Made by a program: the position numbers and the translations under genes. Shown piece after piece: positions 1 to 64,000 of a stretch of 64,000 nt of DNA. The notes under the pieces were generated by a model. That model made no database searches, was not told the DNA's origin, and saw only the letters and a list, made by a program, of their open reading frames with translations. How positions within the stretch are numbered: the first letter of the stretch is position 1; each line of letters opens with the position of its first letter. The stretch comes from Thermotogota bacterium ADurb.Bin062 (GTDB lineage: Bacteria > Thermotogota > Thermotogae > MWEM01): positions 4,277-68,276 of the forward strand of contig MWEM01000004.1 of assembly GCA_002071085.1 (NCBI GenBank), in the 5' to 3' direction.

Positions 1-249
1 CCCTCCGGCCATATAGACCGTGAAGTCCGCTTGGTTCAGTTTCAGCTGCCCTTGGATGGCGGATAAGGCATTTACCGTTTTCCCCTTGATTCTCCTGATC
101 GTCTCGTTCTCCATCTTCAAACGGTCGAGAAATCGCCGCTCGAAGGCGTATAGATGCGCCCTGACCGCCTCCCGATCCAAGCCTAAAGCGGGACAATAGC
201 CTGCCATAAACTCTTCATTCTCAGAAATATACCGGTCCCAAAATACCAT
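1..249 (-). CDS. Hypothetical protein, partial (runs off the 5' edge of the window; its C-terminus lies beyond position 1)
   Basis: The minus-strand frame is open from the stop of the upstream gene (334) to position 1. Candidate ATG at 249 is preceded by GAAGGG. Translation begins MVFWDRYISENEEFMAGYCPALGLDREAVRAHLYAFERRFLDRL. It is absent from the ORF track because it is truncated. Confidence 0.35.
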   Translation of the reverse strand, partial: MVFWDRYISENEEFMAGYCPALGLDREAVRAHLYAFERRFLDRLKMENETIRRIKGKTVNALSAIQGQLKLNQADFTVYMAGG

Positions 250-333
250 CCAATCCCTTCGATCATACCGCAAGATTTCGAAAAAATCTTGCGATTTCTC
301 CCTCAGTACACTCCTCACGCCCACTGCCCCCGT

Positions 334-921
334 TCATTTTTTCTTTCTACGGAATAGCTCTAGAACCAACTGTACCTCTCCTCTTCCTATCTGAAGAGAT
401 TCGGCGATGTCCTCCGCGCTTTGCCCTTCCGAGGAAAGGTTGAGTATCTGATGCTCGATCGAGCTGGTTCGGAGGTCAACCGCGTCCGGCGGTACGGGAC
501 TAAAGGGTTCGCGTTTTTCTGAGACCGTCGAACCGATGTATTCTACCACGTTTTCACTTTCTACTTTCTCCGAACGGAGCTTTCCGAAGAGGGTTTCCAT
601 CTCTTTTTTTCGTGAACGTTCCAAAAGCTCCGATTCCGCTTTATAGGCTTCCGAGATAACGGAGGTCAATTTCATATAAGACTCGTTCGCGTGCTGGATC
701 AATACGGACATCTCCTTAATCTTTTGTTCGAACGTGTTGATGCGCGTAGCCGATATGTGCTGAAAACGATTGACCAGTTCCAATACTCGCTCTTCCAAGT
801 CGGAGATGTCCAGATGCGGAGAGGCCTGTTGCGTTTTCATATGGCGCAAGTAAGCGAACACCATCACCAACACGACCGTTACGGTGAGCAGCACGACGCT
901 GACGACGATGATCATTTCCAT
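334..921 (-). CDS. Single-pass membrane protein with a coiled-coil region and a C-terminal sigma-70 region-4/LuxR-like helix-turn-helix
   Basis: 195-aa ORF. N-terminal hydrophobic segment IIVVSVVLLTVTVVLVMVFAYL, then heptad-rich E/K/L sequence. C-terminus ILNLSSEGQSAEDIAESLQIGRGEVQLVLEL resembles an HTH. Confidence 0.5.
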   Translation of the reverse strand: MEMIIVVSVVLLTVTVVLVMVFAYLRHMKTQQASPHLDISDLEERVLELVNRFQHISATRINTFEQKIKEMSVLIQHANESYMKLTSVISEAYKAESELLERSRKKEMETLFGKLRSEKVESENVVEYIGSTVSEKREPFSPVPPDAVDLRTSSIEHQILNLSSEGQSAEDIAESLQIGRGEVQLVLELFRRKKK

Positions 922-1142
922 AGGGGGTTCGGTCCGAGTCCTTTCGTTTCTTCTATTTTCACGCGCATTTCGAAAGGCATTGTGAATTCTTCTTTTGTCA
1001 CGTGTTCCGGTCGGGTGAGCGTGGAGAACGCCCAGGCTTCTTCTCCGGTTACCTTGTTTCGTTGGACGAGCCTTTCGGCGTTATTTTTTAGCGAAGCCAC
1101 CGCCCGCACTCCGAGATAGAAGTTATCTTCCAATATGGCCAT
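912..1142 (-). CDS. Small hypothetical protein (76 aa), translationally coupled to the downstream membrane/HTH protein
   Basis: ORF overlaps the start of the 334-921 gene by 10 nt. No recognisable motif. Confidence 0.35.
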   Translation of the reverse strand: MAILEDNFYLGVRAVASLKNNAERLVQRNKVTGEEAWAFSTLTRPEHVTKEEFTMPFEMRVKIEETKGLGPNPLWK

Positions 1143-1429
1143 AGCTCCCCCCTTTCACAGAAGAAGACCCCGTAAACGAACGTCGAGCCAACAGATAGCG
1201 AAAGTCGTTTGTGCCGCCCTACGATTCCTTTTACGGTTGTACAAGCCAATCAGTGCCGCAGCGCCCATTGTCTGAACAAATAAGATGTTGAAGGACCACC
1301 GGTTGCGATCGGATTTTTATATAACCGTCTGTTAGTATTCTTCCACCGGTCCTTTCCTGCGCGCCACCCTCTCCGAAGAGAGTTTAAGAATATGAGATTA
1401 TATCACGAAGACGACTTATAACAAAAACG

Positions 1430-1740
1430 CGTGTGGGCATAAAAATGGCGTACTCCGCTATGGTTTGGTTCGCTTTTACGAGTTATATATATCAAGAATA
1501 CTGTGGTCCGAGGTTAAAACTGTAATACTATCGATCCCTGATCCGCGTGTTTTTGCTTTTTCTAAACTGCAGTGTGGGTATAATATCGGTGTTCCCAGAG
1601 AGGCAGGCCCACTCGAAGTCGGCCCCACGAAGAGATGGGACGCTCACGCCGCGATGACTATATGGACTAAAAATCGCGAAGTCGATTCTGACCTTGTTTC
1701 TTCATTACACCTCATAACTTGGCACACAACGAGGATTGAA
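1430..1740. repeat. Cluster of the composite intergenic repeat family: two TATAAT-containing P modules, a partial R module and the conserved terminus
   Basis: GTGTGGGCATAAAAAT (1430) and GTGTGGGTATAATATCGGTGTTCCCAGAG (1573) match copies at 51068, 19262(rc) and 15573(rc). 1625-1735 (GCTCACGCCGCGATGACTATATGGACTAAAAATCGCGAAGTCGATTCTGACCTTGTTTCT...CACCTCATAACTTGGCACACAAC) matches the reverse complement of 15041-15145 and matches 35600-35686. Confidence 0.7.
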
Positions 1741-1806
1741 ACGGTACTGTTTGTGCTATAATAAAACTCTATAAAGGTACCGTCTGTTGGCGAGGGTGTG
1801 AGGTAG

Positions 1807-2301
1807 ATGAAAAAAGTGTTCTCTATCGCGGTGGCCGTCTTTTTTATCTTGGTAGGAGTGCTCGGGTTGTTGTCTTCCCTTACGACTTTTTCGATCGATT
1901 GGCGGTTTTTGGGAGCGGCGATCCCATTATTCATCGGGCTCTTTTTCCAAGTGCAATACTTTACCGAGAAGAAAGAACCCGGATTACTGGTGCCGGGGGG
2001 TACTTTGACGGTGATCGGCATATTAGTCCTACTGGATTTTTTCTTCACCGACTCGGTGAGCGAGTATATCTGGCCTTTCTATATCCTCGCCCCGGCTGTG
2101 GGTCTTTTCCAGTTCTATTGGTTTGGCAAACGAGATCGGGCTTTGCTGATTCCGGTTACCGTGCTTTCCGTCGTGTGCGTCGTCTTTCTCCTGGTCACTC
2201 TATATCAAATTCCACCGTTTTCTTATATCTTGCCTATCTTGCTGCTCGTTATCGGAACCTTTATGCTTTACACCTACTTCAGAAAGGGGAGAAAACCGTG
2301 A
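1807..2301 (+). CDS. Integral membrane protein (4 predicted TM helices)
   Basis: 164 aa, almost entirely hydrophobic. The TGA stop overlaps the GTG start of the next gene (GTGA). Confidence 0.6.
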   Translation: MKKVFSIAVAVFFILVGVLGLLSSLTTFSIDWRFLGAAIPLFIGLFFQVQYFTEKKEPGLLVPGGTLTVIGILVLLDFFFTDSVSEYIWPFYILAPAVGLFQFYWFGKRDRALLIPVTVLSVVCVVFLLVTLYQIPPFSYILPILLLVIGTFMLYTYFRKGRKP

Positions 2302-3254
2302 AAAAACCTATCGCAGGGCTATTCTTCACATTATTGTTCTGTTTAGCCGCAGGCATTCTTTACGCAGGGGGTCCAGAGGGAATCTTATCGGAAGCGATAC
2401 GGGGGTTCACCGGTGATCATGTGGTCGGGGAACCTATAGTGGCGGGAGAGGTCGTCATCATCCCGATCTTTTCCGCGGACTTTTCTTTCGGAGAAATCTC
2501 CGGAGGCCCTGACGGAGAAGTGTGGGGAAGCGGCGCAAGCGGAAAGCTGAATTTCCTTCCTTACGCGATCGCCATCGTGGATCAAAAGGGCGTACGCGTC
2601 TTGCCGGTGTCGAATAAAAAAACGTTCTTCGAACAGGTCGTAGAAGCGCTTCCAAAACTAATGCCGATCGTTCAACAGGTGATCGGGTACTTTTCTTTAA
2701 ATTCCGGGAGCGCCGCCCTCGAGATGCCAAAAACGGGCTCCGAACAGATAATAGACGTGGAAACCTTACAACCCACCGATCGAGTGGCCGAACTCTACCA
2801 CCGTGTTCAACTGGGCTTACCACCCGAAGACTATCAGGAGATCTTAGCGGAAGCGCGCGAGTTGCTGCCTGAAGACCCGGGAAACGCCAAGCTTCACTCG
2901 GTGAACGCCTATGCGACGATGATGATGATCCAAAAAGCAGGCCCGTTGCAACAGATCCGCATGGCGCTGGAAGCTCAAAAAGAGATCGACACGGCGCTGT
3001 CTCTGGATCCCAACGATATTTTAGGTCTGATCAGCCAAGGGTGGATGAATCTACACAATCCGATGGGCCGTATCGACCTCGCCGAGGCTGCCTTCGAAAA
3101 AGTGTTGTCTATCGATCCCGAACACCTCGAGGCGCTGATGGGCCTCACGATGGTCTATGAGAAGATGGGTCGGTCCGAAAAGGTCAAGGAATGGGCCGAA
3201 AAAGGGTTGGCTTTGGACCCGGAAAACGAGTATTTCTTAAACCTCATCCATTGA
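2298..3254 (+). CDS. Secreted TPR-repeat lipoprotein/periplasmic protein
   Basis: Likely GTG start at 2298 (RBS AAAGGGGA upstream). The ORF-track N-terminal extension from 1899 overlaps the previous gene in another frame. Signal peptide KKPIAGLFFTLLFCLAAGILYAGG. C-terminal TPR-like helices (EALMGLTMVYEKMGRSEKVKEWAEKGLALDPENEYF). Confidence 0.6.
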   Translation: MKKPIAGLFFTLLFCLAAGILYAGGPEGILSEAIRGFTGDHVVGEPIVAGEVVIIPIFSADFSFGEISGGPDGEVWGSGASGKLNFLPYAIAIVDQKGVRVLPVSNKKTFFEQVVEALPKLMPIVQQVIGYFSLNSGSAALEMPKTGSEQIIDVETLQPTDRVAELYHRVQLGLPPEDYQEILAEARELLPEDPGNAKLHSVNAYATMMMIQKAGPLQQIRMALEAQKEIDTALSLDPNDILGLISQGWMNLHNPMGRIDLAEAAFEKVLSIDPEHLEALMGLTMVYEKMGRSEKVKEWAEKGLALDPENEYFLNLIH

Positions 3255-3351
3255 GCCTGTTCCATTCAGGTGAGGAATGGATGGGAGATACCGGACGAAA
3301 GCGAAGCTTAACAGCGCTTTCGTCTATTTTTGTCCTGTGTGAGTAAGATCT

Positions 3352-6096
3352 ATGGGGGGGATTGCGATGGCGCCAGAAAAACATCTCGCGCTTTTCTATC
3401 AAGACCGTGAGCACCAAAGACGTATGATGATGCCGTTTTTTTCCGAGTGCCTGAAGCAAGATCTCAAGGTGCTCTACATCACCAATGACGAAACCACGCG
3501 GTGGATCGACGGTTTATTTTCGAAGCTCACCGTTTCTTTGGACAAACACCCGAAAGACCAACAGATCAAGGCGTGGACTGCCGAATCCGTTTATCTGAGA
3601 GAAGGAACCCTGAATTTCGATTCGATCATCAGGATACTGCAGCGGGAGGAAAAACGTGCGGAGTCTGAGGGTTTTGAAGGGTTATCCTTTTGTTTGGAAG
3701 TCACCCACATCCTCTTGAAGCTCTATTCTCTTTCTTCTTTCAGAACTTTTATGAACGCCTTGAACGTCTTTCTCGCCGGCAATCACCGGATTCTGTTTCT
3801 ATATCAATCCTCGATCATCGAGGCGGTATCGTTAATGCAGATTTTAACCGCCCATCCCTACATCGCCGTGGGCGACGAGTTCATCAAGAACCCATACTAT
3901 ACCGCTCCGGAAAAGAACCCTGCGCAAGTTTTCTTCACCTATCTGATGCAAAATCACGAATACTTGGAAACGATCGCCGTGAATCGAGAAAAGATCCGAG
4001 AGATCACCCTCGCGCGCGATCGCTTTGAAGGCCTGTGGCGATCCGCGACCGGCGCGTTGGACGAAACCAAGGGGGCTCTGACCTCTTTGGAGCAAGCGTT
4101 GAAGGAAAAGACCGCTTCCGAGGAGAACTTTCGAGAGGAGGCGGAACGTTTGCTGCGATTGTCGTCCGAGCAGGCCCGTGGCCTATCGGTTATGGAAGAG
4201 CGGCACAAGGAGCTCGTAGAGAGGGAGCAAGTCCAAAACCAAGAGACCCAACGCTTACAGGCGCTCCTTTCTCAGGCCGAAATCCGCGACTCAGAACGGA
4301 CCGACCGGGTGACCTGGTTGGAGAGCCAAAACCATCATCTTAAGGATGAATTGGAACGTCTCGAGAAAGAAAAGTCCGAAGCTGAGTCGAAGTTTTCTGA
4401 ATTTTTCCAAGGAAAGGCGCTGGAGATCAAATCGCTCGAAGAGAGTCAAATGAAAGAGCGGATAGAGTGGAACGAGGTCAAGAGAGACTTAGAGGATAGG
4501 GTCGGGGATTTGACGCAACAGTCCCTGAGAGAAAAGAGTCGGTTTGAAGAGGAGATCTCCGCTTACATTCGAGCCATAGACAGGTTGGAAACCGAACTTG
4601 CCAATCAGAAAAGTCTGACGATCGAATCTGAGATAGAGCGACACCGCTTGGAAGCTTCTTTGGCGGAGCAGGAGGAAACCCTCGATCTGCGTCGTCAGGA
4701 GGTGCGCTCGGCCCAAGAAACACTCTTGAAGGAAAAAGAGGAGTGGACCGCGAAGATCAAGGTGCTCGAAACCCAGTTAACGTTGGGGATCGAAGAAGGC
4801 CGACGCACTGAAAAAGCCCTTAAAGAGGCACTGAGTGAGAAGGCCGCACAGAATGACCGTATCGAAGCGCTTACGTTGGAGTCTTCTATGGCGAAAACCG
4901 AGCGCACGGACTTGTTTAGAGAGCTTGAGCAGGTCAAGGCGCTTCATAAGGCAGAAACGGAATCCAGGCAGGAAAGCGAGCGGAAAACCGGGGCTTTGCT
5001 TGCGGAGAGAGAACAGTATCGTTCTGAAAAAGAAAGGTTAAGGCGAGAGATCGAAACCGTCTCCGATCGTATCGAAGCCCTTTCCGCGGAATTGAACGCC
5101 CTGGAAGTCGAGAAACAGGCTTGGAAAGAAGAGCGGAGCGGCTACTTGGAGAAGATCGCCCAGTTGACCGAGCAAATAGAAAGAACGGCCCAAATGAAAG
5201 ACGAGCTCGAGCTGTTCTGCGAGGACGCAAGAATCCGGAGCGAAAATTCTTCGCGGGAATTGGAGAGCGCAAGGCAGACGATCCTAGAATTGAGCGCGCA
5301 GAAAGAAGGGCTTCTCCAAGACTTGGAGAACGGAAAGGCCCAGATAACCTCGCTGTCTGCTCAAGTCGAAGAAGCAAAAGAGATGGCTGAGAGGAAACGC
5401 AAATGTTTGGGGGATTTGAAGCTAAGGTTGGAACAACAAGAAACCTCCGAACTGCGTCTAAGAAAAGAGTTGGCGGAATCGAACAAATCATTGGCCGAAT
5501 CTCGAGCCCTTAACGAAGACTTGAACGCGAAAGAACTCGAATGCCGAGACCGCATCGAGCACTTGAAGATACGGCTCGATCAGGAAGAAAGCCTTTTCCA
5601 AGAGGTTCAGAAGGAAATTTTCTCCTATAAAGCGCAAATCAGCATCTTGGAGGAGCGTCTCAAAGATGAGGAAATACGACATCGAGAGAAAGACCGATTC
5701 GCGGCCGATTTGACAGGGTTAGTCGAGTTGCTCAAAACCGAAAACGAAGAGGTACGCGAACAGTATCGGCAGATCAGGGATTTGAAAAACCGCTTGGAAA
5801 CTCTTTGGATGGCGAAAGGGCTAGAGCCTGGGATTGCTCGAAAGAATGAAAGACTAGCGTCCGCCTATAGCCTCGGGATCGTATCTAAATGTGCCGCCCC
5901 TGACGACGGGGAGGTCGGAGACCACGAGTGTAGTCAAGAGGAGCGGGAGGAGAGGGACGTTCAAGTCAAACTCCTTCAAGAGACTGTCGAGAGTTTACAG
6001 AGAGAACGTTCCGAATTGCTCTCGTTATTAGAGGTAGCCGACGACGAGCTCAAGAAGGCTCAGAGACCGGAAGAGGATTTTTTAAGCAGAGACTAA
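3352..6096 (+). CDS. MEDS-domain (KaiC/RecA-like, no Walker motifs) protein fused to a coiled-coil rod of about 700 aa
   Basis: N-terminal about 210 aa (HLALFYQDREHQRRMMMPFFSECLKQDLKVLYITNDETTRWIDGL...GEFIKNPYY) fits the MEDS pattern (FY..-e.....F...GL...e.hLYI....NPYY). Residues about 215-914 are E/R/K/L/Q heptad-rich coiled coil with no terminal globular domain and no P-loop. Alternative start ATG 3367 has a better RBS (GGGGGGGA). Confidence 0.6.
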   Translation: MGGIAMAPEKHLALFYQDREHQRRMMMPFFSECLKQDLKVLYITNDETTRWIDGLFSKLTVSLDKHPKDQQIKAWTAESVYLREGTLNFDSIIRILQREEKRAESEGFEGLSFCLEVTHILLKLYSLSSFRTFMNALNVFLAGNHRILFLYQSSIIEAVSLMQILTAHPYIAVGDEFIKNPYYTAPEKNPAQVFFTYLMQNHEYLETIAVNREKIREITLARDRFEGLWRSATGALDETKGALTSLEQALKEKTASEENFREEAERLLRLSSEQARGLSVMEERHKELVEREQVQNQETQRLQALLSQAEIRDSERTDRVTWLESQNHHLKDELERLEKEKSEAESKFSEFFQGKALEIKSLEESQMKERIEWNEVKRDLEDRVGDLTQQSLREKSRFEEEISAYIRAIDRLETELANQKSLTIESEIERHRLEASLAEQEETLDLRRQEVRSAQETLLKEKEEWTAKIKVLETQLTLGIEEGRRTEKALKEALSEKAAQNDRIEALTLESSMAKTERTDLFRELEQVKALHKAETESRQESERKTGALLAEREQYRSEKERLRREIETVSDRIEALSAELNALEVEKQAWKEERSGYLEKIAQLTEQIERTAQMKDELELFCEDARIRSENSSRELESARQTILELSAQKEGLLQDLENGKAQITSLSAQVEEAKEMAERKRKCLGDLKLRLEQQETSELRLRKELAESNKSLAESRALNEDLNAKELECRDRIEHLKIRLDQEESLFQEVQKEIFSYKAQISILEERLKDEEIRHREKDRFAADLTGLVELLKTENEEVREQYRQIRDLKNRLETLWMAKGLEPGIARKNERLASAYSLGIVSKCAAPDDGEVGDHECSQEEREERDVQVKLLQETVESLQRERSELLSLLEVADDELKKAQRPEEDFLSRD

Positions 6097-6158
6097 AACC
6101 GAATGGAGAAGCGAGAACGATCAAAAGGGAGTGGCCGATGTGAGCGGAAAAGAACACG

Positions 6159-6200
6159 TTGTGACAGAATACTTGTGTCTACACGCGCTCTTATTCTATA
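6159..6200 (+). promoter_or_regulatory. Putative sigma-70 promoter for the 6268 gene
   Basis: TTGTGT-N18-TATAAT (about 6174-6200), roughly 68 nt upstream of the start codon. Confidence 0.3.
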
Positions 6201-6267
6201 ATCCCTATGGCCACGATTCTTTATTTATTCTTTTTTGATCGGAGAAACTTAAAGAGGGGGACATTAT

Positions 6268-8487
6268 ATGGGGAGAAAGGGTCGAGATTTTCTTCTATTT
6301 TTACCGATCTTACTATCGCTTCTTGCGCTATTCTCGAGTTGTGCGCAGGTGAGCGGTCGGATAAACCCACCTGAGACGAAAATTGAGACGAAAACTCAAA
6401 AATTCGGCCCTTCGGGTGTCACCATTGCCTTTTCCGGCAAGGATGAGCGGACCCCGCCAGAAAAACTCACGTACGCCTATTGGGTCTACCGACTCGTTGA
6501 ACCTACGGAAAAAAATGCGAAGAGCGACCCCTTCACCTTCGAAAGAAAGCCTGTTCTCGAAGCCTCCTCTACCGTTGCGCAAGCGGCCTTGGACAGTCAG
6601 CGCCTTAAAGAAGGGCAGTTCTTGTTCGCTGTCGTGGCGGTGAACGAGTTCGGGTTGGCTGACGAAAGCCCGGCAGAGCACGTTTTCCGAATCGACCTGA
6701 CCCCGCCTGCTCCCCCGCAGGTCGAAGCGATTCTGAAAGCGGGCAAAGTCAAGGTGGCCTGTGACTACGACGACACGCCGGAGGATCTTGCCGGTTATGC
6801 CTTCACCGCGCTCTCCAACAACGATTCGCGAACTACGGAGCAACCCATCGGGATTTGGACTTTTCCTGCGAAGCTAGGAGAGGTTTACGAGATCGAAGTG
6901 TACGCGTACGATGATGTGGGAAATCGCTCCAAAACGGCAACCCTCGAATGCGACGCCTCGGAAGACCATCCACCGGTCTTGCTTACGGCGCTCCCCGCTC
7001 TGCTAGGCGTAAAAACCGTTGAGATCGAACTGGACTACTATGATGATTGGGATTCGCAGACCCAAATAGCCATAGAGGCGACGATCTCCAGCGTAGCCCT
7101 CAAAATCAAAGACGGTCGCCTTCAAATCAACTACGATCAGCTTTCCGAAGGCACGAACACCATCTTATTGGAGCTGAAGGATACAAACAAACACGTACAC
7201 AGAGTGCAAAAGGAAGCCTTCGTAGACCTGACGCCTCCGCAAATACCCGATGAGCTGTCTATTCAAAACCTGTCGAACGGCTATATGGTCAGTTGGAAAA
7301 AGGCGGTGGAGGCCGATTCTTATGCGCTGTACGGATCCAATGACGGTAACGATTGGGAACAGATCGGCACGACCAACGATCAGAAACTTTATTCGCCCCA
7401 ACGGTTTCTGCATTTTGCCGTTTCTGCTTTCGACAAAGCCGGCAACGAAAGCCATATCTCCTACCCCGTTCGAACTTACGATGAGATGTACTCTCCGGTG
7501 ATCAGCTCCACGATAGACAGCATCGGAGGCAATACGCTCCTGACGACGCTCTTCTCCCCTTACCTCATTAAAAGCCATCTGGTCATTCCAGATAACGTTT
7601 CTTTGGCCTTCGAGCGGGGAGTCGAGATCACCTTCGTGGACGAGGGTGAATTGGAAATAGAGGGTGAACTGATCTCCATCCCCTCTCGGACGGACCGGTA
7701 CACTCGTTTTCTCATTCAGAGGGAACCGAACGGCCAACCCTTCATTAAAGTCGGAAAGGGTAACGTATGGTTGGAAAAGATCATTTTTGAAAATCCGGGG
7801 AAAAACGGATGGTTGTTCGCGATGAGCCGGAACAGCAACATCTTAATCAACGACGCCCAAATAAAGGGTTTTGAAACCGTCGTGTGTTGCAATAGCTCCG
7901 ATAGCTTTCAGATCACGGAGTCCGAGGTGGAGGCCGAAAACTTCGTCGTTGGAGACTCCGTGAAGAATATGAAGATCACGTGCAGCGCGATTCGAGCCAA
8001 AAACGGCATTAGTCTGAACAATGTGCAGAACCTTTTCTTATCCGAGACCATTTTGGAATGCGGCGAGTCATTGATGACTACATCCGGACTCAGCAACATC
8101 AAGATAGAGAACTCGACCCTACTTTCCTCGCGTAACGGCATACAGGCTCAGAAGCTCACAGTCATTGAACTGTTCGATTCCTCGATCTCCGCATCTAATA
8201 CGGCCCTAGCGATAAATGGCGCCTCTTCCTTGAATATACGTAAATCGAAGATCAGCGATTCCGAAGTGGGTGTGTCCGCGATGCAGAGCAGTTACGTCTC
8301 TATAAGCGAAAGCGTGATAAGCGGATGCGACCGGGGCGTGCAAGTGGTCAACAGCGACCTGTCCATCAACGACTCCACCTTCGAGCAAAACGCCACGGCT
8401 GTGGCTTTACAAGGCCGTAACGCGTTCGAGCAAAAGAAAGTGGTCTTTACGGGCAACGACCTCGATATCAGCCGAGATGAACCGTAG
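6268..8487 (+). CDS. Surface/periplasmic lipoprotein with FN3-like domains and a C-terminal right-handed parallel beta-helix (pectate-lyase-like repeats)
   Basis: Signal peptide with lipobox LFSSC. FN3-like segments with conserved W/Y/G spacing. C-terminal third is rich in repeated N/S/I/V turns typical of beta-helix (NSSDSFQITESEVEAENFVVGDSVKNMKITCSAIRAKNGISLNNVQNLFLSETILE...). Confidence 0.55.
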   Translation: MGRKGRDFLLFLPILLSLLALFSSCAQVSGRINPPETKIETKTQKFGPSGVTIAFSGKDERTPPEKLTYAYWVYRLVEPTEKNAKSDPFTFERKPVLEASSTVAQAALDSQRLKEGQFLFAVVAVNEFGLADESPAEHVFRIDLTPPAPPQVEAILKAGKVKVACDYDDTPEDLAGYAFTALSNNDSRTTEQPIGIWTFPAKLGEVYEIEVYAYDDVGNRSKTATLECDASEDHPPVLLTALPALLGVKTVEIELDYYDDWDSQTQIAIEATISSVALKIKDGRLQINYDQLSEGTNTILLELKDTNKHVHRVQKEAFVDLTPPQIPDELSIQNLSNGYMVSWKKAVEADSYALYGSNDGNDWEQIGTTNDQKLYSPQRFLHFAVSAFDKAGNESHISYPVRTYDEMYSPVISSTIDSIGGNTLLTTLFSPYLIKSHLVIPDNVSLAFERGVEITFVDEGELEIEGELISIPSRTDRYTRFLIQREPNGQPFIKVGKGNVWLEKIIFENPGKNGWLFAMSRNSNILINDAQIKGFETVVCCNSSDSFQITESEVEAENFVVGDSVKNMKITCSAIRAKNGISLNNVQNLFLSETILECGESLMTTSGLSNIKIENSTLLSSRNGIQAQKLTVIELFDSSISASNTALAINGASSLNIRKSKISDSEVGVSAMQSSYVSISESVISGCDRGVQVVNSDLSINDSTFEQNATAVALQGRNAFEQKKVVFTGNDLDISRDEP

Positions 8488-9178
8488 TTTTGCCGAATTC
8501 GAGCGGTCGCAAAACTACTACGAGGCGATAACGGGAGCGAGTGAAGGGATTCCAAAAGAGCATCGGATAACCCACGCCACGACTCTGTTGCTATGGTACT
8601 GCGGGATTCCCCCTAAAGACGCCTTCTTCGCCGAAATCGGGTGCGGCGTCGGTTTTTCTATGTGCTGGATGGCGAAGACCCACGGGATACGGGGAATCGG
8701 TATCGAAAAGCAAACGGAACTAAAGGATTCTTTCGACCGTCTTGCGCAAAGAGCTGGGGTGTCCGGACAGGTGTCTTTTCTTCCACTCTCCGCCGAAGAG
8801 GTTCCCAAAGCTTACTCCGCCGGTTCTTGCGACTTCGTGTTTTCCAACCCTCCACATTTCGAGCATCAACGCGGGAAATCCTATAGGGATTCGATTCGCC
8901 AAACCTTTCGCTCCCTGGAGGGCCCAGCCTACGAAAGCTTCTGTTTCGCGATCGCGCACCTCCTCAAACCGCGCCGGCGCTTTTATTTGGTCCTCGCCCC
9001 TCAGTACCTACCAGAATGGATAGAGCACCTCTCCGAGCTTCGATTGAGAGTGAAGAACCTGTGTTTCGTTCACGGTAAACCAGGAAAGCACGCGGAACTC
9101 GTTTTGGTGAAAGGAATAAAGGAAGGAAACCCCGGTTTCTTGGTGGTCGATCCTCCGGTTTTTTTGAAAGAGGGTTAA
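8477..9178 (+). CDS. Class I SAM-dependent methyltransferase (TrmN6/YfiC-like, NPPH motif)
   Basis: EIGCGVGFSMCWMA (motif I) and FVFSNPPHFE (amino-methyltransferase motif IV). The ATG overlaps the upstream stop (ATGA...TAG). Confidence 0.55.
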   Translation: MNRSFAEFERSQNYYEAITGASEGIPKEHRITHATTLLLWYCGIPPKDAFFAEIGCGVGFSMCWMAKTHGIRGIGIEKQTELKDSFDRLAQRAGVSGQVSFLPLSAEEVPKAYSAGSCDFVFSNPPHFEHQRGKSYRDSIRQTFRSLEGPAYESFCFAIAHLLKPRRRFYLVLAPQYLPEWIEHLSELRLRVKNLCFVHGKPGKHAELVLVKGIKEGNPGFLVVDPPVFLKEG

Positions 9179-9181
9179 GTC

Positions 9182-9255
9182 TGGCTGGGAGAGGAGGATT
9201 CGAACCTCCACTTACGGATCCAGAGTCCGTAGTCCTACCGTTAGACGATCTCCCA
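9182..9255 (-). tRNA. tRNA-Gln (anticodon CTG) with encoded CCA
   Basis: Minus-strand sequence TGGGAGATCGTCTAACGGTAGGACTACGGACTCTGGATCCGTAAGTGGAGGTTCGAATCCTCCTCTCCCAGCCA. Acceptor stem TGGGAGA/TCTCCCA, anticodon stem ACGGA/TCCGT with loop CTCTGGA, T-arm GGAGG-TTCGAAT-CCTCC. Confidence 0.85.
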
Positions 9256-9312
9256 AAACACCCGCAATTATACACGAAAGCCCTATCGATGTCAAACGGG
9301 CGCCTGCTACGG

Positions 9313-10812
9313 TCAGCCCCTCCGACTCCATCTGAGAATCAGCCTTTTCATCTCCTGTTTTCTCAAAAGGAGTAGGGCCAAAAGGTACACCAAAACGCCG
9401 CACACGAGCTCTAAAACCACGAGGGGTTTGGAGTAGCTGTAGGTCTTAGCGATCATCAGCAGGACGGCGCTCATCACCGCGGTCGCGCTGACCGTTTTCA
9501 GGAGTTCGGAGAGCTGTCTTCGCGTCATTGTGAGCCCTTTTATCCTGATGAGATGGACGAGCAGGAAAGCGACAGGTGTCATCCCCGCGAAAGAGGTTGC
9601 GAGGGCGACCCCGTAAGCGCCTTGGATCGGCGCTAAAGTGAAGTCTAGAATAACGTTCGTCCCTACCGAGATACAGCTCGCGAAAAACGCGACATTCCCT
9701 TTTCCCAGCGCGTACTCCGCTTTGGAAAGCAGGAAATAGACGCAATAGAACGGAAGTCCGAAGAGATACCCGAGTAGGATCTTCGAAGTGAAGACCGTCT
9801 CATAAATCCCGAATGCCCCTCTCTGAAAGAGGAAGACGACCAATCCTTCCCTCAACAGGATCATCCCCGCAGCCGCCGGCAGGATGAGCAACAACAGCTT
9901 TTCCAAGTTGTCGGTGACCATTTCTCGGAAAGAATCCAAAGAGCGTTTGGAGAGCTGGGATAAGGCAACGGTCGACACCGACACGCCGATGACCCCCAAA
10001 GGCAGCTGATACAAACGATTGGCGTACTGTAGCAAAGAGATGCTCCCTTGACCCAGGTGCGAAACGACGATCGTATCGATCAGAGAATTGATCTGCGTGA
10101 TCGAAACGGCGGCCATCGAGCTTAAAAATAGGCTCGAGAACTCTTTCATATCCTCTCTCACGAAATCGATCTCGAAACGGTACCCCGTCTTTTTCTTTCC
10201 GATAAACAAAACGCTGATGAATTGGAAAGCTCCGCCGATCAAAAAAAAGACCGTCGGCCCAAGGATACGAGGGGTGAAGTAGGGAGAGAGCAAGATACCG
10301 GCGATCGTGAACACGTTGTGGATCGCGGGCGAGAAGGCCGGAACGAAATAGATGTCGTGGCTATTCAGAATTCCCGTTTTGATCGCCCATAGGCTGATAA
10401 AGATGATGAAAGGGAAGGCGACAACCCCACACATCACGGCCATTTCTCGTATTGCCGGTTCCATACCCGGCGCGAACAAGTAGATCAAATAAGGCATAAA
10501 ATAGTAACCTAAGAGGGTGCAAAGGATCAGGATTGGCACGAACACCGTAAAAATGGTGTTGGCGAATCGTGTGGCGGAACGCGAATCGATCATAGCCCGC
10601 TTGTTGTAGATCGGAACGAAGGCGCTCTGCAGAGCGCCTTCACCGAAAATACGTCGTAAGAAAAAAGGAAGTAAAACCGCTACGAGATAGGCGTCATATT
10701 CGGGAGAACTCCCGAATACGTTGGCGAACATCGCGTCCCGGACAAGTCCCAACACGCGGCTCATCAAGGTGGCAACGGCCATGTAGAGAGAAAACTTGAT
10801 CGTTTTCGACAC
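9313..10812 (-). CDS. murJ: Lipid II flippase MurJ (MviN)
   Basis: 499 aa, multi-TM. N-terminus LMSRVLGLVRDAMFANVFGSSPEYDAYLVA is typical of MurJ. Confidence 0.85.
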   Translation of the reverse strand: MSKTIKFSLYMAVATLMSRVLGLVRDAMFANVFGSSPEYDAYLVAVLLPFFLRRIFGEGALQSAFVPIYNKRAMIDSRSATRFANTIFTVFVPILILCTLLGYYFMPYLIYLFAPGMEPAIREMAVMCGVVAFPFIIFISLWAIKTGILNSHDIYFVPAFSPAIHNVFTIAGILLSPYFTPRILGPTVFFLIGGAFQFISVLFIGKKKTGYRFEIDFVREDMKEFSSLFLSSMAAVSITQINSLIDTIVVSHLGQGSISLLQYANRLYQLPLGVIGVSVSTVALSQLSKRSLDSFREMVTDNLEKLLLLILPAAAGMILLREGLVVFLFQRGAFGIYETVFTSKILLGYLFGLPFYCVYFLLSKAEYALGKGNVAFFASCISVGTNVILDFTLAPIQGAYGVALATSFAGMTPVAFLLVHLIRIKGLTMTRRQLSELLKTVSATAVMSAVLLMIAKTYSYSKPLVVLELVCGVLVYLLALLLLRKQEMKRLILRWSRRG

Positions 10813-10846
10813 GATGCGGTTCGCTTACCCTCTGGCTTTCATACAC

Positions 10847-12040
10847 TCAACGATAGTGTGATGGAAAGGCGCAATAAAACGCCGCGGCTTTGACCAAGTG
10901 CTCAGAAGGGCACTGGTCTTGGTTACTATGGGCGTAGATTTCGTTCGCTGGACCAAATCCGAAGGTCGGGATAGAAAAGATCCCGGCGGTCGCTATCCCG
11001 TTCGTACTGAAGGTCCATTTGTCTATCAAAGGCTCTCGATTGAATAGGCTCCGATAGGTCGCCGCGGCCTGCTGAATGATGGGGTGTTCTTCAGGGAAAA
11101 CCCACGTTGGGAAATACTTTTCTACGGGGTATTCCACTCCCCTATAGGTAGGCGTTTTATACTGTAACACCTCGATTTTGCCCGCAACACCCTGTGTGTC
11201 CAGAACGCGCTGGAGTTCCTCGACACTACTCGCTTTCGTTTCTCCTGCAGTCAACCTGCGGTCGAGGCTTATCGTGCAGCGATCGGCGATCGCGTTGAAA
11301 GAAGGAGAGACGGAGGAAATCTCGGTAACCGCGATCGTTCCTTTTCCCAAAAAGTCATCGTGACGTAAGCGCTCGTTCAGCTTTTCGATCTCGGCTACGA
11401 TCGGCATCATCTTGTAGATCGCGTTGTCTCCCCGTTCCGGGGCGCTCGCATGGCACGATCTTCCGTCTACGGTGATCTGAATCTCCATTCGCCCCCGGTG
11501 GCCACGATAGATGTTGAGGTTCGTCGGTTCGGTGATGATCACCACTTCTGGCCGCAAGATTCCTTCTCTCAGGATATACTGCCAGCATAGCCCGTCGCAG
11601 TCTTCTTCCATAATCGATCCGACGAAATAGCAGGAACAGTCTTTGTTCAAGCCGAGCTCTTTCATCATCTTTCCGGCGTAGACCATCGCAGCCATCCCGC
11701 CCTCTTGATCACTGGCCCCTCTCCCGTATACAATCCCATTTTCGTACTTGCCTTCATAGGGATCAAAATCCCAAGTATCCGGGTTTCCTATGCCAACCGT
11801 GTCGACGTGCGCGTCGTAGGCGATTATCCTTTTTCCATAGCCAATTCTGCCGATCACGTTTCCGAAGGGGTCGATTTGGACCTCATCAAACCCCACTTTT
11901 TTCATTTCTTCGGCGACGCGGTCCACCACACGCTTTTCTTGTGATGAGGGGCTGGGGATTCGAATCATGTCTCGCAAAAAACGGACCATATCCATTTCGT
12001 AACGTTTTGAGAGATCTTGGATTTTTCGAAAATCGATCAT
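10847..12040 (-). CDS. M20 family metallopeptidase (ArgE/DapE/YgeY-like)
   Basis: 397 aa. HVDTVGIGNPDTW...GRGASDQEGGMAAM metal-binding motifs. Confidence 0.75.
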   Translation of the reverse strand: MIDFRKIQDLSKRYEMDMVRFLRDMIRIPSPSSQEKRVVDRVAEEMKKVGFDEVQIDPFGNVIGRIGYGKRIIAYDAHVDTVGIGNPDTWDFDPYEGKYENGIVYGRGASDQEGGMAAMVYAGKMMKELGLNKDCSCYFVGSIMEEDCDGLCWQYILREGILRPEVVIITEPTNLNIYRGHRGRMEIQITVDGRSCHASAPERGDNAIYKMMPIVAEIEKLNERLRHDDFLGKGTIAVTEISSVSPSFNAIADRCTISLDRRLTAGETKASSVEELQRVLDTQGVAGKIEVLQYKTPTYRGVEYPVEKYFPTWVFPEEHPIIQQAAATYRSLFNREPLIDKWTFSTNGIATAGIFSIPTFGFGPANEIYAHSNQDQCPSEHLVKAAAFYCAFPSHYR

Positions 12041-12055
12041 CGTATCACTCCTTCT

Positions 12056-12901
12056 TTAATGTTTCGGATAAATATTTTTGATGTTAGGCAACTGAGATAG
12101 TGGATCCAGTGTTTCATTTTTTTGGTTTCGGATTTCGAAGTGCAAGTGCGGGCCGGTACTGTCACCGGTGCTTCCGACCCGGCCAATCACTTCCCCCCTT
12201 TTCACATTTTGGCCAACGGTGACGCACAGGGCAGAAAGGTGTCCGTACCGATACTTCTGTGTCGCGTCCGCTATTTCGATCATAATGCCGTAACCGCCAT
12301 TTTCTCCCGCGTGGCTCACGGTCCCCGACGCGCTCGCGAAGATCGGCGACCCTTCCGGGGCGGCGATGTCCACCCCGGCGTGGAACGCTTTCAAACCGGT
12401 GATCGGATGGACTCGGTTTCCGTATAAAGAGCTGATCTCTCCATAAACTGGCCACAACAACTTGCCGGGTTCCGAATAGAACTTTCTCCCAATCTCACCG
12501 TAAGGGATGAATATCTCCTGTCCAATACGTAGGGTGTACGGGAACTTCAGGCCGTTGGCCGCGGCGATAGCGTTCAGGTCGGCAAAAAACGAGCAGGAGA
12601 TCCAGCTCAGGCTATTTCCTTCCGCGACGCGATAGACGTAGCCGCTCGGGAAGGGGATGGTGACAACCATACCGGGAGACAGCTTGAGAGGGGACCCTGA
12701 GCGATTCCAATCGAGAAAGACCGACACAGGCAACTGATAGATCCGACAGATGGTCTCTATCGTATCGCCCGAATTGACAAAATGGCGGAGCGCCACGTAA
12801 GAGAAAGATATCGAGGAACAAAGACAAAGGCAGAAAACCCAGAGAATGAACCTTCGAAAACGCATCAAAACCCCCCAAGTATCACAATATCGGGACCACA
12901 A
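12056..12901 (-). CDS. M23 family peptidase with a LysM domain
   Basis: LysM (GDTIETICRIYQLPVSVFLDWN). M23 motifs HAGVDIAAPEGSPIFASASGTV and GPHLHFEIR. Confidence 0.8.
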   Translation of the reverse strand: MWSRYCDTWGVLMRFRRFILWVFCLCLCSSISFSYVALRHFVNSGDTIETICRIYQLPVSVFLDWNRSGSPLKLSPGMVVTIPFPSGYVYRVAEGNSLSWISCSFFADLNAIAAANGLKFPYTLRIGQEIFIPYGEIGRKFYSEPGKLLWPVYGEISSLYGNRVHPITGLKAFHAGVDIAAPEGSPIFASASGTVSHAGENGGYGIMIEIADATQKYRYGHLSALCVTVGQNVKRGEVIGRVGSTGDSTGPHLHFEIRNQKNETLDPLSQLPNIKNIYPKH

Positions 12902-13011
12902 ACGCCTTTCCGAATGGGCACATCACGAAAAACCCCGTCGAAACGCGCACGAGGACTCGACGCGCCCTTCTCCGGGTTGAGTCCTGCGGCGGCTCTATCT
13001 TTGGACCCGAA

Positions 13012-13323
13012 CTAGCCGCGATAGAAAAGACTGAACACCCAAGAGCTGAGGAAGGCGAGTCCCGTAAAGACCAAAAACCCATAACCAGCGATATCCTTCC
13101 GCTTCCCTTTGTCCGCATCTTCTTGGTCCTCATCCTTCCGCCTTCGTATCAACAGGATCCAAGAAAGGTTCACGGTGAGGATCCCGACGGCGAATAGAAA
13201 ATCCGCGGAAAAACGGGGAAAAAAAGGAAACAGCGCCAGAGAAAAAAGGAAAAAAACTACCCAGATGTAAAACGGAATGAGAACGATATAATTTAACCTT
13301 TGGTTTTTTGTTAATCCTCTCAT
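13012..13323 (-). CDS. Small integral membrane protein
   Basis: 103 aa, 3 hydrophobic helices. The start abuts the upstream stop. Confidence 0.45.
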   Translation of the reverse strand: MRGLTKNQRLNYIVLIPFYIWVVFFLFSLALFPFFPRFSADFLFAVGILTVNLSWILLIRRRKDEDQEDADKGKRKDIAGYGFLVFTGLAFLSSWVFSLFYRG

Positions 13324-14229
13324 CTATCGGTCGATCCCCATAAACTTTCTCACGGTGCCGATGAGCTCGCTCTCGGGATATAAAAGCAAAAACCGCAACC
13401 CGTTTTCGTACCAGGAAGGCTCTCCGCTTTTCCTCTGAACCGAGATTAGCATCAACAGCTTTTGATCCGCCGTTGAAGAACTCGGATAGGTGTAGATGAA
13501 CTTACGGAGGTAATGGTTCAATTGATACTCGTCGCCCAGTTTATCATACTCTCCGATGATCATATCGATAATTCGTTCGTAATGGGCCGAGTTCGGAAAC
13601 CTCTCCTCGAATTTCTTCAGAAGCGAGAGGTTTTGTAGTGGGTCGGCGTCGGTGGCCTGTGTTAAGATCGACAGAAAGGCGTCCTCATCGTTTTCGGGTA
13701 TCTCCACTACCAGGTCTTTGCCCAAAGAAATATCCTGGATATAGTGGAGCATTCGGTCTATAAACGGCGACGTCGGAAAGCCGGTGACGAAACGAGAGTA
13801 ACAGTCTATGGCGCGTTGTTTGTCCGCCTTCTTCACATAGGTTTCAAAGGCGCGGTACATCTTCTCGGATTCGGATAGCGCCAACCCAAAATACTTTTCT
13901 TGTACGATTTGCTTTAAAAAAAGGGTTAAGGATTGGAGGACAGAGGCGGCTAGCTCTGGATCCTCCGGATTCGAGAGCTCTTCGGCGGACAGGGGTCTCA
14001 ACACGGTATCTTCATTCGCCTGCACCCGTATGGTCGACTTCGCCCTTTCAATGCATTCTAGCGCACCAAAGACGAAGGGGCTTTGTAGGTAGAAGTTTTC
14101 CCAAGTGTCCCATTTCCATTCTATCTGTACACGACCGCCGACGATTTGGTAAGCGGTTTCCACGGTTTCGTCGACTCCAAGGGCTACCGTCCCCGCGGGG
14201 CACCGTCGTTCACTTTTCTGTTTAGCCAT
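13324..14229 (-). CDS. Hypothetical protein (301 aa), possibly alpha-helical/TPR-like
   Basis: Long ORF in the co-directional cluster. No diagnostic motif. Confidence 0.5.
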   Translation of the reverse strand: MAKQKSERRCPAGTVALGVDETVETAYQIVGGRVQIEWKWDTWENFYLQSPFVFGALECIERAKSTIRVQANEDTVLRPLSAEELSNPEDPELAASVLQSLTLFLKQIVQEKYFGLALSESEKMYRAFETYVKKADKQRAIDCYSRFVTGFPTSPFIDRMLHYIQDISLGKDLVVEIPENDEDAFLSILTQATDADPLQNLSLLKKFEERFPNSAHYERIIDMIIGEYDKLGDEYQLNHYLRKFIYTYPSSSTADQKLLMLISVQRKSGEPSWYENGLRFLLLYPESELIGTVRKFMGIDR

Positions 14230-14246
14230 CTTCCGAAAGCTACCGC

Positions 14247-15032
14247 CTATTTATAGGCGCGGACCATCCTTCCTACCTGGTTGGTGATCACGCCGTCTAT
14301 GATGCTGCGGTCTCTTAAAAACTCGGTGACCGGGATATCGTCGATCGTCCACCAAAAGAGTCGGATGTTGGAAGCCTTGACCTTTTGCAAGAATCGAACG
14401 GTCCCCTCTACAGGCAAACGGTTGAAGAGTTGCATAGGCAGGTGCAGCGAGTAGGGGAGGTATCCGGCCAAAAGTGCTTCGAAGGAGGTGGTGTTGACCG
14501 AAGTATGCGACACGGACACGTATTTCACCAGTCCTTCGCCGATCAATAGACCGATTTTGACTTCGGGTAGCGCGTTTCGAAGTTCTTCCAACGGCTCAAA
14601 TAAGAAGGACGAAAACACGATCTGAAAAGACGGTTCGTACGTCTTCATCAGTTTGACGAGCGGGGCAACGGCATCCGGTGACTTGATCTCCACGTTCAGG
14701 AACCCGTCGTCGGGAAAGGATTCAAAGACTTCATCCAACAACGGAATAGACAACCCGTTCTGGACTTTTGCTTTGCGGATATCCGCGTAGTCGAGTTCGG
14801 CGACCTTGCCAGGGATACCCGCCACGCGTAAGGTATCCTCGTCATGGATCACGACGACCTTGCCGTCTCTCGACGCTCGGATGTCGAGTTCCACGCCATC
14901 TGCCCCGGCTTCCATCGCCTTTCGAAATGCCAAAGTGGTGTTTTCAGGGTACTCGCTCGAGTAGCCACGGTGACCAAAGATGAGAAAAGACACAGAAACC
15001 ACCTCGTTTCGTTTTGACAGTCTATTATACAC
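14247..15032 (-). CDS. glpQ: Glycerophosphodiester phosphodiesterase (GP-PDE, GlpQ/UgpQ family)
   Basis: FGHRGYSSEYPENTTLAFRKAMEAGADGVELDIRASRDGKVVVIHDEDT is the GP-PDE signature. Confidence 0.8.
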   Translation of the reverse strand: MYNRLSKRNEVVSVSFLIFGHRGYSSEYPENTTLAFRKAMEAGADGVELDIRASRDGKVVVIHDEDTLRVAGIPGKVAELDYADIRKAKVQNGLSIPLLDEVFESFPDDGFLNVEIKSPDAVAPLVKLMKTYEPSFQIVFSSFLFEPLEELRNALPEVKIGLLIGEGLVKYVSVSHTSVNTTSFEALLAGYLPYSLHLPMQLFNRLPVEGTVRFLQKVKASNIRLFWWTIDDIPVTEFLRDRSIIDGVITNQVGRMVRAYK

Positions 15033-15040
15033 TATCCGCG

Positions 15041-15680
15041 GTTTATTCAGTCATCAGGGTGTGTGTCAAGTTATGGGGTGTACTCAAGAAACAAGGCCAA
15101 AATCGATCACACTGTTTTTAGCCCATATAGTCATCGCGGCGTAAGCGCCCCTTCTTTTCGCGACGGCGCGATACGCTTTTGTGCCTGTCTTGAAAAACAG
15201 GGTTCGCACAGAGGGCACAGAGAACACAGAGAAAAGAATCTTGGGAACGCCTTGCGAACGCCAAACTTTAGTTTGGCATGGTTTGTGAAAATAGAAATGC
15301 AGCAGCGCGTATCGCAAAGGTATGAAAGTATCGTGGGGTCCCGTTGGTTACCCCGCGATAACTTCACACAGGCATCGCGGCGTAAGCGTCCCTTCTTTTA
15401 GCGACGGCGCGATACCTCTTTTCCGAGCCTATCGCGGCTAAAGAAGGCTAAGGCCGGATCGCGGGGTCGTAAAAACCACTTACCCCGCGATAACCTCACA
15501 AGAGCCTCAGCGTAAAAAGGATAAAAAGCGGACCTCCTCCTCATATCTTATTTTGTCGCATTTCGATGTTATACCCACACGAACTCCCCGCACCTGTCAC
15601 CGTTTCGTGTATAATTCACTAGGTGAAAAACCGCAGCCGTTAGACGCTTGTAAAATGACAAACGATCAAAACCGAGGTGG
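15041..15680. repeat. Composite intergenic repeat cluster (modules: terminus(rc), R, T, Q hairpin, R, S hairpin, P(rc))
   Basis: R: CGCGGCGTAAGCGCCCCTTCTTTTCGCGACGGCGCGATACGCTTTTG at 15133-15182 and 15374-15421. S: GATCGCGGGGTCGTAAAAACCACTTACCCCGCGATAACC at 15458-15496 (perfect 7-bp GC stem). T: 15183-15240 matches the reverse complement of 35222-35280. Q: GCCAAACTTTAGTTTGGC at 15260-15277. P-module inverse with extended -10 GTGTATAAT at 15573-15616. Confidence 0.8.
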
Positions 15681-15686
15681 TTACTT

Positions 15687-18600
15687 GTGGCAAAAATCAA
15701 GTTCGCGGAGACTTGGTGGGGAGAGAGCTGGATCAGGGCCCTCGAAGAAATCGACGTGGATACGAATCGGCTGCCAAGGGGCCGCACCTATGCGAGAAAC
15801 GGGTCGGTTCTAGAAATTAAACGAACGAGAACGGGGACGATCCAAGCGAGGGTGCAGGGGCGTCGACCCGCCCCCTATCGTATACGTATCGCTTTAACGG
15901 AATGGTCGGAAGAGCAAAACGCCGCCGTCCTCGATCTAATACAAAACAGCCCCGCGCTCTCCTCCCAGCTTTTGATCGGTCAGATGCCCGAAAGTCTCGA
16001 GGCGGAGTTGGAGAAGCTTGGTGCCCGGATCTTTCCCTCTTCTTGGCGCGAAATGACGGCCTCTTGCAGTTGCCCCGACTGGGCGAATCCCTGTAAGCAC
16101 CTCGCCGCCGTCTATTACCTGCTGGCCGTCGAAATAGACAAAGACCCCTTCTTGCTCTTCGAAATGCGTGGGCTGAAAAAGAAACGGATCTTAGAAACCG
16201 CGCGGCTTACCGATCAGACCTTGAAAAGCGCGGGGTGGGTTTTCGACGTATCTCAAACTCCTGTGACCGATACATACGAAGCTCCGACCCCCACGACGGA
16301 GGAAATCGAAAGCTATATCGTGCAACCCTATCCCATCGATAAGGCGTTGGGAGTTTTAGAAAAAAATCCCCGGTTTGACGATGGCCCCCTCATCCTGCAG
16401 CTTCTGCCCACGACTTACCGGAAGATTAGAGATTATTGGAACGGAGAAGCGTTCATCGAACCCGAAGAGCCCCTTGCTCATTCGTCTTCGATAACGATAG
16501 AGCATCGCGAAGAGGGACCCGTGTTTTTGGTAGATGAGCTTTACAAAAAAGAGGTTTCTGAGCTCACAGTCGCAGATTTTTTGTTTCGGATGGAAGGGGT
16601 CAGCCTCTCGCCGCTTGCAGAAGATCACGCTACGATGCGTTGGGTGAAAGACACTCTCTCCCTCGCCCGAAGACTCATCGCGTTAAACAGCTGGGTTCCC
16701 GTTCTCTACTCGGTAGGACAAGGCGAGGACTTCGGGATCCGCTACGCCCCCGTCTACTCCCAACCGACTCTTCGCCAGAAGAAAGTGGCGTTGAACGCTT
16801 CGGTTCCCACCGGACTTATTCACGACGCCAAAAACCGCCCTCTGAAGAGAGAACAGAGCGTGGACTATCTCTTGTCCGTCTTTTTGACACAGATGGTGCA
16901 AGAGCCTTTAGGCGGTGTGCTGCCTTACTCGTCGATAGAAATGGCGCGCGTCTTCTTCCTTGGGGAGGTGTATAAGGCGGATCATTTTCAACGGCAACAG
17001 ACGAAAACGGCTGTGCAAAACTGGCTGACCCCGTTACACCTTTCCGACTCGGAGCACAATCTCGTCCTGGACATCCAGGTAACGAAAAAAACCCAGTTTT
17101 CGTTGACGGTCTCCGTGAAGCGCAAGCGCGACCTGTTTATCGACGCCGTACCGATGCAAAACTTCCTGAAAACCGCCGCGAACGGGGGCGAAAAAGAAGG
17201 GGCGCTCAAGCAGCTCGCCTGCCTTTCCGAATGGATTCCTCCCCTAAAGCGCTCTTTCGAAGAACGAACGATCCCTATCACCGTCGATGAGCTCATCCAG
17301 TTACTCAGCCAAGCGCGAGACTTCCTCGGTTTTTTCGGAGCGGAACTCGTCGTGCCGAAAGAGTTTAAGGACTTAACGCGTCCACGGGTCTTCGCGAGCG
17401 CAAGAATGAAAAGCGAACGAACGAAAGGCGTTTTAAACTTCGAAAACCTCCTCCAATTCGAATGGCGGGTCCAGTTCGGAGAAGACAACCTGTCTATAGA
17501 GGAGTTTGCGGCATTGATGAAGGGTGCGGAGCGGATCGTACTTTTCAAAGACCAGTATTGCTTGGTAGACCCTATCGAAGCGAAGAGGATGGTTGAGAAA
17601 TATATGACTTCGCCCATCATCAGTGGGCCGGAGGGGCTGCGCGCCGTATTCGCCCAGGAGCTCGACGGATACCCGCTACGCTACGGAGAGGACGTCGAAC
17701 GGCTGTTGAAGGGTTTGCGAAAAGAGCGGCGGTGCGAAGCACCGGGTACCCTCAATGGCCAATTGCGACCGTATCAGTTGAAAGGGTACCAATGGATGTT
17801 GTCGAACCTGCACAACGGGTTCAACATATGCTTGGCGGACGATATGGGTCTTGGTAAAACGATACAGGTGATCGCGGTGTTGCTCAAACTGCGCGAAAAT
17901 AAAGAGTTGACGCGCCCCGCCTTGGTCATTTGCCCTGCTTCCGTAACGCGTAACTGGCGAAAAGAGATAGAGACCTTCGCGCCGGACCTGAAGTGCGAGC
18001 TGTATGGCGGGTCGAATCGCGAGATATCAGCAGGGAAAGACGTTTGGATAACGACGTACGGTATGGTCCGATCCGAGGTAGAACGCTTGAAGAGTTTTGA
18101 GTGGAGCGTCGTAATCGTCGATGAAGCGCAGAATATCAAGAACCCCGATGCCGACCAATCTAAAGCTATCGCCCAGCTCAACGGGCAATATAAGATCGCG
18201 ATGAGCGGGACTCCAGTAGAAAACCGCGTGGCGGAACTATGGAGTCTGTTTAACTTCATTATGCCGGGATACTTAGGTCCCAGGAAAAAATTCCGAGAAG
18301 AATTCGCGATCCCCATCGAACGCCTGAACGACCCGGTTAAGACCAAGACGCTGAAACAGGCAGTCGAACCGTTTTTACTGAGAAGGTTAAAATCAGACAA
18401 GAACATCATCAAAGACCTTCCGGAAAAAGTCGTTCGGGAGGTCTACGTCACGCTCAAACCCGAACAAGCTGCTTTGTACGGCACCGTCTTAGAAGCCGCG
18501 GTAGGCGAGATAGAAAGCGCCCAAGGCATCAAGCGGAAAGGAAAGGTATTTTGGCTTCTCACCGCGCTCAAACAAATCTGCAACCACCCCGTGTCCTATA

Positions 18601-19157
18601 CCAAGAGCGGGACTCCCGTCGCCGAGCACTCCGGAAAGAGCGAGAAAGCCTTTGAATTGCTGAAAGAAGTCATCAAAAGCGGTGAAAAGGCGTTACTCTT
18701 CACCCAATACCGCGAGATGGGCGCCTTATTGGCTGCGATGACACCCGAAAAGCTAGGAATCGACCCGCTCTTTTTCCACGGCGGGCTCACCCCTAAAGAG
18801 CGAGAAAACCTCATCCTCGACTTTCAGCAGCAACCCTATCATCCATTAATGATCATTACACTGAAGGCGGGTGGCACGGGCTTAAACCTGACCGCCGCGA
18901 CCACCGTTATCCATTACGACCTATGGTGGAACCCGGCCGTCGAAAACCAGGCGACGGACAGGAGCTACCGAATCGGTCAAAAAAAAAGCGTCACCGTCCA
19001 TCGGTTACTGACCGAGAACACCTTTGAAGAACGCGTGAACGAGCTCTTACAAAAAAAGAAAGAGCTCTCCGACGCCATCGTCGGCGCTGGCGAGCATTGG
19101 ATCACGGAGATGAGCAACGAGGAAATCCGAAGCCTTTTTGAAATGAAAACAACCTAA
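15687..19157 (+). CDS. SNF2-family helicase with N-terminal SWIM zinc finger
   Basis: GTG start with RBS GAGGTGG. SWIM CxC...CxH (TASCSCPDWANPCKHLAAVYYLL). SNF2_N (LRPYQLKGYQWMLSNLHNGFNICLADDMGLGKTIQ; DEAQNIKN). Helicase_C (GGTGLNLTAATTVIHYDLWWNPAVENQATDRSYRIGQ). Confidence 0.85.
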   Translation: MAKIKFAETWWGESWIRALEEIDVDTNRLPRGRTYARNGSVLEIKRTRTGTIQARVQGRRPAPYRIRIALTEWSEEQNAAVLDLIQNSPALSSQLLIGQMPESLEAELEKLGARIFPSSWREMTASCSCPDWANPCKHLAAVYYLLAVEIDKDPFLLFEMRGLKKKRILETARLTDQTLKSAGWVFDVSQTPVTDTYEAPTPTTEEIESYIVQPYPIDKALGVLEKNPRFDDGPLILQLLPTTYRKIRDYWNGEAFIEPEEPLAHSSSITIEHREEGPVFLVDELYKKEVSELTVADFLFRMEGVSLSPLAEDHATMRWVKDTLSLARRLIALNSWVPVLYSVGQGEDFGIRYAPVYSQPTLRQKKVALNASVPTGLIHDAKNRPLKREQSVDYLLSVFLTQMVQEPLGGVLPYSSIEMARVFFLGEVYKADHFQRQQTKTAVQNWLTPLHLSDSEHNLVLDIQVTKKTQFSLTVSVKRKRDLFIDAVPMQNFLKTAANGGEKEGALKQLACLSEWIPPLKRSFEERTIPITVDELIQLLSQARDFLGFFGAELVVPKEFKDLTRPRVFASARMKSERTKGVLNFENLLQFEWRVQFGEDNLSIEEFAALMKGAERIVLFKDQYCLVDPIEAKRMVEKYMTSPIISGPEGLRAVFAQELDGYPLRYGEDVERLLKGLRKERRCEAPGTLNGQLRPYQLKGYQWMLSNLHNGFNICLADDMGLGKTIQVIAVLLKLRENKELTRPALVICPASVTRNWRKEIETFAPDLKCELYGGSNREISAGKDVWITTYGMVRSEVERLKSFEWSVVIVDEAQNIKNPDADQSKAIAQLNGQYKIAMSGTPVENRVAELWSLFNFIMPGYLGPRKKFREEFAIPIERLNDPVKTKTLKQAVEPFLLRRLKSDKNIIKDLPEKVVREVYVTLKPEQAALYGTVLEAAVGEIESAQGIKRKGKVFWLLTALKQICNHPVSYTKSGTPVAEHSGKSEKAFELLKEVIKSGEKALLFTQYREMGALLAAMTPEKLGIDPLFFHGGLTPKERENLILDFQQQPYHPLMIITLKAGGTGLNLTAATTVIHYDLWWNPAVENQATDRSYRIGQKKSVTVHRLLTENTFEERVNELLQKKKELSDAIVGAGEHWITEMSNEEIRSLFEMKTT

Positions 19158-19209
19158 CCCGCGAGCTATCCTCTCCGTACTGAGATCGCCGCCGGGGCGC
19201 TGTATTGCT

Positions 19210-19239
19210 GGGAACGCCGGACTAAAGTTCGGCGTTCCC
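19210..19239. repeat. Perfect 13-bp-stem palindromic hairpin (Q module) GGGAACGCCGGACTAAAGTTCGGCGTTCCC
   Basis: Self-complementary. Related copies at 55806-55823, 20583-20600 and 51256-51273. Confidence 0.8.
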
Positions 19240-19257
19240 ATTTTGGCGTTCCCCGAT

Positions 19258-19332
19258 ATTATACCCACACTATTATACCCATCCTCGAGTTGCATCGTGT
19301 ATAATACCCGTGAAATGATTTCCCGTAGGGAG
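19258..19332 (+). promoter_or_regulatory. Repeat-borne promoter-like module upstream of the Rpn gene
   Basis: ATTATACCCACACTATTATACCC (inverse P module), CGTGTATAATACCCGTG (extended -10 TGTATAAT at about 19294-19301) and RBS GGGAGG 8 nt before the ATG at 19340. Confidence 0.4.
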
Positions 19333-19339
19333 GCCACAG

Positions 19340-20365
19340 ATGGAAAGACTGAATAACCCCCACGATAGGTTTTTCAAAGAAGTGCTGGGGGATGTCGCAA
19401 ACACCCAAGCGTTCTTAGAGACCTATCTCCCCCCTGAAGTCTTACGAGCGATCGATGTGGGCACGATACAGGCGGAAAAGGACAGCTTCATAGAACAAGA
19501 CCTGAAGGAGTTCTACGCGGATTTATTGTTTCGGGCGAACATACGAAACCGAGAAGCCTACGTGTACATTCTACTGGAGCACAAGAGCTATAGCGACTAT
19601 AACGTAGGTGTACAGCTGCTCAGGTATATGTCTGCGATATGGGACAAAGAAATAAAGAAACAAAAGAACAGACGACTACCGCTGATCTTACCGATAGTGC
19701 TGTACCAAGGGAAAGAGAAGTGGGGAGTGTCCACGCAGTTTGCGGACAGGATCGAAGGGGTCGAAACGATGGAAGGGTCTTTGAAAAAAGCTATTCCCCA
19801 CTTTGAGTATTACCTATACGATTTTTCGTCAAATAGTGGAGAGGAGATCAAAGGGCCGGACGATCTACGCCTGTATCTGGAAACGATCAGGATGGCCTCG
19901 ATCAAAGACCCGGAAAAGTTCAATGAAGCGTACGTAAGAATCACCACCGTCTTCGTCACGCGGGAAGAAACGGAAACAAGTGAAAGGCTTTACGATACTT
20001 TTATTCACTATCTCTATTATTTGATCGCACGAGAGGATTTCTTGAGACTGGTACAACTGACGCGAACGGTATCGGTGGAAAGGAGTGAAAGGATGCAAAC
20101 GATAGCGGAATGGCTTAAGCAAGAAGGGATGGAAAAAGGACTTGAGGAAGGTATGTTAAGAGGACTCGAAAGAGGGATAGAAGTCGGACGCGAGCAACTT
20201 CTTTGGAAGCAGATCTCCAAAAAATTCCCACAAATCCCGCGGACATACTACGAAAAGCTGAAAACGCTTACAATAGACCAGCTTGACAACCTAGGCTTAG
20301 AGCTGATGGATATGCAAAATGTGGAAGAGCTGAAAAAGCATTTGCATGCGAAAGCCGGACTTTAG
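19340..20365 (+). CDS. Rpn/YhgA-family recombination-promoting nuclease (PD-(D/E)XK, transposase_31) with a DUF4351-like C-terminus
   Basis: The N-terminus MERLNNPHDRFFKEVLGDVANTQAFLETYLPPEVL matches the Rpn family start (HD..FK..F......FL...LP). Acidic/His core (DLLF...YILLEHKS). C-terminal helical EKGLEEGMLRGLERGIEVGRE repeats. Visibly more A-rich than neighbouring genes. Confidence 0.7.
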   Translation: MERLNNPHDRFFKEVLGDVANTQAFLETYLPPEVLRAIDVGTIQAEKDSFIEQDLKEFYADLLFRANIRNREAYVYILLEHKSYSDYNVGVQLLRYMSAIWDKEIKKQKNRRLPLILPIVLYQGKEKWGVSTQFADRIEGVETMEGSLKKAIPHFEYYLYDFSSNSGEEIKGPDDLRLYLETIRMASIKDPEKFNEAYVRITTVFVTREETETSERLYDTFIHYLYYLIAREDFLRLVQLTRTVSVERSERMQTIAEWLKQEGMEKGLEEGMLRGLERGIEVGREQLLWKQISKKFPQIPRTYYEKLKTLTIDQLDNLGLELMDMQNVEELKKHLHAKAGL

Positions 20366-20979
20366 TCTGGAATGTTTTGGAAGAAAAAACAGGGTCCGTG
20401 TGGAGAGCACGGAGGATTCTTTGCTGGGAACTCCACACTTTTGTGTGGCAAGGTTATAGATTTTTCTATGCTGGAAACAGCGAACTTCAGTGCGGTATGG
20501 GTTCATTGTTCTCTCCGTGCCCGCCGTGCAACCCCTTTTTTCAAGACCTGCCAACTTAAAAGTTGGCGTTTCCAGAAACCAAGCCGAACAGAAGTTCGGC
20601 CTTCCCAAAGTCCGCTCTCAGGAAAACAAAAAGACCTGCCGCGCAAACAGCTCGCTCCACGGTAAATCGGGGTTTCGGTTACCAAAATCAACACGTACCC
20701 TTCCAAGACCGTAGCGAAGAAACCTTGCAATTTCGATGCCAGATGAGATACAATATATACGGAGTCTTCCTCGGATACGCCGTTTTCTTTCGGGGCTCAA
20801 CCGGGGAAGGAGAACGAGCGGCCGCGGCTATCTCGTTTACGATACGAAGTGGCTTCGGTTGAAACGGGTATTCGGATTTTTGGTTTTCCTTTTCCGGTTT
20901 TAATCGTCGAGCGATTAAGACCGTCGAAAATCAGAAAACGTTTCTTTGTGAACAGCGGTTATGAGGGGGGATCATTCGG
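20366..20979. repeat. 614-bp non-coding region containing repeat modules and at least three hairpins
   Basis: CCACACTTTTGTGTGG (20440), GCCAACTTAAAAGTTGGC (20550-20567), GCCGAACAGAAGTTCGGC (20583-20600). The T-module copy CTCTCCGTGCCCGCCGTGCAACCCCTTTTTTCAAGAC (20500-20548) matches 35230-35278. No convincing ORF. Confidence 0.7.
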
Positions 20980-21849
20980 ATGGGTCATCTCGAGCGATTT
21001 ATCAGATGGATGACGATGCAGCGGTATTCGCCGCAAACGATCAAAGAGTACAAACGGGAGATCGAGCGTTTTTTTGCTTTTCTTCAGCGTGAAAACTTGC
21101 CTTATGACGCTTTGCAGATGCCGGATATAGAAGACTACCTTTTTTCTATCGAGGCTTCCGAAAGAACGCGTAATCGCGCTCTGTCCGCGGTAAAAGCCTT
21201 CTATCGATTTTTGGTGTCACGGGGAATCCTGGCAGTCGACCCCGCGAAATCGGTGAAATCGGTACGCGTCAAGCGGAAGAACCCGGTTTTTCTTTCCGAG
21301 GGTGAGTACCTCTCTTTGTTTCATCATTTGGATGGAGAGGGCGGTTTCCTTCCGGAACGCGATCGGGTGATGATCGCCCTTCTCCTCACAACCGGAATAC
21401 GGGTGTCGGAATTGGTGCGGATCGCGTTCAAAGACATCTCGACGGATCGCGCCGGCCGGATAACCCTCGAAGTCCTCAGAAAGGGCCAGGAGATGGATTT
21501 CATCTACTTGAACTCCCAAGTGACGGCACTTTTCTCAGCCTATCTAGAAAAGAGACGGGAAATCTCGGTGGACAGCGACAAGGTTTTCCTCTCTTATCGT
21601 TTGGGCCCCCTCGAACGCTCCGCCGTCTACCGGTTGGTGCGAAAATACTTGGAGCAATGCGGTATAGAGAAAAGCAAGAAAGGCCCCCATATCCTTCGCC
21701 ATACTTTCGCCACCGCCTTGATGAAAAAAGACGTTTCGCTGTTTAAGATCAAAGAGCTGATGAATCATAAAAATATCTCTACGACGGAGAAGTATTTGCA
21801 TATCGTCGAAGAAGACCTAAAAGACGTTGTCGAACAGATAAAACTCTGA
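20980..21849 (+). CDS. Tyrosine site-specific recombinase (XerC/XerD family)
   Basis: 289 aa. N-terminal SAM-like core-binding domain. Catalytic R (GIRVSELVRI), H-x-x-R (HILRHTFAT) and Y (TTEKYLHI). RBS GAGGGGGG. Confidence 0.8.
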   Translation: MGHLERFIRWMTMQRYSPQTIKEYKREIERFFAFLQRENLPYDALQMPDIEDYLFSIEASERTRNRALSAVKAFYRFLVSRGILAVDPAKSVKSVRVKRKNPVFLSEGEYLSLFHHLDGEGGFLPERDRVMIALLLTTGIRVSELVRIAFKDISTDRAGRITLEVLRKGQEMDFIYLNSQVTALFSAYLEKRREISVDSDKVFLSYRLGPLERSAVYRLVRKYLEQCGIEKSKKGPHILRHTFATALMKKDVSLFKIKELMNHKNISTTEKYLHIVEEDLKDVVEQIKL

Positions 21850-21864
21850 GTTGGTGGCGTGACT

Positions 21865-24210
21865 ATGTATTCCTTACGGAAATTGGAATTCGACAAAGTG
21901 TTGGCCATGATCGCCGACCTGACGTTTTCCAGTTATGGAAAAGACGCGGTCCTTTCTCTCCAACCGATCGAGCATCCGCAGTTAGAATTGTCGAAGGTAT
22001 CTCAATTGATCGATCTGTTTCGAGCATACGGAGAACCGCCTGTGGGAGGAATCTCCGATATCCGGAGGGAGTGGGCGAAGGTTCTCGTCGGGAAAATTCT
22101 GGAACCCGGAGAACTCAAACGCATTGCCGTCAATTTCGATTCCGTCGCTAGACTGAAACGTTTCCTCGATGAAAAGTCGCACGAATACACCTTCCTCACC
22201 CCTTTCATAAGCCGACTCCACACGCTGGAAACGTTCGTCAAGTTCGCTTTTCTCGCAATCGAGGATGACGAGTCGATTTCGAACCGAGCCTCTCCGAGGT
22301 TGAATCAAATCCGTGTGGACTTAAGGCGTGCTATGCGCGACGTTCGGGGGCTTTTGGACAAGCTGATGACCGGCGTGTTGAAAGAAGTGGTCCAGGACAC
22401 CGACCTTCTCACGAGAGACGGTCGTTACGTCATACCGATCAAAGCCTCGAACCGCCATCAGGTCGCTGGGATCGTGCATTCATCCTCGGGAAGCGGCGCC
22501 ACTTACTATATGGAACCCGAAGCCCTGGTTCCTATGAACGACGCCGTCCGAAACCTGCAATCTCAGGAGCGCGAGGAGATCAATCGGATTCTCAGAGAAA
22601 TGTGCCAGATGCTCTTTCAGAGCGCGCGAGAGATCGCAGAAACGATCGACGCGTTGGTGGAATGGGACTCCTTATGGGCGCGGGCGCGGTTCGCGATCGA
22701 ACAAGACGGGACGATTCCGGAAATCTCTCCGGATGGCTCCTTTTCCTTGAGAGAAGCGAAGCATCCCCTGATTGGAAAAGCTTGCGTGCCACTCTCGCTT
22801 TCTCTATCCGACGAATTGCAGGGAATCGTGATCACGGGTCCGAATACGGGGGGGAAGACCGTCTCGCTCAAGACAGTAGGACTCTGCCATCTTATGGGTT
22901 TATCCGGAATTCCGGTTTGCGCTGCGATGGGCACGCGACTCGGGCGTTTTGCTCACGTTTTGGTGGACATCGGAGACGAACAGTCGATCGAGCAGAGTCT
23001 GAGCACCTTTTCCTCCCATATGAAGAATATCATCTCGATCAGTGAATACGCCGGCCCCGACGCATTGATCCTTTTGGACGAACTCGGCGCGGGTACCGAT
23101 CCCGTCGAGGGTTCTGCGATTGCGCTGGGGATCCTCGATGTCTTTCTGGAACGCGGGGCCAAAGTGCTGGTGAGCTCCCATATGACCCCGCTCAAATTGT
23201 ACGCCTATCAGAGGAAAGAACTCGAAAACGCGTCGGTGATCTTTGACATAGACGATCTCAGACCCACCTTCCAATTGGTGGTGGGGTTGGCGGGCAGCTC
23301 CAATGCCTTGATCATCTCCGAGCGTTTGGGATTGAACCCAACCGTCGTCGATCGGGCGCGTAGCTTTTTAGATCGGGATGTCCACCGAATCGACGAAGTT
23401 TTGAACCTCCTTCACCGTCAAAAAATAGAGATGGAGGAGCAAAACAGCCGGGTTCGTCATCTCCGGGAGACTCTGGAAAGGCAGCAGCAATCTTTGGAAA
23501 AACAGCTCGAGGAGATTAAACAGAAGAAATACGGCGCCTTTCTCAAAGAGATAGAAGCGATGGAGGAAGAGTTGCGCCAAATCAGGCGGTACACCCAGAC
23601 GAAGGTGGCCGAATTCAGGAAAGAAAAACCGCCGGCCGGCGCGGATATTGAGTCTTTCAACCGCGAGGTACAAGGGGATATCACCCAACAGCTAAAAGAT
23701 CTTAAAAAGAACTGGGAGCGGTCGTTCAAACAAGAGAGTCGAGAGGCGGAGATCGATAGTCTGAAGCCGGGGGACAGCATTCTGCTGAAAGACAGCAAGC
23801 TAGTTTTACGGGTTGTCGAGGTCAAAGGATCGACGCTTCTAGTTGAAAAAGACGGGAAAAAGCTGGAAATCCCGAAGGGCTTTGTCGGTCAAAAGACCGA
23901 ACCTCCGGCTTTACAGCCCGGCAAGGAATGGATTCACGAAAGCGCAAGCGCATTCCGCGAAGACTTCGTCGGAGACCGGCTCGATATTCGCGGGAAGACG
24001 GTGGAAGAAGGGATCGACGAGGTAGAGGCGTTCATCTCATTTTTGTTGATGAAAAACCGAAAGAGCGGCTGTGTGATTCACGGCAAAGGGACGGGGAAGT
24101 TGGCGGACGGTTTGTGGCAAAGGTTCGCCAAAGATCGGAGAATACAGTCTTATCGAATAGGAAAGCCCGAAGAGGGCGGAACGGGAGTCACGATTATTAC
24201 CTTATCTTAA
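21865..24210 (+). CDS. mutS2: Endonuclease MutS2 (with C-terminal Smr domain)
   Basis: Walker A ITGPNTGGKTVSLKTVGL, DELGAGTDP. C-terminal Smr (LDIRGKTVEEGIDEVEAFI...HGKGTG). The ORF-track start at 21859 (GTG) is 2 codons upstream of the ATG. Confidence 0.9.
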   Translation: MYSLRKLEFDKVLAMIADLTFSSYGKDAVLSLQPIEHPQLELSKVSQLIDLFRAYGEPPVGGISDIRREWAKVLVGKILEPGELKRIAVNFDSVARLKRFLDEKSHEYTFLTPFISRLHTLETFVKFAFLAIEDDESISNRASPRLNQIRVDLRRAMRDVRGLLDKLMTGVLKEVVQDTDLLTRDGRYVIPIKASNRHQVAGIVHSSSGSGATYYMEPEALVPMNDAVRNLQSQEREEINRILREMCQMLFQSAREIAETIDALVEWDSLWARARFAIEQDGTIPEISPDGSFSLREAKHPLIGKACVPLSLSLSDELQGIVITGPNTGGKTVSLKTVGLCHLMGLSGIPVCAAMGTRLGRFAHVLVDIGDEQSIEQSLSTFSSHMKNIISISEYAGPDALILLDELGAGTDPVEGSAIALGILDVFLERGAKVLVSSHMTPLKLYAYQRKELENASVIFDIDDLRPTFQLVVGLAGSSNALIISERLGLNPTVVDRARSFLDRDVHRIDEVLNLLHRQKIEMEEQNSRVRHLRETLERQQQSLEKQLEEIKQKKYGAFLKEIEAMEEELRQIRRYTQTKVAEFRKEKPPAGADIESFNREVQGDITQQLKDLKKNWERSFKQESREAEIDSLKPGDSILLKDSKLVLRVVEVKGSTLLVEKDGKKLEIPKGFVGQKTEPPALQPGKEWIHESASAFREDFVGDRLDIRGKTVEEGIDEVEAFISFLLMKNRKSGCVIHGKGTGKLADGLWQRFAKDRRIQSYRIGKPEEGGTGVTIITLS

Positions 24211-24232
24211 TCTACTATGAGGGGGAATTCTA

Positions 24233-25504
24233 ATGAAAAGTTTTCACTTGGAAGGAGGCATTCCGCTACGAGGTCAAGTCAGAATTAGCGGTTCCAAGAA
24301 CACAACGTTGCCAATGATCGCGGCCTCTTTGTTAACAGATGAGCCGGTTATCTTAAAGAACGTACCGAATCTCGAAGATGTGAGAACGATGGTCGACATT
24401 CTCAAGCATTTGGGTGTGAGCGTTTCTTTCCGAGACGGGATGATGGCCATCAGCCCGAAGAACGGGCTAGGAAATCATTTGCCCTATGAGTCTGTACGGA
24501 AGATGCGCGCTTCGTTCAATGTGTTAGGCCCGCTTGTGATGCGCCACGGGAAAGCCCACGTGCCGCTTCCGGGGGGGTGTGCGATCGGTCCAAGGCCCGT
24601 TGATATGCATCTGGAAGGGATGCGGGCTTTGGGGATAGAAACCACGATCGACTACGGCGTAGTCTGCGCCGAACGCGTGAGTAAGCCGGACTCTATGACC
24701 TTTCATCTAAGAATTCCGTCGGTCGGGACGACCGAACAGCTCCTGTCGATCGCTGTCCTTATGGAAGGGTCCGAGATTGTGCTGAACAACGTCGCATTGG
24801 AGCCGGAAGTACAGGAGCTGGCGCTGTTTTTAAACCGTATGGGCGCGCGGATCGAAGGGATCGGCACCTCCGCCCTCCGCATCAAGGGCGTGAAGCGACT
24901 GCACGGTACAGAATACGAGATCATCCCGGATCGTATCGAAACAGGCACCTATCTATTGGCCGCCCTGGTCTCTCAGGGAGACGTCGAATTGGTCGGATAT
25001 CATCCGACCCACAATGTCAGCCTTGTTCGGAAGCTTCGGGAGATGGGCGCTGACGTCCGGGAATCGGAGAACCGAATACGTGCCCGCTATCTTCGACGGT
25101 TAAACGGTACGGATTTTCACGCGGAGGTATACCCGGGTCTCCCCACTGATCTCCAACCTCAGTTCACTGTGTTGGCGGCTGTTTCCGAAGGCGTTTCCGT
25201 CATCACGGACACGGTCTTTTCCGATCGATTCCTACACGTGGACGAATTGAAACGGTTGGGAGCGAACTGCTCAGTGCGTAATCACGCGATCATCGTACAC
25301 GGCGTGGACCAATTGAAAGGCGCGCCGGTCAAGGCAAAAGACTTGCGGGGGGCCGCCGCGCTCGTCCTCGCGGGGATCAACGCCAAAGACCGGACCGTAG
25401 TCCAAAACATCGATTACATTTTCCGGGGCTATGAGGAGATCATACCGAAATTGAGAGGAATAGGAGCTCAATGCGAGATGGTAGAAGAGGAGTTGGCGTC
25501 TTGA
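24233..25504 (+). CDS. murA: UDP-N-acetylglucosamine 1-carboxyvinyltransferase
   Basis: 423 aa. N-terminus LRGQVRISGSKNTTLPMIAASLL is characteristic. Good RBS. Confidence 0.9.
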   Translation: MKSFHLEGGIPLRGQVRISGSKNTTLPMIAASLLTDEPVILKNVPNLEDVRTMVDILKHLGVSVSFRDGMMAISPKNGLGNHLPYESVRKMRASFNVLGPLVMRHGKAHVPLPGGCAIGPRPVDMHLEGMRALGIETTIDYGVVCAERVSKPDSMTFHLRIPSVGTTEQLLSIAVLMEGSEIVLNNVALEPEVQELALFLNRMGARIEGIGTSALRIKGVKRLHGTEYEIIPDRIETGTYLLAALVSQGDVELVGYHPTHNVSLVRKLREMGADVRESENRIRARYLRRLNGTDFHAEVYPGLPTDLQPQFTVLAAVSEGVSVITDTVFSDRFLHVDELKRLGANCSVRNHAIIVHGVDQLKGAPVKAKDLRGAAALVLAGINAKDRTVVQNIDYIFRGYEEIIPKLRGIGAQCEMVEEELAS

Positions 25505-26007
25505 AAACGATCGTGATAGCAGGAGCAGGTTCGAAAACGGGAAAGACAACCGTGGCCCTCTTTTTGGAAAGCCTTTTACCACACTCATATGTAGTCAAAT
25601 TGGGGGTAAGAACAGAACGCCAAGAAAACCGGATTCCCCTCTTTCCAGTTGACGCGGATTTTTCCGATATTTCTGATACAATACCCCCGGATACGGAGTA
25701 TCTGATTATCGAAAGCGGGCGAATCGCAAAAAAAATTAAGCCCGATTGCCTGATCTATATGGATCTTCCGGAGGACGCCCCTACCGAGGACGATGGAAGA
25801 GCGCACGGCTTAGAAGACCCGCAGAGGGCACGGAAGGAGTCGACGCTGTGGTTGTTGGATACGGCGGATCTGGTAAGCGGAAAGAAGGTCTCCTGTCAGA
25901 AGGCTTGGGAGATTGCAGACCGCTTGGCGATTCAGAAGATCCTTATGGGGAAGATATTGGATTTCTTGAAAATAAAAGTGAAAGGTTGTCAGCTGGGCCT
26001 GTTTTAG
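25501..26007 (+). CDS. Small P-loop NTPase-like protein (MobB-like N-terminus), function unknown
   Basis: The TTG start overlaps the murA stop (TTGA) after RBS GAAGAGGAG. Walker A IAGAGSKTGKTT. The C-terminal half is of lower complexity, so the gene is real but unassigned. Confidence 0.4.
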   Translation: MKTIVIAGAGSKTGKTTVALFLESLLPHSYVVKLGVRTERQENRIPLFPVDADFSDISDTIPPDTEYLIIESGRIAKKIKPDCLIYMDLPEDAPTEDDGRAHGLEDPQRARKESTLWLLDTADLVSGKKVSCQKAWEIADRLAIQKILMGKILDFLKIKVKGCQLGLF

Positions 26008-26009
26008 AG

Positions 26010-26035
26010 ATAGAGATAGAGATAGAGAAGGAGTG
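26010..26035. repeat. GAGATA hexanucleotide microsatellite (about 4 copies) in the lon leader
   Basis: GAGATAGAGATAGAGATAGAGAAGGAGTGAGTGAGAG immediately upstream of the lon RBS. Confidence 0.6.
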
Positions 26036-26049
26036 AGTGAGAGAAACGG

Positions 26050-28470
26050 ATGAAGAAGTTTTCTAAATTGGAGGAATTCGCTCAAGAGGGGAAGGTTACG
26101 ATCGATATCCCAGATCAGCTACCGCTCATCCCGATGCGCACCAATATGCTGGTCTACCCCGGATCGGTCATACCCTTTTACGTGGGTAGGGATAGGTCGC
26201 TGAACGCCTTGGAAGAGTCGATCGAGAAGATGAATCGACTCGTTTTTTTAGTGTGCCAAAAAAACCTTGAAATCGATGATCCGACACAAGCGGACCTTTT
26301 CGATATCGGGGTCGTGGCACAGGTGATGCAGTTGATGAAACTGCCGGACGGCACCTTCAAAGTCTTGGTGGAAGGGTTGGTGCGGGCCCGGAAAATCCGG
26401 TACGTGGAAGGCGAAAAATTCGACTCTGCGAAGATACGTATTGCCCTTCCGGAGTATCGCGTGACGAAAATGATCGAAGTCATGGTCCGGAAAGTCACAG
26501 AAGACACGCAAAGATACTTCAATATGACGAAAAAGCTACCCCCCGAGGCATTACAAGCGCTCGATGACACGTCGGACGTCGATCGGTTCGCGGACTTCGT
26601 CTCGTCCATTCTCCCGCTTCCGCTGGAAGACAAGCAAAAGCTGCTGGAGGCCGAGCACCCGAAGAATAGGTTGGAAGCGCTGATGGGTTACCTGGCCAAA
26701 GAGATCGATCTCTTAAAAGTGGAAGAAGACCTCGAGCGGAAGGTCCGCTTTAAACTGGAGCAGAATCAAAAGGAATACTATCTCCGCGAAAAGATGAGAA
26801 CGATCAAAGAAGAGCTCGATGGCAGCGAAGAACAAGAGATCGTCGAGCTGCGAGAGAAGCTCGAAAAGGGTTCTTACCCCGCGTTCGTCAAAGAGAAAGC
26901 CTTGCATGAGATAGATCGGCTGGAAAAGTCCCCCACGTATTCGGCAGAATCAACGGTGATACGGACCTATCTCGACTGGTTGCTCGGGTTGCCTTGGAAC
27001 GCGGAGACTGTCGATGAGATCAACATCAAACACGCGCGCAAGATCTTGGATGACGACCATTTTGGTTTGGAAGAGGTTAAAGAGAGAGTGTTAGAGTTCT
27101 TAGCGGTCCGCGCCTTTTCCAAGGGTTTAAAAGCGCCGATCCTCTGTCTGGTCGGACCTCCGGGTGTGGGCAAGACCTCGTTGGGACAGTCCTTGGCGCG
27201 CGCGATGGGGAGAAAGTTCGTTCGGCTTTCCCTCGGCGGGATGCGTGACGAGGCGGAGATCCGAGGTCATAGACGTACTTACGTCGGCGCCCTTCCCGGG
27301 CGTATTATACAGCTCATCAAAAATAGCGGGGTTCGCAATCCAGTGATCTTACTGGATGAGGTGGACAAGATGGGACAGAGTTTCCAGGGCGACCCAGCTT
27401 CAGCGTTGCTAGAGGTGCTCGATCCCGAGCAAAACGTCAACTTCGTCGATCATTTTATAGAGGTGCCCTTCGACCTTTCAAAGGTCATCTTCATCACCAC
27501 GGCGAACGTCCTTTACACCCTGCCCCCCGCGCTGAAAGACCGGTTGGAAGTGATCGAAATCCCCGGGTACACCGAACTCGAAAAGCTGGAGATAGCCGAA
27601 CATTACCTGATTCCGAAGATTCTCGCCGAACACGAAATGACAAAAAAAATCCGGTTTTTGCCTTTAGCGATTCGAACGGTCATCAAATCATACACACGAG
27701 AGGCCGGTGTTCGAAACCTCCATCGGGAACTCGCCAGCCTCGTTCGAAAAAGCGCGTTGAAACTCCTCGAAGAGGAACTGCCATCGATACGAATCGATCG
27801 GAAAACCGCTTTGGAGATGTTAGGCGCGGAAAGGTTCTTCGAGGATGAGCGGTTGGAAAGACCCTACATCGGTATTTGTACCGGGATGGCGTGGACCGCG
27901 GTGGGCGGATCGATCCTGCACATCGAGTCGCTCTTCGTCCAAGGAAAAGGGAAACTGATCCTCACCGGCCAGCTCGGAGACGTGATGAAAGAGTCCGCGC
28001 AAATCGCTCTTTCCGTTGCCAGGCACTACTGCAGTGAGGAAAACAACGAGTATTTCGATACTCACGACCTGCACGTTCACGTTCCTGAAGGCGCCGTTCC
28101 GAAGGATGGGCCATCCGCCGGCATCACCCTGGCGGTTTCTATTGCCTCCTCGATCTTGCAGAAACCCGTGAACCACCAGATCGCAATGACAGGAGAACTG
28201 ACCCTGAGAGGGAAGGTACTGCCGGTCGGGGGTATCCGCGAGAAGGTGTTGGCCGCTTACCGAGCGGGCATCAAACAGGTCGTCCTGCCGAAGCAGAATC
28301 AAAAAGATATGGAAAAGGTTCCGCTCGAAGTGAAAAAAGACCTCCGTGTTCATTTCGTGAGCCACATCGAAGAAGTATTGAAGCTTCTCTTGTTGAAAGG
28401 AACGCAGGAGAAAAAGTCTGTTCGCGCGGTTAAAACGGAAACGACAACTACCCCTGAATCGGGAGACTAA
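26050..28470 (+). CDS. lon: ATP-dependent Lon protease
   Basis: 806 aa. Lon N-domain, Walker A GPPGVGKTS, catalytic Ser motif PKDGPSAGIT. Confidence 0.95.
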   Translation: MKKFSKLEEFAQEGKVTIDIPDQLPLIPMRTNMLVYPGSVIPFYVGRDRSLNALEESIEKMNRLVFLVCQKNLEIDDPTQADLFDIGVVAQVMQLMKLPDGTFKVLVEGLVRARKIRYVEGEKFDSAKIRIALPEYRVTKMIEVMVRKVTEDTQRYFNMTKKLPPEALQALDDTSDVDRFADFVSSILPLPLEDKQKLLEAEHPKNRLEALMGYLAKEIDLLKVEEDLERKVRFKLEQNQKEYYLREKMRTIKEELDGSEEQEIVELREKLEKGSYPAFVKEKALHEIDRLEKSPTYSAESTVIRTYLDWLLGLPWNAETVDEINIKHARKILDDDHFGLEEVKERVLEFLAVRAFSKGLKAPILCLVGPPGVGKTSLGQSLARAMGRKFVRLSLGGMRDEAEIRGHRRTYVGALPGRIIQLIKNSGVRNPVILLDEVDKMGQSFQGDPASALLEVLDPEQNVNFVDHFIEVPFDLSKVIFITTANVLYTLPPALKDRLEVIEIPGYTELEKLEIAEHYLIPKILAEHEMTKKIRFLPLAIRTVIKSYTREAGVRNLHRELASLVRKSALKLLEEELPSIRIDRKTALEMLGAERFFEDERLERPYIGICTGMAWTAVGGSILHIESLFVQGKGKLILTGQLGDVMKESAQIALSVARHYCSEENNEYFDTHDLHVHVPEGAVPKDGPSAGITLAVSIASSILQKPVNHQIAMTGELTLRGKVLPVGGIREKVLAAYRAGIKQVVLPKQNQKDMEKVPLEVKKDLRVHFVSHIEEVLKLLLLKGTQEKKSVRAVKTETTTTPESGD

Positions 28471-28471
28471 G

Positions 28472-29065
28472 GTGCCTTCACATTTTTCTAACGTCAAGCT
28501 CTTTCGAACGGTATTCAACGTCAAAGGGCTGATCAAAGAAGGCTATGCGCAGTTCGCCTTCGCGGGACGTTCGAATGTGGGAAAGTCGACCCTGCTCAAC
28601 TATCTGTTCGATCAAAAGCTCGCCAAGACGAGCTCGACTCCCGGCAAGACCCGTTCGGTTAACTATTACCTGGTTAACGAACAGTTTTTTTGTGTCGATT
28701 TACCCGGCTACGGGTACGCGAAAGCTTCCAAATCCGAGCAAGACCTGTGGAGAAGGACACTCGAGAGCTATTTCGAGAGCAATTCGGCGTTGAGAGAGGT
28801 CTTTATACTGATCGATTCTCGCCATCTATTCCTGGAAAAAGACGAACAAATGGTCGTGTGGCTTCGGCACCTCGGAGTCCCCTTCTCTTTCGTTCTGACG
28901 AAAACGGACAAACTCACGACCACCCAACTCAGAAAACAGGTAGAGGCGATAAAAGACGCTCATCCCCAAAACCGGTCTGTCTTTCTCGCCTCTTCTCTGA
29001 AACGAACCGGTAGGTCGGAGCTCGTCGCCTATATCGACGACCTCCAAAAGGCCTTGGCGGAATGA
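28472..29065 (+). CDS. engB: Ribosome biogenesis GTPase EngB/YihA
   Basis: GTG start 2 nt after the lon stop. G1 FAGRSNVGKSTLLN, G3 DLPGYG, TKTDK. Confidence 0.85.
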   Translation: MPSHFSNVKLFRTVFNVKGLIKEGYAQFAFAGRSNVGKSTLLNYLFDQKLAKTSSTPGKTRSVNYYLVNEQFFCVDLPGYGYAKASKSEQDLWRRTLESYFESNSALREVFILIDSRHLFLEKDEQMVVWLRHLGVPFSFVLTKTDKLTTTQLRKQVEAIKDAHPQNRSVFLASSLKRTGRSELVAYIDDLQKALAE

Positions 29066-29190
29066 AGGCGGCTGCGAGGCGCCTCGCCTCCGTGAGGAGG
29101 GGATAGCGGCTGAAGCGTTTTACGTTCCGGTTACAGCGGTTTCTTGATATTCTGATCAAACGTTTGGATCAGAAGAGGATAGAGCTCGGG

Positions 29191-30224
<1,034 letters not shown>

Positions 30225-30233
30225 GAAAAAGGT

Positions 30234-30242
30234 TGTGATATA
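30234..30242 (+). promoter_or_regulatory. Putative extended -10 element (TGATATAAT) upstream of dnaX
   Basis: GTTGTGATATAATAACC, about 65 nt upstream of the dnaX ATG. Confidence 0.25.
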
Positions 30243-30307
30243 ATAACCGAGCGATGATCGATTTGTACGAATAGATCGATTCGGTTCAGCAACCGGAGAG
30301 GGCTTTT

Positions 30308-31711
30308 ATGGAGACATTGTATCGAAAGTATCGCCCGAAGGATTTCGAGGAAGTGGTCGGTCAGGTACCGATCAAGCGGTTGTTCCAACGATCCATCGAA
30401 GCCGGGGCGCTTTCACATGCCTATATTTTCACCGGTCCAAAAGGGACCGGCAAGACCACCTTCGCCAGGATCATCTCGAAACGGGTCAACTGTTTGGCCC
30501 CCTTAGGCAGCAATCCCTGTAATCGATGCGACCAGTGTCTGGCCATTGCGAATGGGAATCATTTGGACGTCATCGAGATGGATGCGGCTTCGAACCGAGG
30601 GATCGATGATTTTCGCGCGATCCGCGAAAAAATCGCCTATCAACCGGTTCAGGGGCGAAAAAAGGTCTATATCATCGATGAAGTGCATATGCTGACGAAC
30701 GAAGCCTTCAACGCTATCTTGAAGACCTTGGAAGAGCCGCCTCCACACGTACTGTTCATTTTGGCGACCACAAATCCCGAAAAAATACCCGAAACCGTGC
30801 TTTCCCGCTGCCAGCTGATCCCGTTTCACAACCTGAGCGAAGCGGAGATCGTGGCGTACCTGGAGAAGATTAGCCGCCTGGAAGGTTCGGAACTAAAGAC
30901 CGACGCTGCCGAAACGATCGCGAGCTTCGCCCGGGGCGGGCTGCGCGATGCCTTGGTCTTGTTGGAGCAATCCTTGCGGTTCGCCGAACCGGGGCAGCCG
31001 ATCACGGAAATGGACGTCACGAAAGTTATCGGCGGGATCACGCGCCAAGAAATGGAAGGTTGGATCGAGACGTTGCTGCGGAACGATTCGCTCGAGATCG
31101 TGCGATTCGTGGAAGGATGCGCCCAGAAAGGCGTGATATGGGATACGTTTTTGAATCAGATGATGACGGCGTTGGTCGCGCGGATACAAACGACCGGAAA
31201 AACGCAGCCCTATCTGCAGCTGGGAGCGGCGATCGCGGGTCTGTCCAAAAAGATGAACCGGATGGAGGAGAAAACCGCTTATTTAACCCTGCGGTTTTTG
31301 GAGATCGGCGCGGGTTTTTCTCCGGTTTCCGGTATCGGGACGGAGACAGCGAAAGAACCGGCATACGAGCGTGTCCTTCAGTCTCCGCTGGCTTCGGAAC
31401 TAGAAGGGTTGATCCGAAAGATCGGAGAATCCGACATGGCCGTCGCCGTTGCTTTAAGATTGAGCAAAGTGAATATGAAGGACTCTTCAATTGAGATAGA
31501 CTATACCGGCTGTGCTTCCGTAACCTCTTGGGTACTGCGGAAGAAGAAAGAATGGGTCGCTGCGTTCCTGAAAGAGAAGGGGTACGAGGCCCGGTGGATA
31601 GAGCCCTCATTAAAAGACCCGAAGACTCTGACGCCGGAGATGAAAACTTACTATCAAAAATTGAAAAAGTTGTTTCCTAACGAAGAAATACGCATTATCG
31701 AAAGCGAATAG
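30308..31711 (+). CDS. dnaX: DNA polymerase III subunit gamma/tau
   Basis: Walker A GPKGTGKTT, Zn module CNRCDQC, DEVHML, SRCQ sensor. Confidence 0.9.
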   Translation: METLYRKYRPKDFEEVVGQVPIKRLFQRSIEAGALSHAYIFTGPKGTGKTTFARIISKRVNCLAPLGSNPCNRCDQCLAIANGNHLDVIEMDAASNRGIDDFRAIREKIAYQPVQGRKKVYIIDEVHMLTNEAFNAILKTLEEPPPHVLFILATTNPEKIPETVLSRCQLIPFHNLSEAEIVAYLEKISRLEGSELKTDAAETIASFARGGLRDALVLLEQSLRFAEPGQPITEMDVTKVIGGITRQEMEGWIETLLRNDSLEIVRFVEGCAQKGVIWDTFLNQMMTALVARIQTTGKTQPYLQLGAAIAGLSKKMNRMEEKTAYLTLRFLEIGAGFSPVSGIGTETAKEPAYERVLQSPLASELEGLIRKIGESDMAVAVALRLSKVNMKDSSIEIDYTGCASVTSWVLRKKKEWVAAFLKEKGYEARWIEPSLKDPKTLTPEMKTYYQKLKKLFPNEEIRIIESE

Positions 31712-31726
31712 AAGAAAGGAGTCAGA

Positions 31727-32095
31727 ATGGCAAAAAAGATGCGGAGTTTCGGAGGAAAATCCTTACGGCCATCATCCACTTCAGGAAAACCCTCTATGCA
31801 AGACCTTATGACAAAAATCAATCAAGCGGGCGAGACGATGCAAGAAATCGAAGAGAGTTTCGCGCAAAAATCTTTCGAGATAACCGCTGGCGGTGGTGCC
31901 ATCAAGATCACGATGAAGGGTGACTTCCACATTAGCGCGATCGAGTTAGAAGATGGTCTTTTAGAAGAGAAAGAGGAATTGACCGATTTGCTGAGCGCGG
32001 CGTTCAACCAGGCGATAGAAACTGTGTCGAAGGAAAAAGACGCTGAGCTCGAGCAGTTGAAAACTCAGTTGGGAATTGGTGGATTAGGAATTTGA
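31727..32095 (+). CDS. ybaB: Nucleoid-associated protein YbaB/EbfC
   Basis: 122 aa immediately after dnaX (conserved dnaX-ybaB arrangement). GGG...AIKITMKGDFHI. Confidence 0.8.
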   Translation: MAKKMRSFGGKSLRPSSTSGKPSMQDLMTKINQAGETMQEIEESFAQKSFEITAGGGAIKITMKGDFHISAIELEDGLLEEKEELTDLLSAAFNQAIETVSKEKDAELEQLKTQLGIGGLGI

Positions 32096-32106
32096 TACAA
32101 ATCTGA

Positions 32107-33126
<1,020 letters not shown>

Positions 33127-33142
33127 TCGTCGCAAAAACATC

Positions 33143-33168
33143 GGCACGCTTCGGCGTGCCTTTTTTTA
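33143..33168 (+). terminator. Intrinsic terminator/attenuator hairpin between gap and pgk
   Basis: GGCACGCTTCGGCGTGCC followed by TTTTTTT. Confidence 0.55.
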
Positions 33169-33179
33169 AGGAGGAGAGA

Positions 33180-35144
33180 ATGGAAGCATTGACGATACGA
33201 GATGTGGAACTCACCGGGAAAAACGTGTTGATGCGTGTGGATTTCAATGTTCCGCTCGATAAGAAAACGAACCAAGTAACGGATGACACACGGATACGAG
33301 CCGCGCTGCCGACCATACGTTACGCCCTTGAGAAAGGTGCCAGAGTGATACTGCTATCCCATCTCGGAAGACCAAAAGGCGGGCCAGATCCGAAGTACAG
33401 CCTTCTTCCGGTGGTTTCAGCGCTATCTGCGCTGTTGGAGAAACCGGTTCTATTTTCAAGCGTCTTCGTCGGAGAAGAATCCGAACAAAAAGTGAGGAAA
33501 CTTCAGAACGGAGAGGTCCTCTTGCTCGAAAATACCCGTTTCGATCCGAGAGAAGAAAAGAACGACAAAGGGCTATCCCGTGAGCTGGCTACCTATGGCG
33601 ATCTGCTCATCAACGACGCCTTCGGCACCGCCCACAGAGCGCACGCCTCTAACGTCGGGGTAGCCGATTATCTGCCCTCCTATAGTGGTTTCTTGATGGA
33701 AAAAGAACTCCGCTTCCTCGGTAAACTCGTGGAGAAGCCGGAGCACCCCTATGTGGCCGTTTTGGGAGGCGCGAAAGTGTCCGATAAAATCGGGGTCATC
33801 GAAAACCTTCTGACCAAAGCGGATAGGCTGTTGATCGGGGGGGCGATGATGTTTACCTTTTGGAAAGCCCTCGGCTTTGAAACGGGCAGCTCCTTGGTAG
33901 AAGAAGACAAGATACCCTTGGCGAAGGCGCTCCTCGAGAAATCGGGAGAACGATCCGTCGAAATTTTGTTACCGATAGACGTTGTCGTTTCCGAAAAGAT
34001 GGAAAGCGGTCAAATCAAGCGGACGGTCACCCGGGAAGCCGGGGTACCTCGCGGATGGATGGGATTGGATATCGGAGAACGAACGATCGCTTTGTTCAAA
34101 GAGGCGATGAAAGGCGCAAAAACGATCGTATGGAACGGACCTATGGGTGTCTTCGAACTCCCGGAATTCGAGGAAGGTACGCGAGCGATCGCTGTGGCGC
34201 TATCGGAGCGGAAGGACGCCACAACCGTCGTTGGAGGCGGAGACAGCGCAGCGGCGATCGCCAAATTCGGGCTGGAAGAAGAAGTGACCCACGTTTCTAC
34301 GGGCGGCGGAGCCTCGCTCGAGATGTTGGAAGGGAAAGAAATGCCCGGTGTGGCGAGCCTATGCGTTCGGAAGAGTCGGAAAATGGTCGTCGCAGGTAAT
34401 TGGAAAATGTACAAAACGCCTGATGAGGCGGGGGCGTTCGCCCGCCGTTTGCTTCAAGTGTTACCGAAGTCTTTCGAACCCGTCGAAGTGGTCTTGTGCC
34501 CTCCTTACGTAGACCTTCACGCGGTGCGCGATGTTCTCGTCGGAACACCGTTGGCCATAGGAGCTCAGAACGTCTACCCCGCCGAAGAAGGCGCCTTCAC
34601 CGGAGAGATATCCCCTCGGATGCTCGTCGCTTCCGGTGTCCGCTACGTCATCGTCGGTCATTCAGAGCGGCGAGCGATTTTCAAAGAAACCAACGATTTC
34701 ATCAACACGAAACTCAAAAGTCTTTTGGCTTCCGGCCTTAAGCCGATCTTCTGCGTAGGCGAAACCTTGAGCCAGCGTGAGAGCGGAGAGACTTTGTCGG
34801 TGTTGGATAACCAAGTGACGGAAGGGTTAAAGGGGCTTCCCGCCCCGGATGTGGAGAAGATCGCCATCGCTTACGAGCCGGTGTGGGCCATCGGCACGGG
34901 GAAAGTCGCGTTGCCTTGGCAAGCCCAGGAGGCGTGTTCGCGAATCAGAGAAAAGCTGAGCGACCTGTACGGCGCGGAGGTGGCCTCGAAGGTTTCGATC
35001 CTTTATGGAGGGAGTATCAAGCCTGAAAACTTCGCGAGCCTGATGGCGCGCCCGGACGTCGATGGCGGATTGGTCGGTGGCGCCAGTTTGCAGGAGTCCT
35101 TCGCCGATTTGGTCAAAACGGCGTTGACCTTTCGGCCTATTTAG
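33180..35144 (+). CDS. pgk/tpi: Bifunctional phosphoglycerate kinase / triosephosphate isomerase (in-frame fusion)
   Basis: ATG 33180 ([27 protein letters not shown]) with RBS AAGGAGGAG. PGK signatures (LSHLGRPKG). Continues without a stop into TIM ([11 protein letters not shown]...[12 protein letters not shown]). The ORF-track start at 33081 overlaps gap and is not supported. Confidence 0.9.
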
Positions 35145-35214
35145 CGCCCCTCCGGGAGCGCTTGGGAGAGCGAAGCAGAAGACCATACCGAATTAAAGTC
35201 CCTCGCTCCCGGGG

Positions 35215-35690
35215 CGTTCACAAGAATCTTTTCTCTGTGTTCTCTGTGCCCTCCGTGTGAACCCTATTTTTCAAGACACGTGCAAAAGCGTATCGCGCCG
35301 TCGCGAAAAGAAGTGGCGCTTACGCCGCGCTGGGTCAGTGGGGTTATCGCGGGGTAAGTGGTTTTTACGACCCCGCGATCCGCTCTTTGCTTTTTTTAGC
35401 CGCGACAGACCCGCACAAAAGCGTATCGCGCCGTCGTGAAAAGAAGGAGCGCTTACGCCGCGCTGGGTCAGTGGGGTTATCGCGGGGTAAGTGGTTTTTA
35501 CGACCCCGGGATACGCCCTTAGCCCCTTCCTTCTACGCCGCAATGGGCCCGTGCAAAAGCGTATCGCGCCGTCGCGATAAGAAGAAGCGCTTACGCCGCG
35601 TAGATTACACAGGCAAAAAATCGCCCGGTTGATTCTGACCTTGTTTCTCGGTAGCACCTCATAACTTGACGCACACTACTAAAGCGCAGG
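35215..35690. repeat. Composite intergenic repeat cluster (T(rc), then three R(rc)+S(rc) units, then the conserved terminus)
   Basis: R(rc) GTGCAAAAGCGTATCGCGCCGTCGCGAAAAGAAG.GGCGCTTACGCCGCG at 35278-35330, 35416-35468 and 35545-35598. S(rc) hairpins at 35344-35380 and 35477-35510. The terminus GATTCTGACCTTGTTTCT...CACCTCATAACTTGACGCACAC at 35628-35686 matches 1680-1735. Confidence 0.8.
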
Positions 35691-35702
35691 TAGGGTTTTT
35701 AT

Positions 35703-35711
35703 GGTATAATG
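35703..35711 (+). promoter_or_regulatory. Putative extended -10 (TGGTATAAT) promoter for the oppA-like gene
   Basis: TTATGGTATAATG, 50 nt upstream of ATG 35760. Confidence 0.35.
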
Positions 35712-35759
35712 TTCTTAACAACGTCTTCTATACTCACCAAATCAAAGGAGGAAGGTTCA

Positions 35760-37265
35760 ATGAAGAAATCCCTTTTGTTTTTGCTTGTCTTAACGGTTTT
35801 TTTTAGTTTCTGTTTTGGCGCACGCGCGGGCGGGGATTTGAAGTTCGCAGTGCAGGTGGAACCGGCCGGATTCGATCCCAATTTGGCGACGGCGTTCGGC
35901 TCACACCGGTTACTTGAGCACGTTTACGAAGGGCTCTTGAGTTTTAACGAAAATATGGATATCGTGCCGGGATTGGCTGAGAGTTTTGAGGTCCCCGAAC
36001 CCACGAAGATCGTCTTCCACCTTCGAAAAAACGTCCTTTTCCATGACGGCACTCCGTTCACCGCGGAGGATGTGCTCTACACCTTTAAGAGGATACAGGA
36101 CCCGGCCTTCGCCTCTCCGGCCGCTTCCTACTACACGGAGGTCTCTTCTATCACGGCCCCGGACCCTTACACCGTGGTTTTCACACTTAAGGTGCCGATG
36201 GTCAACTCTCTGCTTCTAAATTTCGCCGGAGTAAACAGCGCGATCGTCTGTAAAAAGACCGTCGAATCCGGCGTCAATATGCAGCTCCAGACGAACGGTA
36301 CCGGCCCCTTCAAACTGAAAGAATACGCCGCAGGGAATTATATTGCGCTTCAAAAGAACGAGAGGTATTATGTCCCGGGACTCCCGTTACTCGATAGCCT
36401 GACCTTCGTGGTCATCCCGGAAGAGATCTCTCGTAGTTCCGCGTTGAGAAACGCGGACGTTCAGATGGCTCAGATTATGGAGCCGTTGAGCTTAAATACC
36501 TTCCCAGCGCAGCGCTTCGTGACCTACCGCGTCTCGACTTTGCCCTATCTCCTGTTAGGGATCAACAACGCTGCGAAACCCTTCGACAACGTTTTGGTTC
36601 GGAGAGCTTTGAGCTACGCGATCAACCGAGAAGAACTCGTGGAGATGGTGGCTTTCGGCGAAGGCACGGTTACCGGTCCGTTGAACCCGTCTCTGAAGAC
36701 ATGGGCGTTGTTGCCCGAAGCCTTTGACGAATACTCTTACAACCCCGAAAAGGCGAAAGCGTTGTTAAAAGAGGCCGGCTATCCGAACGGTTTCTCTTTC
36801 GAGGCCGTTACATACGCCCAATACAGTCTCGACAAAATCGGAGAGGCGATTCAGGCGCAGCTGGCCCTCGTGGGTATCCAGATGAAAGTCGACGTCGCGG
36901 AGTTCGGGATTTTCGTCAAGCGATGGCGCGAGATCGACTTCCAAACCTTCCTTTCTCTCAACGGCGGGTCCACGGAGCCCGATATCCAGTTCTATCGGAC
37001 CTTCAAATCCGATGGCGCGACCAACAAGTTCAATTTCAAGAACGCGAAAGTCGACGAACTTCTTGAGAAGGGGCGTCAGGCGCTGGACTTAGAAGAACGC
37101 GTCGAGATTTATCGCGCCCTTCAGAGGCTTCTGGTCGAAGAGAATCCGTTCCTCTTCCTTTACTCTCCAAACAACCTCTATGTGTCTTTACCGGAGGTTA
37201 AGGGCTTCGTGCCGATGAGCAACCAGAGCCTGATTATGCTCAAAAAAACGTGGTTGGATAAATAG
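35760..37265 (+). CDS. ABC transporter substrate-binding protein, family 5 (oligopeptide/dipeptide OppA/DppA-like)
   Basis: ATG 35760 after RBS AAAGGAGGAAGG. Signal peptide MKKSLLFLLVLTVFFSFCFGARAGG. SBP_bac_5 organisation. The ORF-track start 35709 is unlikely. Confidence 0.8.
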   Translation: MKKSLLFLLVLTVFFSFCFGARAGGDLKFAVQVEPAGFDPNLATAFGSHRLLEHVYEGLLSFNENMDIVPGLAESFEVPEPTKIVFHLRKNVLFHDGTPFTAEDVLYTFKRIQDPAFASPAASYYTEVSSITAPDPYTVVFTLKVPMVNSLLLNFAGVNSAIVCKKTVESGVNMQLQTNGTGPFKLKEYAAGNYIALQKNERYYVPGLPLLDSLTFVVIPEEISRSSALRNADVQMAQIMEPLSLNTFPAQRFVTYRVSTLPYLLLGINNAAKPFDNVLVRRALSYAINREELVEMVAFGEGTVTGPLNPSLKTWALLPEAFDEYSYNPEKAKALLKEAGYPNGFSFEAVTYAQYSLDKIGEAIQAQLALVGIQMKVDVAEFGIFVKRWREIDFQTFLSLNGGSTEPDIQFYRTFKSDGATNKFNFKNAKVDELLEKGRQALDLEERVEIYRALQRLLVEENPFLFLYSPNNLYVSLPEVKGFVPMSNQSLIMLKKTWLDK

Positions 37266-37274
37266 AATGGAAAC

Positions 37275-37305
37275 CCCCCGCTTCGGCGGGGGGTTCTAAT
37301 CTCAC
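37275..37305 (+). terminator. Intrinsic terminator/attenuator between the SBP gene and the permease genes
   Basis: AAACCCCCCGCTTCGGCGGGGGGTTCT: perfect 8-bp GC stem, tetraloop TTCG, then TTCT. Confidence 0.6.
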
Positions 37306-37306
37306 C

Positions 37307-38260
37307 GTGATCGCGACTTACATTTTCGGACGAGTTCTCTCCGCTGTCCCCACGATACTGATCTTGACCTTCATCGTGTTTCTCGCCATCCATCTCGTTC
37401 CAGGCGACTACATCGATATTATGCTCGGGACCCAAAACTACCTGACCGACGAGCAATTATCCGGACTGTATAAACAGTACGGCTTAGATAAACCTTTTGT
37501 CGTACAATACGGGATATGGTTGAAAAACCTAATCACCTTCAACTTCGGGACCTCTTTGCGAACGGGCCAGAAGGTTTCTGCGATGATACTTGAAAAGCTC
37601 CCGGTGACCTTTGAGCTCGCCTTCTTCGCTCTTTTCTTCAGTTTGGTCTTCGGGATTCCCCTAGGGATCACATCCGCGGTGAAACGCAACCGTTTCGGCG
37701 ACTACGTTGTGCGGGTTTTGGGATTGATCGGTCTTTCGGCGCCCACTTTTTGGATCGGCGCGATACTGATCGTCGCGGTTTCCGGCCTATTTCAGGACTA
37801 CACCCTGTTCGGGTTTGTCTCATTTCAAAAGGATATGGCCAAGAACCTGCAGATTCTCCTCATTCCCTCGTTGACGCTGGGGTTGATGTTAGCGGCCCAA
37901 ATTATGCGGATGGCGCGCAGTTCGATGTTGGACGTTCTGTCGCAAGAGTACGTGAAGGTGGCGAAAGCCAAAGGAGTATCGACCTGGAAGGTGATCTATC
38001 GACACGCCTTAAAAAACGCGATGATACCGGTGATCACCACCGCGGGCATACAGTTCGGATACTTGATGGGCGGGACGATTCTGATCGAGAATATGTTCGC
38101 GTTGCCCGGCTTGGGACGACTGTTGCTCCAATCGGTCAACCAACGCGACTACCCCGTGATCCAAGGCGTCGTGTTGTTCACCGGGGTTTTCATCGTACTG
38201 ATGAATATCCTCGTTGACATTCTGTATACGCTTATCGACCCACGCATCGATTTAAGGTAG
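37307..38260 (+). CDS. ABC transporter permease (OppB/DppB-like)
   Basis: 317 aa, 6 TM. BPD_transp_1 signature region (AKAKGVSTWKVIYRHALKNAMIPVIT). Confidence 0.85.
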   Translation: MIATYIFGRVLSAVPTILILTFIVFLAIHLVPGDYIDIMLGTQNYLTDEQLSGLYKQYGLDKPFVVQYGIWLKNLITFNFGTSLRTGQKVSAMILEKLPVTFELAFFALFFSLVFGIPLGITSAVKRNRFGDYVVRVLGLIGLSAPTFWIGAILIVAVSGLFQDYTLFGFVSFQKDMAKNLQILLIPSLTLGLMLAAQIMRMARSSMLDVLSQEYVKVAKAKGVSTWKVIYRHALKNAMIPVITTAGIQFGYLMGGTILIENMFALPGLGRLLLQSVNQRDYPVIQGVVLFTGVFIVLMNILVDILYTLIDPRIDLR

Positions 38261-38274
38261 CCTAAGGAGAAAAC

Positions 38275-39105
38275 ATGGAGTGGAAGAGATTGAGGAGGAA
38301 GTTCGCGAAGAATCCTCTGAACCTAATCAGTGTGGTGGTCTTCGCCCTGTTCTTAGCGATGGCCTTTTTTCCGCAAATCTTCACCCAGTTCGAACCCAAT
38401 CGGATGAACAGCGCCGTTCGGATGATCTCTCCCACGGCCTCACATATCTTCGGAACCGACCAATTCGGTCGAGATATCTATTCACGCGTCGTTCACGGGG
38501 TACGCGAGACACTCTCCATCGCCTTTCTATCAATCGTATTGGCTTGTGTTTTGGGAACGGCCTTAGGGGTTATTTCCGGTTTTTACGGTCGGTGGATAGA
38601 CCAAATCGTGATGCGGTTAATGGACGCGATGTTCGCCTTTCCCACCATAATCTTGGCGCTATTCATCATTGCGCTGTACGGAGCCAGCCAAAAGAACCTG
38701 ATCATCGCCTTGGGTATCGTCTATACCCCGATCTTCACCCGAACCGTTCGAGGTTCTACGATTTCGATCAAACAATTTTTATACATCAAAGCTGCGAAAG
38801 CTTTGGGGAAACGCGATTTGAGCATTATGTTGAAAGACGTGCTTCCGAACCTCACCTCGGTGCTGATTGTCAGCTTCACCACGAACTTTTCGACCGCGGT
38901 CTTGTCGGAAGCTTCGCTGAGCTTCTTAGGCCTGGGCGTACCACCGCCGACGCCGACCCTAGGAGGGATGGTCGGACAGGGGAGCAACTTTCTGTTGTCG
39001 GCCCCGTGGATCGCGCTATTCCCGGGGTTGTTTATCGCGCTGATCGTACTGAGCATAAACATCATCGGAGATGGTCTGAGGGATGTCCTCGACCCGCGGT
39101 ATTAA
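38275..39105 (+). CDS. ABC transporter permease (OppC/DppC-like)
   Basis: 276 aa, N-terminal OppC_N-like segment, then permease core. Confidence 0.85.
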   Translation: MEWKRLRRKFAKNPLNLISVVVFALFLAMAFFPQIFTQFEPNRMNSAVRMISPTASHIFGTDQFGRDIYSRVVHGVRETLSIAFLSIVLACVLGTALGVISGFYGRWIDQIVMRLMDAMFAFPTIILALFIIALYGASQKNLIIALGIVYTPIFTRTVRGSTISIKQFLYIKAAKALGKRDLSIMLKDVLPNLTSVLIVSFTTNFSTAVLSEASLSFLGLGVPPPTPTLGGMVGQGSNFLLSAPWIALFPGLFIALIVLSINIIGDGLRDVLDPRY

Positions 39106-39165
39106 GGCGGGCTCTTTGTGATACAATAGGGCGAATAAATCGGAAAGAAAGGGAGGAAAAAACCA

Positions 39166-39576
39166 TTGGAAATCTCGATCGATAGGCTGTTGAACATACT
39201 CGTCTCCCAAGTCGAGTCCCTCTCGGCCGCAGTAGAGGATTTACGATTGAAACAAAACGTCGTCGGCACCGTTTTGATGGACGCCGGACTGGTCAATGAG
39301 GAAAAGATAAAGAACGCGGTGAAAAAACAGTTCCACGTGATGAAAAGCCTTAACGCTGAAGAAAACTACACCGAAGAAGAGATTTCGCTTTTCACGAAAG
39401 AAATCGTCAAATGGTTTCAGTGCGATATTTTATCGATAAGACAAGACTTGGAACGCATCCAGCATATGTTGAAACAAATGGCAAAGGACGCCCCGAAACA
39501 GGAAAAAGGACGTATCCAGATCGCGACGCCCGGACTGTTGAACGATTTGGACCGGTTGAAAAAAACGAAAATGTGA
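39166..39576 (+). CDS. Hypothetical soluble protein (136 aa), coupled to the downstream ABC ATPase
   Basis: TTG start after AGGGAGG. Its stop overlaps the ATPase ATG (ATGA). Confidence 0.5.
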   Translation: MEISIDRLLNILVSQVESLSAAVEDLRLKQNVVGTVLMDAGLVNEEKIKNAVKKQFHVMKSLNAEENYTEEEISLFTKEIVKWFQCDILSIRQDLERIQHMLKQMAKDAPKQEKGRIQIATPGLLNDLDRLKKTKM

Positions 39577-40559
39577 TGGATGACGCGATCGGCAAGGCCT
39601 TCGTCGAAATCAACGGTTTGACGAAGGAATTCGGTGAGGTCAAGGCGCTACGCGAGGTATCCTTATCTATCCGTGAGAACGAGCTGGTTGGTCTATTGGG
39701 CCCCAACGGGGCCGGTAAGTCCACTCTCTCCAAGATTCTTGTAACGCTTCTAAAACCGACCTTTGGAGAGGTCCGCATCGCTGGGTATCGACTAAGCGAG
39801 CACCCGCAGAAGATACGGGAGATTATGGGCTACGTGCCCGCCCAACCCACTTTGTACCCGCACCTGACGGCTTGGGAGAACCTCATTTTGTTCGCTGATT
39901 TTTACGGAATCAAAGAACGAACGGCTCGCGCCGCGATAGAAGAGCTACTCGAGGCCTTCGACCTATGGGATTTCCGGCACAAGACGCTACGGAAGTTCTC
40001 TACGGGTATGATTCAAAAAGTGAATATCTGCCGCGGTCTCATTCACGACCCGAAGTTTCTGGTTCTCGATGAACCATTCAACGGACTTGACCCCGTTTCA
40101 CGCTCGGTAGTCAAAGCCTATTTGACTCGTATGATCCAAAAAGGGAAAACGATCTTGCTCACCACACATTTTTTGGATTCTGTGGATGACTTTATCAATA
40201 ATGTGATCATCCTCAATCACGGGAAAGTCTTTTCGCAAGCAGAAACCCAGACCTTGAAAGAAGACTTTCTCCGGAAACAGAAGACGCTGCGCATAGAGGT
40301 CAAGGGGACCTTGATTGCGGACTCGCTTAGGGAAGGCGAGCCCATCGGCGGGCTCTCGGAACCGATCCGCCTCAAGGAAATCAAAGGAGAAGATTTTTTC
40401 GTCTTTGAAATAGAATCCTTTGATCGTCTAGAAGAAAAGCTCCGTATCATCCAATCTCTCTTTTCAAGGGTCTCGTATTTCCGTATGAAAGACCCCACGT
40501 TGGAAGAGATATTCATTTCGCTGACAAAAAAAACCAAACCTTCGGAGGTGCAAGTATGA
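39576..40559 (+). CDS. ABC transporter ATP-binding protein (ABC-2 type)
   Basis: ATG 39576 (MDDAIGKAFVEINGL...). Walker A GPNGAGKST, signature FSTGMIQKV, Walker B LVLDEP. The ORF-track upstream extension from 39411 overlaps the preceding gene. Confidence 0.85.
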   Translation: MDDAIGKAFVEINGLTKEFGEVKALREVSLSIRENELVGLLGPNGAGKSTLSKILVTLLKPTFGEVRIAGYRLSEHPQKIREIMGYVPAQPTLYPHLTAWENLILFADFYGIKERTARAAIEELLEAFDLWDFRHKTLRKFSTGMIQKVNICRGLIHDPKFLVLDEPFNGLDPVSRSVVKAYLTRMIQKGKTILLTTHFLDSVDDFINNVIILNHGKVFSQAETQTLKEDFLRKQKTLRIEVKGTLIADSLREGEPIGGLSEPIRLKEIKGEDFFVFEIESFDRLEEKLRIIQSLFSRVSYFRMKDPTLEEIFISLTKKTKPSEVQV

Positions 40560-42076
40560 AAAAAGTGTTAGTGTCGGTCCTATTGGTTGTTTTACTGTGC
40601 GTTAGCGCGTTTTCCGCAATCGTGGATTACGTGCCCGCTGACGCGTCTTTCGCGCTGGTGATGCGGAACAATGCCTCGCAATACGAACAACTCAAGAAAG
40701 TCGGAATTTTCGGGTTTCTACTCAGAGATATGGGATTGGAAAGTATGATCGCGCAACAATTCGAAAGTATGAAGTATACGGACCCGAGTTTTAAACCCGA
40801 GAACTTTTGGGGGTTGTTGGGGGGCGACATCGCCGCGTTTAGTCAAGGGGAATTCGATTTTTCTGTCTTCGGTGACCTGTTTGGATTCGCTTCGGACCCG
40901 GACGATCTCCTTCCGGAGATGATGGACCGGCTTCAAGACTTGTCTATGGTTTTCATCGTAAAACCTACCGCCGACCCCGATCTCGTGATCAAGACTTGGA
41001 ACAAGGCGCTGGGAATGGAGATGGCCTGGGGCGTGGACCCGTATTCGGGAATGATGCTAGAAAAATCGGACGGATACATATTGTTTGGAACGAACGCGCA
41101 AGCCATCGCTGCCGCCAAAGCGGCCAAAACTAACAATATCCTGAACAATCCCCACTTCCGAAAAGAGTATGACGCGGGCCATTGGATGGTTCTGTATTCC
41201 AAGAGCCAAATGGAGACCGAAAGCGTTTCCGACCTACTGGAGTCCAATTTAGGCCTCAAGATACCCACGGACATCCTCGAAGGCGTGGAAACCGACTATT
41301 CCATAGCGACGTTGCGCGTGGGAGAGGCGCTAGAGTTACGCCAGGTCACTTACTTCATCTATTCCAGCGACAGCTTGAAGCGGTTTGTGATCGATGCGAA
41401 CGCGGACCTCGCGGACCTGTACAAAAAAACCTCGATTCCGGGAACTATCCAAGGCTTGATGGCCGTGAACAAGATAGAGGAAGTCTGGAAAAACGTAGAA
41501 CCCGTATTCAACGACATCATCAATCAGCTGATCGAAAAAGGCGAAATGGACGAAACCGACAAGTCCACTGCGGAAAAGGTGTTCGGTTTCATCAAGGGCT
41601 TCAAAGGGTTAATGAAGTTCGGAATGGATATTACCCTAGACGAAAGCCTGAACCCGTTGGTCGACTTGTTCCTCAAGATCGATATGGACAAGATGGCCGA
41701 CCTGCAAGATTGGGCGCGCAAACAATCGGAAACCGCCTTCGTGGCAAAGGACGGTTATTTGGAAAGCGTGATTATGGCGAAAAACAAAGGCGATGACTTC
41801 GATTTCAATCTATACCTTGGCCAAGACGAAATCATCCTCTCCACGCTAAAAGCCAAACAGTTGAAGTCTGTCGACAGTCTGCCTGTTTTGGCAAAGAACC
41901 TGATGTTCGCGGAGCTTTCCAATCGTTACTCGTTCAAGAAGGGCAACGCGATGGTCTTTGCCGATATCGGTTCGATTTTGACGAAAATACTAGGGGTCGC
42001 CTATCCCTCCGGCCTATTCCTCGAATTCGGCGCCGATGAAAACGCTAACGTTCGAATGATCGCGGTCATTAAATAA
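40556..42076 (+). CDS. Secreted hypothetical protein (506 aa)
   Basis: ATG overlaps the ATPase stop (ATGA). Signal peptide MKKVLVSVLLVVLLCVSAFSA. No TM helices afterwards, so it is not the expected ABC-2 permease. Confidence 0.6.
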   Translation: MKKVLVSVLLVVLLCVSAFSAIVDYVPADASFALVMRNNASQYEQLKKVGIFGFLLRDMGLESMIAQQFESMKYTDPSFKPENFWGLLGGDIAAFSQGEFDFSVFGDLFGFASDPDDLLPEMMDRLQDLSMVFIVKPTADPDLVIKTWNKALGMEMAWGVDPYSGMMLEKSDGYILFGTNAQAIAAAKAAKTNNILNNPHFRKEYDAGHWMVLYSKSQMETESVSDLLESNLGLKIPTDILEGVETDYSIATLRVGEALELRQVTYFIYSSDSLKRFVIDANADLADLYKKTSIPGTIQGLMAVNKIEEVWKNVEPVFNDIINQLIEKGEMDETDKSTAEKVFGFIKGFKGLMKFGMDITLDESLNPLVDLFLKIDMDKMADLQDWARKQSETAFVAKDGYLESVIMAKNKGDDFDFNLYLGQDEIILSTLKAKQLKSVDSLPVLAKNLMFAELSNRYSFKKGNAMVFADIGSILTKILGVAYPSGLFLEFGADENANVRMIAVIK

Positions 42077-42106
42077 GCATAATTCGTCATACATCAAATT
42101 TGAATT

Positions 42107-42150
42107 GACCCGGGTGGAGGCAACCGCGCGTTGCTTCTCCCGGGTTTTTT
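42107..42150 (+). terminator. Hairpin plus T-run, candidate intrinsic terminator/attenuator
   Basis: CCCGGG-TGGAGGCAACCGCGCGTTGCTTCT-CCCGGG-TTTTTT, with an inner GCAAC-CGCGC-GTTGC hairpin. Confidence 0.4.
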
Positions 42151-42164
42151 GCGAGGAGGTTCGC

Positions 42165-44006
42165 TTGAAGGGTCGATTATTTCTGTGCTTTCTCGCGCTG
42201 TCCGCGCTCTGTTTCGCCGTCCGCCCTCTCTCTATAGAAGAGGCGCGCGCTCTGGTCCCGCAGATCGAGGTCGACACCTTTTCGATCACGTGCTACGGAA
42301 CCCGGTACGCCGTCGAAAAAGAATGGCAAGGGGCCCCTCGGATTCATTTCCTTTGGGATTCACAGACAGGGTACGAAAACCTCGTTGAACACGTTTTTGA
42401 AGAGGCGGGCTACCTGAAGACACCTGCCGGAGAGACGTTTCGCGGTAAGATCCTATCAATAGGGGAAGACTTCATCTACTGGGAATTCTCTTTCCGGGGG
42501 AAATTGGTTACCAACAGAGACGCGGTCGTTCGTAAAGACGAGAGACTTCCGGATTCCATTTGGCGTTTCTGCGCCCTTCACTATGGATTGTCGAAACCGG
42601 ATGAGACCGGCGAAAACAAGTCATTCTCTTATCTCGTCCTCCTGAAGAATCGGCAGCCTTACGAACCGGCGGATCCCCAGGCAAACCAGACAAGCGTCTT
42701 GCTTCTAGAAGGCCAAGGGTTCTCTATATGGAAGTTTTCCGATACGCACGTCCGATTGAAAACCCTATCGACTCAGAAAGCGAGCGAGCGGCCTGTGTGG
42801 CAGTTCGCGATTGCGCCCGTGCCCGTGCAAGCGATCGATCTCGAAGACGCCTTCTTTCCCTTCACGCTGGAAACCCGTCCGCCCGGTCTTTTGGCCCGTC
42901 TGGACGGCGTAGAGTATGAAACCCCGTTCTCCGCGCAACTACCGCAGGGTGTGCATCGCTTGGAGATCGCCGGTGAGGAACGCTTTTTCTACCTATCTGA
43001 ACCGACCACGCAGTTTCTGGAAATCGAGCAGCCTCAGGGCACGTTGTCTATCGAACTCTCGTTAACCGCAAGAATCGCGCTCTACCGCGATCGGGAGACT
43101 GTCTTTATTACTCAAAGCGCGACGCGTGTCACCCAAACCTTGCCCTTCGGTTTCTACACGCTGAAGGTACAACGAGAAGCCTACGAGCCGATCGAAGAAA
43201 CCGTGGAAGTCCTGCCTGGGAAGCGTGTGACTAAATCTTATTCGCTGACCCCGATTCCGGGCGCCGTATTCCTGAAGCGATCGCTGGATCAACCCTGCGA
43301 ACGAATCTTCGTCAACGAGAGGTGGGCCATTCTCGCGGACTCCACACGCTCGGTGTTTATGCCACTGCCAACGAACGACGCCACTGCTTTTTATTTGGAA
43401 GAGCGAGTCGCCGGCGCAGAGGGGCCGTTTTCCTTTTCGCTCCGGACCGTTTATTTGGGCGAGGCGCCCATTTTTCTAAACCCTTTTCCTATCGTCACCG
43501 TCGTGCCCTTCGACAAGGAGCTTTGGATCTTCGACGCCTCGGGAACGCTGACCGTGGTGAACACACGGAATAACAAGACCCTGTGGCAACGGGCAGTCGG
43601 TTACATCCCCCATTGGACATACCGCTACGATCGGTGGTTGGCCCTCTTGGATATATACGGAAACTTCATCCTACTCGAGCCCCAACGGGGATACCACGAG
43701 GTTTTTCGTTATCGCTTCGGCGCCTTGAAGACGCTCGACCACGTGGTCGTTACTCCAAGCGCGCTTCTGCTCTACTTTTCGCCCGATGCGCTATTAACCT
43801 ATTCTTTCAACACGCGGGCGTATCATTACGAAGAAGGGGTATCCTACGAACCCGAGCGAATCCTTCTCTCTACCAACGGTTTTCAAAAAGGTCGAGATCT
43901 GTTCTATCGGTTCGAAGAGCCCCTACGGGCCTACGACATCTCCGACGGGCACATCGCCGTCCTGTACGATCGATATTACGCCGTCCTTTTCGCGCCGGGG
44001 GAATAG
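42165..44006 (+). CDS. Secreted protein with PEGA-like beta-sandwich repeats and a probable beta-propeller-like C-terminal region
   Basis: TTG 42165 after GCGAGGAGGT. Signal peptide LKGRLFLCFLALSALCFA. PEGA-like segments (RPPGLLARLDGVEYETPFSAQLPQGVHRLEI; YTLKVQREAYEPIEETVEVLPGKRVTKSYSL). Confidence 0.45.
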   Translation: MKGRLFLCFLALSALCFAVRPLSIEEARALVPQIEVDTFSITCYGTRYAVEKEWQGAPRIHFLWDSQTGYENLVEHVFEEAGYLKTPAGETFRGKILSIGEDFIYWEFSFRGKLVTNRDAVVRKDERLPDSIWRFCALHYGLSKPDETGENKSFSYLVLLKNRQPYEPADPQANQTSVLLLEGQGFSIWKFSDTHVRLKTLSTQKASERPVWQFAIAPVPVQAIDLEDAFFPFTLETRPPGLLARLDGVEYETPFSAQLPQGVHRLEIAGEERFFYLSEPTTQFLEIEQPQGTLSIELSLTARIALYRDRETVFITQSATRVTQTLPFGFYTLKVQREAYEPIEETVEVLPGKRVTKSYSLTPIPGAVFLKRSLDQPCERIFVNERWAILADSTRSVFMPLPTNDATAFYLEERVAGAEGPFSFSLRTVYLGEAPIFLNPFPIVTVVPFDKELWIFDASGTLTVVNTRNNKTLWQRAVGYIPHWTYRYDRWLALLDIYGNFILLEPQRGYHEVFRYRFGALKTLDHVVVTPSALLLYFSPDALLTYSFNTRAYHYEEGVSYEPERILLSTNGFQKGRDLFYRFEEPLRAYDISDGHIAVLYDRYYAVLFAPGE

Positions 44007-44008
44007 GG

Positions 44009-44575
44009 GTGCCGGGGTATCGAACGCACAGCCTTTCGGCCTTCTTGACCTTTCCCCTCGTTACGCTCCTCTACAAATGTTTGGCGCCGTTGACGAAGGG
44101 TACGCCCCTGTCGTGGGATCAGATTTCGACGGGGTTCGTCTTGTACCTGCTCTCTTCGCAGGCACCGGACATCGATCATAAACAAGCCTACTCGAACCGC
44201 CTGTTCTTTTTCTTCTTATGGATGGTATTGACGCTGGCAGTTTTCCGCGCCCTGTTTACGCACGGGTATTACCTCCTACCCCCGGTCTTCGATCCAGTGA
44301 TCGAAGAAGCGCTGTTCGTTCTATCGCTGGCGGGGGGAGGGCTCGTTTCTTTCGTGTGCTTCAAATTGCTTCCGGTTCACAGAGGGCCGATCCACACCTT
44401 CTTGTTCGGTTTGGTTTACGCCTTGGCCCTCGGGGCCTTATACTGGTATTTGTTTGAAAACCTATCGACGGAGAAAGCGGCGTTGTCGCGGTTGTTTTTC
44501 ATCTTTATGTGCGCCCTGCTCGGGTTTTTAAACCATTTGCTCTTGGATAGCCTTTCCGGCAGGCTGAAAAGGTAG
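44009..44575 (+). CDS. Membrane-bound metal-dependent hydrolase (YdjM/DUF457-like)
   Basis: GTG 44009 directly after the upstream stop. 4-5 TM segments. Conserved His/Asp positions (QAPDIDHKQ...HRGPIHT...NHLLLDS). The ORF-track N-terminal extension from 43583 overlaps the PEGA gene in another frame. Confidence 0.45.
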   Translation: MPGYRTHSLSAFLTFPLVTLLYKCLAPLTKGTPLSWDQISTGFVLYLLSSQAPDIDHKQAYSNRLFFFFLWMVLTLAVFRALFTHGYYLLPPVFDPVIEEALFVLSLAGGGLVSFVCFKLLPVHRGPIHTFLFGLVYALALGALYWYLFENLSTEKAALSRLFFIFMCALLGFLNHLLLDSLSGRLKR

Positions 44576-44580
44576 GACCC

Positions 44581-47500
44581 TTAAGAGAACAGGTAAGTTA
44601 ACTCCTCTTTTCCGAAAGACCCGCCATCGCGTTCACTACCGCTCAAGACCCCGTCAGCCACACTCTGCTTGCGTTTCTGTAGCTCCAGCACCTTTTCTTC
44701 GATCGAGTCTTTCGCGATCAGTCGATAGACGAACACCGGTTTGTTCTGTCCGATTCGATGGGTGCGATCGATGGCTTGAGCCTCCGAGGCCGGATTCCAC
44801 CACGGGTCAAAGATGATGACGTAGTCCGCTTCCGTGAGGTTGAGGCCGACACCGCCGACCTTCAAAGTCATCAAGAATATCCGAGTTTCGGGGTTTTCTT
44901 TGAAAGCGTCGATGATCTCTTGGCGGTTTTGCGTTTTCCCGGTCATCGTCAGGATTTGATCTTTGTAGTCGGAGAGGTCCTCCTGAATGATCTCCAGCAT
45001 CTTCGAAAATTGTGAAAAAACTAAAACTTTGTGATTTTCGGCGCAAATACTGTCGACCAACTCCCTTAAAGCTTCCAACTTACCGGACAGCCCTTTGCCA
45101 GACAATTCCTCTTTCGTCAAGCGGGGATGGCAACAGATCTGACGCAAGCGCAGTAAAAGGGTCAATATTAGAAAGCGGCTTCGCTGAAAACCGGCTTCGT
45201 CGCGCATTATCGAAAGCGCCTCGGACTGTGCCGCTTTGAAGTAGGTATCGTAAATATCGGATTGAGATTTCGTCATGTCGACATACAGGTTTTCAATGGT
45301 TTTTTCAGGCAGTTCGGCTAAAACGTCTTCTTTCTTTCTCCTGAGGATCAAAGGGGCGATCTTCTTTCCTAGCTCTTCGAAGTTCTCGTTGTAGGTGGAA
45401 AAAAAGAGTTTGTCAGCACCAAGAAATCCGGGCATTAAAAAGTCGAAAATGGACTTCACGTCTGACAACCCATTTTCTATCGGCGTGCCGGAAAGGGCGA
45501 GCCGGTTCTCCGCTTGCACTTTCGTCAATTCTTTGAAAGTCCGCGTGTTTTTATTCTTTATATTTTGAGCCTCGTCGAGGATGACGTAATTGAAGGTTTT
45601 GGGGGTAAATAGGCGGATGTCGTTGCGCAACGTGGCGTAGGTCGTCAAGATCAAATCAGAAGTGCTCTTCGAGATATCTTGGTTTTGCCGACCGTACCCA
45701 TGATAGATCAGGGTCGTGAGATCCGGCGAGAAACGGTTGGTCTCGGCCTCCCAGTTTCTCAGCAACGACTTCGGCGCGACGACGAGCGCGGATAGCCGTC
45801 CGTATCGACGTTTAAAATCGTGTAGCATCGCGAGCGCCTGAACGGTTTTACCCAACCCCATATCATCGGCCAGTATTCCCGAAAGACCGTATTCCTCCAA
45901 AAACCTCAGCCAGTTGTACCCCGCAATTTGATACGGGCGTAGTGACGCGCCGAAATCCGATGGGACCGGATACTCCTGTATTTGAGTGAACTTATCGATC
46001 GCCGAAAGAAACCGTTCGGTTCTCTCGTCGAAAGAGGGTGTCGTCACCTCCCTAAGTGTTTGTAAGGTCTCGAAGTCTGCCTTCGGGATACGCAACCCGT
46101 CTTTCAGCTGGCTTAACCGTGATCTCAGTGTTTCGAGTTTCCCCGCCTCGTGAGGATCTACGGAGAAGTATTCCCCGTTGATCTGAAGATATTGAGAGGG
46201 GTTGGCCAAAAGACGATCCAGATCCTCAGCGGCGATGGGTTCGCCGTTCAGTTCCCCGCTTAACGCCAGATCAAACCAGTCGGTACCATATGAGAAAAAC
46301 GTTTTGACGATCGGCTTGACCCGCCCGCGAGAAAAGAGCCGAGTGTCGCACTCCAACACCACTTCTTTTTCGTACTTTGGGAACTCCTCGTTGACTAGGC
46401 GCAAAACGCTCTCCAAGTGTAAGTCGTAAAGTAGGCTCTCTGCGTCTAGACAGGTCTCGTGGCTGAGCATATTCCGAATAGTTTGAATGTGTTGAGCCTC
46501 GAACTCCAAATCTCTCTTAAAGATTTGGCCGGTGGTTTCGGAAATAATGATACTTTCGGGTTGTTCGGCCGACAAACGGCGATCTCCGTACTTGAAGAAC
46601 AGCTGAAATCGATAGTTCCAATGATAACTTTGGATCTGCCATAGAGCCTTCGGCTTTTCGCTGGTATAGGCCATTCCATTTCCGAACAGCTGGGGCGCGA
46701 CGTTGACCTGCAAAGAGAGTAGGGGCAAGAACAGTAGTCGCTGCAGAGATCCCTTATTTTCTTCTTTCTCTGCTCCCCAATCGTAGTCTTTCAGCAGTTC
46801 CTGGAGACGAAAAGTCGTTTCTGCGTCCAATGAGGTGACGACCGGAAAAATCTTGTTGGTGATGATCGCCAATTTCAAACCCAGCTTTCCATAATAAGCG
46901 AAAGCGGGCAAAAAATAGTCTTTTGTTTTCGTAGCTTTCAATGGATACTCGATCCTGTTTTCTTCGTTGATCAACCGGAATTCCAACAGTTGCTGATCCG
47001 GCGCTTTGATCCCCGAGCGTTTCGGCTTCAGATGAAGCGTAAGCGTGGGACCGAAAACAGCCGGTTCATTCAGATAGTTAATGTAAACGCAATCATCATC
47101 CCGAAAAGCCTCTACGAACCTTTGAAAATCTGTGATTTCTAAAGAAAATTCATTATGATAGGAATCAGTCGAGGGAGGAACATAACTCATACAGGACAAA
47201 ACGCGCGCAAAGAACGGATCGTCCCTCTTGTACAACCGTTGATAACTCACGAGTTTTTGACCGGTAGCGAGGTATTTCCCTTTTGCGTTTCTTTTCCGCC
47301 GGGCGACTCTAGCAAGCAGCTCCCTGTTACACGGGTTCAGGAGCACGACAAATTTCTCCTCTTCGGACTTTGCTCCCTTTTCGCTGGAATTCCGTTGTTC
47401 CGTATGAAAGAAAGAGAGGAGATGAGTGAGTTGCTCTTTGTTTCCCAGGTATTTACGATAACCGGATTCGAACATTTGAATCCTCTTATGCTCCTCATAG

Positions 47501-47835
47501 AGCTGTTCGACTTTGCTCGATTGTCTCCCAGCCTCCTCCAAGAGGAAAAGGAGATGAGGGCAGAGCCTTTCTATCCGCGTGTCGTACCCGCAGCTACAAT
47601 GCAAACTTATGGCGCGGTCTTTGAACGAGACGATCGCGATCACGTATATTTCTCGTTCCGCAAAACCGCCCGTGATGACCACTGCGTCCTTTTCAGTGGC
47701 GAATTCGAAATCCAACACTTTCCAGAGAGATTTTGGCACTTTTCTTGTTAAATGGTTCTTTTCTCGTATTTCCTTCAAAATAACGGAATACTCTTCAGAA
47801 AATCGGATCATAGTGAGTTCAACGGGTAAAATCAT
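44581..47835 (-). CDS. SNF2-family helicase with N-terminal SWIM zinc finger (paralog of 15687-19157)
   Basis: SWIM HCSCGYDTRIERLCPHLLFLL. SNF2_N LRPYQIAGYNWLRFLEEYGLSGILADDMGLGKTVQ, DEAQNIKN. Helicase_C GGVGLNLTEADYVIIFDPWWNPASEAQAIDRTHRIGQ. Confidence 0.85.
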   Translation of the reverse strand: MILPVELTMIRFSEEYSVILKEIREKNHLTRKVPKSLWKVLDFEFATEKDAVVITGGFAEREIYVIAIVSFKDRAISLHCSCGYDTRIERLCPHLLFLLEEAGRQSSKVEQLYEEHKRIQMFESGYRKYLGNKEQLTHLLSFFHTEQRNSSEKGAKSEEEKFVVLLNPCNRELLARVARRKRNAKGKYLATGQKLVSYQRLYKRDDPFFARVLSCMSYVPPSTDSYHNEFSLEITDFQRFVEAFRDDDCVYINYLNEPAVFGPTLTLHLKPKRSGIKAPDQQLLEFRLINEENRIEYPLKATKTKDYFLPAFAYYGKLGLKLAIITNKIFPVVTSLDAETTFRLQELLKDYDWGAEKEENKGSLQRLLFLPLLSLQVNVAPQLFGNGMAYTSEKPKALWQIQSYHWNYRFQLFFKYGDRRLSAEQPESIIISETTGQIFKRDLEFEAQHIQTIRNMLSHETCLDAESLLYDLHLESVLRLVNEEFPKYEKEVVLECDTRLFSRGRVKPIVKTFFSYGTDWFDLALSGELNGEPIAAEDLDRLLANPSQYLQINGEYFSVDPHEAGKLETLRSRLSQLKDGLRIPKADFETLQTLREVTTPSFDERTERFLSAIDKFTQIQEYPVPSDFGASLRPYQIAGYNWLRFLEEYGLSGILADDMGLGKTVQALAMLHDFKRRYGRLSALVVAPKSLLRNWEAETNRFSPDLTTLIYHGYGRQNQDISKSTSDLILTTYATLRNDIRLFTPKTFNYVILDEAQNIKNKNTRTFKELTKVQAENRLALSGTPIENGLSDVKSIFDFLMPGFLGADKLFFSTYNENFEELGKKIAPLILRRKKEDVLAELPEKTIENLYVDMTKSQSDIYDTYFKAAQSEALSIMRDEAGFQRSRFLILTLLLRLRQICCHPRLTKEELSGKGLSGKLEALRELVDSICAENHKVLVFSQFSKMLEIIQEDLSDYKDQILTMTGKTQNRQEIIDAFKENPETRIFLMTLKVGGVGLNLTEADYVIIFDPWWNPASEAQAIDRTHRIGQNKPVFVYRLIAKDSIEEKVLELQKRKQSVADGVLSGSERDGGSFGKEELTYLFS

Positions 47836-47847
47836 CGCAATAGTCCT

Positions 47848-48108
47848 TTATCGTATCATTAAAAAAATGAATTGGGCTAGGCTGATACCCAACAAAATAT
47901 AAAACATAATCTCCAACGCGTTGAAGTAACTCTTCTGCTTTTTTAAGCTTTCTTCCAGCTCCCGATAGTTGTCATTCAAAAAACATTGAATCCGGTCTAT
48001 CTTCCGCTCTATCCGCAAGAGGTCGGATTCTTCCGCCGCTTGCCCTTTTCCTTCGGATTCCGAAGAGGCGGGAACCCGATTCCAAAAACCGGCATCGCTA
48101 TCCCTCAA
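47848..48108 (-). CDS. Small protein with coiled-coil segment and C-terminal TM helix (86 aa)
   Basis: Overlaps the gatB stop by 11 nt and ends 13 nt before the SNF2 start. C-terminus IMFYILLGISLAQFIFLMI. Confidence 0.4.
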   Translation of the reverse strand: MRDSDAGFWNRVPASSESEGKGQAAEESDLLRIERKIDRIQCFLNDNYRELEESLKKQKSYFNALEIMFYILLGISLAQFIFLMIR

Positions 48109-49552
48109 TGTTATTCCCCTCCAACAGCGCTTTAATCGTCTCTTGAACCAGGGAGGTATCGCACTGTCCTTTCGTTTCTTTCATGACCAGACCAATAAAG
48201 TATTTCAACAATCCCGTCTTTCCAAACCGATACGCTTCCGCTTGCTCCGGGTGTTCTTCCACCACTTTTTTGGAAACTTCGATCACGTAGGCGCTGTCGT
48301 TGATTCGCGAAATCCCTTTTTCAGAGAGGAGCTGCTCTAGGGAGATATCGTTCTCCAATAGATCCGGGATCAGTGTTTTCGCGATGTGGGTGGTCGTTTT
48401 GCCCGTGGCAATCCATTCGATGATCTCCGCCAGACGTGCCACGGTCAAGGTTGTCCGATCGATCGTAAGCGCCCTCTCTTTGAGGGTTTTCTGTATCTCC
48501 CCGAGCAGCCAATTCTTGACCGCTTTCACGGGTAGTCCTTGTCCCACCGCTGCGACGAAAAAGGTTTCCAGTTCAGGCTCGTCGAGGAAAGTCTTCGCTT
48601 CGGCCATCGTCAAGCCGTATTGCTCCATCAGTCGATCTTGCTTTTCCATAGGAAGTTCCGGTATCGTTGTGCGGATGCGGTCGATCCAGGCGCGCTCTAG
48701 AACGATATCGGGTAAGTCGGGTTCGGGAAAATGACGGTAGGTGTTCTCTTCTCCTTTACTTCGAAGCGATACGGTCGAACGGCTTCCTTGGTCCCATCCG
48801 CGCGTTTCCGAGACCGTCTTCTCTCCGGATAAGAGCGCCGCCTTGAGCCGTTCGAACTCGTATTCCAGAGCTTTTTCAACGAACCTGAAGGAGTTGACGT
48901 TTTTTATTTCCACACGAGCCGTTACCAAGCCACGGTCCGTGTCTCGGACCGAGATATTTGCGTCGCAGCGTAGCGCGCCCTTTTCCATATCTCCGCTACA
49001 AATCCCGAGGGTTCGAAAGGTATTCCGCAAGGTCTCCATAAAGGCGTGGGCCTCTTTAGGCGTATCCAGATCAGGTTCTGTGACGACCTCAAGCAAAGCG
49101 ATACCGCAACGGTTGTAGTCAATAAACGCACATTCCGGTCGGTCGGCGGGGCTGTGGAGAAGCTTTCCCGTATCCTCTTCTATATGAACTCTGCGTATGC
49201 GTACCTTTTTCTTGCGTCCGTCGGCGTGGATCAACAGACTTCCGTTTTCTGCGATCGGGCGGAAGTATTGGGTGATCTGGAAGCCTTTGACCAGATCGGG
49301 ATAAAAGTAATTCTTTCGATCGAAAGAGCTCCTTTCATTGATGTGGCAATTTAACGCGAGCGCCGCCTTCACCGCGAACTCCACGACCGTGGCATTCAAT
49401 TTTGGTAAAGTTCCGGGCTGACCGGTGCAACCGTCGCATATGTGGGTGTTCGGAGGCGCATCGAAGGACTCGGACGAACAGCTGCAGAACGCTTTCGTCT
49501 TCGTCAGCAATTGCGCGTGGATTTCCAAGCCGATCTGAGGTTTTATAGCCAT
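48098..49552 (-). CDS. gatB: Asp-tRNA(Asn)/Glu-tRNA(Gln) amidotransferase subunit B
   Basis: Start [15 protein letters not shown] at 49552. The ORF-track extension to 49681 overlaps gatA. Confidence 0.9.
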   Translation of the reverse strand: MAIKPQIGLEIHAQLLTKTKAFCSCSSESFDAPPNTHICDGCTGQPGTLPKLNATVVEFAVKAALALNCHINERSSFDRKNYFYPDLVKGFQITQYFRPIAENGSLLIHADGRKKKVRIRRVHIEEDTGKLLHSPADRPECAFIDYNRCGIALLEVVTEPDLDTPKEAHAFMETLRNTFRTLGICSGDMEKGALRCDANISVRDTDRGLVTARVEIKNVNSFRFVEKALEYEFERLKAALLSGEKTVSETRGWDQGSRSTVSLRSKGEENTYRHFPEPDLPDIVLERAWIDRIRTTIPELPMEKQDRLMEQYGLTMAEAKTFLDEPELETFFVAAVGQGLPVKAVKNWLLGEIQKTLKERALTIDRTTLTVARLAEIIEWIATGKTTTHIAKTLIPDLLENDISLEQLLSEKGISRINDSAYVIEVSKKVVEEHPEQAEAYRFGKTGLLKYFIGLVMKETKGQCDTSLVQETIKALLEGNNIEG

Positions 49553-50994
49553 AAGCGCTCCTCCTGAAATGGGAAGGGATAGTGATCGTCCTCGAAAAAC
49601 CCTGCGCTCTTCTCGTAGGCGCGCGCGATATTGAACAGCATCTCGTCGGCGAAAGGCTTGCATTGCAAATGTAAGCCGCACGGCATTCCGTTAGCGAATC
49701 CCATCGGGATCGACAGGGCGGGCAGTCCAACGAGGTTGGCTAAGACCGTGTTTTTATCCGAAAGGTAAAAAGCTAACGGATCGGTGTTCTCCGTTATCCG
49801 AAAGGGTGAGAAAAGCGATGTGGGCGAGAGGAGCACATCGTAATCTTGAAATATCTGGTGGACTCTCTGTGAGATGAGCCGTCGAACCTTCATCGCTTTT
49901 TGATAGTGCGAGTCATATTGAGCCTCTCCGAGGTAGAAGGCGCCCAATAGCATCCTTCGCTTCACCTCTTCACCGAAGCCATACTGCCGGGATTCGGCCA
50001 TCATATCTGTCAAGCTTTCTTCCGGTATCCTGAAGCCGTAACGTACACCGTCGAATCTGGCGAGATTGGAGGAAGCTTCCGAGGGCACGAGGATGTGGTA
50101 GGTGGCGATCGCGTACCTCTCCTCAGGAAAGTCGATCTCTTCCACAACGCATCGATTTTGTTTAAATATCTCGACTGCCTCCCAAAACGCACGCCGCACG
50201 TGCGGGTCGATCGTTTCGGGAACTGACTGCCTTACCACGGCGCAACGTTTCCCCGCAATCGAGTTTTCGATACCTTTCAATAAATCCATCGGACGGTCGA
50301 CGGTGGTAGCGTCCTTTTCGTCTTTTCCGATGAGGATATTGCCGATACACGCGGCATCTCGCACCGAACGGCAGAGAGGTCCGATTTGGTCGAGAGAAGA
50401 GGCTAAAGAGACGAGCCCGTAACGCGAAACCAACCCGTAACTCGGTTTGTATCCGACAATCCCACAGTGGGCGGCGGGCAGGCGGTTTGAACCGCCGGTG
50501 TCGGATCCGAGCGCGAAAGGAACACACCCGGCCGCTACCGCCGCCGCGGAGCCCCCGCTGCTCCCACCCGGAATACGATAGTAGTCCCAAGGGTTTTTCG
50601 TTGTAAAAAAAGCGGAGTATTTCGTTGAAGAACCCATAGCGAACTCATCCATATTTGTTTTCCCAAAGAAGACCGCACCGCTGGCTTTCAAGCGCGCGAT
50701 GGCCGTCGCATCGTAACCGGCTTTGTAGTTCCATAGGGCGTAGGACCCACAAGTGGTCTGAAAGCCCTCCACCATAATATTGTCTTTTACCGCGAAAGGC
50801 AAAGGCAAACTGTCCAGGGCATCCGGAATACTAATCTCCGAAAGTTTCGGCATCCGAATAAAGGCCAGTATCCTCGAGTCGGCGGCCCACGCGTGCTTAT
50901 AGAAAGCTTCTAAAATATCTCTCGGGCTCCAGCTCTTATCCCGAATCCCGCGAACCAACGACTCGACGGTGTTTTTCCAGATCTCCAACGCCAC
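49543..50994 (-). CDS. gatA: Glu-tRNA(Gln) amidotransferase subunit A (amidase signature family)
   Basis: GTG 50994 after GGAGGT. Amidase signature [14 protein letters not shown]. Confidence 0.9.
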
Positions 50995-51059
50995 ACCTCC
51001 GTACAGAGTATGAAAGGTACGGTACCTCCGAAGATTATAACACAAATCGCGAGCGGACT

Positions 51060-51640
51060 TTTGTGAGGTGTGGGTATAATATCGGGGTGCGCCAAAATGG
51101 GAACGCTGAACTTTAGTTCGGCAGGTTCAAAGAAAAGATGGTTTCGCACAGAGTACGCAGAGAGCACAGAGGAAACATAAACCTGGGTGTTGACTCTCCT
51201 AAACACCTCTCTTCTTTGTGACCTCCGTGGTCTCCGTGGGAGATTTTTTAGATATGCCAACTTAAAAGTTGGCGTTCCCAACCCACAAAGTATCGCGCCG
51301 TCGCATAGAGAAAAAACGCTTACGCCGCGATGGGTCCGGAAAAAAACGTTTCGCGCCATCGAAAGAAGAAGAGGCGCTCACGCCGCGATGTCTGTGTGGG
51401 TCATCGCGGGGTAAGTGGTTTTTACGACCCCGCGATCCCGCTTTTGTTTTTTTCTAAAGTTCCGCGATGGGTCCGGAAAAAAACGTTTCGCGCCGTCGCA
51501 AGAAGAAGAGGCGCTTACGCTGCGATGCCTGTTTGGGTCATCGCGGGTAAAAAGGCAGTCCAGAAAAACTCGCCGCGCGAAAGCGTGGAGCCGACCGGCG
51601 GCATACCTTCTGTTAATCCCAGAAGGGAGTTGATTTAGTT
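51060..51640. repeat. Composite intergenic repeat cluster including a 137-bp tandem duplication
   Basis: P module GTGTGGGTATAATATCGGGGTG (51068). Q hairpin GCCAACTTAAAAGTTGGC (51256-51273). R(rc)+S(rc) unit (S hairpin 51401-51437). Unit CCGCGATGGGTCCGGAAAAAAACGTTTCGCGCC.TCG.AAGAAGAAGAGGCGCT.ACGC.GCGATG.CTGT.TGGGTCATCGCGGG repeated at 51325 and 51462. Confidence 0.8.
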
Positions 51641-51748
51641 CAAGAACTGAATTGTTCTTACAAATAATTTACCAAACGGTCAAATAATTCCTTCGCGGAA
51701 CGTGATAGAATAAGAAGCGGTACGACGCTTCGGATTGGAGGGATACGG

Positions 51749-52336
51749 TTGTCCAAGAGAGACACCAAACGTGACATATTACAAGCGGCAAAAGCGGTTT
51801 TCGCAAGCAAAGGCTACGAAGCTTCAACCTTAGAGGACATCGCGGAAAAAGCCGGCGTGAGAAAAGCGCTGATTTTTTACTACTACCCTTCAAAAGAATC
51901 GTTGTTTTTAGAAGCCTGGAACGAATCGATCGACGAGCTTGAGAATACGCTCTTTAGAGAACTGGCGGACGAGAGCGTCTATATCCGGAAGTTGAAAAAA
52001 CTCTTCCGCGGTTACATCGATTTTGTGATGAGCCGTCGAGAAGTGATGAAACTGATAGAGATCGATCGGGTTCGAATTATGGACGGGCCGCAGGACGGAG
52101 ACGAGTGGGGAAGGTTTCGGCTCAGGTACAACCGTTTCTTGCAAAAAATCGAAGAACTGATCGAGGAAGGGAAAGAAAAAAAGGCCCTGCCCTCCGACAT
52201 ATCGACAAAAGCGACGGCCAAACTCCTCGCGCAAATGATGGGTATGGGCGCTTTGGAAGAGAACATCACGCTGGAACGCATCATACGGATCATCTTGTCC
52301 GGCATGGCTTTGGAACCGGAAAGAATCCTGCTTTAA
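51749..52336 (+). CDS. TetR/AcrR family transcriptional regulator
   Basis: N-terminal HTH ILQAAKAVFASKGYEASTLEDIAEKAGVRKALIFYYYPSKESLF. Confidence 0.8.
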   Translation: MSKRDTKRDILQAAKAVFASKGYEASTLEDIAEKAGVRKALIFYYYPSKESLFLEAWNESIDELENTLFRELADESVYIRKLKKLFRGYIDFVMSRREVMKLIEIDRVRIMDGPQDGDEWGRFRLRYNRFLQKIEELIEEGKEKKALPSDISTKATAKLLAQMMGMGALEENITLERIIRIILSGMALEPERILL

Positions 52337-52345
52337 CCCGGCTCT

Positions 52346-53422
52346 ATGGACTTCTATCTCAACGTGACCGTAGCCGGTTTGGAAACGACCCGGCAAATCT
52401 GCTCCGATTACGGTTACTGGTTCCGAAGAGGAGACGAAACCTCGTTAACGCTTTTTTTCACGGATCGCGCCCTCGTTTCAGAGGTCCGGCGGGTCGTCGA
52501 CGACCTCAAAGGACCAGGATCGGCTCCCGTTCACCTTATCGCGGATCCGGTTCCCTTCCACGAACTCCACCGGTTCTACCGAAAAAAAGGCTTGCTGAAC
52601 GAGTGGATTCCCTATCGCCCAGGCGACCTTTTCAGGATCCATCGCCTCCTCGAACCGAACGCGGGTAATCAGAGCTACGAAACTCAACCGGTCTCTATAC
52701 AATTCGACGTGCGCTATGACCAAACCGTTCCCGAAAAGCGCCGTGTCTATCGGAGAGAACAGATCGCCGCCATTCTCGACGCGATCGATCACCTTCACCC
52801 GACGTCGCTGATCGACTGGGGTTGCGGATGCGGCGCGAATTACTCTTTTCTGAAGGATAAATTGGCGCAAGAGGGGATCCGTTATCAAGGCCTCGACACC
52901 AGTCGTTTTCTTATTTCGAAAGCGAAGGACTTGTATGAAACTCCGGAATCTGATCCCCGTGTTCGATTTGATCTGGGTGACGCGAGGAGACTTCCTTACC
53001 CCGACCACGCCTTCGATTTAGGGTTTTCCGAGAGTCTTTTACCGTTGGTCCCGAACCCCCTGGCGGCTCTTACCGAGATGGCTCGTACGACGCTGTTCGG
53101 CTTTTTTTCCTCGCTCTATACGATCGCTTCGCACCAACCCGGATTGGTTTATTTACAAAAGGAGCGGGCCTATGCCTTGGACGTGGGGGCGACTTGGAAA
53201 TACCGCAAGGGTGTTTCCGAACAAGTCTTCTATCTTCCCAAAACCGCCGATGTCAGGGCTTTCGCACGAAAGGTCCCGCATATCGTGACGGTCGAAAACA
53301 AACGGCATCAGTTCTTCGATGCCTTGGGCATCCGAACGGTGAGCGTCTTTTTCTATCCAAAAAGGTGGTTCGACCAAAGGCGCGCCCGATTCACGCTGTG
53401 GAATTATCAGCCTTTGATGTGA
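52346..53422 (+). CDS. Class I SAM-dependent methyltransferase (358 aa)
   Basis: Motif I IDWGCGCGANYSFL, acidic motif II LDTS, motif III FDLGFSESLL. Confidence 0.6.
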   Translation: MDFYLNVTVAGLETTRQICSDYGYWFRRGDETSLTLFFTDRALVSEVRRVVDDLKGPGSAPVHLIADPVPFHELHRFYRKKGLLNEWIPYRPGDLFRIHRLLEPNAGNQSYETQPVSIQFDVRYDQTVPEKRRVYRREQIAAILDAIDHLHPTSLIDWGCGCGANYSFLKDKLAQEGIRYQGLDTSRFLISKAKDLYETPESDPRVRFDLGDARRLPYPDHAFDLGFSESLLPLVPNPLAALTEMARTTLFGFFSSLYTIASHQPGLVYLQKERAYALDVGATWKYRKGVSEQVFYLPKTADVRAFARKVPHIVTVENKRHQFFDALGIRTVSVFFYPKRWFDQRRARFTLWNYQPLM

Positions 53423-53910
53423 GGTTGCTGATCTTTCGAAAAATCCAAGATCGTCGCACCGGTCAACGCGGCGAGATCGGAGCTCCGCATCCAAATTTGT
53501 ATCCCTTTCTTCCCGGCGCTGCAACTGATCCACTCTTCTCGTAAGACCGGCCGGTCCAGAAAGAACGGATAGGTTTTGGTCATCCCGAACGGAGATACCC
53601 CACCCCGAACGTACCCGGTCAGAGACAACAGGCGTCCCGCGTCAACGGTGCCGATCATCGTATCCGGAACGAATGAGGCCAAGCGTTTGATGTCGACGTC
53701 GCGGTGACCTTGAAGCAGGCAAACGAAAACCCCGGAACGGTTCCCCTTGAGCACAATCGTCTTGACGGTTTGCTCCACCCGAATCCCCAGCTTTTGGGCT
53801 ACAGATACGGCGCTGAGATCCGATTCGTCCACTTCGTAAACCCGACTTTCAAAATCAACGCGATGCCGTTCCAGAAAACGGATCGCGTTGGTTTTTGGGT
53901 TCGCCTTCAC
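53407..53910 (-). CDS. ybaK: Cys-tRNA(Pro)/aminoacyl-tRNA deacylase YbaK/EbsC
   Basis: MKANPKTNAIRFLERHRVDFE...TIVLKG...GVSPFG typical of YbaK. Confidence 0.8.
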   Translation of the reverse strand: MKANPKTNAIRFLERHRVDFESRVYEVDESDLSAVSVAQKLGIRVEQTVKTIVLKGNRSGVFVCLLQGHRDVDIKRLASFVPDTMIGTVDAGRLLSLTGYVRGGVSPFGMTKTYPFFLDRPVLREEWISCSAGKKGIQIWMRSSDLAALTGATILDFSKDQQPHIKG

Positions 53911-53919
53911 GGTACTCCT

Positions 53920-55548
53920 CTATCGTTTCGTGATCAAGAAAAATATCTGAGAAAATACGCCATTCCAGGGATGCCCGTTGATGTCCGCCTGCAACAACCC
54001 GCCAAAGGTGGGGTCTTCGAAGAGGAACAACTCCGGTATCGGGAAAGTCCGGTCTATCCATTGATAATAGAGCTGTGGGAAGAAGGCTTTCAAGTCGGAA
54101 AAGTTTTCTGGGTGGGCGAAATACATCCCGGGGTAGGCCAATACGTGAAGTTCATCGATGAAACGGCTGTCGATTCCCCTTAGATCCAAGAACCCCCGTA
54201 CGCGGGAGAACAGGGGCTCTTCGCTCTCTATTGAAAAAAGTGTTACAGCTTTCGTTGGATCGGAGACGTAGTCGATCGTTTCTCGCAGTATCGCCAAAAG
54301 CCGTTCGGACAACGGGGAGCCGGTGTCCAAGCGCGCGAGGTTCAGGCCGAACGGCCCTTCTTCCTCCGGGTCGTCGAGGAATGGCAGTTGATCGTTCTCG
54401 ATCATCCAGATCATCGTTTCGCAAAACCCGACGATTGCCCCTTTCCAGTTCTCCACGGCGTGCGTGCCACCATTTTCTTCTTCTGGTCGGAAGGCCAAAA
54501 ACCCCTCATCGAACAGCGCGCACCATTCTAAGTTGGAGATTTTTCCGTCGTGGTTTGCGTCGAGAAAATCCGCGGCATAGGCGTACGCGGACTCTATCCC
54601 CTCTTCTCGGTTAATTTTTGAGAATCGGTTCAAAAAATCTTGGAGGGCGCTTCCGAAATCGAGTTGGTAGATAACGAGCGGTTCCAAGGCGCTCAGTTCT
54701 CCCGTCACCAATAAATATAGCCAGCGCATCTCCGTAGAACCGATCGTCAGAACGTCCTCCTCGTCGAAAACCGGTTCCCACGCGTCTAGGTCCAGCTCAT
54801 CGATTTCTCCGGATCGAATCAGATCGAACAGTTCTTTGTCAAACCACGCGTCGCCCGAGGAGGGATCGAAGAACCGGCTGATCTTTTCGTCCGGAGGGAG
54901 CTCATTTTTACCGATTAAGGCTTCTGCGATGATCTTCCAAACTGGCGCGCCCTGTGCAAACCAAGAGAACAGCAAAGGCGTTTCAGGTTCTAAGACGCCG
55001 TTTTGATTCCAATCGAGATGATTCGGGAAGATATCGACCGGTTCAGGAGAAGCCAACGCCCGCTCAAGGCACGATTTGGCCTCTTCCAATAGCGCGACGG
55101 TTTCGGCGATCTCACGTTGCCCCTCTTGTATCCACCATCGTATCCAGGAGAGATCAAGGTCGTCTTCCGCGCGTAGGACCCTCGTTTTAAAGAACCAATT
55201 GAGTAACCTCTTCTGTAATTCAGCCTTTAGAGCGCTTTTCGCGTTCGCGCGAAGGGCGCCTGGCAGCGCATAGTCTATGGGACCGATTCTCTTGAAAATG
55301 GAGATCAGGCGTTGATTTCCTCGGAATAGCGTGACCAGAGAGAGGCCGAGGTTAGCTTGAGGTCGCGTCGGGTTTCTCCTTAACGCTTCTCGAAAGCAGT
55401 TTTCCGCTGTTCGTAAGTCCCCGGAGTTGAAATGTCGAAAACCGGCTTCTATTGTGGGTCCGATATCGATATACGCGCAACCGTAGAAGAAGAGGGTAAA
55501 TACAAACAGAAGGATCGCCAAACCTATCGTTCTTTTCACATCGATCAC
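53920..55548 (-). CDS. Secreted/lipoprotein hypothetical (542 aa) with N-terminal TPR-like helices
   Basis: Signal peptide with Cys (LFFYGCAY). Acidic, W-rich soluble region. No catalytic motif recognised. Confidence 0.5.
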   Translation of the reverse strand: MIDVKRTIGLAILLFVFTLFFYGCAYIDIGPTIEAGFRHFNSGDLRTAENCFREALRRNPTRPQANLGLSLVTLFRGNQRLISIFKRIGPIDYALPGALRANAKSALKAELQKRLLNWFFKTRVLRAEDDLDLSWIRWWIQEGQREIAETVALLEEAKSCLERALASPEPVDIFPNHLDWNQNGVLEPETPLLFSWFAQGAPVWKIIAEALIGKNELPPDEKISRFFDPSSGDAWFDKELFDLIRSGEIDELDLDAWEPVFDEEDVLTIGSTEMRWLYLLVTGELSALEPLVIYQLDFGSALQDFLNRFSKINREEGIESAYAYAADFLDANHDGKISNLEWCALFDEGFLAFRPEEENGGTHAVENWKGAIVGFCETMIWMIENDQLPFLDDPEEEGPFGLNLARLDTGSPLSERLLAILRETIDYVSDPTKAVTLFSIESEEPLFSRVRGFLDLRGIDSRFIDELHVLAYPGMYFAHPENFSDLKAFFPQLYYQWIDRTFPIPELFLFEDPTFGGLLQADINGHPWNGVFSQIFFLITKR

Positions 55549-55614
55549 TCCCTACTCTATAGTTTCTTACAAGAATTATACACGATCTGGTAAAAAAACA
55601 AAACCCGGTATGGG

Positions 55615-55840
55615 TCTACTTATCGCGGCGTAAGCGCCCCTTCTTTTCGCGACGGCGCGATACGCTTTTTTCTGGGCCTATCGCGGCCAAAAGCAAAAGG
55701 GGGATCGCGGGGTCGTAAAACCACTTACCCCGCGATAACCTCGCACGGGCATCGCGGTGTAAGCGTTTAAGGGCTTTCGAGAGCTTACTGAAAAGCAAAA
55801 AAACGTGCCGAACTAAAGTTCGGCGTTCCCGATTTGTTGC
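55615..55840. repeat. Composite intergenic repeat cluster (R, linker, S hairpin, partial R, Q hairpin)
   Basis: R at 55622-55672. S GATCGCGGGGTCGTAAAACCACTTACCCCGCGATAACC at 55703-55740. Q GCCGAACTAAAGTTCGGC at 55806-55823 followed by GTTCCC. Confidence 0.8.
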
Positions 55841-56001
55841 TCCTCGGTATTATTCCCACACCAAAACCCGTTCGAAATCGACACGCCTGTTCCGGCATAC
55901 TCGCGGTTGGCATTCGCCCTTGACTTTTTTCATCCGGACCGGTAGTATTAAGGGTATCATCGACCGATCTCACAATCGGACGAGTAACTAAGGGGGAGAC
56001 T

Positions 56002-56406
56002 ATGGATTTTTCGGATATCGGTATCGGAATGATCAATCGACAAACCTTTTTCGTTTCAGAAGAGCGTGTGAGAGCCTTTGCCGAGTTGACCGGCGATATG
56101 AACCCTGTCCACCTTGACGAGGAGTTCGCCAAAAGCACCCAATTCGGCAGACGGATCGCTCACGGTATGCTCGTGTCCTCCTTCATTTCGAAGGTCCTGG
56201 GCCGGGATTTCCCCGGTGACGGTACGATCTATGTGGCGCAAAAAGTGCGATTCAGACGCCCCGTCTTCATAGGGGATACGGTGGTCGTTGAGGTGGAAGT
56301 GACCGAAAAAAACGAGGAAAAGCGACGGCTCATCCTAAGGACCGACGTCATCAACGAGAGCGGAGAAAAGGTGATCATAGGAGAAGCCGAAGTGATGAAG
56401 CCTTGA
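56002..56406 (+). CDS. MaoC-like (R)-specific enoyl-CoA hydratase/dehydratase (hot-dog fold)
   Basis: NPVHLDEEFAKSTQFGRRIAHGML hot-dog hydratase motif. Confidence 0.75.
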   Translation: MDFSDIGIGMINRQTFFVSEERVRAFAELTGDMNPVHLDEEFAKSTQFGRRIAHGMLVSSFISKVLGRDFPGDGTIYVAQKVRFRRPVFIGDTVVVEVEVTEKNEEKRRLILRTDVINESGEKVIIGEAEVMKP

Positions 56407-56419
56407 CGCCCCGACCTTT

Positions 56420-57013
56420 TCATTCCTTCGCCAATAGAACGATCAAGAGCCGGCCGCACCGTTTGTGAAGCGCGGTCAACGTACCTTCATTGCGTAGGAT
56501 GAAATGGCTTTTCGACTTGTGCCGACCGACACGCTGCGCCATCACACGTTTTCGAGCTTCCTCGACGTCATAACCGCGAGTTTCGACTAGCCGTTGGATG
56601 CGGGTTTTGCGCGTCGCGTCGACGAAAATGACCCAATCGACCGATGCGTCCAAGCCCATCTCAAAAAGAATCGCCGCCTCCAGAAAGACCAACGGATGAT
56701 GGGCGTCTTCCAGAACCTGAAAGCGAGCCAACGTGTGGTCGATCATCCACGGATGAACGATGGCATTGAGTCGAAGCAACGCTTGAGGATCGGAGAAGAC
56801 GATACGGCCTAACGCTTTCCGGTCTATATCGCCGTGAACTCCCAAAATGCTCGTCCCAAATGCTCGGACCGTCTCGGCCATGATATGGGCATCCCGCAAC
56901 GCGAGATGCCCCACTTCATCTTCATAGACCACCGGATACCCTTTTCTTTCGTAGTACCGGCTCACTTCTGATTTCCCGGAGGCGATGGATCCGGTTATCC
57001 CCACTTTCTTCAA
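56420..57013 (-). CDS. coaE: Dephospho-CoA kinase
   Basis: MKKVGITGSIASGKSEV P-loop. 197 aa. Overlaps the pmbA stop (coupled). Confidence 0.85.
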   Translation of the reverse strand: MKKVGITGSIASGKSEVSRYYERKGYPVVYEDEVGHLALRDAHIMAETVRAFGTSILGVHGDIDRKALGRIVFSDPQALLRLNAIVHPWMIDHTLARFQVLEDAHHPLVFLEAAILFEMGLDASVDWVIFVDATRKTRIQRLVETRGYDVEEARKRVMAQRVGRHKSKSHFILRNEGTLTALHKRCGRLLIVLLAKE

Positions 57014-58377
57014 GAAACCGATTCCGTTCCCGCGACATCTATTTCAGAAATATACATGTCGGGGCAATAGACGCTGAAGTTTCCGGAAGGCATAGACAGA
57101 TTCGAGGACGAACTGAGGTCTACTACCCTCCCAAACCATTCCAGAAGATTTCCGGCGATCGTGATCTGCTCCACCGGGTAGGCGATCTTCCCGCCTTCCA
57201 CTTTGAAACCCTCTGCACCAAGCGATAGCTGTCCCGAGTAGGGGTTCGCGCCGGAGTGCATCCCTTGTAGGTCTGTGATGTAAAGCCCATCCCCCATCTG
57301 TATGATCAGTTCGTCCAAGTTCAGGAGGCCAGGTCGTAATACCAAGTTCTGGGGAGCGATCACTGTCGCTTGATCGTACCTAACCCTCGCCGCGTTTCCG
57401 GTTGACGACAGCCCATCTTTCACAGCCGTTTTCATCCGGTGCAAGAAGGTTTCGAAAACCCCGTTACGGACAATCGTGGTCGTTTTCGTCGGTACGCCTT
57501 CCGCGTCGAACGGGGTGTTCGAGATTCCGCCTTCGATATACGGCTCGTTCGCGATCGTGATTACCGGAGCCGTAACGACTTGCCCCAACTTTCCTGCCAA
57601 CAGCGAGAGGCCTTTATGCGCATTTTCCGCGTTTATCATGAAAGAAAAGCAGGTCAACAGCATCCCGACCATATTGTAGTCTAAAATGACCGGGTATTTT
57701 CCGGTTCGAACGCTTTTCGCGCCGAGCTTCTTCAGGGCTTTTCCCGCGGCTTTCCGGGCCGTTGCGCGAAAATCCAGCCCGACTGGCGACGCTTGCGCGA
57801 CGAAGTCCAAACCAGTTTTCGCCGTTTTCCCGTCGGAAGCGGCCGCGACGAGGTATCCGCCCCCGCCTTCGCGACCGTATTCCACGTTCACACCATACGA
57901 GTTGCTAACGTAAAACCTATCCGCGCCTTCAAAATATGTGCAGTAGGGGATGTTCACGATAGCCGAGTGATAGGCCTTCGCCTCTTTCTCCATAGTAATG
58001 GCGTAGGCGATCTTCTCCTCGATTGGCAGCTGCGCGTACCGATCCGCGAAGGGCGGGAAGGTTCTATAGGGTTCTTGACCGGTATAGATATATTCAGGGT
58101 CTAAAGCGTCTATCTGTTGACAGTTTTCATATGCATCTTCGACGAGTCTGGCCGCCGACTCGGGTGTCCATACTTCCGTAAAACTGGAGCCTGCTTTTCC
58201 ATCTACGATCGTTTTAAAGCTCGCTCCAGCGCAGGATGCGTCCTTATAGTGTTCGATCTGGCTTTCGAAAACGCTGATCTCTAATTCCCGTTGTTCCATA
58301 CCGAAGAGCTCAAAGGTCTTCAATCCTTTTTTGACAGCGATGTCAAAGATAGAGTTTCTGAAGGCTTCGAAGTTCAT
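57010..58377 (-). CDS. pmbA: PmbA/TldE-type metalloprotease modulator
   Basis: Start MNFEAFRNS at 58377 overlapping the tldD stop. PmbA_TldD fold. The ORF-track extension to 58464 is unsupported. Confidence 0.8.
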   Translation of the reverse strand: MNFEAFRNSIFDIAVKKGLKTFELFGMEQRELEISVFESQIEHYKDASCAGASFKTIVDGKAGSSFTEVWTPESAARLVEDAYENCQQIDALDPEYIYTGQEPYRTFPPFADRYAQLPIEEKIAYAITMEKEAKAYHSAIVNIPYCTYFEGADRFYVSNSYGVNVEYGREGGGGYLVAAASDGKTAKTGLDFVAQASPVGLDFRATARKAAGKALKKLGAKSVRTGKYPVILDYNMVGMLLTCFSFMINAENAHKGLSLLAGKLGQVVTAPVITIANEPYIEGGISNTPFDAEGVPTKTTTIVRNGVFETFLHRMKTAVKDGLSSTGNAARVRYDQATVIAPQNLVLRPGLLNLDELIIQMGDGLYITDLQGMHSGANPYSGQLSLGAEGFKVEGGKIAYPVEQITIAGNLLEWFGRVVDLSSSSNLSMPSGNFSVYCPDMYISEIDVAGTESVS

Positions 58378-59783
58378 TGGTTTCTCCCCCCCACGAGTAA
58401 TGCGGACACACGAATCGTCGGTTGCCCGACATCCGCGGGGACCATCCCGGAGATGGACCCGCACATTCCTTGAGATCTCGCCAGGTTGTTTCCGACCATA
58501 TCGATCTTTTCCAACACTTCGTGGCCTTTCCCGATAAGCGTCGCCCCGCGTACGGGCTTCGAAACACGACCTTTTTCGATGAGGTACCCTTCGAGAACGG
58601 CGAAATTGAACTCACCGGTCGTCGGTTGAACGGATCCGCCCCCCATTGTCTTGGCGTACAACCCCCATTCTGTGTTGGCGATTATCTCTGCCGGAATGGA
58701 GTATCCGGGTAATAGGAAGGTATTGGACATCCGCGAGGTCGGCGCGAAGGTGTAGTTTTCTCGTCGTCCGCTTCCGGTAGGTTTCATACCCATCTTCCGA
58801 GCGTTGATGTGATCGATCAGGTAGCCTTTTAGCACGCCGTTTTCGATCAACAGATTTCTTTGGGTAGGCATCCCCTCGTCATCGACGGTGCACGTTCCCC
58901 AAGCGTTCGGGATGGTCCCGTCGTCGACCGCGCTCACGCAGTCGGCGGCTATTTTCTGGCCAACCTTCCCACAGAAGACCGACGCTCCTTTCGCGACGGC
59001 CGTCGCCTCCAACGAGTGCCCGCACGCTTCATGAAAAATGACACCGCCGAATCCGTTGTCGATCACTACCGGCATCATCCCTGCCGGCGAGAAGTCAGCG
59101 CGTATCATTCGAAGCGCGATTCGGGCGGCCTCTCTCCCGACCTCTTTCGGGTCTATGAGGTTGTAGAATTCGAAACCCGCTCCGGATCCGGGAGAACTCG
59201 AACCCGTCTCTTTCTGTCCGTACTCGGTCGCGATGACCGTCGTGATGAGTCGGGTTCTCCGCCTGCGATCCTCGGTGAACACCCCTTCGGTATTGGCGAT
59301 ACGCACGTACTGATCCTTTTCCAAATACTTGACTTCGACTTGGCCGATCAGGTCGTTAAGTGCGCTTCCCGCGGGGGCGAAGGTCCTCGCGCCTTCATGC
59401 GCCAGCCGCATGACCCGTTTCTTTTCTTGTCTTTCCATGATTTCAAAGGGCGTCAGCACGGGTAACTTGGTCTGGTGATGTTTTTCAGATAGGGTAACTG
59501 ATTCGTACCCTTTGGACGGCCCTTTCAGCGCTTTGCCGATCCTTCGGGCCGTGGCTTTCAAGTTGTCGATCGAGAGATCGTTGGTGTAGGCGTAAACCGC
59601 CTTCGTTTCCAAGAAGGCCCTCAACCCGACCCCGAAGAGTCTGCCTGTGTTCACCTTCTCGAGTTTGCCATCGGTCATCGACATTTCGGCCGATCGCGTG
59701 TCTTCAAAGAACAGCTCCCCGAAATCTCCACCCGTCTCCAACAGAACGCTTAAGACCTCTTCGATGTCTCGCTTTTGAAGCAT
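58374..59783 (-). CDS. tldD: Metalloprotease TldD
   Basis: HEACGH zinc motif (VIFHEACGHSLEA), GxC motifs. 469 aa. Confidence 0.85.
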   Translation of the reverse strand: MLQKRDIEEVLSVLLETGGDFGELFFEDTRSAEMSMTDGKLEKVNTGRLFGVGLRAFLETKAVYAYTNDLSIDNLKATARRIGKALKGPSKGYESVTLSEKHHQTKLPVLTPFEIMERQEKKRVMRLAHEGARTFAPAGSALNDLIGQVEVKYLEKDQYVRIANTEGVFTEDRRRRTRLITTVIATEYGQKETGSSSPGSGAGFEFYNLIDPKEVGREAARIALRMIRADFSPAGMMPVVIDNGFGGVIFHEACGHSLEATAVAKGASVFCGKVGQKIAADCVSAVDDGTIPNAWGTCTVDDEGMPTQRNLLIENGVLKGYLIDHINARKMGMKPTGSGRRENYTFAPTSRMSNTFLLPGYSIPAEIIANTEWGLYAKTMGGGSVQPTTGEFNFAVLEGYLIEKGRVSKPVRGATLIGKGHEVLEKIDMVGNNLARSQGMCGSISGMVPADVGQPTIRVSALLVGGRNQ

Positions 59784-59795
59784 ATTGACCTCCTT

Positions 59796-61103
59796 TCAGG
59801 GCTGCGTCCTGATGATCAGCGCATCCGCGGGGAAAGGAAAAGCGGCCTTTGCCTTCATCAGCGCATCCACAACGGATAGATAATCCTTAAGTGAAAAGAC
59901 GGCGCCGATTTCGGGGAAAACAGCCAAAAAGGGTCGCTTCGGATAGACCCTTTGATAGCGCTCCGTTATCTCCTTCTGCTTATCGGCGTCTTTGACTAAA
60001 AAAACCAATAAATCGCGGGTAGAAGCCAGCTTTTTCACGGCTTCGTGAACGAGACGCTTTTCGATGATGAAGGGGCGAATACTCTGACTTGACCAGAGAT
60101 TGTATTCCACGATCGAGAATTGATAAGCGTTGTCGTTCCAGGCGTTGATCAAGACCATCTGCGGTGCGTAAGGTTCTTGAACTGGTTCCATCTTCGCGAG
60201 TTCTTCACACACCCGCCAGATTTTTTCAGAGGAGACCTCAATCTCCCCTTTCGCGTTGATCAAATAGGGGAAGTTTAAAAAGGCGACATGTCCTAAAGCG
60301 TCCGCGTATCCCCAAAGGGAGAGCAAGTCGATGGCGTCGAAGTTGGTTTCGATCTTTCCCAAGACGTCCTGTATGAGACGGTTGAGCGTGAGGGTGTCCT
60401 TCTTCGTTTTCAGGGACTGAAGCAAGGTGAGCAGGACTTCTTTTTGTCGCTGTATCCTTCCCAAGTCTCCTAAATGGTCGTTTCGAAAACGGATGTACAA
60501 CAGAAGCTGCTTCCCGTTCAGCGCCTGAAGTCCCGGTTCGAAGTGAATCTTCAAGTTTTGCTGAGTGTCCTCGTATTCTAACGTCGTCAGTATATTCACT
60601 TTCACAGGGCCAAGGAGGTCTCCCAGGTACTCGAAGACCTCGTAGTCGATCACCGCGTATCGGGCGATTGAGATGTGGAGTAGGGACTCTATGGTTTTTT
60701 GTAAGGCGCGGATGCCGTGTTTTTTGTATAGTCCGTTGATCTTGACCGTAGGTTGCGACTGAACGGCGCTCCCAGTGGCAGTGGGGGAAGGCGCGGATTC
60801 CGAGGCGGGATCGGGTACCATCAGGTCCCTCGGGATGCTGATGAAGACCGTCTTTTTAGTTTCGAAGTGTATACCCAGAACGCCGATCATATCCGTTCTG
60901 TCTGCCCCTCCCGTGGCCGCGTCGTCAACCCCTAAGATCAGATAATACGCCTTCCCCGTCAGCGCGCTTTCCTCATCGGAAACCTGAAAGACCTCCTTCA
61001 TAAAGCCGGGCAGGATTAGAAAGAATAGGGTGACCGATACGCAAAGAAGAGAGGTAAAGAGGGCTAATAACACTCCGCCTTCGCGCCGATGAGCTCTTCT
61101 CAT
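59796..61103 (-). CDS. LytR-CpsA-Psr (LCP) family cell-envelope phosphotransferase
   Basis: N-terminal TM, LCP core YYLILGVDDAATGGADRTDMIGVLGIHFETKKTVFISIPRDLMV. Confidence 0.8.
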   Translation of the reverse strand: MRRAHRREGGVLLALFTSLLCVSVTLFFLILPGFMKEVFQVSDEESALTGKAYYLILGVDDAATGGADRTDMIGVLGIHFETKKTVFISIPRDLMVPDPASESAPSPTATGSAVQSQPTVKINGLYKKHGIRALQKTIESLLHISIARYAVIDYEVFEYLGDLLGPVKVNILTTLEYEDTQQNLKIHFEPGLQALNGKQLLLYIRFRNDHLGDLGRIQRQKEVLLTLLQSLKTKKDTLTLNRLIQDVLGKIETNFDAIDLLSLWGYADALGHVAFLNFPYLINAKGEIEVSSEKIWRVCEELAKMEPVQEPYAPQMVLINAWNDNAYQFSIVEYNLWSSQSIRPFIIEKRLVHEAVKKLASTRDLLVFLVKDADKQKEITERYQRVYPKRPFLAVFPEIGAVFSLKDYLSVVDALMKAKAAFPFPADALIIRTQP

Positions 61104-61858
61104 TGGGACATAAACTCCTTAATCGACTTCAAACTCTTGTCGTCTAGATAGAAGCGCTCCACCTCAACCTCACCCGACTTGGATTGATACCGGATGGTGA
61201 CCGGATTTTTCGTCAGAAATGTCACCGGAGTGGCTTTGTAGGCATAGTTTTTGAGTTGGTCAACCAACCGGTAGGCCGAGCGGTTATTGAAATTATCCAT
61301 TTTGAGGATGTTCTGTAGCGCCTTCATCTTTGGAAAGAAGATGAACTCGAAGACGGAAAGGTCGATCCGTTGGATCAATCCGATGAATTGGTGGATATCG
61401 TGTGGAGTTTGAGAAGCGCCGGTTTGCGAAGAGTCCTGCGCGGTTTTGGACAGTCGCGCGAGGGCGGCGAAATCAGAGGTGTCTATCGTTGCCCAGAAAC
61501 TCCGATTAGCCCGACCGAAGAGTTTCTCGATCGAATTGTAGATGCCTTGCGGCGTCGATTGGTCCAAAGAGACAGCTTGGATCGGTTCGAAGCTTTTTAA
61601 GGGCATCTGTACGGCGTAGCTGATTTTTTGAAGCTTGTTCGAACGGATGAAGAAGACCTCCTCTTTGTCTTGGATCAGGAAAAGGAAGTCGACGATCGGC
61701 TCCTTCATATCGTTGCTATCGAAAAGCAGACTATGGGTATAGAACAGAAATAGAACTACGAACGTGCAGGCAAGCGAGATGAGAATTAGGATCCAAGGAA
61801 CCTTGCGTTTCGGCTTTTTTTTGTAGGTGCGTGTCGGTATCGGATAGATCATGGACAC
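61100..61858 (-). CDS. Membrane-anchored hypothetical protein (252 aa)
   Basis: KKKPKRKVPWILILISLACTFVVLFLFY anchor. Its stop overlaps the LCP start (ATGA). Confidence 0.5.
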   Translation of the reverse strand: MSMIYPIPTRTYKKKPKRKVPWILILISLACTFVVLFLFYTHSLLFDSNDMKEPIVDFLFLIQDKEEVFFIRSNKLQKISYAVQMPLKSFEPIQAVSLDQSTPQGIYNSIEKLFGRANRSFWATIDTSDFAALARLSKTAQDSSQTGASQTPHDIHQFIGLIQRIDLSVFEFIFFPKMKALQNILKMDNFNNRSAYRLVDQLKNYAYKATPVTFLTKNPVTIRYQSKSGEVEVERFYLDDKSLKSIKEFMSQ

Positions 61859-62421
61859 CCCTCCGTATGTTTATACAGGATTTCTTTCACAGTTTCCACG
61901 CAGCCCAGTGAATAGGATACCATTTCCCAAGGGTTTTTCAAGGTTAGCGGGTCAACCGCTTCCACATTTTTCATCACCGGGATACCCCGATAACCGGAGA
62001 GCTCTCCGGTGATCAGGCAGACGATCCCTTCCTCAAACCAGAGGGGGAAATCGGCTAGCCGACGTATCGTCCAATGAAGTAGCTCGTGTTCTAAAAGATT
62101 TCTATAGACGGATTCTCCCAACAGGTGGCGACTCTGCAGGCAAATCCCATTCGCGTTCGTGAATCCGCGAATCCAATAGGGAGCGCCCGTCTCTCGTGTG
62201 AAAGAGGCCACGCTCGAGAACTCCCTGACCGCGACGAAGGATTCCTCGACGGCCATACCCAGTATCGACTCCAGCTCTTTCACTCGGTGAGGAAACTGCG
62301 CGTGTAAAGAGGTGCGGTATTCGCTCGCGCATAGACAAGCCCCGCACAGCGTTAGCAGCGCTATGAGGAATAGGGTCCATCTAGTGTTTGCGATATGTGT
62401 CCCCACGCGATTGGCCCTCAT
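61849..62421 (-). CDS. Putative zinc-metallopeptidase lipoprotein (HExxH)
   Basis: Start MRANRVGTH at 62421. Lipobox LTLCGAC. LEHELLHW (HExxH) with downstream EEG. Confidence 0.45.
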   Translation of the reverse strand: MRANRVGTHIANTRWTLFLIALLTLCGACLCASEYRTSLHAQFPHRVKELESILGMAVEESFVAVREFSSVASFTRETGAPYWIRGFTNANGICLQSRHLLGESVYRNLLEHELLHWTIRRLADFPLWFEEGIVCLITGELSGYRGIPVMKNVEAVDPLTLKNPWEMVSYSLGCVETVKEILYKHTEGCP

Positions 62422-64000
62422 CCGGGCGCCCTCCCTATCTGGTGAACGGCGTCGAAGGCTTCCCCCAGGATCTGGCACAAAAAGAACAGGTACTCTTTTT
62501 CTACGTTGGAAAAGACTTTGAAGAAAGAAAACTCCATCAACAGCGCGACAACCGATTCGGAACGCGCGTAAAGGGGCAAGTAGATTCTAGAATGGGATCC
62601 GGGCGCGATCCCTTCTTTCTCGGCAATCTCTCCCATAAACGGTTTCGATGGCGAGAGCGAAGAAGAGAACGGTTCTTTGACCACCTCGTTCAAACGCCTT
62701 TTTTCGATTGTGAAGGGGGCGCCCGCGTTGGGATCGGAGCGAGACGACTTGAGGGCGTAGTATACAGTTTGCTCTTCCGGCCTCTCTTCGGGCCCGATCC
62801 TCAACCCCCACAAGGAAGCTTCCGGGTATATTTTCCTTAGAAACGAGATGAAAGCCGAGGCAATTTTCTGAGTTCCTTCTCGACCACCGGTTAAATTCCC
62901 CAGCGACGAGGATTCAAGCGCCTGCGGTGAACAGAGGGTCATCTGAAACCGGCAGAGCAAGATATACTTTTGCGAAATCGTCTCGTTTCGTTTCGTAGAA
63001 TAGAATATTTTTAGATAGAGTTCCGAGATATTGAACAAGGTGCGTAAAAAATGGAACTCGTAGTCAGAAGGGTCGTACGATCTACTTTTCAACAGCACGA
63101 GGAGGATCAGGTCGCGTTTGTCGATCGATACGGCTTTGGAGGTTAGCGCCTTCTTCAGTCGGGGCGTCAAGCCTTCCGAAACCGTGTCTCGCGCGTCCTC
63201 GGGAAGGCCCAGCGAAAGCTGGCCAACCCAGAGCTCTTTAGGGGTTTGAAAGAGAGAGGGAGGCAACGTCGTTAAGATTGGCTCTCCTCCGGAGAAGGCC
63301 AGGAGCTTACCCTTGGGTTCGGACTTCTGGAAGAAGAGAATCTCCTCCACCCAGCTCATGATGGAAAGCAGCTTATCGTACAGCTGTTTCAATTCGAAGG
63401 ATGGGCCTTTCTGGAAATCGAAGCCGGAGAAACTGTCGGTGAGTTGATAGACCGTGCGGCTGAACTGGTCCAGCTTGTCCGCCGTGATCTGCAAGTCTCC
63501 CGATATGAGCTTCAACGAGCTCTCTAAACGTCCGATCTGTTCGCCATACTCCTCTTTAGCTTGATTCAACGAAAAATACTTCTCTTTTGCGGTTTTCTCC
63601 CATCGATGGACGTAAAAACCGTAAAACCACCAAACTAAAACCAGGATGAATATCGCCCCCAGCATAAAGGCAAGCGTGTAGATGTTCACCGTGATCGGGG
63701 AGGTGGTGAATATGAGATAGGTGCTGAATGGTTTTTTATAGAGGTTGATCGTGTTGACGAAGACGAAATCCCTTTTACCAATACTGGAGAAGAGGGCGTT
63801 CGCTTCGATCATTTGGCCGGGCGGATACAAAAAGGTCGTATCGTTTAAAAACGCGTAGAACCTTTGAGATTCGTTGACGGGAAATTGAGCGTACATAACC
63901 TCCATATTGACCGATAGCTTGATGCCCCACCCTTGTTCCGTTCGGGTGTAGAAGGTGACGCGGCCCTTCTCGAAGATCACTTCCTCATCTTTGTACATAA
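62418..64000 (-). CDS. Membrane sensor-like protein, N-terminus possibly beyond the window
   Basis: Frame open to the window edge. Extracytoplasmic N-domain, TM LAFMLGAIFILVLVWWFYGFYV, coiled-coil/HAMP-like segment, C-terminal GAF-like region. Confidence 0.5.
   Translation of the reverse strand, partial: MYKDEEVIFEKGRVTFYTRTEQGWGIKLSVNMEVMYAQFPVNESQRFYAFLNDTTFLYPPGQMIEANALFSSIGKRDFVFVNTINLYKKPFSTYLIFTTSPITVNIYTLAFMLGAIFILVLVWWFYGFYVHRWEKTAKEKYFSLNQAKEEYGEQIGRLESSLKLISGDLQITADKLDQFSRTVYQLTDSFSGFDFQKGPSFELKQLYDKLLSIMSWVEEILFFQKSEPKGKLLAFSGGEPILTTLPPSLFQTPKELWVGQLSLGLPEDARDTVSEGLTPRLKKALTSKAVSIDKRDLILLVLLKSRSYDPSDYEFHFLRTLFNISELYLKIFYSTKRNETISQKYILLCRFQMTLCSPQALESSSLGNLTGGREGTQKIASAFISFLRKIYPEASLWGLRIGPEERPEEQTVYYALKSSRSDPNAGAPFTIEKRRLNEVVKEPFSSSLSPSKPFMGEIAEKEGIAPGSHSRIYLPLYARSESVVALLMEFSFFKVFSNVEKEYLFFLCQILGEAFDAVHQIGRAPG

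Follow-up and report, generated by a model that had tools for sequence, protein, structure and literature searches.

Repeat arrays in the window

The 64,000-nucleotide stretch analyzed here (the window) comes from a contig of the MAG Thermotogota bacterium ADurb.Bin062, an uncultured digester bacterium. Seven intergenic regions, which we term arrays A to G, are built from six common modules (P, Q, T, R, S, and Z), and these lie where a first-pass annotation of the sequence had placed them. The features are as follows.

1397-1402, minus strand: hexamer of the TGATATAAT box facing the partial P
1431..1442, plus strand: partial P terminus (GTGTGGGCATAA), its outer end 28 nt from the leftward TGATATAAT box
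1568..1734, plus strand: array A, with P 1568-1594, a degenerate R 1628-1661, and Z 1675-1734; Z end (1728) 28 nt from TATAAT 1757-1762, upstream of a TPR/YtfJ-like gene
15054..15583, minus strand: array B, a complete element, with P 15558-15583, S 15451-15500, R 15368-15424, S' 15325-15368, Q 15252-15281, T 15187-15239, R 15127-15184, and Z 15054-15112; Z outer end (15059) 29 nt from the minus-strand -10 box of a GDPD gene, 15024-15029; P outer end (15580) 29 nt from the -10 box of a SNF2 helicase gene, 15610-15615
19208..19273, minus strand: array C, with P 19248-19273 and a Q hairpin 19208-19238; P outer end (19270) 29 nt from the TGTATAAT box of the Rpn gene, hexamer 19300-19305
19340..20365, plus strand: Rpn-family gene, subfamily 1 (Transposase_31 + DUF4351; OQC32568.1 / BWX67_00258); the multi-copy Rpn unit runs from ~19285-19297 to ~20341-20354
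20383..20608, plus strand: array D, directly 3' of the Rpn gene, with an inverted T pair (t 20383-20425, T 20501-20549) around hairpins, then two Q hairpins (20545-20575 and 20580-20608)
20980-21849: tyrosine recombinase gene, Xer/integron-integrase-like
35225..35680, plus strand: array E, in the order T, R, S, R, S, R, Z, with an R-S unit of 133-138 nt; Z end (35676) 28 nt from TATAAT 35705-35710, upstream of an ABC substrate-binding-protein gene
51065..51550, plus strand: array F, in the order P, Q, t, T, Q, R, R, S, R, partial S; P outer end (51068) 28 nt from the minus-strand gatCAB -10 box, 51034-51039
55618..55866, minus strand: array G, with P 55839-55866, Q 55806-55830 followed by a T-run, a truncated R at ~55749-55766 (visible in sequence comparison but missed by the profile search), S 55698-55744, and R 55618-55675; Z is missing, and neither end is flush with a promoter

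Repeat finding in the window recovered the R, S, P-Q, T, and Z families, and the R core, with up to three mismatches allowed, matches the window six times against 0.00 expected. A sensitive self-BLAST of the seven regions found no homology elsewhere in the window. Profile searches returned 10 copies of R (one degenerate), six of S, seven of Q, six of T, five of P plus the partial copy at 1431, and three of Z. This last module, the 55-nt terminus that had been credited to seven or more loci, is thus confined to arrays A, B, and E. The extent of the repeats was likewise overstated at more than 3 kb: from first to last module the arrays cover 2,162 nt, and even the coordinates given initially sum to only ~2.7 kb.

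The family extends beyond the window, with at least 118 further loci and hundreds of module copies in one metagenome scan. The family is present in two Thermotogaceae MAGs and in three differently labeled MAG contigs (L001, L008, and L015), and one array locus was also reached independently, via an Rpn homologue. In 0.94 Mb we counted 443 copies of R, 389 of Q, 346 of T, 312 of S, 102 of Z, and 31 of P. The loci fetched through R form an ascertained sample in which some contigs are redundant, and MAG assemblies break at repeats, so that these totals are not per-genome values. The P-Z arrays, as we call them, make up a family of non-coding repeats that had not been described before, and the family appears to be lineage-restricted.

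Array grammar, gain, and loss

The modules had been described as varying in order and orientation. The DNA strand does differ between loci, but the relative order and orientation of the modules are fixed. Oriented by P, every array follows a single grammar in which P comes first, a repeated series of Q hairpin, tT palindrome, R, and S follows, and Z comes last, with R and S always in the same orientation. Polarity is uniform in 150 of 160 non-identical arrays, compared with 38.6 expected under random orientation; Z closes the array in 63 of 64 cases, and P opens it in all eight. The R and S hairpins have a common stem foot, ATCGCG...CGCGAT. Arrays reach 1.2 kb, and in a mini element of ~95 nt a terminator-like hairpin separates P from a Z-like end.

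Aligned with reverse-complemented Z, P is identical at 15 of 20 terminal positions, a score that 0.9% of shuffles reach, and by sequence the two look like imperfect terminal inverted repeats (GTGTGKGT...). No target-site duplication was found at any end checked (array B of the window and locus L161). The inverted-repeat-like ends, the fixed distance to promoters, and the presence/absence polymorphisms had all escaped the first-pass annotation.

Arrays are gained and lost between related genomes. Across 22 kb of conserved gene order in a sister species there is no significant module match, and a single weak R match (E=0.018) was taken as chance. Array E is absent there, and the SBP and GDPD promoter cores are kept without any array. 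The sister species is so diverged (~50% identity at 4-fold degenerate sites) that the comparison does not polarize gain versus loss, and the genomes compared yielded no recent insertion paired with a clean empty site. Closer relatives differ in array content. On contig L105, whose flanks are 95% identical to the window, array F also includes S-R-Z, a subfamily-2 Rpn gene, and more modules. Array E has two or three R units depending on the strain, the difference being exactly one 133-nt R-S unit with breakpoints inside R; R-S units expand and contract via recombination between neighboring copies.

Docked ends and linked Rpn genes

In ~40% of non-redundant cases, the outer P or Z end lies 28-30 nt from an outward-reading extended -10 promoter box, TGnTATAAT. 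For Z, a box with at least 7/8 matches stands 32-34 nt from the module's own TTGACA in 23 of 53 non-redundant ends, which leaves 27-29 nt between the terminal CACAC and the hexamer; the control rate is 1.6% for a box at any position of a 60-nt stretch. For P, 13 of 33 ends have the box 26-31 nt away. A locus ascertained independently of the repeats has a Z end with the same spacing, and CACAC at -41 is absent from promoters without arrays. The genes downstream of docked ends are mutually unrelated.

The Rpn gene had been suspected as the only nuclease candidate, itself flanked by the repeats, and this suspicion is borne out. Of 17 Rpn copies, 13 have modules both before and after them, compared with 6 of 211 control ORFs (Fisher p = 1e-13), and Rpn is the only protein of the window over-represented in R-anchored loci (25 loci). 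It also forms the largest recurrent family among the 571 ORFs of these loci, with 19 non-redundant members, and no other transposase, recombinase, or nuclease family recurs near arrays in this set. Protein checks and the Pfam labels of called genes agree with the earlier statement that the window has no RAYT/IS200-type transposase. Multi-copy Rpn-family PD-(D/E)XK nuclease genes are found within or between arrays much more frequently than other genes.

The lineage holds at least 20 Rpn clusters at 90% identity, with two subfamilies within one MAG. The arrays on both sides of each copy have one polarity, and the gene is therefore bracketed by direct repeats. In seven subfamily-2 loci (L036, L037, L074, L078, L090, L105, and L130), a reverse-complemented Z begins 45-47 nt past the stop codon, and in four others the Z-like terminus of a mini P..Z element occupies the same 3' position. 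Unlike a transposase gene, which lies between the ends of its IS element, the Rpn genes lie outside the P/Z outer ends. In Escherichia coli, Rpn proteins have low sequence specificity (PMC5350276) and a toxin-antitoxin/antiphage role rather than one in transposition (PMC10400941).

Interpretation and comparison with known systems

We consider it reasonably probable that the P-Z arrays are lineage-specific, BOX/BIME-like selfish mosaic repeats that propagate together with Rpn genes as in a REPtron. The seven regions would be copies of one non-coding, polar mosaic element family in which P and Z terminal modules enclose a variable string of palindromic units (Q, tT, R, and S), and we infer that they are selfish or neutral DNA and not conserved regulators. 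They may spread as whole P...Z units or as ends, docking at the upstream edge (~-41) of sigma-70-type promoters, and would then be reshaped by unequal or ectopic homologous recombination. The Rpn genes probably co-propagate with the arrays, analogous to RAYT genes in REPtrons, either as the nuclease that initiates spread events or as a passenger that moves from array to array by recombination through the flanking direct repeats. Several results speak against this reading: no target-site duplication at the ends checked, no clean empty site among the genomes compared, Rpn genes placed outside the P/Z outer ends, and a published role of E. coli Rpn proteins other than transposition.

A related possibility, which we entertain only tentatively, is that the Rpn gene is itself the selfish element and the arrays, having spread by another route, are its landing pads: a putative Rpn cut in an array, followed by repair or Campbell-type recombination, would copy or move the gene. 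The single polarity of the arrays around each copy is consistent with such a route, as are the termination of the conserved Rpn unit within or adjoining repeat modules and the Rpn-containing segment that separates L105 from the window within an array that is orthologous in other respects; Kingston et al. considered that the family might descend from a homing-endonuclease-like element or an eroded mobile element (PMC5350276). Arrays gathering around any accessory gene would produce the same pattern, but the control ORFs oppose this. Promoter docking, however, is left unaccounted for. The precision of docking could instead mean a host function for the termini, which counts against selfish repeats. 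P/Z termini would then act at ~-41 to -100, at a distance kept by selection, either as UP-like sequences or binding sites for a factor, or by insulating neighboring, often divergent promoters from one another topologically or transcriptionally. At both end types CACAC and TATAAT are sharply spaced, 28-30 nt apart, the downstream genes are unrelated, the termini are much more conserved than the adjoining 28 nt, and arrays are enriched in divergent intergenic regions (33 divergent, 14 convergent, and 45 tandem settings). We nevertheless find host function unlikely: the same promoter cores lack arrays in the sister species, more than half of the Z and P ends lack a -10 box at the docking distance, with several abutting the 3' end of a gene, and array content and length differ among strains of an apparently lineage-restricted family.

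The first-pass annotation held that the repeats could equally be small structured RNAs. Such genes, or long structured 5' leaders, would have P as promoter, RNA structure in Q, R, and S, and Z or a hairpin as 3' end. A perfect TATAAT in P does read into the array, a T-run follows the Q hairpin of array G, the fold of S is much more stable than that of shuffled sequence (z about -4), and Q stems covary (GC 37 and AT 30 at one pair). Rfam, however, gave no match even at E<=1, S and Q are palindromic and fold equally on both strands, and R and Z fold no better than shuffles. G.U and A.C stem mismatches are about equally frequent (14 versus 15 in S, 26 versus 29 in R), and there is therefore no transcribed-strand signal. 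With P in a minority of arrays (31 P versus 443 R), polarity relative to the next gene at ~50/50 in tandem contexts, and no arrays in the sister species, we regard an RNA function as improbable. A degenerate CRISPR array or attC-type integron cassette array might be suggested by repeats of 36-41 nt with periods of 55-138 nt, regular in some loci (70-nt or 56-nt R periods in L001 and L022), and by the nearby tyrosine recombinase gene. We consider it refuted: the "spacers" are themselves repeats (S, T, and Q), cas genes are absent, as are ORFs between units, and the recombinase gene is conserved in the array-free sister species and does not recur in repeat-anchored loci.

The likeness to BIME/REP clusters and MITEs with longer units that was seen at the outset holds. 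The P-Z arrays also resemble the BOX elements of Streptococcus pneumoniae (boxA-boxB(n)-boxC), which are likewise intergenic, non-coding, and hairpin-rich, with two distinct terminal modules around a variable number of internal ones, and a strain-variable copy number, and which likewise do not encode a transposase (Croucher et al. 2011, PMC3049150). They differ from BOX in their unrelated sequence, other phylum, additional module types (Q, tT, R, and S), length of up to 1.2 kb, ends docked 28-30 nt from promoters, and linked Rpn genes. To our knowledge, neither promoter docking nor Rpn linkage has been reported for BOX.

REP and BIME sequences are also dispersed palindromic units forming mosaic intergenic clusters, and a REPtron, a RAYT gene flanked by REPs, similarly places a nuclease gene of unclear autonomy among its presumed substrates (Di Nocera et al. 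2013, PMC3733652). The P-Z arrays have no GTAG or CGTC tag but a stem foot ATCGCG, their successive units are co-oriented whereas those of BIMEs alternate, and in place of a RAYT (HUH Y1) gene, none of which was seen, there is a PD-(D/E)XK nuclease of the Rpn family.

MITEs with an internal minisatellite, as in Porphyromonas gingivalis (PMC4596501), and promoter-bearing MITEs such as the Correia elements of Neisseria are comparable in their inverted-repeat-like ends, their non-coding character, a tandemly repeated internal unit whose number varies, and a promoter-like stretch at an end. In contrast to MITEs, no target-site duplication or same-ended parent IS was found for the P-Z arrays, and their terminal repeats are identical at just 15/20 positions. 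Putative mobile promoters place highly similar sequences upstream of unrelated genes in one genome (Matus-Garcia et al. 2012, PMC3488235). In the P-Z arrays, by contrast, the shared sequence ends at ~-41 and the core promoter (~-23 to -7) is gene-specific, the SBP and GDPD cores also occurring array-free in the sister species.

Finally, the array-linked Rpn proteins resemble the Rpn/YhgA-like proteins of E. coli in their Pfam family (Transposase_31), in having several paralogues per genome, and in a variable C-terminal tail with short repeats (DUF4351) (PMC5350276; PMC10400941). In the literature on the E. coli proteins we found no report of repeat association. E. coli has a few dispersed, low-activity copies, compared with the 20 or more clusters of this lineage, and here almost every copy lies within repeat arrays and has conserved junctions with them. 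With arrays surrounding its many copies, the suspected mobility of this debated nuclease gene becomes testable.

A polar, mosaic repeat family

The repeats form a lineage-specific, highly dispersed, polar and mosaic family with inverted-repeat-like termini. The seven module-bearing intergenic regions of the window, here called arrays A to G, were read directly, and a repeat search recovered the R, S, P-Q, T and "terminus" families with an R-to-R spacing of 133-138 nt. The 40-nt core of R has six matches in the window at ≤3 mismatches (0.00 expected), and when the seven regions were compared with the entire window by sensitive self-BLAST, homology was confined to those regions. Profile searches counted ten copies of R (one, in region A, degenerate), six of S, seven of Q, six of T, three of Z and five of P, plus a partial P at 1431. 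The repeat search, core matches, self-BLAST and profiles agree that the family of shared modules proposed by the first-pass annotation is real. Several of its particulars had to be revised: the arrays total 2,162 nt rather than more than 3 kb, the 55-nt terminus (our Z) is found at three loci only rather than at seven or more, and the order and orientation of modules, described as varying, are not free but follow one grammar. Arrays account for ≈3% of the window; in the repeat-anchored loci, a biased sample, their share is ≈6%.

When oriented by P, the window arrays read P, Q, (t T), (R, S) repeated, Z in every case, where P and Z are terminal modules, the others are internal, and tT denotes an inverted pair of T. 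We examined this grammar in 227 non-identical arrays, scoring polarity on R, S, P and Z. Polarity was uniform in 150 of the 160 arrays with at least two polar modules, against a random expectation of 38.6; Z stood last in 63 of 64 cases and P first in 8 of 8. The number of internal units per array ranges from 0 to more than 10. T occurs singly or as an inverted pair around hairpins, and R-only tandems with periods of 56 or 70 nt also occur.

S (a 10-bp stem) and Q (an 18-30 nt hairpin with stem feet GCC/GGC) are true palindromes, and R is an imperfect hairpin. R and S have a common stem foot, ATCGCG...CGCGAT, and the same motif, loopless, opens Z. Over their outer 20 nt, P (GTGTGGGTATAATATCGGGG) and reverse-complemented Z (GTGTGTGTCAAGTTATGGGGTG) agree at 15 of 20 positions in an alignment with one gap, a score reached by 172 of 20,000 shuffles (0.9%). 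In a "mini" element of ≈95 nt, a terminator-like hairpin stands between P and a Z-like end.

The loop is the sole variable part of R, with a constant length of 11 nt. At window 15135-15174, as in all other R copies, one strand of this loop is pyrimidine-rich (CCCCTTCTTTT or CTCCTTCTTTT) and resembles the 3' end of 16S rRNA, and the opposite strand is Shine-Dalgarno-like (AAGGAG, AAGGGG).

The modules are not peculiar to the window, which comes from an anaerobic digester MAG. A scan of a genome collection with the R core gave at least 16 matches, about half of them chance hits in GC-rich genomes, with matches in two Thermotogaceae MAGs and in short contigs binned elsewhere; a metagenome scan gave at least 118 loci. 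Using profiles built from the window copies, nhmmer found 443 R, 389 Q, 346 T, 312 S, 102 Z, and 31 P in 0.94 Mb of these loci, a sample ascertained via the repeats and partly redundant. One further locus, L161, was found independently via an Rpn homologue and carries four arrays within 19 kb. Viral contigs and PLSDB plasmids contained no matches to the repeats, and a phage or plasmid origin was rejected. The literature, as far as it was searchable, yielded no account of repeats like these from Thermotogota.

Some of the related contigs carry unexpected labels. L001, labelled Spirochaetota and containing R copies, is 96% identical to L035; L015, labelled Pseudomonadota, is 91-92% identical to L118; and L008, labelled only "bacterium," also holds an Rpn fragment. 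These labels probably reflect mis-binning due to the repeats. Partial proteins are frequent at contig ends, a sign that assembly may be interrupted by arrays. The arrays probably contribute both to such breaks and to mis-binning of these digester MAGs.

Array polymorphism and termini at promoters

Arrays are dispensable, and they are polymorphic in both presence and number of units. A sister species (L147), in which the GAPDH protein is 92% identical and gene order is kept over 22 kb, is without arrays B to E; this 22 kb of synteny contains no significant module match, and a single weak R match (E = 0.018) is taken as chance. The SNF2 helicase-Rpn segment, bracketed in the window by arrays B, C, and D, is replaced there by a histidine kinase gene. 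Within the species, array E contains either three or two R units, a 133-nt difference whose breakpoints fall within R, the pattern that unequal homologous recombination would leave, and array B shows a 23-nt variation. Between strain variants of arrays F and G, no difference in length was observed. In L105, with flanks 95% identical, array F also holds S-R-Z, a complete antisense Rpn gene of subfamily 2, and further modules. The 90% clusters of further window proteins included no sister-species variants, and no fresh insertion was captured. Target-site duplications, a point raised by the first-pass annotation, were seen at neither of the two complete elements inspected by eye (window array B and L161:6114-6535).

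Comparison of window 15687-20365 with L147:2803-5043 marks the segment with the SNF2/SWIM/DUF3670 helicase and Rpn genes as variable between strains or species. Its place between the GDPD and Xer-like genes is taken in the sister species by a PAS/HisKA histidine kinase together with a 157-aa ORF. The ≈370 nt from array D to the Xer-like gene (window 20610-20979) contain no modules and no convincing ORF; the 157-aa ORF is called in their sister-species counterpart.

The termini frequently adjoin promoters at a fixed distance. In an alignment of 66 non-redundant copies, Z is strongly conserved up to ...AACTTGACACACAC and is followed by unrelated sequence, in which (T)ATGnTATAAT appears very often at a constant distance past the Z end. 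At 23 of 53 Z ends, TGnTATAAT (at least 7 of 8 matches) lies 32-34 nt from the TTGACA of Z, and the terminal CACAC of those ends lies 27-29 nt from the hexamer; for comparison, a TGnTATAAT match occurs anywhere in 1.6% of random 60-nt stretches. P ends, read outward, have the box 26-31 nt off in 13 of 33 cases. The genes past docked Z ends are mutually unrelated and have normal ribosome-binding sites.

Array ends of the window, what each one faces, and the distance between them
Z of array A: promoter of the TPR/YtfJ-like gene, 28 nt
Partial P at 1431: leftward -10 box (1397-1402), 28 nt
Z of array B: promoter of the GDPD gene, 29 nt
P of array B: promoter of the SNF2 helicase gene, 29 nt
P of array C: promoter of the Rpn gene, 29 nt
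Z of array E: promoter of the ABC substrate-binding-protein (SBP) gene, 28 nt
P of array F: gatCAB promoter, 28 nt

Because array-less promoters of the window lack CACAC at the docking position, we consider CACAC to be part of the element and not of promoters generally. The SBP gene promoter (GTTTTTGTGGTATAAT) and the GDPD gene promoter (CGCAGATAGTGTATAAT), both with 5' leaders, are kept in the array-free sister species, indicating that these promoters do not depend on the arrays for their existence. Upstream of approximately -23, no alignment of the two species is possible, and their 4-fold degenerate sites are ≈50% identical; with neutral sites near saturation, the comparison is silent on the exact junction. 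In L161, a complete 420-nt Z...P element (6114-6535) fills a divergent intergenic region; its Z end lies 28 nt from one -10 box and its P end 35 nt from the other. No common motif is visible in the 28-nt gap between array end and -10 box.

Why the ends stop at approximately -41 is unexplained, and three candidates can be named. Target choice could be guided by RNA polymerase or by the -10 element, for instance, through cleavage at a measured distance; selection could act on the termini as upstream elements; or non-essential spacer could have been lost down to the promoter edge. Simple spacer erosion is the least attractive of these since the distance is sharp (±1 nt) and the termini are intact. 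That both kinds of end often share this stop (±1 nt) at otherwise unrelated promoters implies either promoter-guided insertion or a new kind of upstream promoter element.

Each array composite had also been proposed to be a small structured RNA, a reading that we rank low. S folds with z ≈ -4, equally on both strands, whereas the folding of R and Z shows no advantage over shuffles. G.U and A.C mismatches are about equally frequent in the stems (14 versus 15 in S, 26 versus 29 in R), so nothing points to selection on a single transcribed strand. In the covariation analysis that had been suggested, Q stems covary (GC 37 and AT 30 at one pair), which fits a palindrome kept at either the DNA or the RNA level, and RNAalifold gave no meaningful consensus for the S and T alignments, leaving covariation in Q only. 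The arrays match no catalogued RNA family, as the sole Rfam match at the gathering threshold is a tRNA and nothing falls inside any array even at E ≤ 1. Array polarity agrees with the direction of the downstream gene in the five window arrays that have one; as a general rule, polarity tracking the next gene is rejected, with 24 versus 21 cases in tandem contexts. It is this lack of a polarity preference, together with the symmetric folding, the missing strand signal, and the lack of P in most arrays, that places an sRNA or leader low.

Three other features of the window were noted. The tRNA gene (window 9185-9255, minus strand; RF00005, 64.7 bits) is unrelated to the repeats. Where the ABC substrate-binding-protein gene ends (window 37200-37295), Rfam gives a weak RsmY-like match (24.4 bits, E = 0.074; gathering score 57) that is most likely due to chance. 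Window 33081-35144 carries a fused phosphoglycerate kinase/triose-phosphate isomerase gene (NF010569, 925 bits; 654 aa as called, start near 33180), a fusion typical of Thermotogota.

Association of arrays with Rpn genes

The arrays are tightly linked, by statistics and by position, to multi-copy Rpn/YhgA-like nuclease genes, of which the window carries the following:

19340-20365, plus strand: Rpn gene between arrays C and D (OQC32568.1 / BWX67_00258), Transposase_31 + DUF4351

Its product matches Transposase_31 (PF04754) with 187.6 bits against a cutoff of 21, over profile positions 1-195 of 203, as well as TIGR01784 (69.6 versus 52.1) and DUF4351 (E = 1.6e-11). The C-terminal tail contains EGxx-type four-residue repeats (residues ≈262-285), matching the variable, repeat-bearing tail known as the RpnS region (PMC10400941). 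A D...E-x-K pattern read by eye in the translation (ADLLF...ILLEHKS) represents a putative PD-(D/E)XK motif. The role of the Rpn/YhgA-like family is argued, with transposase, recombination nuclease, and antiphage toxin all proposed. The E. coli Rpn proteins are Mg-dependent nucleases of low specificity (PMC5350276), and later work in E. coli described them as toxins with an intragenic antitoxin (PMC10400941); we saw no report of an association with repeats in either study.

Rpn is the sole window protein that recurs in R-anchored loci (25 loci), and it ranks first, with 19 non-redundant members, in an unbiased clustering of the 571 ORFs of repeat-anchored loci. The other recurrent families there are generic paralogues (STAND-like ATPase, ABC, MCP, FGE-sulfatase). 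The link with the repeats, suspected from the window alone, proved strong: among the 17 Rpn copies for which both flanks could be read, modules occur within 250 nt on both sides in 13 and on one side in four, compared with both-sided modules at 6 of 211 control ORFs of similar size from the same loci (Fisher p = 1e-13). Arrays to the left and right of an Rpn copy always have the same polarity. There are two Rpn subfamilies, with ≈85% and ≈48% identity to the window protein (itself of subfamily 1), both present in this MAG, and the lineage holds at least 20 Rpn clusters at 90% identity. Subfamily-2 copies with polar flanking modules are antisense to array polarity, except in L081.

The positions of these genes relative to the element ends are also regular. 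For subfamily 2, reverse-complemented Z begins 45-47 nt past the Rpn stop in L036, L037, L074, L078, L090, L105, and L130, and in L054, L081, L091, and L110 the same place is taken by the Z-like terminus of a mini P..Z element. On the other side, an element end (P, Z, or R then GACAC) is found ≈29-30 nt before the Rpn -10 box. Rpn genes therefore lie outside the outer ends of P and Z, unlike the gene of an insertion sequence.

Two further families were observed in these loci. L118 has a PDDEXK_2 gene among its R copies, in the order R, FGE-sulfatase, R, PDDEXK_2 "nuclease family transposase," R, FGE-sulfatase, R (L118:1722-6541), making this a second PD-(D/E)XK "transposase" family among R copies. 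STAND-like ATPases (ATPase_2 / nSTAND1) of ≈560-620 aa, found at L111:4280-6145, L111:8262-9935, and 11 further loci, are the second most recurrent family (12 non-redundant members) and often lie near Rpn genes.

Possible mode of spread and relation to known repeat classes

We infer that the arrays, like BOX and BIME elements, represent selfish or neutral DNA. They have probably spread as P...Z units or as ends and afterward been remodelled by recombination, with Rpn genes co-propagating with the arrays, either as a REPtron analogue or through gene "homing" by way of the flanking direct repeats. A more specific REPtron-like scheme, which we consider rather unlikely, would have Rpn nucleases bind ATCGCG-footed hairpins and GTGTG termini, cut at a measured promoter distance, and move their own genes between arrays; a distance measured from -10 DNA or from RNA polymerase-bound promoters would leave P-Z elements at approximately -41, ±1 nt. 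If true, this scheme would provide the first natural substrate and a mobility mechanism for the PF04754 "putative transposase," as well as a bacterial example of promoter-guided integration. R, S, P, and Z are candidate DNA substrates that, along with the natural polymorphisms of this lineage, allow Rpn activity to be tested.

A CRISPR or integron reading was rejected: what separates the R copies is itself repetitive (S, T, Q), the window has no cas genes, and the Xer-like recombinase is conserved in the array-free sister species. A defence-system reading was rejected as well, with PADLOC returning only generic SNF2-helicase matches (ZorD, DpdE, DrmD), no complete defence system, and no match for Rpn. 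As for a RAYT or another transposase as partner, the first-pass annotation correctly found no RAYT in the window; nor is there one among the recurrent families of the 571 ORFs, where Rpn is the sole family of transposase or recombinase type. The only DDE transposase seen, in an IS5-like element of L022, has unrelated ends and interrupts an S hairpin. This element (L022:509-2560; DDE_Tnp_1_2 + DUF772) sits in the hairpin loop, and arrays may be safe landing sites for other mobile elements.

Among known repeat classes, MITEs resemble the arrays in presence/absence polymorphism between related genomes (arrays B to E and F, with two or three units in E), and the outer ends of P and Z (15 of 20 identical with one gap) are candidate terminal inverted repeats. 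The arrays differ in that the two elements inspected by eye lack a target-site duplication and that no cognate autonomous IS with the same ends was seen. REP and BIME sequences are imperfect palindromes, short (20-40 bp) and scattered through intergenic DNA, a description that Q, S, and R fit. However, the terminal GTAG/CGTC tag of REPs is absent from the module consensus sequences, and REPs alternate in orientation within BIMEs, whereas the arrays are uniform (150 of 160). BOX elements likewise have two distinct terminal modules around a variable number of internal ones, a likeness of architecture alone; homology to the boxA, boxB, and boxC sequences is not expected because the phyla differ. 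Mosaic intergenic repeats are a known and common kind, of which the present family is a new one. Its distinguishing features are the promoter-flush termini at both ends and the Rpn linkage, neither of which we found described elsewhere, and it is these, combined with the polar grammar, that make the family unusual.

Follow-up and report, generated by a model that had tools for sequence, protein, structure and literature searches.

A MEDS domain joined to a long coiled-coil rod in a small clade of Thermotogota proteins

Introduction

MEDS domains are classed as inactivated KaiC-like domains and are known as sensor domains of histidine kinases; the fusions MEDS-REC and REC-MEDS occur in Thaumarchaeota (Galperin et al. 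2018, PMC5847659). The domain is widespread and functionally obscure, and the literature found on it names neither a ligand nor a mechanism. A head, a long coiled coil and a tail make up FrzS, where the pseudo-receiver, the coiled coil and the C-terminal tail are all needed for dynamic localisation (PMC1974792). Our literature searches returned no paper on a MEDS-coiled-coil protein and none on coiled-coil cytoskeletal proteins in Thermotoga.

Here we describe a protein encoded in a 64,000-bp window of a Thermotogota genome (contig MWEM01000004.1). It is a soluble cytoplasmic protein without a catalytic domain, composed of a MEDS head, a coiled-coil rod, a flexible linker and a conserved C-terminal helix; no transmembrane segment was found in it. 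The MEDS-coiled-coil architecture is real, rare and lineage-restricted, and it is the property of a small clade rather than a one-off.

Results

Gene and start codon

The open reading frame occupies positions 3352..6096 of the plus strand, exactly as first annotated, and is complete, with an ATG start and 914 codons plus the stop. Translation probably begins at Met6 (nt 3367), yielding a protein of 909 aa: this codon is preceded by a Shine-Dalgarno sequence, GGGGGGG, at 3355-3361, the relative P0005 begins at the equivalent Met, and the NCBI copies of the protein are 909 aa long.

The MEDS head

The first-pass annotation, made from the letters alone, had placed a MEDS domain at the N-terminus. 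The Pfam profile PF14417 aligns with residues 11-169 (3382..3858, plus strand) over its positions 2-161 of 161 with E = 6e-21 and 75.4 bits, the gathering score being 29.8 bits, which bears out the assignment over the full profile. The motifs quoted in its support are all present: HLALFYQDREHQ at residues 11-22, LKVLYITNDE at 38-47 and NPYY at 180-183. The globular head in full spans residues ~9-189.

H11, G107, E116 and H168 do not vary across an alignment of 34 diverse MEDS domains, in which P169 and N180 are conserved at 90% or more. Near-invariant positions of canonical MEDS domains (R, W, EYE, CQY) are substituted throughout the coiled-coil clade: LRVTGEMTW is replaced by LSFCLEVTH, EYE.KLN by TFMNALN and CQY by FLY. 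The ligands of typical MEDS domains may therefore not apply here.

The head has the KaiC/RecA-like three-layer alpha/beta fold without a functional P-loop, as had been suggested. Neither [AG]....GK[ST] nor even GK[ST] occurs anywhere in the window protein, and no family member has a Walker A motif. Pfam yields no match of the window protein to PF06745 (KaiC); sub-threshold KaiC matches occur in distant MEDS relatives only. A PDB search with the single sequence returned nothing meaningful, and the 34-sequence profile gave marginal matches (SSO2452, E = 0.034; KaiC, E = 0.31). The top structural match of the MEDS head is FlaH/ArlH of the archaellum motor.

The coiled-coil rod

The head is followed by a rod covering residues ~206-821 (3967..5814, plus strand), delimited by composition, periodicity and AlphaFold2 helices. 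Helix starts already at residue 190, and proline is absent from 191 to 825. Residues 211-914 are rich in Glu (19.5%), Leu (13.4%) and Arg (10.2%). The 3.5-residue hydrophobic periodicity reaches z = 8.2 in residues 211-821 and z = 20.4 in residues 532-821, values attained in 0 of 500 shuffles in each case, and 31% of 28-residue windows (43% in the distal half) exceed the shuffled 95th percentile. A heptad coiled coil after the head, proposed at first reading, is thus confirmed by periodicity, window statistics, predicted helices and the proline-free stretch.

Its description as about 700 uninterrupted residues does not hold. AlphaFold2 helices comprise residues 190-291, 311-470, 532-660, 674-821 and 862-904; the full-length model is a monomer built from a five-sequence alignment with pLDDT 62, so that its helix boundaries are usable and its topology is not. 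Residues 211-470 contain local heptads with several register shifts, and the global z is consequently only 0.3; given these shifts, the head-proximal half of the rod may in parts not be a canonical coiled coil. In residues ~471-531 (4762..4944, plus strand), which contain G479 and G483, pLDDT falls below 50, no helix is predicted and heptad contrast is low; this weak-heptad stretch may be a flexible joint. The break has no counterpart in the distant relatives P0007 and P0011, and the coiled coil of P0011 is one unbroken run of 813 residues (216-1028). The rod comprises ~610-630 aa, not 700, and would measure ~90 nm if fully extended.

The most regular part is a single-register stretch of 290 residues (532-821; 4945..5814, plus strand). 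Its heptad position a is Ile/Leu-rich (nine Ile, nine Leu), and Leu occupies 17 of the 41 d positions. Favourable g-e' (i, i+5) charge pairs outnumber unfavourable ones 11 to 3, an excess reached by 1.9% of shuffles. By its residue pattern, this stretch appears to carry the signature of an in-register parallel dimer. The dimer orientation is read from the residue statistics of this one 290-residue stretch, which 1.9% of shuffles match.

Conserved islands, linker and C-terminal helix

A conservation scan of the subfamily alignment found invariant columns at 49% in the head, 17% in the rod, 0% in the linker and 26% in the C-terminal helix. Alignment A1 and the scan locate four islands in the rod, all on the plus strand: residues 362-381 (4435..4494; LEESQ..ERIEWNE.K...E.), 412-441 (4585..4674; LE.E....KS..IE..IE.HRLE.), 677-695 (5380..5436; E..ERK.K....LK...EQ.) and 736-767 (5557..5652; EHL.I.L.QEE.LFQEVQKEIFSYKAQ). 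The last is the strongest conserved island of the rod and, judged by conservation, is a candidate partner-binding or assembly site. Between subfamilies the alignment of the rod is unreliable, so the islands are claimed within the window's own subfamily only.

After the rod there are 93 residues only, made up of a linker and one helix. The linker (residues 822-861; 5815..5934, plus strand) has P826, P850 and five Gly, contains no invariant column, is predicted as coil with pLDDT below 50 and is deleted in P0005. The helix (residues 862-904; 5935..6063, plus strand) was delimited by AlphaFold2 and by its invariant residues, and bears the motif E..ELL.LLE.AD.EL at residues 885-900 (nt 6004-6051). 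P0007 and P0011 likewise end in a short helix or tail after a break containing Pro and Gly. No Pfam or NCBIfam domain was detected C-terminal to the rod, in agreement with the earlier view that the protein lacks a C-terminal head. Identity to the homologue at locus L003 is 64% in the head, close to that of the housekeeping neighbours MurJ (69%) and M20 (75%), and 38% in the rod.

Relatives and distribution

A word-indexed homologue search with the head alone retrieved one fragment only, and an exhaustive profile search was needed. The HMMER search of 1.84 billion protein representatives found 1,748 MEDS representatives at 50% clustering. After the protein's own family, the best matches are P0007 (969 aa) and the group of P0009, P0011, P0012 and P0013. 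P0007 and P0011 are full-length proteins with a MEDS domain and a giant coiled coil; P0009 and P0012 are truncated sequences that run on into coiled coil. The plan is common to the three nearest MEDS subfamilies, two of which carry the name Thermotogota at NCBI. All identified members of the clade are Thermotogota, as assigned by the names given in the source databases and, for the window, by a PGK-TIM fusion gene present in it, and every full-length member has the order head, rod, tail.

The next-closest 77 MEDS proteins, which rank below the MEDS-coiled-coil clade, are signalling proteins with PAS (41), HATPase_c (37), HisKA (23), GAF (14), REC (9) and HD (6) domains. The dominance of kinase, PAS and GAF-type modules among them agrees with the initial claim that the architecture departs from that of normal MEDS proteins. 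Across 150 relatives, the MEDS domain is N-terminal in 146.

The family is small and known solely from metagenome-assembled genomes. A pattern search of metagenome contigs with the family-level alignment produced only two further loci, confirming its rarity. NCBI entries of its members are named "MEDS domain-containing protein [Thermotogota bacterium]", and the JGI entries (P0003, P0004 and cluster members) are labelled "chromosome segregation ATPase". The first-pass annotation had spoken of a new type of sensor or scaffold; the architecture is newly recognised, but the sequence was already deposited at NCBI as a MEDS domain-containing protein.

Gene neighbourhood

The upstream neighbour (2298..3254, plus strand) encodes a protein with an N-terminal hydrophobic signal and Pfam matches to a YtfJ-like domain and TPR. 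A terminator-like hairpin with a T-run (3293..3333, plus strand; -17.6 kcal/mol, z = -2.7) lies between it and the start of the MEDS-coiled-coil gene; in the promoter and terminator scan, counts were no higher than in shuffles. The downstream neighbour (6268..8487, plus strand) overlaps at its end with a SAM methyltransferase gene (8477-9178) and encodes a putative lipoprotein of 739 aa, the C-terminal part of which is a parallel beta-helix (weak match to NosD). This product opens with the lipoprotein-like signal LLALFSSC, consistent with the lipoprotein gene noted earlier beside this frame.

These two genes flank the MEDS-coiled-coil gene within the window's subfamily only. The YtfJ-TPR gene is upstream in L001, L002, L003 and L009, and is not found beside P0007 or P0011. 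A conserved operon with the flanking lipoprotein genes was considered and rejected, because the surrounding region, about 12 genes in all, keeps its gene order in related Thermotogota, and because the two more distant subfamilies lie in other gene neighbourhoods. Since the neighbourhood differs between subfamilies, it provides no guilt-by-association support.

In the window's subfamily MurJ, an M23/LysM peptidase and envelope lipoproteins are encoded near the gene. P0007 has a LysM-YkuD L,D-transpeptidase immediately upstream and alanine racemase nearby, and in each of the two contigs of the P0011/P0013 subfamily the gene is preceded, 23 nt away and in the same orientation, by one for a type IV prepilin peptidase (Peptidase_A24). 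These neighbourhoods weakly hint at the cell envelope and peptidoglycan and, in one subfamily, at type IV pilus biogenesis.

Discussion

Proposed role and alternatives

The reading that we prefer, and hold tentatively at somewhat less than an even chance, is that of a regulated scaffold or tether. Two chains would pair in parallel and in register, as suggested by the residues at positions a and d and by the surplus of favourable g-e' charge pairs, and would form a rod of ~90 nm with both MEDS heads at the same end. Binding of a partner or ligand would fall to the slowly evolving head, and the four islands of the rod, which elsewhere evolves fast, and the C-terminal helix would serve as docking or self-association sites. 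Such a protein would act as a scaffold or tether under regulation, not as an enzyme or a classical sensor. The sensing and filament-forming roles put forward in the first-pass annotation are conjectural. Its closest working analogy is FrzS/AglZ, in architecture only.

The scaffold reading has to be weighed against other topologies and functions. The chain might instead fold back at residues 471-531 into an antiparallel rod of ~42 nm, with the C-terminal helix docked by the MEDS head in an SMC-like topology. The arms 190-470 and 532-821 are nearly equal (281 and 290 residues), the centre between them is of low confidence and low heptad content and contains Gly479 and Gly483, and a conserved helix on a flexible linker is what would be expected of an element that docks elsewhere. 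However, the definition of the central break comes in part from an AlphaFold2 model of the monomer, and such models tend to turn long helices back upon themselves; P0003, P0007 and P0011 lack the break, the last having its single 813-residue run; mirror-image indels between the rod halves were sought in alignment A1 and none was found; and the composition of the a and d positions and the i,i+5 charge pairs fit an in-register parallel dimer. We regard the fold-back as unlikely. About equally improbable is a small-molecule sensor, whose head would bind a metabolite, the role originally proposed for MEDS, and whose rod would pass the signal on by mechanical means to an effector that binds the C-terminal helix in trans, making it a one-component sensor with its output detached. 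All residues invariant in the MEDS family are kept, the head is strongly constrained, and MEDS domains sit mostly at the N-terminus of signalling proteins (the 146 of 150 above). Against this, the protein has no domain for output and its gene no conserved operon partner; kinase, HTH, HD or receiver modules for signal transduction were found neither in the protein nor in its conserved neighbours. The literature found names no MEDS ligand. Signalling helices are tens of residues long, and a rod that exceeds 600 residues, has breaks in register and drifts fast in sequence is implausible as one. A narrower form of the scaffold idea, to which we give a similarly low probability, would make the protein a cytoskeletal element of the envelope or pilus, its coiled coil organising peptidoglycan synthesis or a type IV pilus-like machine; it draws on the MurJ, M23/LysM peptidase and envelope lipoprotein genes of the window's subfamily, on the L,D-transpeptidase and alanine racemase by P0007, on the prepilin peptidase gene 23 nt upstream in the P0011/P0013 subfamily, and on FlaH/ArlH as the top structural match of the head.

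Two further readings are far less probable than these. The JGI name would make the protein an SMC/Rad50-type chromosome-organising ATPase, which its long coil, the RecA-superfamily fold of its head and weak matches to the NCBIfam SMC models might seem to favour. The scores are 36 bits for TIGR02168 against a cut-off of 567 and 25 bits for TIGR02169 against 729, and the models align at coiled-coil arm positions only (224-510, 670-971), never at the heads. There is no Pfam match to SMC_hinge or SMC_N, no hinge, zinc hook, C-terminal half-head or C-terminal head, and no Walker A motif in any member; moreover, the MEDS domain that forms the head is complete and not split. This reading is effectively refuted, as the first-pass annotation had anticipated, and the label "chromosome segregation ATPase" is wrong and should not be propagated. 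A part in anti-phage defence or in a mobile element is just as remote and is largely refuted by context. Proteins with SMC-like coiled coils and degenerate P-loop folds occur in many defence systems, the distribution of the architecture is sparse and patchy, and the neighbouring methyltransferase matches PADLOC mad2 (47 bits). This match covers a generic methyltransferase domain only; PADLOC has no match for the MEDS-coiled-coil protein, the YtfJ-TPR protein or the 739-aa lipoprotein, no nuclease, ATPase or other effector domain is present, and in no fewer than four related genomes the gene keeps a stable, collinear place amid housekeeping genes.

Implications

What is new is the recognition of the MEDS-coiled-coil architecture in a sequence that had already been deposited. 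The clade offers a simple case of MEDS, one domain on one rod. A MEDS domain as the sole globular module on a structural rod argues that MEDS is able to act by oligomerisation or by binding other proteins instead of feeding a kinase. For Thermotogota the protein would be a lineage-specific candidate for a coiled-coil scaffold or cytoskeletal element. A further step, which we consider doubtful though less so than the alternatives above, would be a hitherto unnoticed cytoskeletal or scaffold class, so far seen in Thermotogota only, where an inactivated KaiC domain gates the assembly or placement of a ~90-nm rod in response to a signal. If this were true, MEDS would be an assembly or localisation switch as well as a kinase-linked sensor, and the class would be the KaiC-lineage counterpart of the pseudo-receiver-headed FrzS/AglZ.

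Comparison with known systems

With the MEDS signalling proteins (DcmR, MEDS-PAS/GAF-histidine kinases, MEDS-HATPase_c_2, MEDS-HD, REC-MEDS) the window protein shares a true MEDS head, including the invariant H, G, E and HP, the N-terminal position and the KaiC-like fold without a P-loop. Unlike them, it has no PAS, GAF, kinase, HD, HTH or receiver domain and carries a coil of more than 600 residues instead. Similarity in sequence to the KaiC family (FlaH/ArlH, and the inactive RecA-like Elp4/5/6, the N-terminal domain of BcsE and Rad51 paralogues) is marginal, and none of the proteins compared bears a long coiled-coil rod. SMC, Rad50 and MukB resemble it in their very long coils, in a head from the P-loop/RecA-like realm and in its occasional automatic annotation as SMC, but it lacks the Walker A motif, split head, hinge and hook, and reaches ~6% of the cut-off on arm positions only.

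Crescentin, FilP, Scy and Ccrp also have a cytoplasmic long heptad rod with stutters or breaks and sequence drift under a retained periodicity, and the long segmented heptad rod of intermediate-filament-like proteins is present here; however, those proteins are nearly all rod with short non-globular ends, whereas the window protein has a globular head of 200 aa. The polar-localising motility regulators FrzS and AglZ of Myxococcus xanthus follow the same plan, a dead signalling head, a coil and a tail, and are likewise cytoplasmic and without enzymatic output. They belong to another phylum, their heads are CheY-like receivers in place of the MEDS (inactivated KaiC) domain, there is no sequence homology, and the window protein is not known to be involved in motility; the coil of FrzS, at 258 residues, is less than half the length of the window protein's rod. 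Pfam gave no match of the window protein to a CheY-like receiver (Response_reg). Because its head is MEDS and not a receiver, the window protein is not a member of the FrzS/AglZ group and is like it in plan.

Gene and start site

The open reading frame at 3352..6096 (+ strand, 914 codons, ATG start) is present exactly as claimed in the first-pass annotation, and the motifs quoted there were found in its product: HLALFYQDREHQ at residues 11–22, LKVLYITNDE at residues 38–47 and NPYY at residues 180–183. Residues are numbered here from the ATG at 3352. The true start is probably the second methionine, Met6 (nt 3367), because a Shine-Dalgarno-like GGGGGGG run at 3355–3361 precedes it, the homologue P0005 starts at the equivalent methionine in the alignment, and the NCBI copies of the protein have the matching length of 909 aa. 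The gene is genuine: full-length homologues from independent metagenomes are 66%, 41%, 40% and 38% identical, and the sequence cluster of the protein was found on dozens of contigs. A terminator-like hairpin with a T-run is located at 3293–3333 (+ strand; RNA fold −17.6 kcal/mol, z = −2.7). It is located approximately 20–35 nt upstream of the start codon, leaving almost no space for a separate promoter.

MEDS head

The N-terminal domain had been proposed to be a MEDS domain, and Pfam PF14417 indeed covers residues 11–169 over the entire profile (E = 6e-21; 75.4 bits, the gathering score being 29.8). The head was aligned with 33 other MEDS domains from an exhaustive search. AlphaFold2 applied to this 34-sequence alignment yielded a confident three-layer alpha/beta model (pLDDT 87, pTM 0.82), and the Foldseek matches of the model to FlaH (E = 1e-5) and KaiC (E about 5e-4) agree with this fold. 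A profile search of PDB sequences gave only marginal matches, SSO2452 (E = 0.034) and KaiC (E = 0.31). Walker A motifs are absent from the protein and from its relatives, and in the model strand 1 is connected to helix 1 by just two residues at the usual site of the P-loop. Model, structural search and motif scan agree with the first-pass description of a KaiC-like fold lacking Walker A, and also with Galperin et al. 2018 (PMC5847659), where MEDS is classed as an inactivated KaiC-like domain. Neither failure of the MEDS profile nor a hidden ATPase, named in advance as outcomes that would count against the annotation, was encountered.

Four residues invariant in all 34 aligned MEDS domains (H11, G107, E116 and H168) are kept in the head. 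Several other positions that are near-invariant in canonical MEDS are changed throughout the clade: LRVTGEMTW is replaced by LSFCLEVTH, EYE.KLN by TFMNALN, and CQY by FLY.

Coiled-coil rod

Residues 211–914 are rich in Glu (19.5%), Leu (13.4%) and Arg (10.2%), and proline is absent between residues 191 and 825. The full-length AlphaFold2 model, built from a five-sequence alignment and of low confidence (pLDDT 62), places helices at 190–291, 311–470, 532–660, 674–821 and 862–904. Hydrophobic periodicity of 3.5 residues is strong in residues 211–821 (z = 8.2) and stronger still in residues 532–821 (z = 20.4), with none of 500 shuffles reaching either value. Windows of 28 residues exceed the 95th percentile of the shuffles in 31% of cases overall and in 43% of cases in the distal half. 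The coiled coil is therefore real, but the initial description of it as uninterrupted does not hold. Residues 211–470 contain local heptads with several register shifts, and therefore the global periodicity there has z of only 0.3; in residues 471–531, which include Gly479 and Gly483, the heptads are weak; residues 822–861 are non-helical.

In the 290-residue stretch having a single register, position a is rich in Ile and Leu with some Lys and Arg, and Leu dominates position d (17 of 41). Favourable g-to-e' (i, i+5) charge pairs outnumber unfavourable ones by 11 to 3, a result reached by 1.9% of shuffles. This is the pattern expected for an in-register parallel dimer, for which it provides modest evidence rather than proof.

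C-terminal region

The non-helical segment 822–861 is a linker containing Gly and Pro; it has no invariant columns and is deleted in P0005. It is followed by a 43-residue helix with the conserved motif E..ELL.LLE.AD.EL at residues 885–900. Pfam and NCBIfam searches found no domain after the rod, and neither a transmembrane segment nor a signal peptide was found in the protein. Against cut-offs of 567 and 729 bits, the SMC models of NCBIfam reach scores of only 36 and 25, and these matches are confined to the arm regions of the models; the protein is therefore not an SMC, as had been maintained from the start. The JGI label "chromosome segregation ATPase" is an artefact, produced by the coiled-coil composition.

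Evolutionary constraint

Between the protein and its counterpart at the syntenic locus L003, identity is 64% in the head and only 38% in the rod. The identity of the head is similar to that of the neighbouring housekeeping proteins (MurJ, 69%; M20 peptidase, 75%). The share of invariant columns is 49% in the head, 17% in the rod, 0% in the linker and 26% in the C-terminal helix. Within the rod, conservation forms four sharp islands at residues 362–381, 412–441, 677–695 and 736–767, the last being the strongest (EHL.I.L.QEE.LFQEVQKEIFSYKAQ). This distribution of conserved columns suggests that the rod is a spacer which tolerates drift of its exact sequence and is interspersed with specific sites for docking or assembly.

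Distribution and novelty

A profile of the head was searched against 1.84 billion representative proteins, and 1,748 MEDS proteins were found. The family of the studied protein ranks on top (above 390 bits), followed by the more distant relative P0007 (969 aa, 127 bits) and the group of P0009, P0011, P0012 and P0013. According to our heptad script, P0007, P0011 and P0012 combine MEDS with a giant coiled coil; P0011, which is full length (1,059 aa), contains a single coiled-coil run of 813 residues. The shorter P0009, a fragment, likewise runs on into coiled coil. All MEDS proteins ranked below have classical signalling architectures; the next 77 contain PAS (41), HATPase_c (37), HisKA (23), GAF (14), REC (9), HD (6) and DUF835 (5) domains. 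Since the nearest relatives share the head-rod-tail plan and those below have signalling architectures, it is this plan that defines a small clade of MEDS proteins, made up of three subfamilies: that of the studied protein, that of P0007, and that of P0011 and P0013. In each of them a long proline-free rod leads to a short Pro/Gly segment near the C-terminus and then to a short terminal helix or tail.

By source names, the first two subfamilies belong to Thermotogota. Consistent with such an origin, the window encodes a PGK-TIM fusion in a single 687-aa ORF (33081–35144, + strand; PF00162 and PF00121), which we take to be the fusion familiar from Thermotoga. All clade members and loci retrieved come from metagenome assemblies, with none from a cultured strain.

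The sequences are already public, being automatically annotated as "MEDS domain-containing protein", and our literature search found no paper describing a MEDS domain with a coiled-coil rod. Two known components are joined here in a way that had not been discussed before. The architecture is genuine and rare, it defines the clade, and it is relevant to the question of what a MEDS domain actually does.

Genomic context

In the subfamily of the studied protein, the gene is preceded by genes for a small multi-pass membrane protein and a YtfJ-like/TPR protein with an N-terminal hydrophobic signal. It is followed by genes for a 739-aa putative lipoprotein (signal LLALFSSC), whose C-terminal parallel beta-helix weakly matches NosD, and a SAM methyltransferase overlapping it by 11 nt (together 6268–9178, + strand). 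The methyltransferase matches the PADLOC model mad2 at 47 bits, which probably reflects only the generic methyltransferase fold. MurJ, an M20 peptidase and an M23/LysM peptidase are encoded further on, on the opposite strand. The gene order is retained in five other loci (L001, L002, L003, L006 and L009). However, a dozen or so unrelated housekeeping genes surrounding the locus are equally collinear, and therefore the conserved order reflects common descent and not a functional operon.

The neighbourhood of P0007 differs: its gene comes after RemA-Gmk-RpoZ and a LysM-YkuD L,D-transpeptidase (9037–9942 in locus L004), with alanine racemase nearby. Upstream of P0011 and P0013, on the same strand and separated by a 23-nt gap, lies a gene for a type IV prepilin leader peptidase (Peptidase_A24; 2–343 in locus L005 and 22–345 in locus L008), which may tie this subfamily to pilus biogenesis. 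We treat these neighbours as leads to the cell envelope and pili, not as evidence.

Elsewhere in the window there are two large SNF2-family helicases, one also containing a SWIM zinc finger and DUF3670 (15687–19157, + strand) and the other at 44581–47835 (− strand). Between the first of them and MutS2, a YhgA-like transposase (PF04754 and DUF4351) and a tyrosine recombinase (19340–21849, + strand) may be the remnant of a mobile element. No Pfam match at E ≤ 1e-6 was obtained for the ORFs at 40556–42076 (+ strand, 506 aa), 53920–55548 (− strand, 542 aa) and 62418–63998 (− strand, 526 aa). The gene for tRNA-Gln (CTG anticodon) with its promoter occupies 9182–9295 (− strand); the promoter, at 9295–9267, is a perfect 12/12 match to the sigma-70 consensus, TTGACA-17-TATAAT.

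Possible function

The protein is soluble, cytoplasmic and non-catalytic. Its inactivated MEDS head, of the KaiC type, is followed by a rod of approximately 610–630 residues, then by a flexible linker and finally by a terminal helix that is conserved. We tentatively favour a parallel rod scaffold with an inactive head, giving it somewhat less than an even chance; the anatomy of the protein is well supported, and its function is inferred. An unlikely alternative is an antiparallel hairpin in which the rod folds back and the C-terminal helix docks at the head. The arms on either side of the central weak stretch are almost equally long, but the central break is absent from the homologues P0003, P0007 and P0011, indels in the arms are not mirrored, and the pairing statistics speak for a parallel dimer.

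It is equally improbable that the protein is a true small-molecule sensor whose output is supplied in trans. The structural matches of the head include the inactive RecA-fold proteins Elp4/5/6 and the N-terminal domain of BcsE; such domains are known as interaction and oligomerisation modules, so that a role as scaffold is more plausible than one as metabolite sensor. A cytoskeletal element associated with the envelope or pili, a narrower version of the scaffold model to which the neighbours of the other two subfamilies could lead, seems to us no likelier than the sensor. An SMC-like ATPase and an anti-phage defence protein are both essentially excluded; PADLOC defence models match neither this protein nor the YtfJ-like/TPR protein and the lipoprotein that flank it.

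In the preferred scaffold model, two chains would pair in parallel into a rod approximately 90 nm long (616 residues × 0.1485 nm), both heads being located together at the same end. A partner or ligand would bind at this end, through the head, and the islands of the rod and the C-terminal helix would serve as sites for partners or self-association. The nearest working analogy for such a protein is provided by FrzS and AglZ of Myxococcus.

Follow-up and report, generated by a model that had tools for sequence, protein, structure and literature searches.

The closest described relatives of the locus analysed here are the ABC-2 (type V) exporters, including GldAFG, NosDFY, DrrAB and the ABCA lipid transporters, whose class is shared by the ATPase at its centre. 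Prokaryotic genes for an ABC-2 NBD and its TMD are almost always adjacent, and the NosDFY and GldAFG operons also encode, beside the ATPase, large exported proteins that carry signal peptides. The present cluster resembles both operons in this last respect; unlike GldAFG, NosDFY and DrrAB, however, it lacks a 6-TM ABC-2 permease equivalent to GldF, NosY or DrrB, and its exported proteins, p506 and p613, match neither the GldG/ABC_transp_aux nor the NosD accessory family. Two further systems bear comparison. Directly upstream lie an SBP_bac_5 protein and two BPD_transp_1 permeases typical of Dpp/Opp (PepT-family) importers; unlike such importers, they are accompanied by no DppD/F-type ATPases, and the ATPase next to them is of another ABC class and part of another conserved gene unit. 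Additionally, most relatives of the locus encode two proteins, F4 and F5, with domains of Mrp/Mbh antiporter modules (MbhD, MbhE, MnhB/MrpB), but as an isolated pair without other Mrp/Mbh subunits, with F4 fused to an SBP_bac_3-like domain, and missing altogether from the lineage described here. We know of no described system in which an Mrp/Mbh-type pair stands beside an ABC ATPase.

The features of the locus within the window (the whole 64-kb stretch of DNA that was analysed) are collected in Table 1. An earlier note on this DNA had listed five open reading frames, from p136 to the YdjM-family gene, as one operon-like string, and all five are indeed present on the plus strand at these positions. 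Of the two ATGA overlaps it reported, that between the ATPase and p506 genes stands (40556-40559, with GGAGGT upstream), whereas p136 and the ATPase gene are joined by a 1-nt TGATG overlap with ATG at 39576; alternatively, with an in-frame GTG at 39573 as start, the overlap would be GTGA. Translation of the ATPase is coupled to that of exported proteins. Comparison with relatives nevertheless redraws the unit of five genes: p136, the ATPase and p506 make up the conserved core, while the PEGA protein p613 is part of a wider cluster and YdjM is lineage-specific. An Rfam scan of 35-45 kb gave no matches above threshold. A defence system was considered and rejected, as PADLOC models gave generic P-loop/ABC matches to the ATPase alone and none for its partners.

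Table 1. Features of the locus and its upstream context (positions in the window).
Feature	Position	Strand	Remarks
SBP_bac_5 binding protein, Dpp/Opp-type (context)	35709-37265	+	E=1.6e-82
Two Dpp/Opp-type permeases (context)	37307-38260, 38275-39105	+	BPD_transp_1 E=6e-46, 2e-27; OppC_N
Promoter-like extended -10 element TGaTACAAT, between dppC and p136	39119-39127	+	
p136, small soluble cytoplasmic protein	39166-39576	+	TTG start; first gene of conserved trio
ABC ATPase, ABC-2/DrrA/ABCA (type V) class, C-terminal DrrA_C/DUF4162-like domain	39576-40559	+	
p506, exported protein, rare family without Pfam model	40556-42076	+	
Terminator-like hairpin, 17-bp stem + U6	42107-42150	+	in 88-nt spacer; -33.4 kcal/mol
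p613, exported, PEGA domain and probable C-terminal beta-propeller-like region	42165-44006	+	
YdjM-family (PF04307) polytopic membrane protein, coupled to p613	44009-44575	+	

The full cluster comprises p136, the ABC-2-class ATPase, p506, F4, F5 and p613 (with family labels F2 for p136, F1 for the ATPase, F0 for p506 and F3 for p613, in the order F2-F1-F0-(F4-F5)-F3). It was recovered at ~30 loci, every one of them from uncultured MAGs of a single phylum, and this six-gene cluster has so far been found only in uncultured Thermotogota. Gene order is kept, with overlaps or gaps of a few nt, in at least five different flanking contexts, which include Dpp genes, r-protein/FtsW/DUF5685/DnaJ genes and proteases, while protein identity among the loci falls to 20-40%. 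Such recurrence across ~30 loci from different uncultured Thermotogota is not chance. F4 is a 3-TM MbhD-type protein fused to an SBP_bac_3 (SBP3)-like domain, and F5 is a ~6-TM protein of MbhE + MnhB type (51-54 bits for F4 against MbhD, 68-70 bits for F5 against MbhE/MnhB, all above Pfam cut-offs). The pair lies between p506 and p613 in at least 25 related loci, and F4 is restricted to the cluster, inside which all 18 true matches of a metagenome-wide scan fell. Neither gene was found in the window or in the four closest species, where tblastn gave nothing better than E=0.45, and relocation of the pair within the window or the close loci was rejected on the same result.

In a tree of p506, the window lineage is nested among lineages bearing F4/F5, which points to a secondary loss of the pair. 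The window locus thus appears, from these comparisons, to be a derived, reduced form of the cluster that has apparently lost F4/F5 and carries YdjM instead. Across the window lineage, that is after the loss, the ATPase, p136, p506 and p613 are still 54-90% identical. Such conservation speaks against F4/F5 as the indispensable membrane partner and in favour of a partner encoded elsewhere. The earlier proposal that secreted proteins replace the permease does not extend to the family; since most relatives carry polytopic MbhD/MnhB-type proteins in the cluster, such replacement is not a general rule.

The ATPase matches PF00005 (E=2.8e-32), and every curated NCBIfam cut-off exceeds its score; TIGR01188 (drrA) is still the top-scoring model (256.4 bits against a cut-off of 312.45), and the GldA model gives 185 bits against 402.6. 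The nearest solved structures are the NBDs of ABCA3/4/1, T. maritima 4yer, NosF and Rv1218c. With drrA as top model and ABCA NBDs among the nearest solved proteins, the ATPase is DrrA/ABCA-like, and its earlier assignment to the ABC-2 type is borne out. Among 20 members of the ATPase family, the Walker A (GPNGAGK[ST]TL), Walker B-Glu (L[VI]LDEP), D-loop (GLDP) and H-loop (TTH) motifs are invariant and the ABC signature reads FS[TS]GM; the motifs for ATP hydrolysis are intact. The canonical Q-loop Gln is replaced by A, S or T in 20/20 members, with 'cpQhd' of ABCA3 aligning to 'vpAqp' of the ATPase, and the window-lineage ATPase has a Gln one residue past the canonical position. The same Gln is missing from TarH and Wzt, two bona fide type V transporters (PMC11971408), so that its loss is neither disqualifying nor a sign of oddity; a non-transport role argued from the missing Gln was ruled out on these grounds.

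No ABC-2 permease was found in the cluster, among the 37 window ORFs scanned with Pfam (most, not all, of those of at least 150 aa), or in the ~30 related loci, with ~20 kb inspected around each relative and 64 kb for the window; to this extent the earlier note was right that the ATPase lacks its expected permease. A tblastn search with the ATPase likewise found no second ABC ATPase in the 64-kb window. Nor is p506 a permease in disguise: its sole hydrophobic segment, residues 1-29, is N-terminal and signal-like (Kyte-Doolittle, 19-residue window), and it is therefore not a multi-pass protein but, as first described, a secreted one without TM helices. The p506 family is rare (~33 representatives among 1.84 billion proteins). 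No Pfam or NCBIfam family could be assigned to p506 or ten distant relatives, and PDB sequence profiles gave sub-threshold matches only. A predicted model of p506, alpha/beta in type and of medium confidence, weakly resembles Treponema pallidum TP0453 (PDB 3k8g), a lipoprotein associated with the outer membrane for which a role as lipid/glycolipid carrier has been suggested; a Foldseek search of the model against the PDB gave no matches and did not reproduce this likeness. The two proteins share 8% sequence identity, p506 is double the length of TP0453, and unlike TP0453 it has no conserved lipobox Cys, as Cys15 is unique to the window protein and is F, V or M in its relatives.

Downstream of the trio, the 88-nt spacer folds strongly (-33.4 kcal/mol, z=-2.9 against shuffles) into a hairpin (42107-42146) followed by U6, in agreement with the terminator-like structure reported there; in at least 12 other species, the same position holds the F4 and F5 genes. 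The most likely start of p613 is TTG 42165, giving 613 aa; it is preceded by GAGGAGG, and the gene calls of its relatives also give 613 aa. The description of p613 as PEGA-like is upheld by PF08308 (E=4.8e-7, 30 bits against a gathering cut-off of 20.8), and the domain is detected in 11/16 family members. Its C-terminus is probably propeller-like, with matches that include the periplasmic BamB and YncE. The predicted model of p613, built on four sequences, is poor; a profile search gave no further usable homologues, and PDB sequence profiles sub-threshold matches only. The gene that follows, with start GTG at 44009, likewise proves to encode a YdjM-family protein (PF04307, 33.8 bits against a cut-off of 29) that is polytopic, with ~4-5 hydrophobic segments; the label 'membrane hydrolase' is the database's description of this family. 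In each of the four species of the window lineage, it starts 1-2 nt past the end of p613 (2 nt at this locus, as noted earlier), and the gene is missing from loci bearing F4/F5.

The ATPase is always accompanied by a small cytoplasmic partner and by large exported ones, but never by an ABC permease in its gene cluster, so that it may be part of an unusual envelope machine. Our preferred reading, held tentatively, is an ATP-driven module for envelope (toga) assembly or lipid handling with a non-ABC membrane partner. In such a module, the trio would be transcribed from its own promoter, and a dimer of the ATPase, with p136 as cytoplasmic adaptor or regulator, would dock on a non-ABC polytopic partner; this would be the Mrp-type pair in most species, and here YdjM or a protein encoded elsewhere. 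ATP hydrolysis would then power a process on the periplasmic side performed by p506 and p613, most likely either to extract a lipid, or some other hydrophobic constituent of the envelope, and pass it toward the toga, or to assemble a toga-associated layer. In support of an envelope module, the ABCA NBDs nearest to the ATPase are lipid-transporting, Pfam describes PEGA mainly from surface and envelope proteins, and YdjM is coupled to p613 solely in the lineage without F4/F5. That the Mrp-type proteins were replaced by the unrelated YdjM is speculative, and no case is known to us in which an MnhB- or YdjM-type protein couples to an ABC NBD. Also against this reading, remoter relatives of p506 occur without any ATPase, adjoining secA or rpmE. 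A more specific form of this reading, which we consider rather unlikely, is that an ABC-2-class NBD was recruited to a machine whose membrane part is non-ABC, namely the Mrp/Mbh-type pair or, here, a YdjM-type protein or nothing dedicated, with p136 as adaptor and with periplasmic TP0453-like and PEGA/propeller proteins; this would be an undescribed architecture for toga biogenesis in a deep-branching, LPS-lacking diderm.

Possible as well, if somewhat unlikely, is that the ATPase belongs to a canonical ABC-2 exporter and acts in trans with a permease whose gene lies elsewhere in the genome; p136, p506, p613 and the membrane proteins would then be accessory factors, substrates or simply co-regulated envelope proteins. 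As an NBD of the ABC-2/DrrA class the ATPase is unremarkable, down to its typical C-terminal domain, and its conservation beyond the loss of F4/F5 is as expected with an outside partner. Furthermore, the inspected regions span ~20 kb per relative and 64 kb here, and throughout the phylum the toga of Thermotogae contains a fused LptF/G-LptA-LptD-like 'pABC permease' (PMC10160955). However, the ATPase scores far under the LptB cut-off (TIGR04406, 144.5 bits against 240), no inspected flank holds a candidate permease, and the NBD is instead tied to non-ABC genes in ~30 loci and several contexts.

The properties of p136 raise an improbable third reading, in which the ATPase has no dedicated membrane partner and no role in transport, but is a soluble ABC protein (for instance regulatory or chaperone-like) that works with p136 in the cytoplasm, for example to control how p506 and p613 are made or exported. 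Lacking any hydrophobic segment, p136 is cytoplasmic; its gene has a ribosome-binding site (GGGAGG) and a TTG/GTG start kept in four species, lies upstream of the ATPase gene in every complete locus and is always translationally coupled to it. It is also the best-conserved protein of the set, with identities of 90/88/78% against 77/75/54% for the ATPase. In keeping with a soluble role, the window and all related loci are without an ABC permease, the trio outlasts F4/F5, and remoter relatives of p506 adjoin secA. Yet the known soluble ABC proteins (ABC-F, ABCE, SufC, UvrA, SMC/Rad50) are of other classes, unlike this single-NBD, ABC-2-type ATPase, and no domain for DNA binding, RNA binding or chaperone activity can be recognised in p136, its matches in Pfam, NCBIfam and PDB sequence profiles all being sub-threshold. 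Residues 32-55 of p136 were considered as a c-di-GMP/MshEN-like stretch but amount to a weak lead at most: the MshEN (c-di-GMP) motif is RLGxxLLxxGLIxxxxLxxALxxQ, and p136 scores 14.5 bits against an NCBIfam cut-off of 38, lacks the key Arg and does not conserve the second Gly.

The claim that no permease is adjacent stands for the ABC-2 type but not beyond it, as two orphan Dpp-type permeases, together with their SBP, end 60 nt upstream of p136. This gene group (35709-39105) has no ATPases of its own, DppD and DppF being absent from the 64 kb, and the sole ABC ATPase there sits 470 nt downstream; it would be a very unlikely arrangement, though, in which that ATPase energises the two permeases as part of one importer operon. 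The adjacency is kept in four species (loci L001, L004, L011 and L028), and it is the same lineage that lost F4/F5 and whose ATPase has the displaced Gln. In most lineages, the distant ones among them, the trio occurs without Dpp genes. The permeases are, by their sequence class, the wrong kind for this DrrA-class ATPase, which has no Dpp/Opp ATPase model among its best 25 NCBIfam matches and is coupled translationally to p136 and p506 rather than to either permease. Between dppC and p136, moreover, the block TTT[G/A]TGATACAATAGG is invariant in four species whose proteins are only 52-78% identical and whose spacer is otherwise variable. Its TGaTACAAT, which a simple promoter scan did not flag, is a putative promoter element that would set the trio apart from the Dpp genes. 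Least credible is that these genes form no functional unit and share their order through inheritance alone, as synteny between related genomes, for although all loci come from one phylum, a HEARO/IscB mobile element is inserted between p136 and the ATPase gene in one lineage and the hairpin divides the window's string in two, order and overlapping stop/start codons persist down to 20-40% identity even though both flanks have changed five times or more, and F4 is found nowhere outside the cluster.

For the building and supply of the toga, the unusual outer envelope of Thermotogota, few factors beyond BamA and one fused Lpt-like permease have been put forward (PMC10160955). With its ABCA-like ATPase joined to unannotated exported families and in no locus to an ABC permease, the conserved cluster is a further candidate, and one open to test. 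Should the ATPase couple to Mrp-type or YdjM-type membrane proteins, the range of known ABC architectures would widen; if instead it serves a distant permease in trans, it would be a rare example of an ABC-2-class NBD unlinked to its permease. In both cases, the cluster would provide a first functional context for p136, p506 and p613.

The ORF listing and a reading of the sequence bear out the earlier note's string of five + strand genes, which runs from a small soluble cytoplasmic protein (p136) through an ABC ATPase, an exported protein (p506) and an exported PEGA protein (p613) to a YdjM-family membrane protein. The note had described ATGA overlaps at both ATPase junctions; that between the ATPase and p506 genes is genuine, whereas p136 and the ATPase share a single base, and by sequence reading an in-frame GTG at 39573 offers the ATPase an alternative start. 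In a Kyte-Doolittle scan, run as a transmembrane check, p136 and the ATPase lacked hydrophobic segments, p506 and p613 showed one apiece at the N-terminus, and the YdjM-family protein showed four to five, in agreement with the claim that p506 carries a signal peptide and no further transmembrane helix. For p613, the 633-aa ORF from 42105 is a mechanical maximum only. The spacer between p506 and p613 folds (-33.4 kcal/mol, z=-2.9) into a hairpin with a 17-bp stem and U6 behind it; a simple terminator scan missed it because of an internal mismatch in the stem. The convergent SNF2 helicase beyond the string has an N-terminal Cys/His pattern similar to the SWIM region of the window's other SNF2-family helicase; at E<=0.001, Pfam lists no SWIM zinc finger for it.

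Positions of the gene string and of other features of the window
Feature	Position	Strand	Remarks
914-aa protein	3352-6096		N-terminal MEDS sensory domain (E=6e-21); other ~740 residues without annotation
SNF2-family helicase	15687-19157	+	1156 aa; SWIM zinc finger (Pfam)
YhgA-like transposase (PF04754 + DUF4351)	19340-21849		adjoins a tyrosine recombinase or integrase; possible remnant of a mobile element
PGK-TIM fusion gene	33081-35144		after GAPDH
SBP_bac_5 binding protein and two BPD_transp_1 (DppB/DppC-type) permeases	35709-39105	+	directly upstream of p136; Pfam
Hairpin in binding-protein gene/dppB gap	37271-37296		very strong, GC-rich; 11 pairs, 8 of them G-C
p136	39166-39576	+	TTG start, preceded by GGGAGG site
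MshEN-like segment of p136	39259-39330		residues 32-55
ABC ATPase	39576-40559	+	ATG start, one-base overlap with p136 stop (TGATG)
p506	40556-42076	+	true ATGA overlap with ATPase; GGAGGT upstream
Spacer p506/p613	between 42076 and 42165	+	88 nt
p613	42165-44006	+	TTG start, preceded by GAGGAGG
YdjM-family gene	44009-44575	+	starts 2 nt past p613 stop; passes PF04307
SNF2 helicase gene	44581-47835	-	1084 aa; convergent, after YdjM

The ATPase matches PF00005 (Pfam, E=2.8e-32). Among NCBIfam models drrA ranks first at 256 bits, short of its cut-off of 312; GldA, a PQQ-linked ABC protein, RbbA and NodI come next. The solved proteins closest to the ATPase are the nucleotide-binding domains (NBDs) of three lipid transporters, ABCA3, ABCA4 and ABCA1, with Thermotoga maritima 4yer, NosF and Rv1218c after them. 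Across 20 aligned family members there is no variation in Walker A, Walker B (catalytic Glu included), the D-loop or the H-loop; the signature reads FS[TS]GM, and the C-terminal domain has the ending EPTLE[DE][IV]F[IV], as is usual for ABC-2 ATPases. The enzyme looks catalytically competent. None of the 20 has the canonical Q-loop glutamine; Ala, Ser or Thr stands in its place, with a Gln one residue further on in the ATPases of the window lineage. We withdrew the reading that this absence points to a non-canonical role, because TarH and Wzt, genuine type V transporters, likewise lack the glutamine (PMC11971408).

HMM searches of both exported proteins upheld the PEGA part of the earlier view of p613, with a single PEGA domain over the Pfam cut-off, and placed p506 in no Pfam, NCBIfam or PADLOC family; p136 also matched nothing in these three libraries. 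Residues 32-55 of p136, VVGTVLMDAGLVNEEKIKNAVKKQ, resemble a 24-residue MshEN/T2SSE_N-type motif, with a score against NF053729 (14.5 bits) far under the threshold of 38, the first Arg absent and the second Gly not kept in relatives.

A word-indexed search returned only 8 relatives of p506, and searching 1.84 billion representatives exhaustively with a profile gave 33 at E<=1e-3. Across 185,579 species genomes scanned, 14 loci were found, every one in a MAG with the label Thermotogota, Thermotogae or Thermotogaceae. The window's PGK-TIM fusion fits the Thermotogota assignment of these MAGs, such fusions being known from Thermotoga. When ORFs were called in every fetched locus and clustered by BLAST, two layouts emerged. 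The window lineage (the window's own locus, L001/L012, L011 and L003/L004/L028/L029) carries Dpp genes, p136, ATPase, p506, p613, YdjM and SNF2, with p506 52-71% identical to the window's. All other lineages carry p136, ATPase, p506, two genes for polytopic membrane proteins (F4 and F5) and a p613 homologue, joined by overlaps or gaps of a few nucleotides; here p506 is 29-37% identical to the window's, GC is 34-54%, and there are at least five different flanking contexts. YdjM is limited to the lineage without F4/F5, where it always starts 1-2 nt past the p613 stop.

In one lineage (L006 466-966, also L007 and L050) the p136 and ATPase genes are separated by a HEARO RNA (Rfam RF02033, 127.6 bits) together with an RRXRR-domain ORF of 77 aa. 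This inserted mobile element, of IscB/OMEGA type, lengthens a junction that is tight elsewhere by ~1.6 kb, and the ATPase ORF 3' of it has a 28-aa N-terminal extension. Distant p506-like proteins (P0013, P0014, P0016, P0020) have no linked ATPase and adjoin rpmE, secA or an aminotransferase gene; distant family members at 17-23% identity, without an ATPase link, occur in L031 (1765-5767), L032, L026, L027 and L030, and such a gene ends 1 nt 5' of secA in one lineage and precedes rpmE in another. The rpmE and secA neighbours and the lack of an ATPase link suggest that the wider p506 family has a housekeeping role in the envelope or in secretion.

In the relatives, F4 (~232 aa) combines a 3-TM MbhD domain with an SBP_bac_3-like domain, and F5 (~239 aa) has MbhE and MnhB domains, all over Pfam cut-offs except MbhE and SBP_bac_3 in L018. 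A metagenome-wide scan placed all 18 true F4 matches inside this cluster, and tblastn found neither F4 nor F5 in the window or close loci. Because a neighbour-joining tree of p506 (no bootstrap support) nests the window lineage among those that bear F4/F5 and has L047 branch off outside these, the absence of the two genes is, tentatively, most simply read as a secondary deletion; the hairpin spacer sits where the lost genes were. Identities across the window lineage of 54-77% for the ATPase and 78-90% for p136 indicate that the p136-ATPase-p506 trio is still under selection without F4/F5. By sequence reading, a positive cluster, RKTGK, follows the third TM helix of F4 (L013 11546-12250 and homologues). 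By the positive-inside rule, the SBP_bac_3-like domain may thus face the cytoplasm, where the ATPase or p136 could dock on it.

We tentatively favour, and infer as the function, an ATP-driven module for envelope (toga) assembly or lipid handling, in which p136 would be the cytoplasmic adaptor and the ATPase would work with a non-ABC membrane partner. The envelope role is preferred because of the ABCA-like NBD, the exported p506, whose medium-confidence model weakly resembles the Treponema pallidum lipid-carrier lipoprotein TP0453, the exported PEGA protein with its putative propeller, and the membrane proteins dedicated to the cluster. A more far-reaching reading, the coupling of an ABC NBD to non-ABC membrane subunits, is rather unlikely. 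The main rival, an ordinary ABC-2 exporter with an unlinked permease, is possible if somewhat doubtful: the ATPase outlasts the loss of F4/F5, and Thermotogae have a phylum-wide fused Lpt-like permease (PMC10160955), but the ATPase is not LptB-like, scoring 144 bits against an NCBIfam LptB model with a cut-off of 240. That it is a soluble regulatory ABC protein partnered by p136 we consider improbable.

The earlier note's claim that no permease adjoins the ATPase stands in part. No ABC-2 permease was found by Pfam among 37 window ORFs (most but not all ORFs >=150 aa), and tblastn with the ATPase turned up no other ABC NBD in the window's 64 kb; however, the DppB/DppC-type permeases directly upstream had gone unmentioned, and to that extent an adjacent permease had been missed. 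Their Dpp/Opp-type operon lacks DppD/F ATPase genes, an arrangement shared by four related species; the system must either draw on ATPases encoded elsewhere or be unusual. The hairpin in this operon has a sub-threshold RsmY match in Rfam and looks like the intra-operon stem-loops frequent after binding-protein genes. In the 60-nt spacer before p136, a block, TTT[G/A]TGATACAATAGG, shows no change across four species with protein identities of only 52-78%, and looks like an extended -10 promoter. That the ATPase energises the orphan DppBC permeases is quite improbable, because it belongs to another ABC class, because of this promoter-like block, because it is translationally coupled to p136 and p506 and not to dppC, and because Dpp genes are absent from the surroundings of the trio in its distant versions. 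Mere synteny is more improbable still.

It is well supported that the cluster is a real, conserved unit, that it never includes an ABC-type permease, and that the form in the window is derived, being without two cluster-specific polytopic proteins. The ABC-2 NBD, the PEGA domain, YdjM and, in relatives, MnhB are of kinds already known; what the libraries and literature searched do not describe is their combination, the families of p136 and p506, and the absence of an ABC permease throughout.
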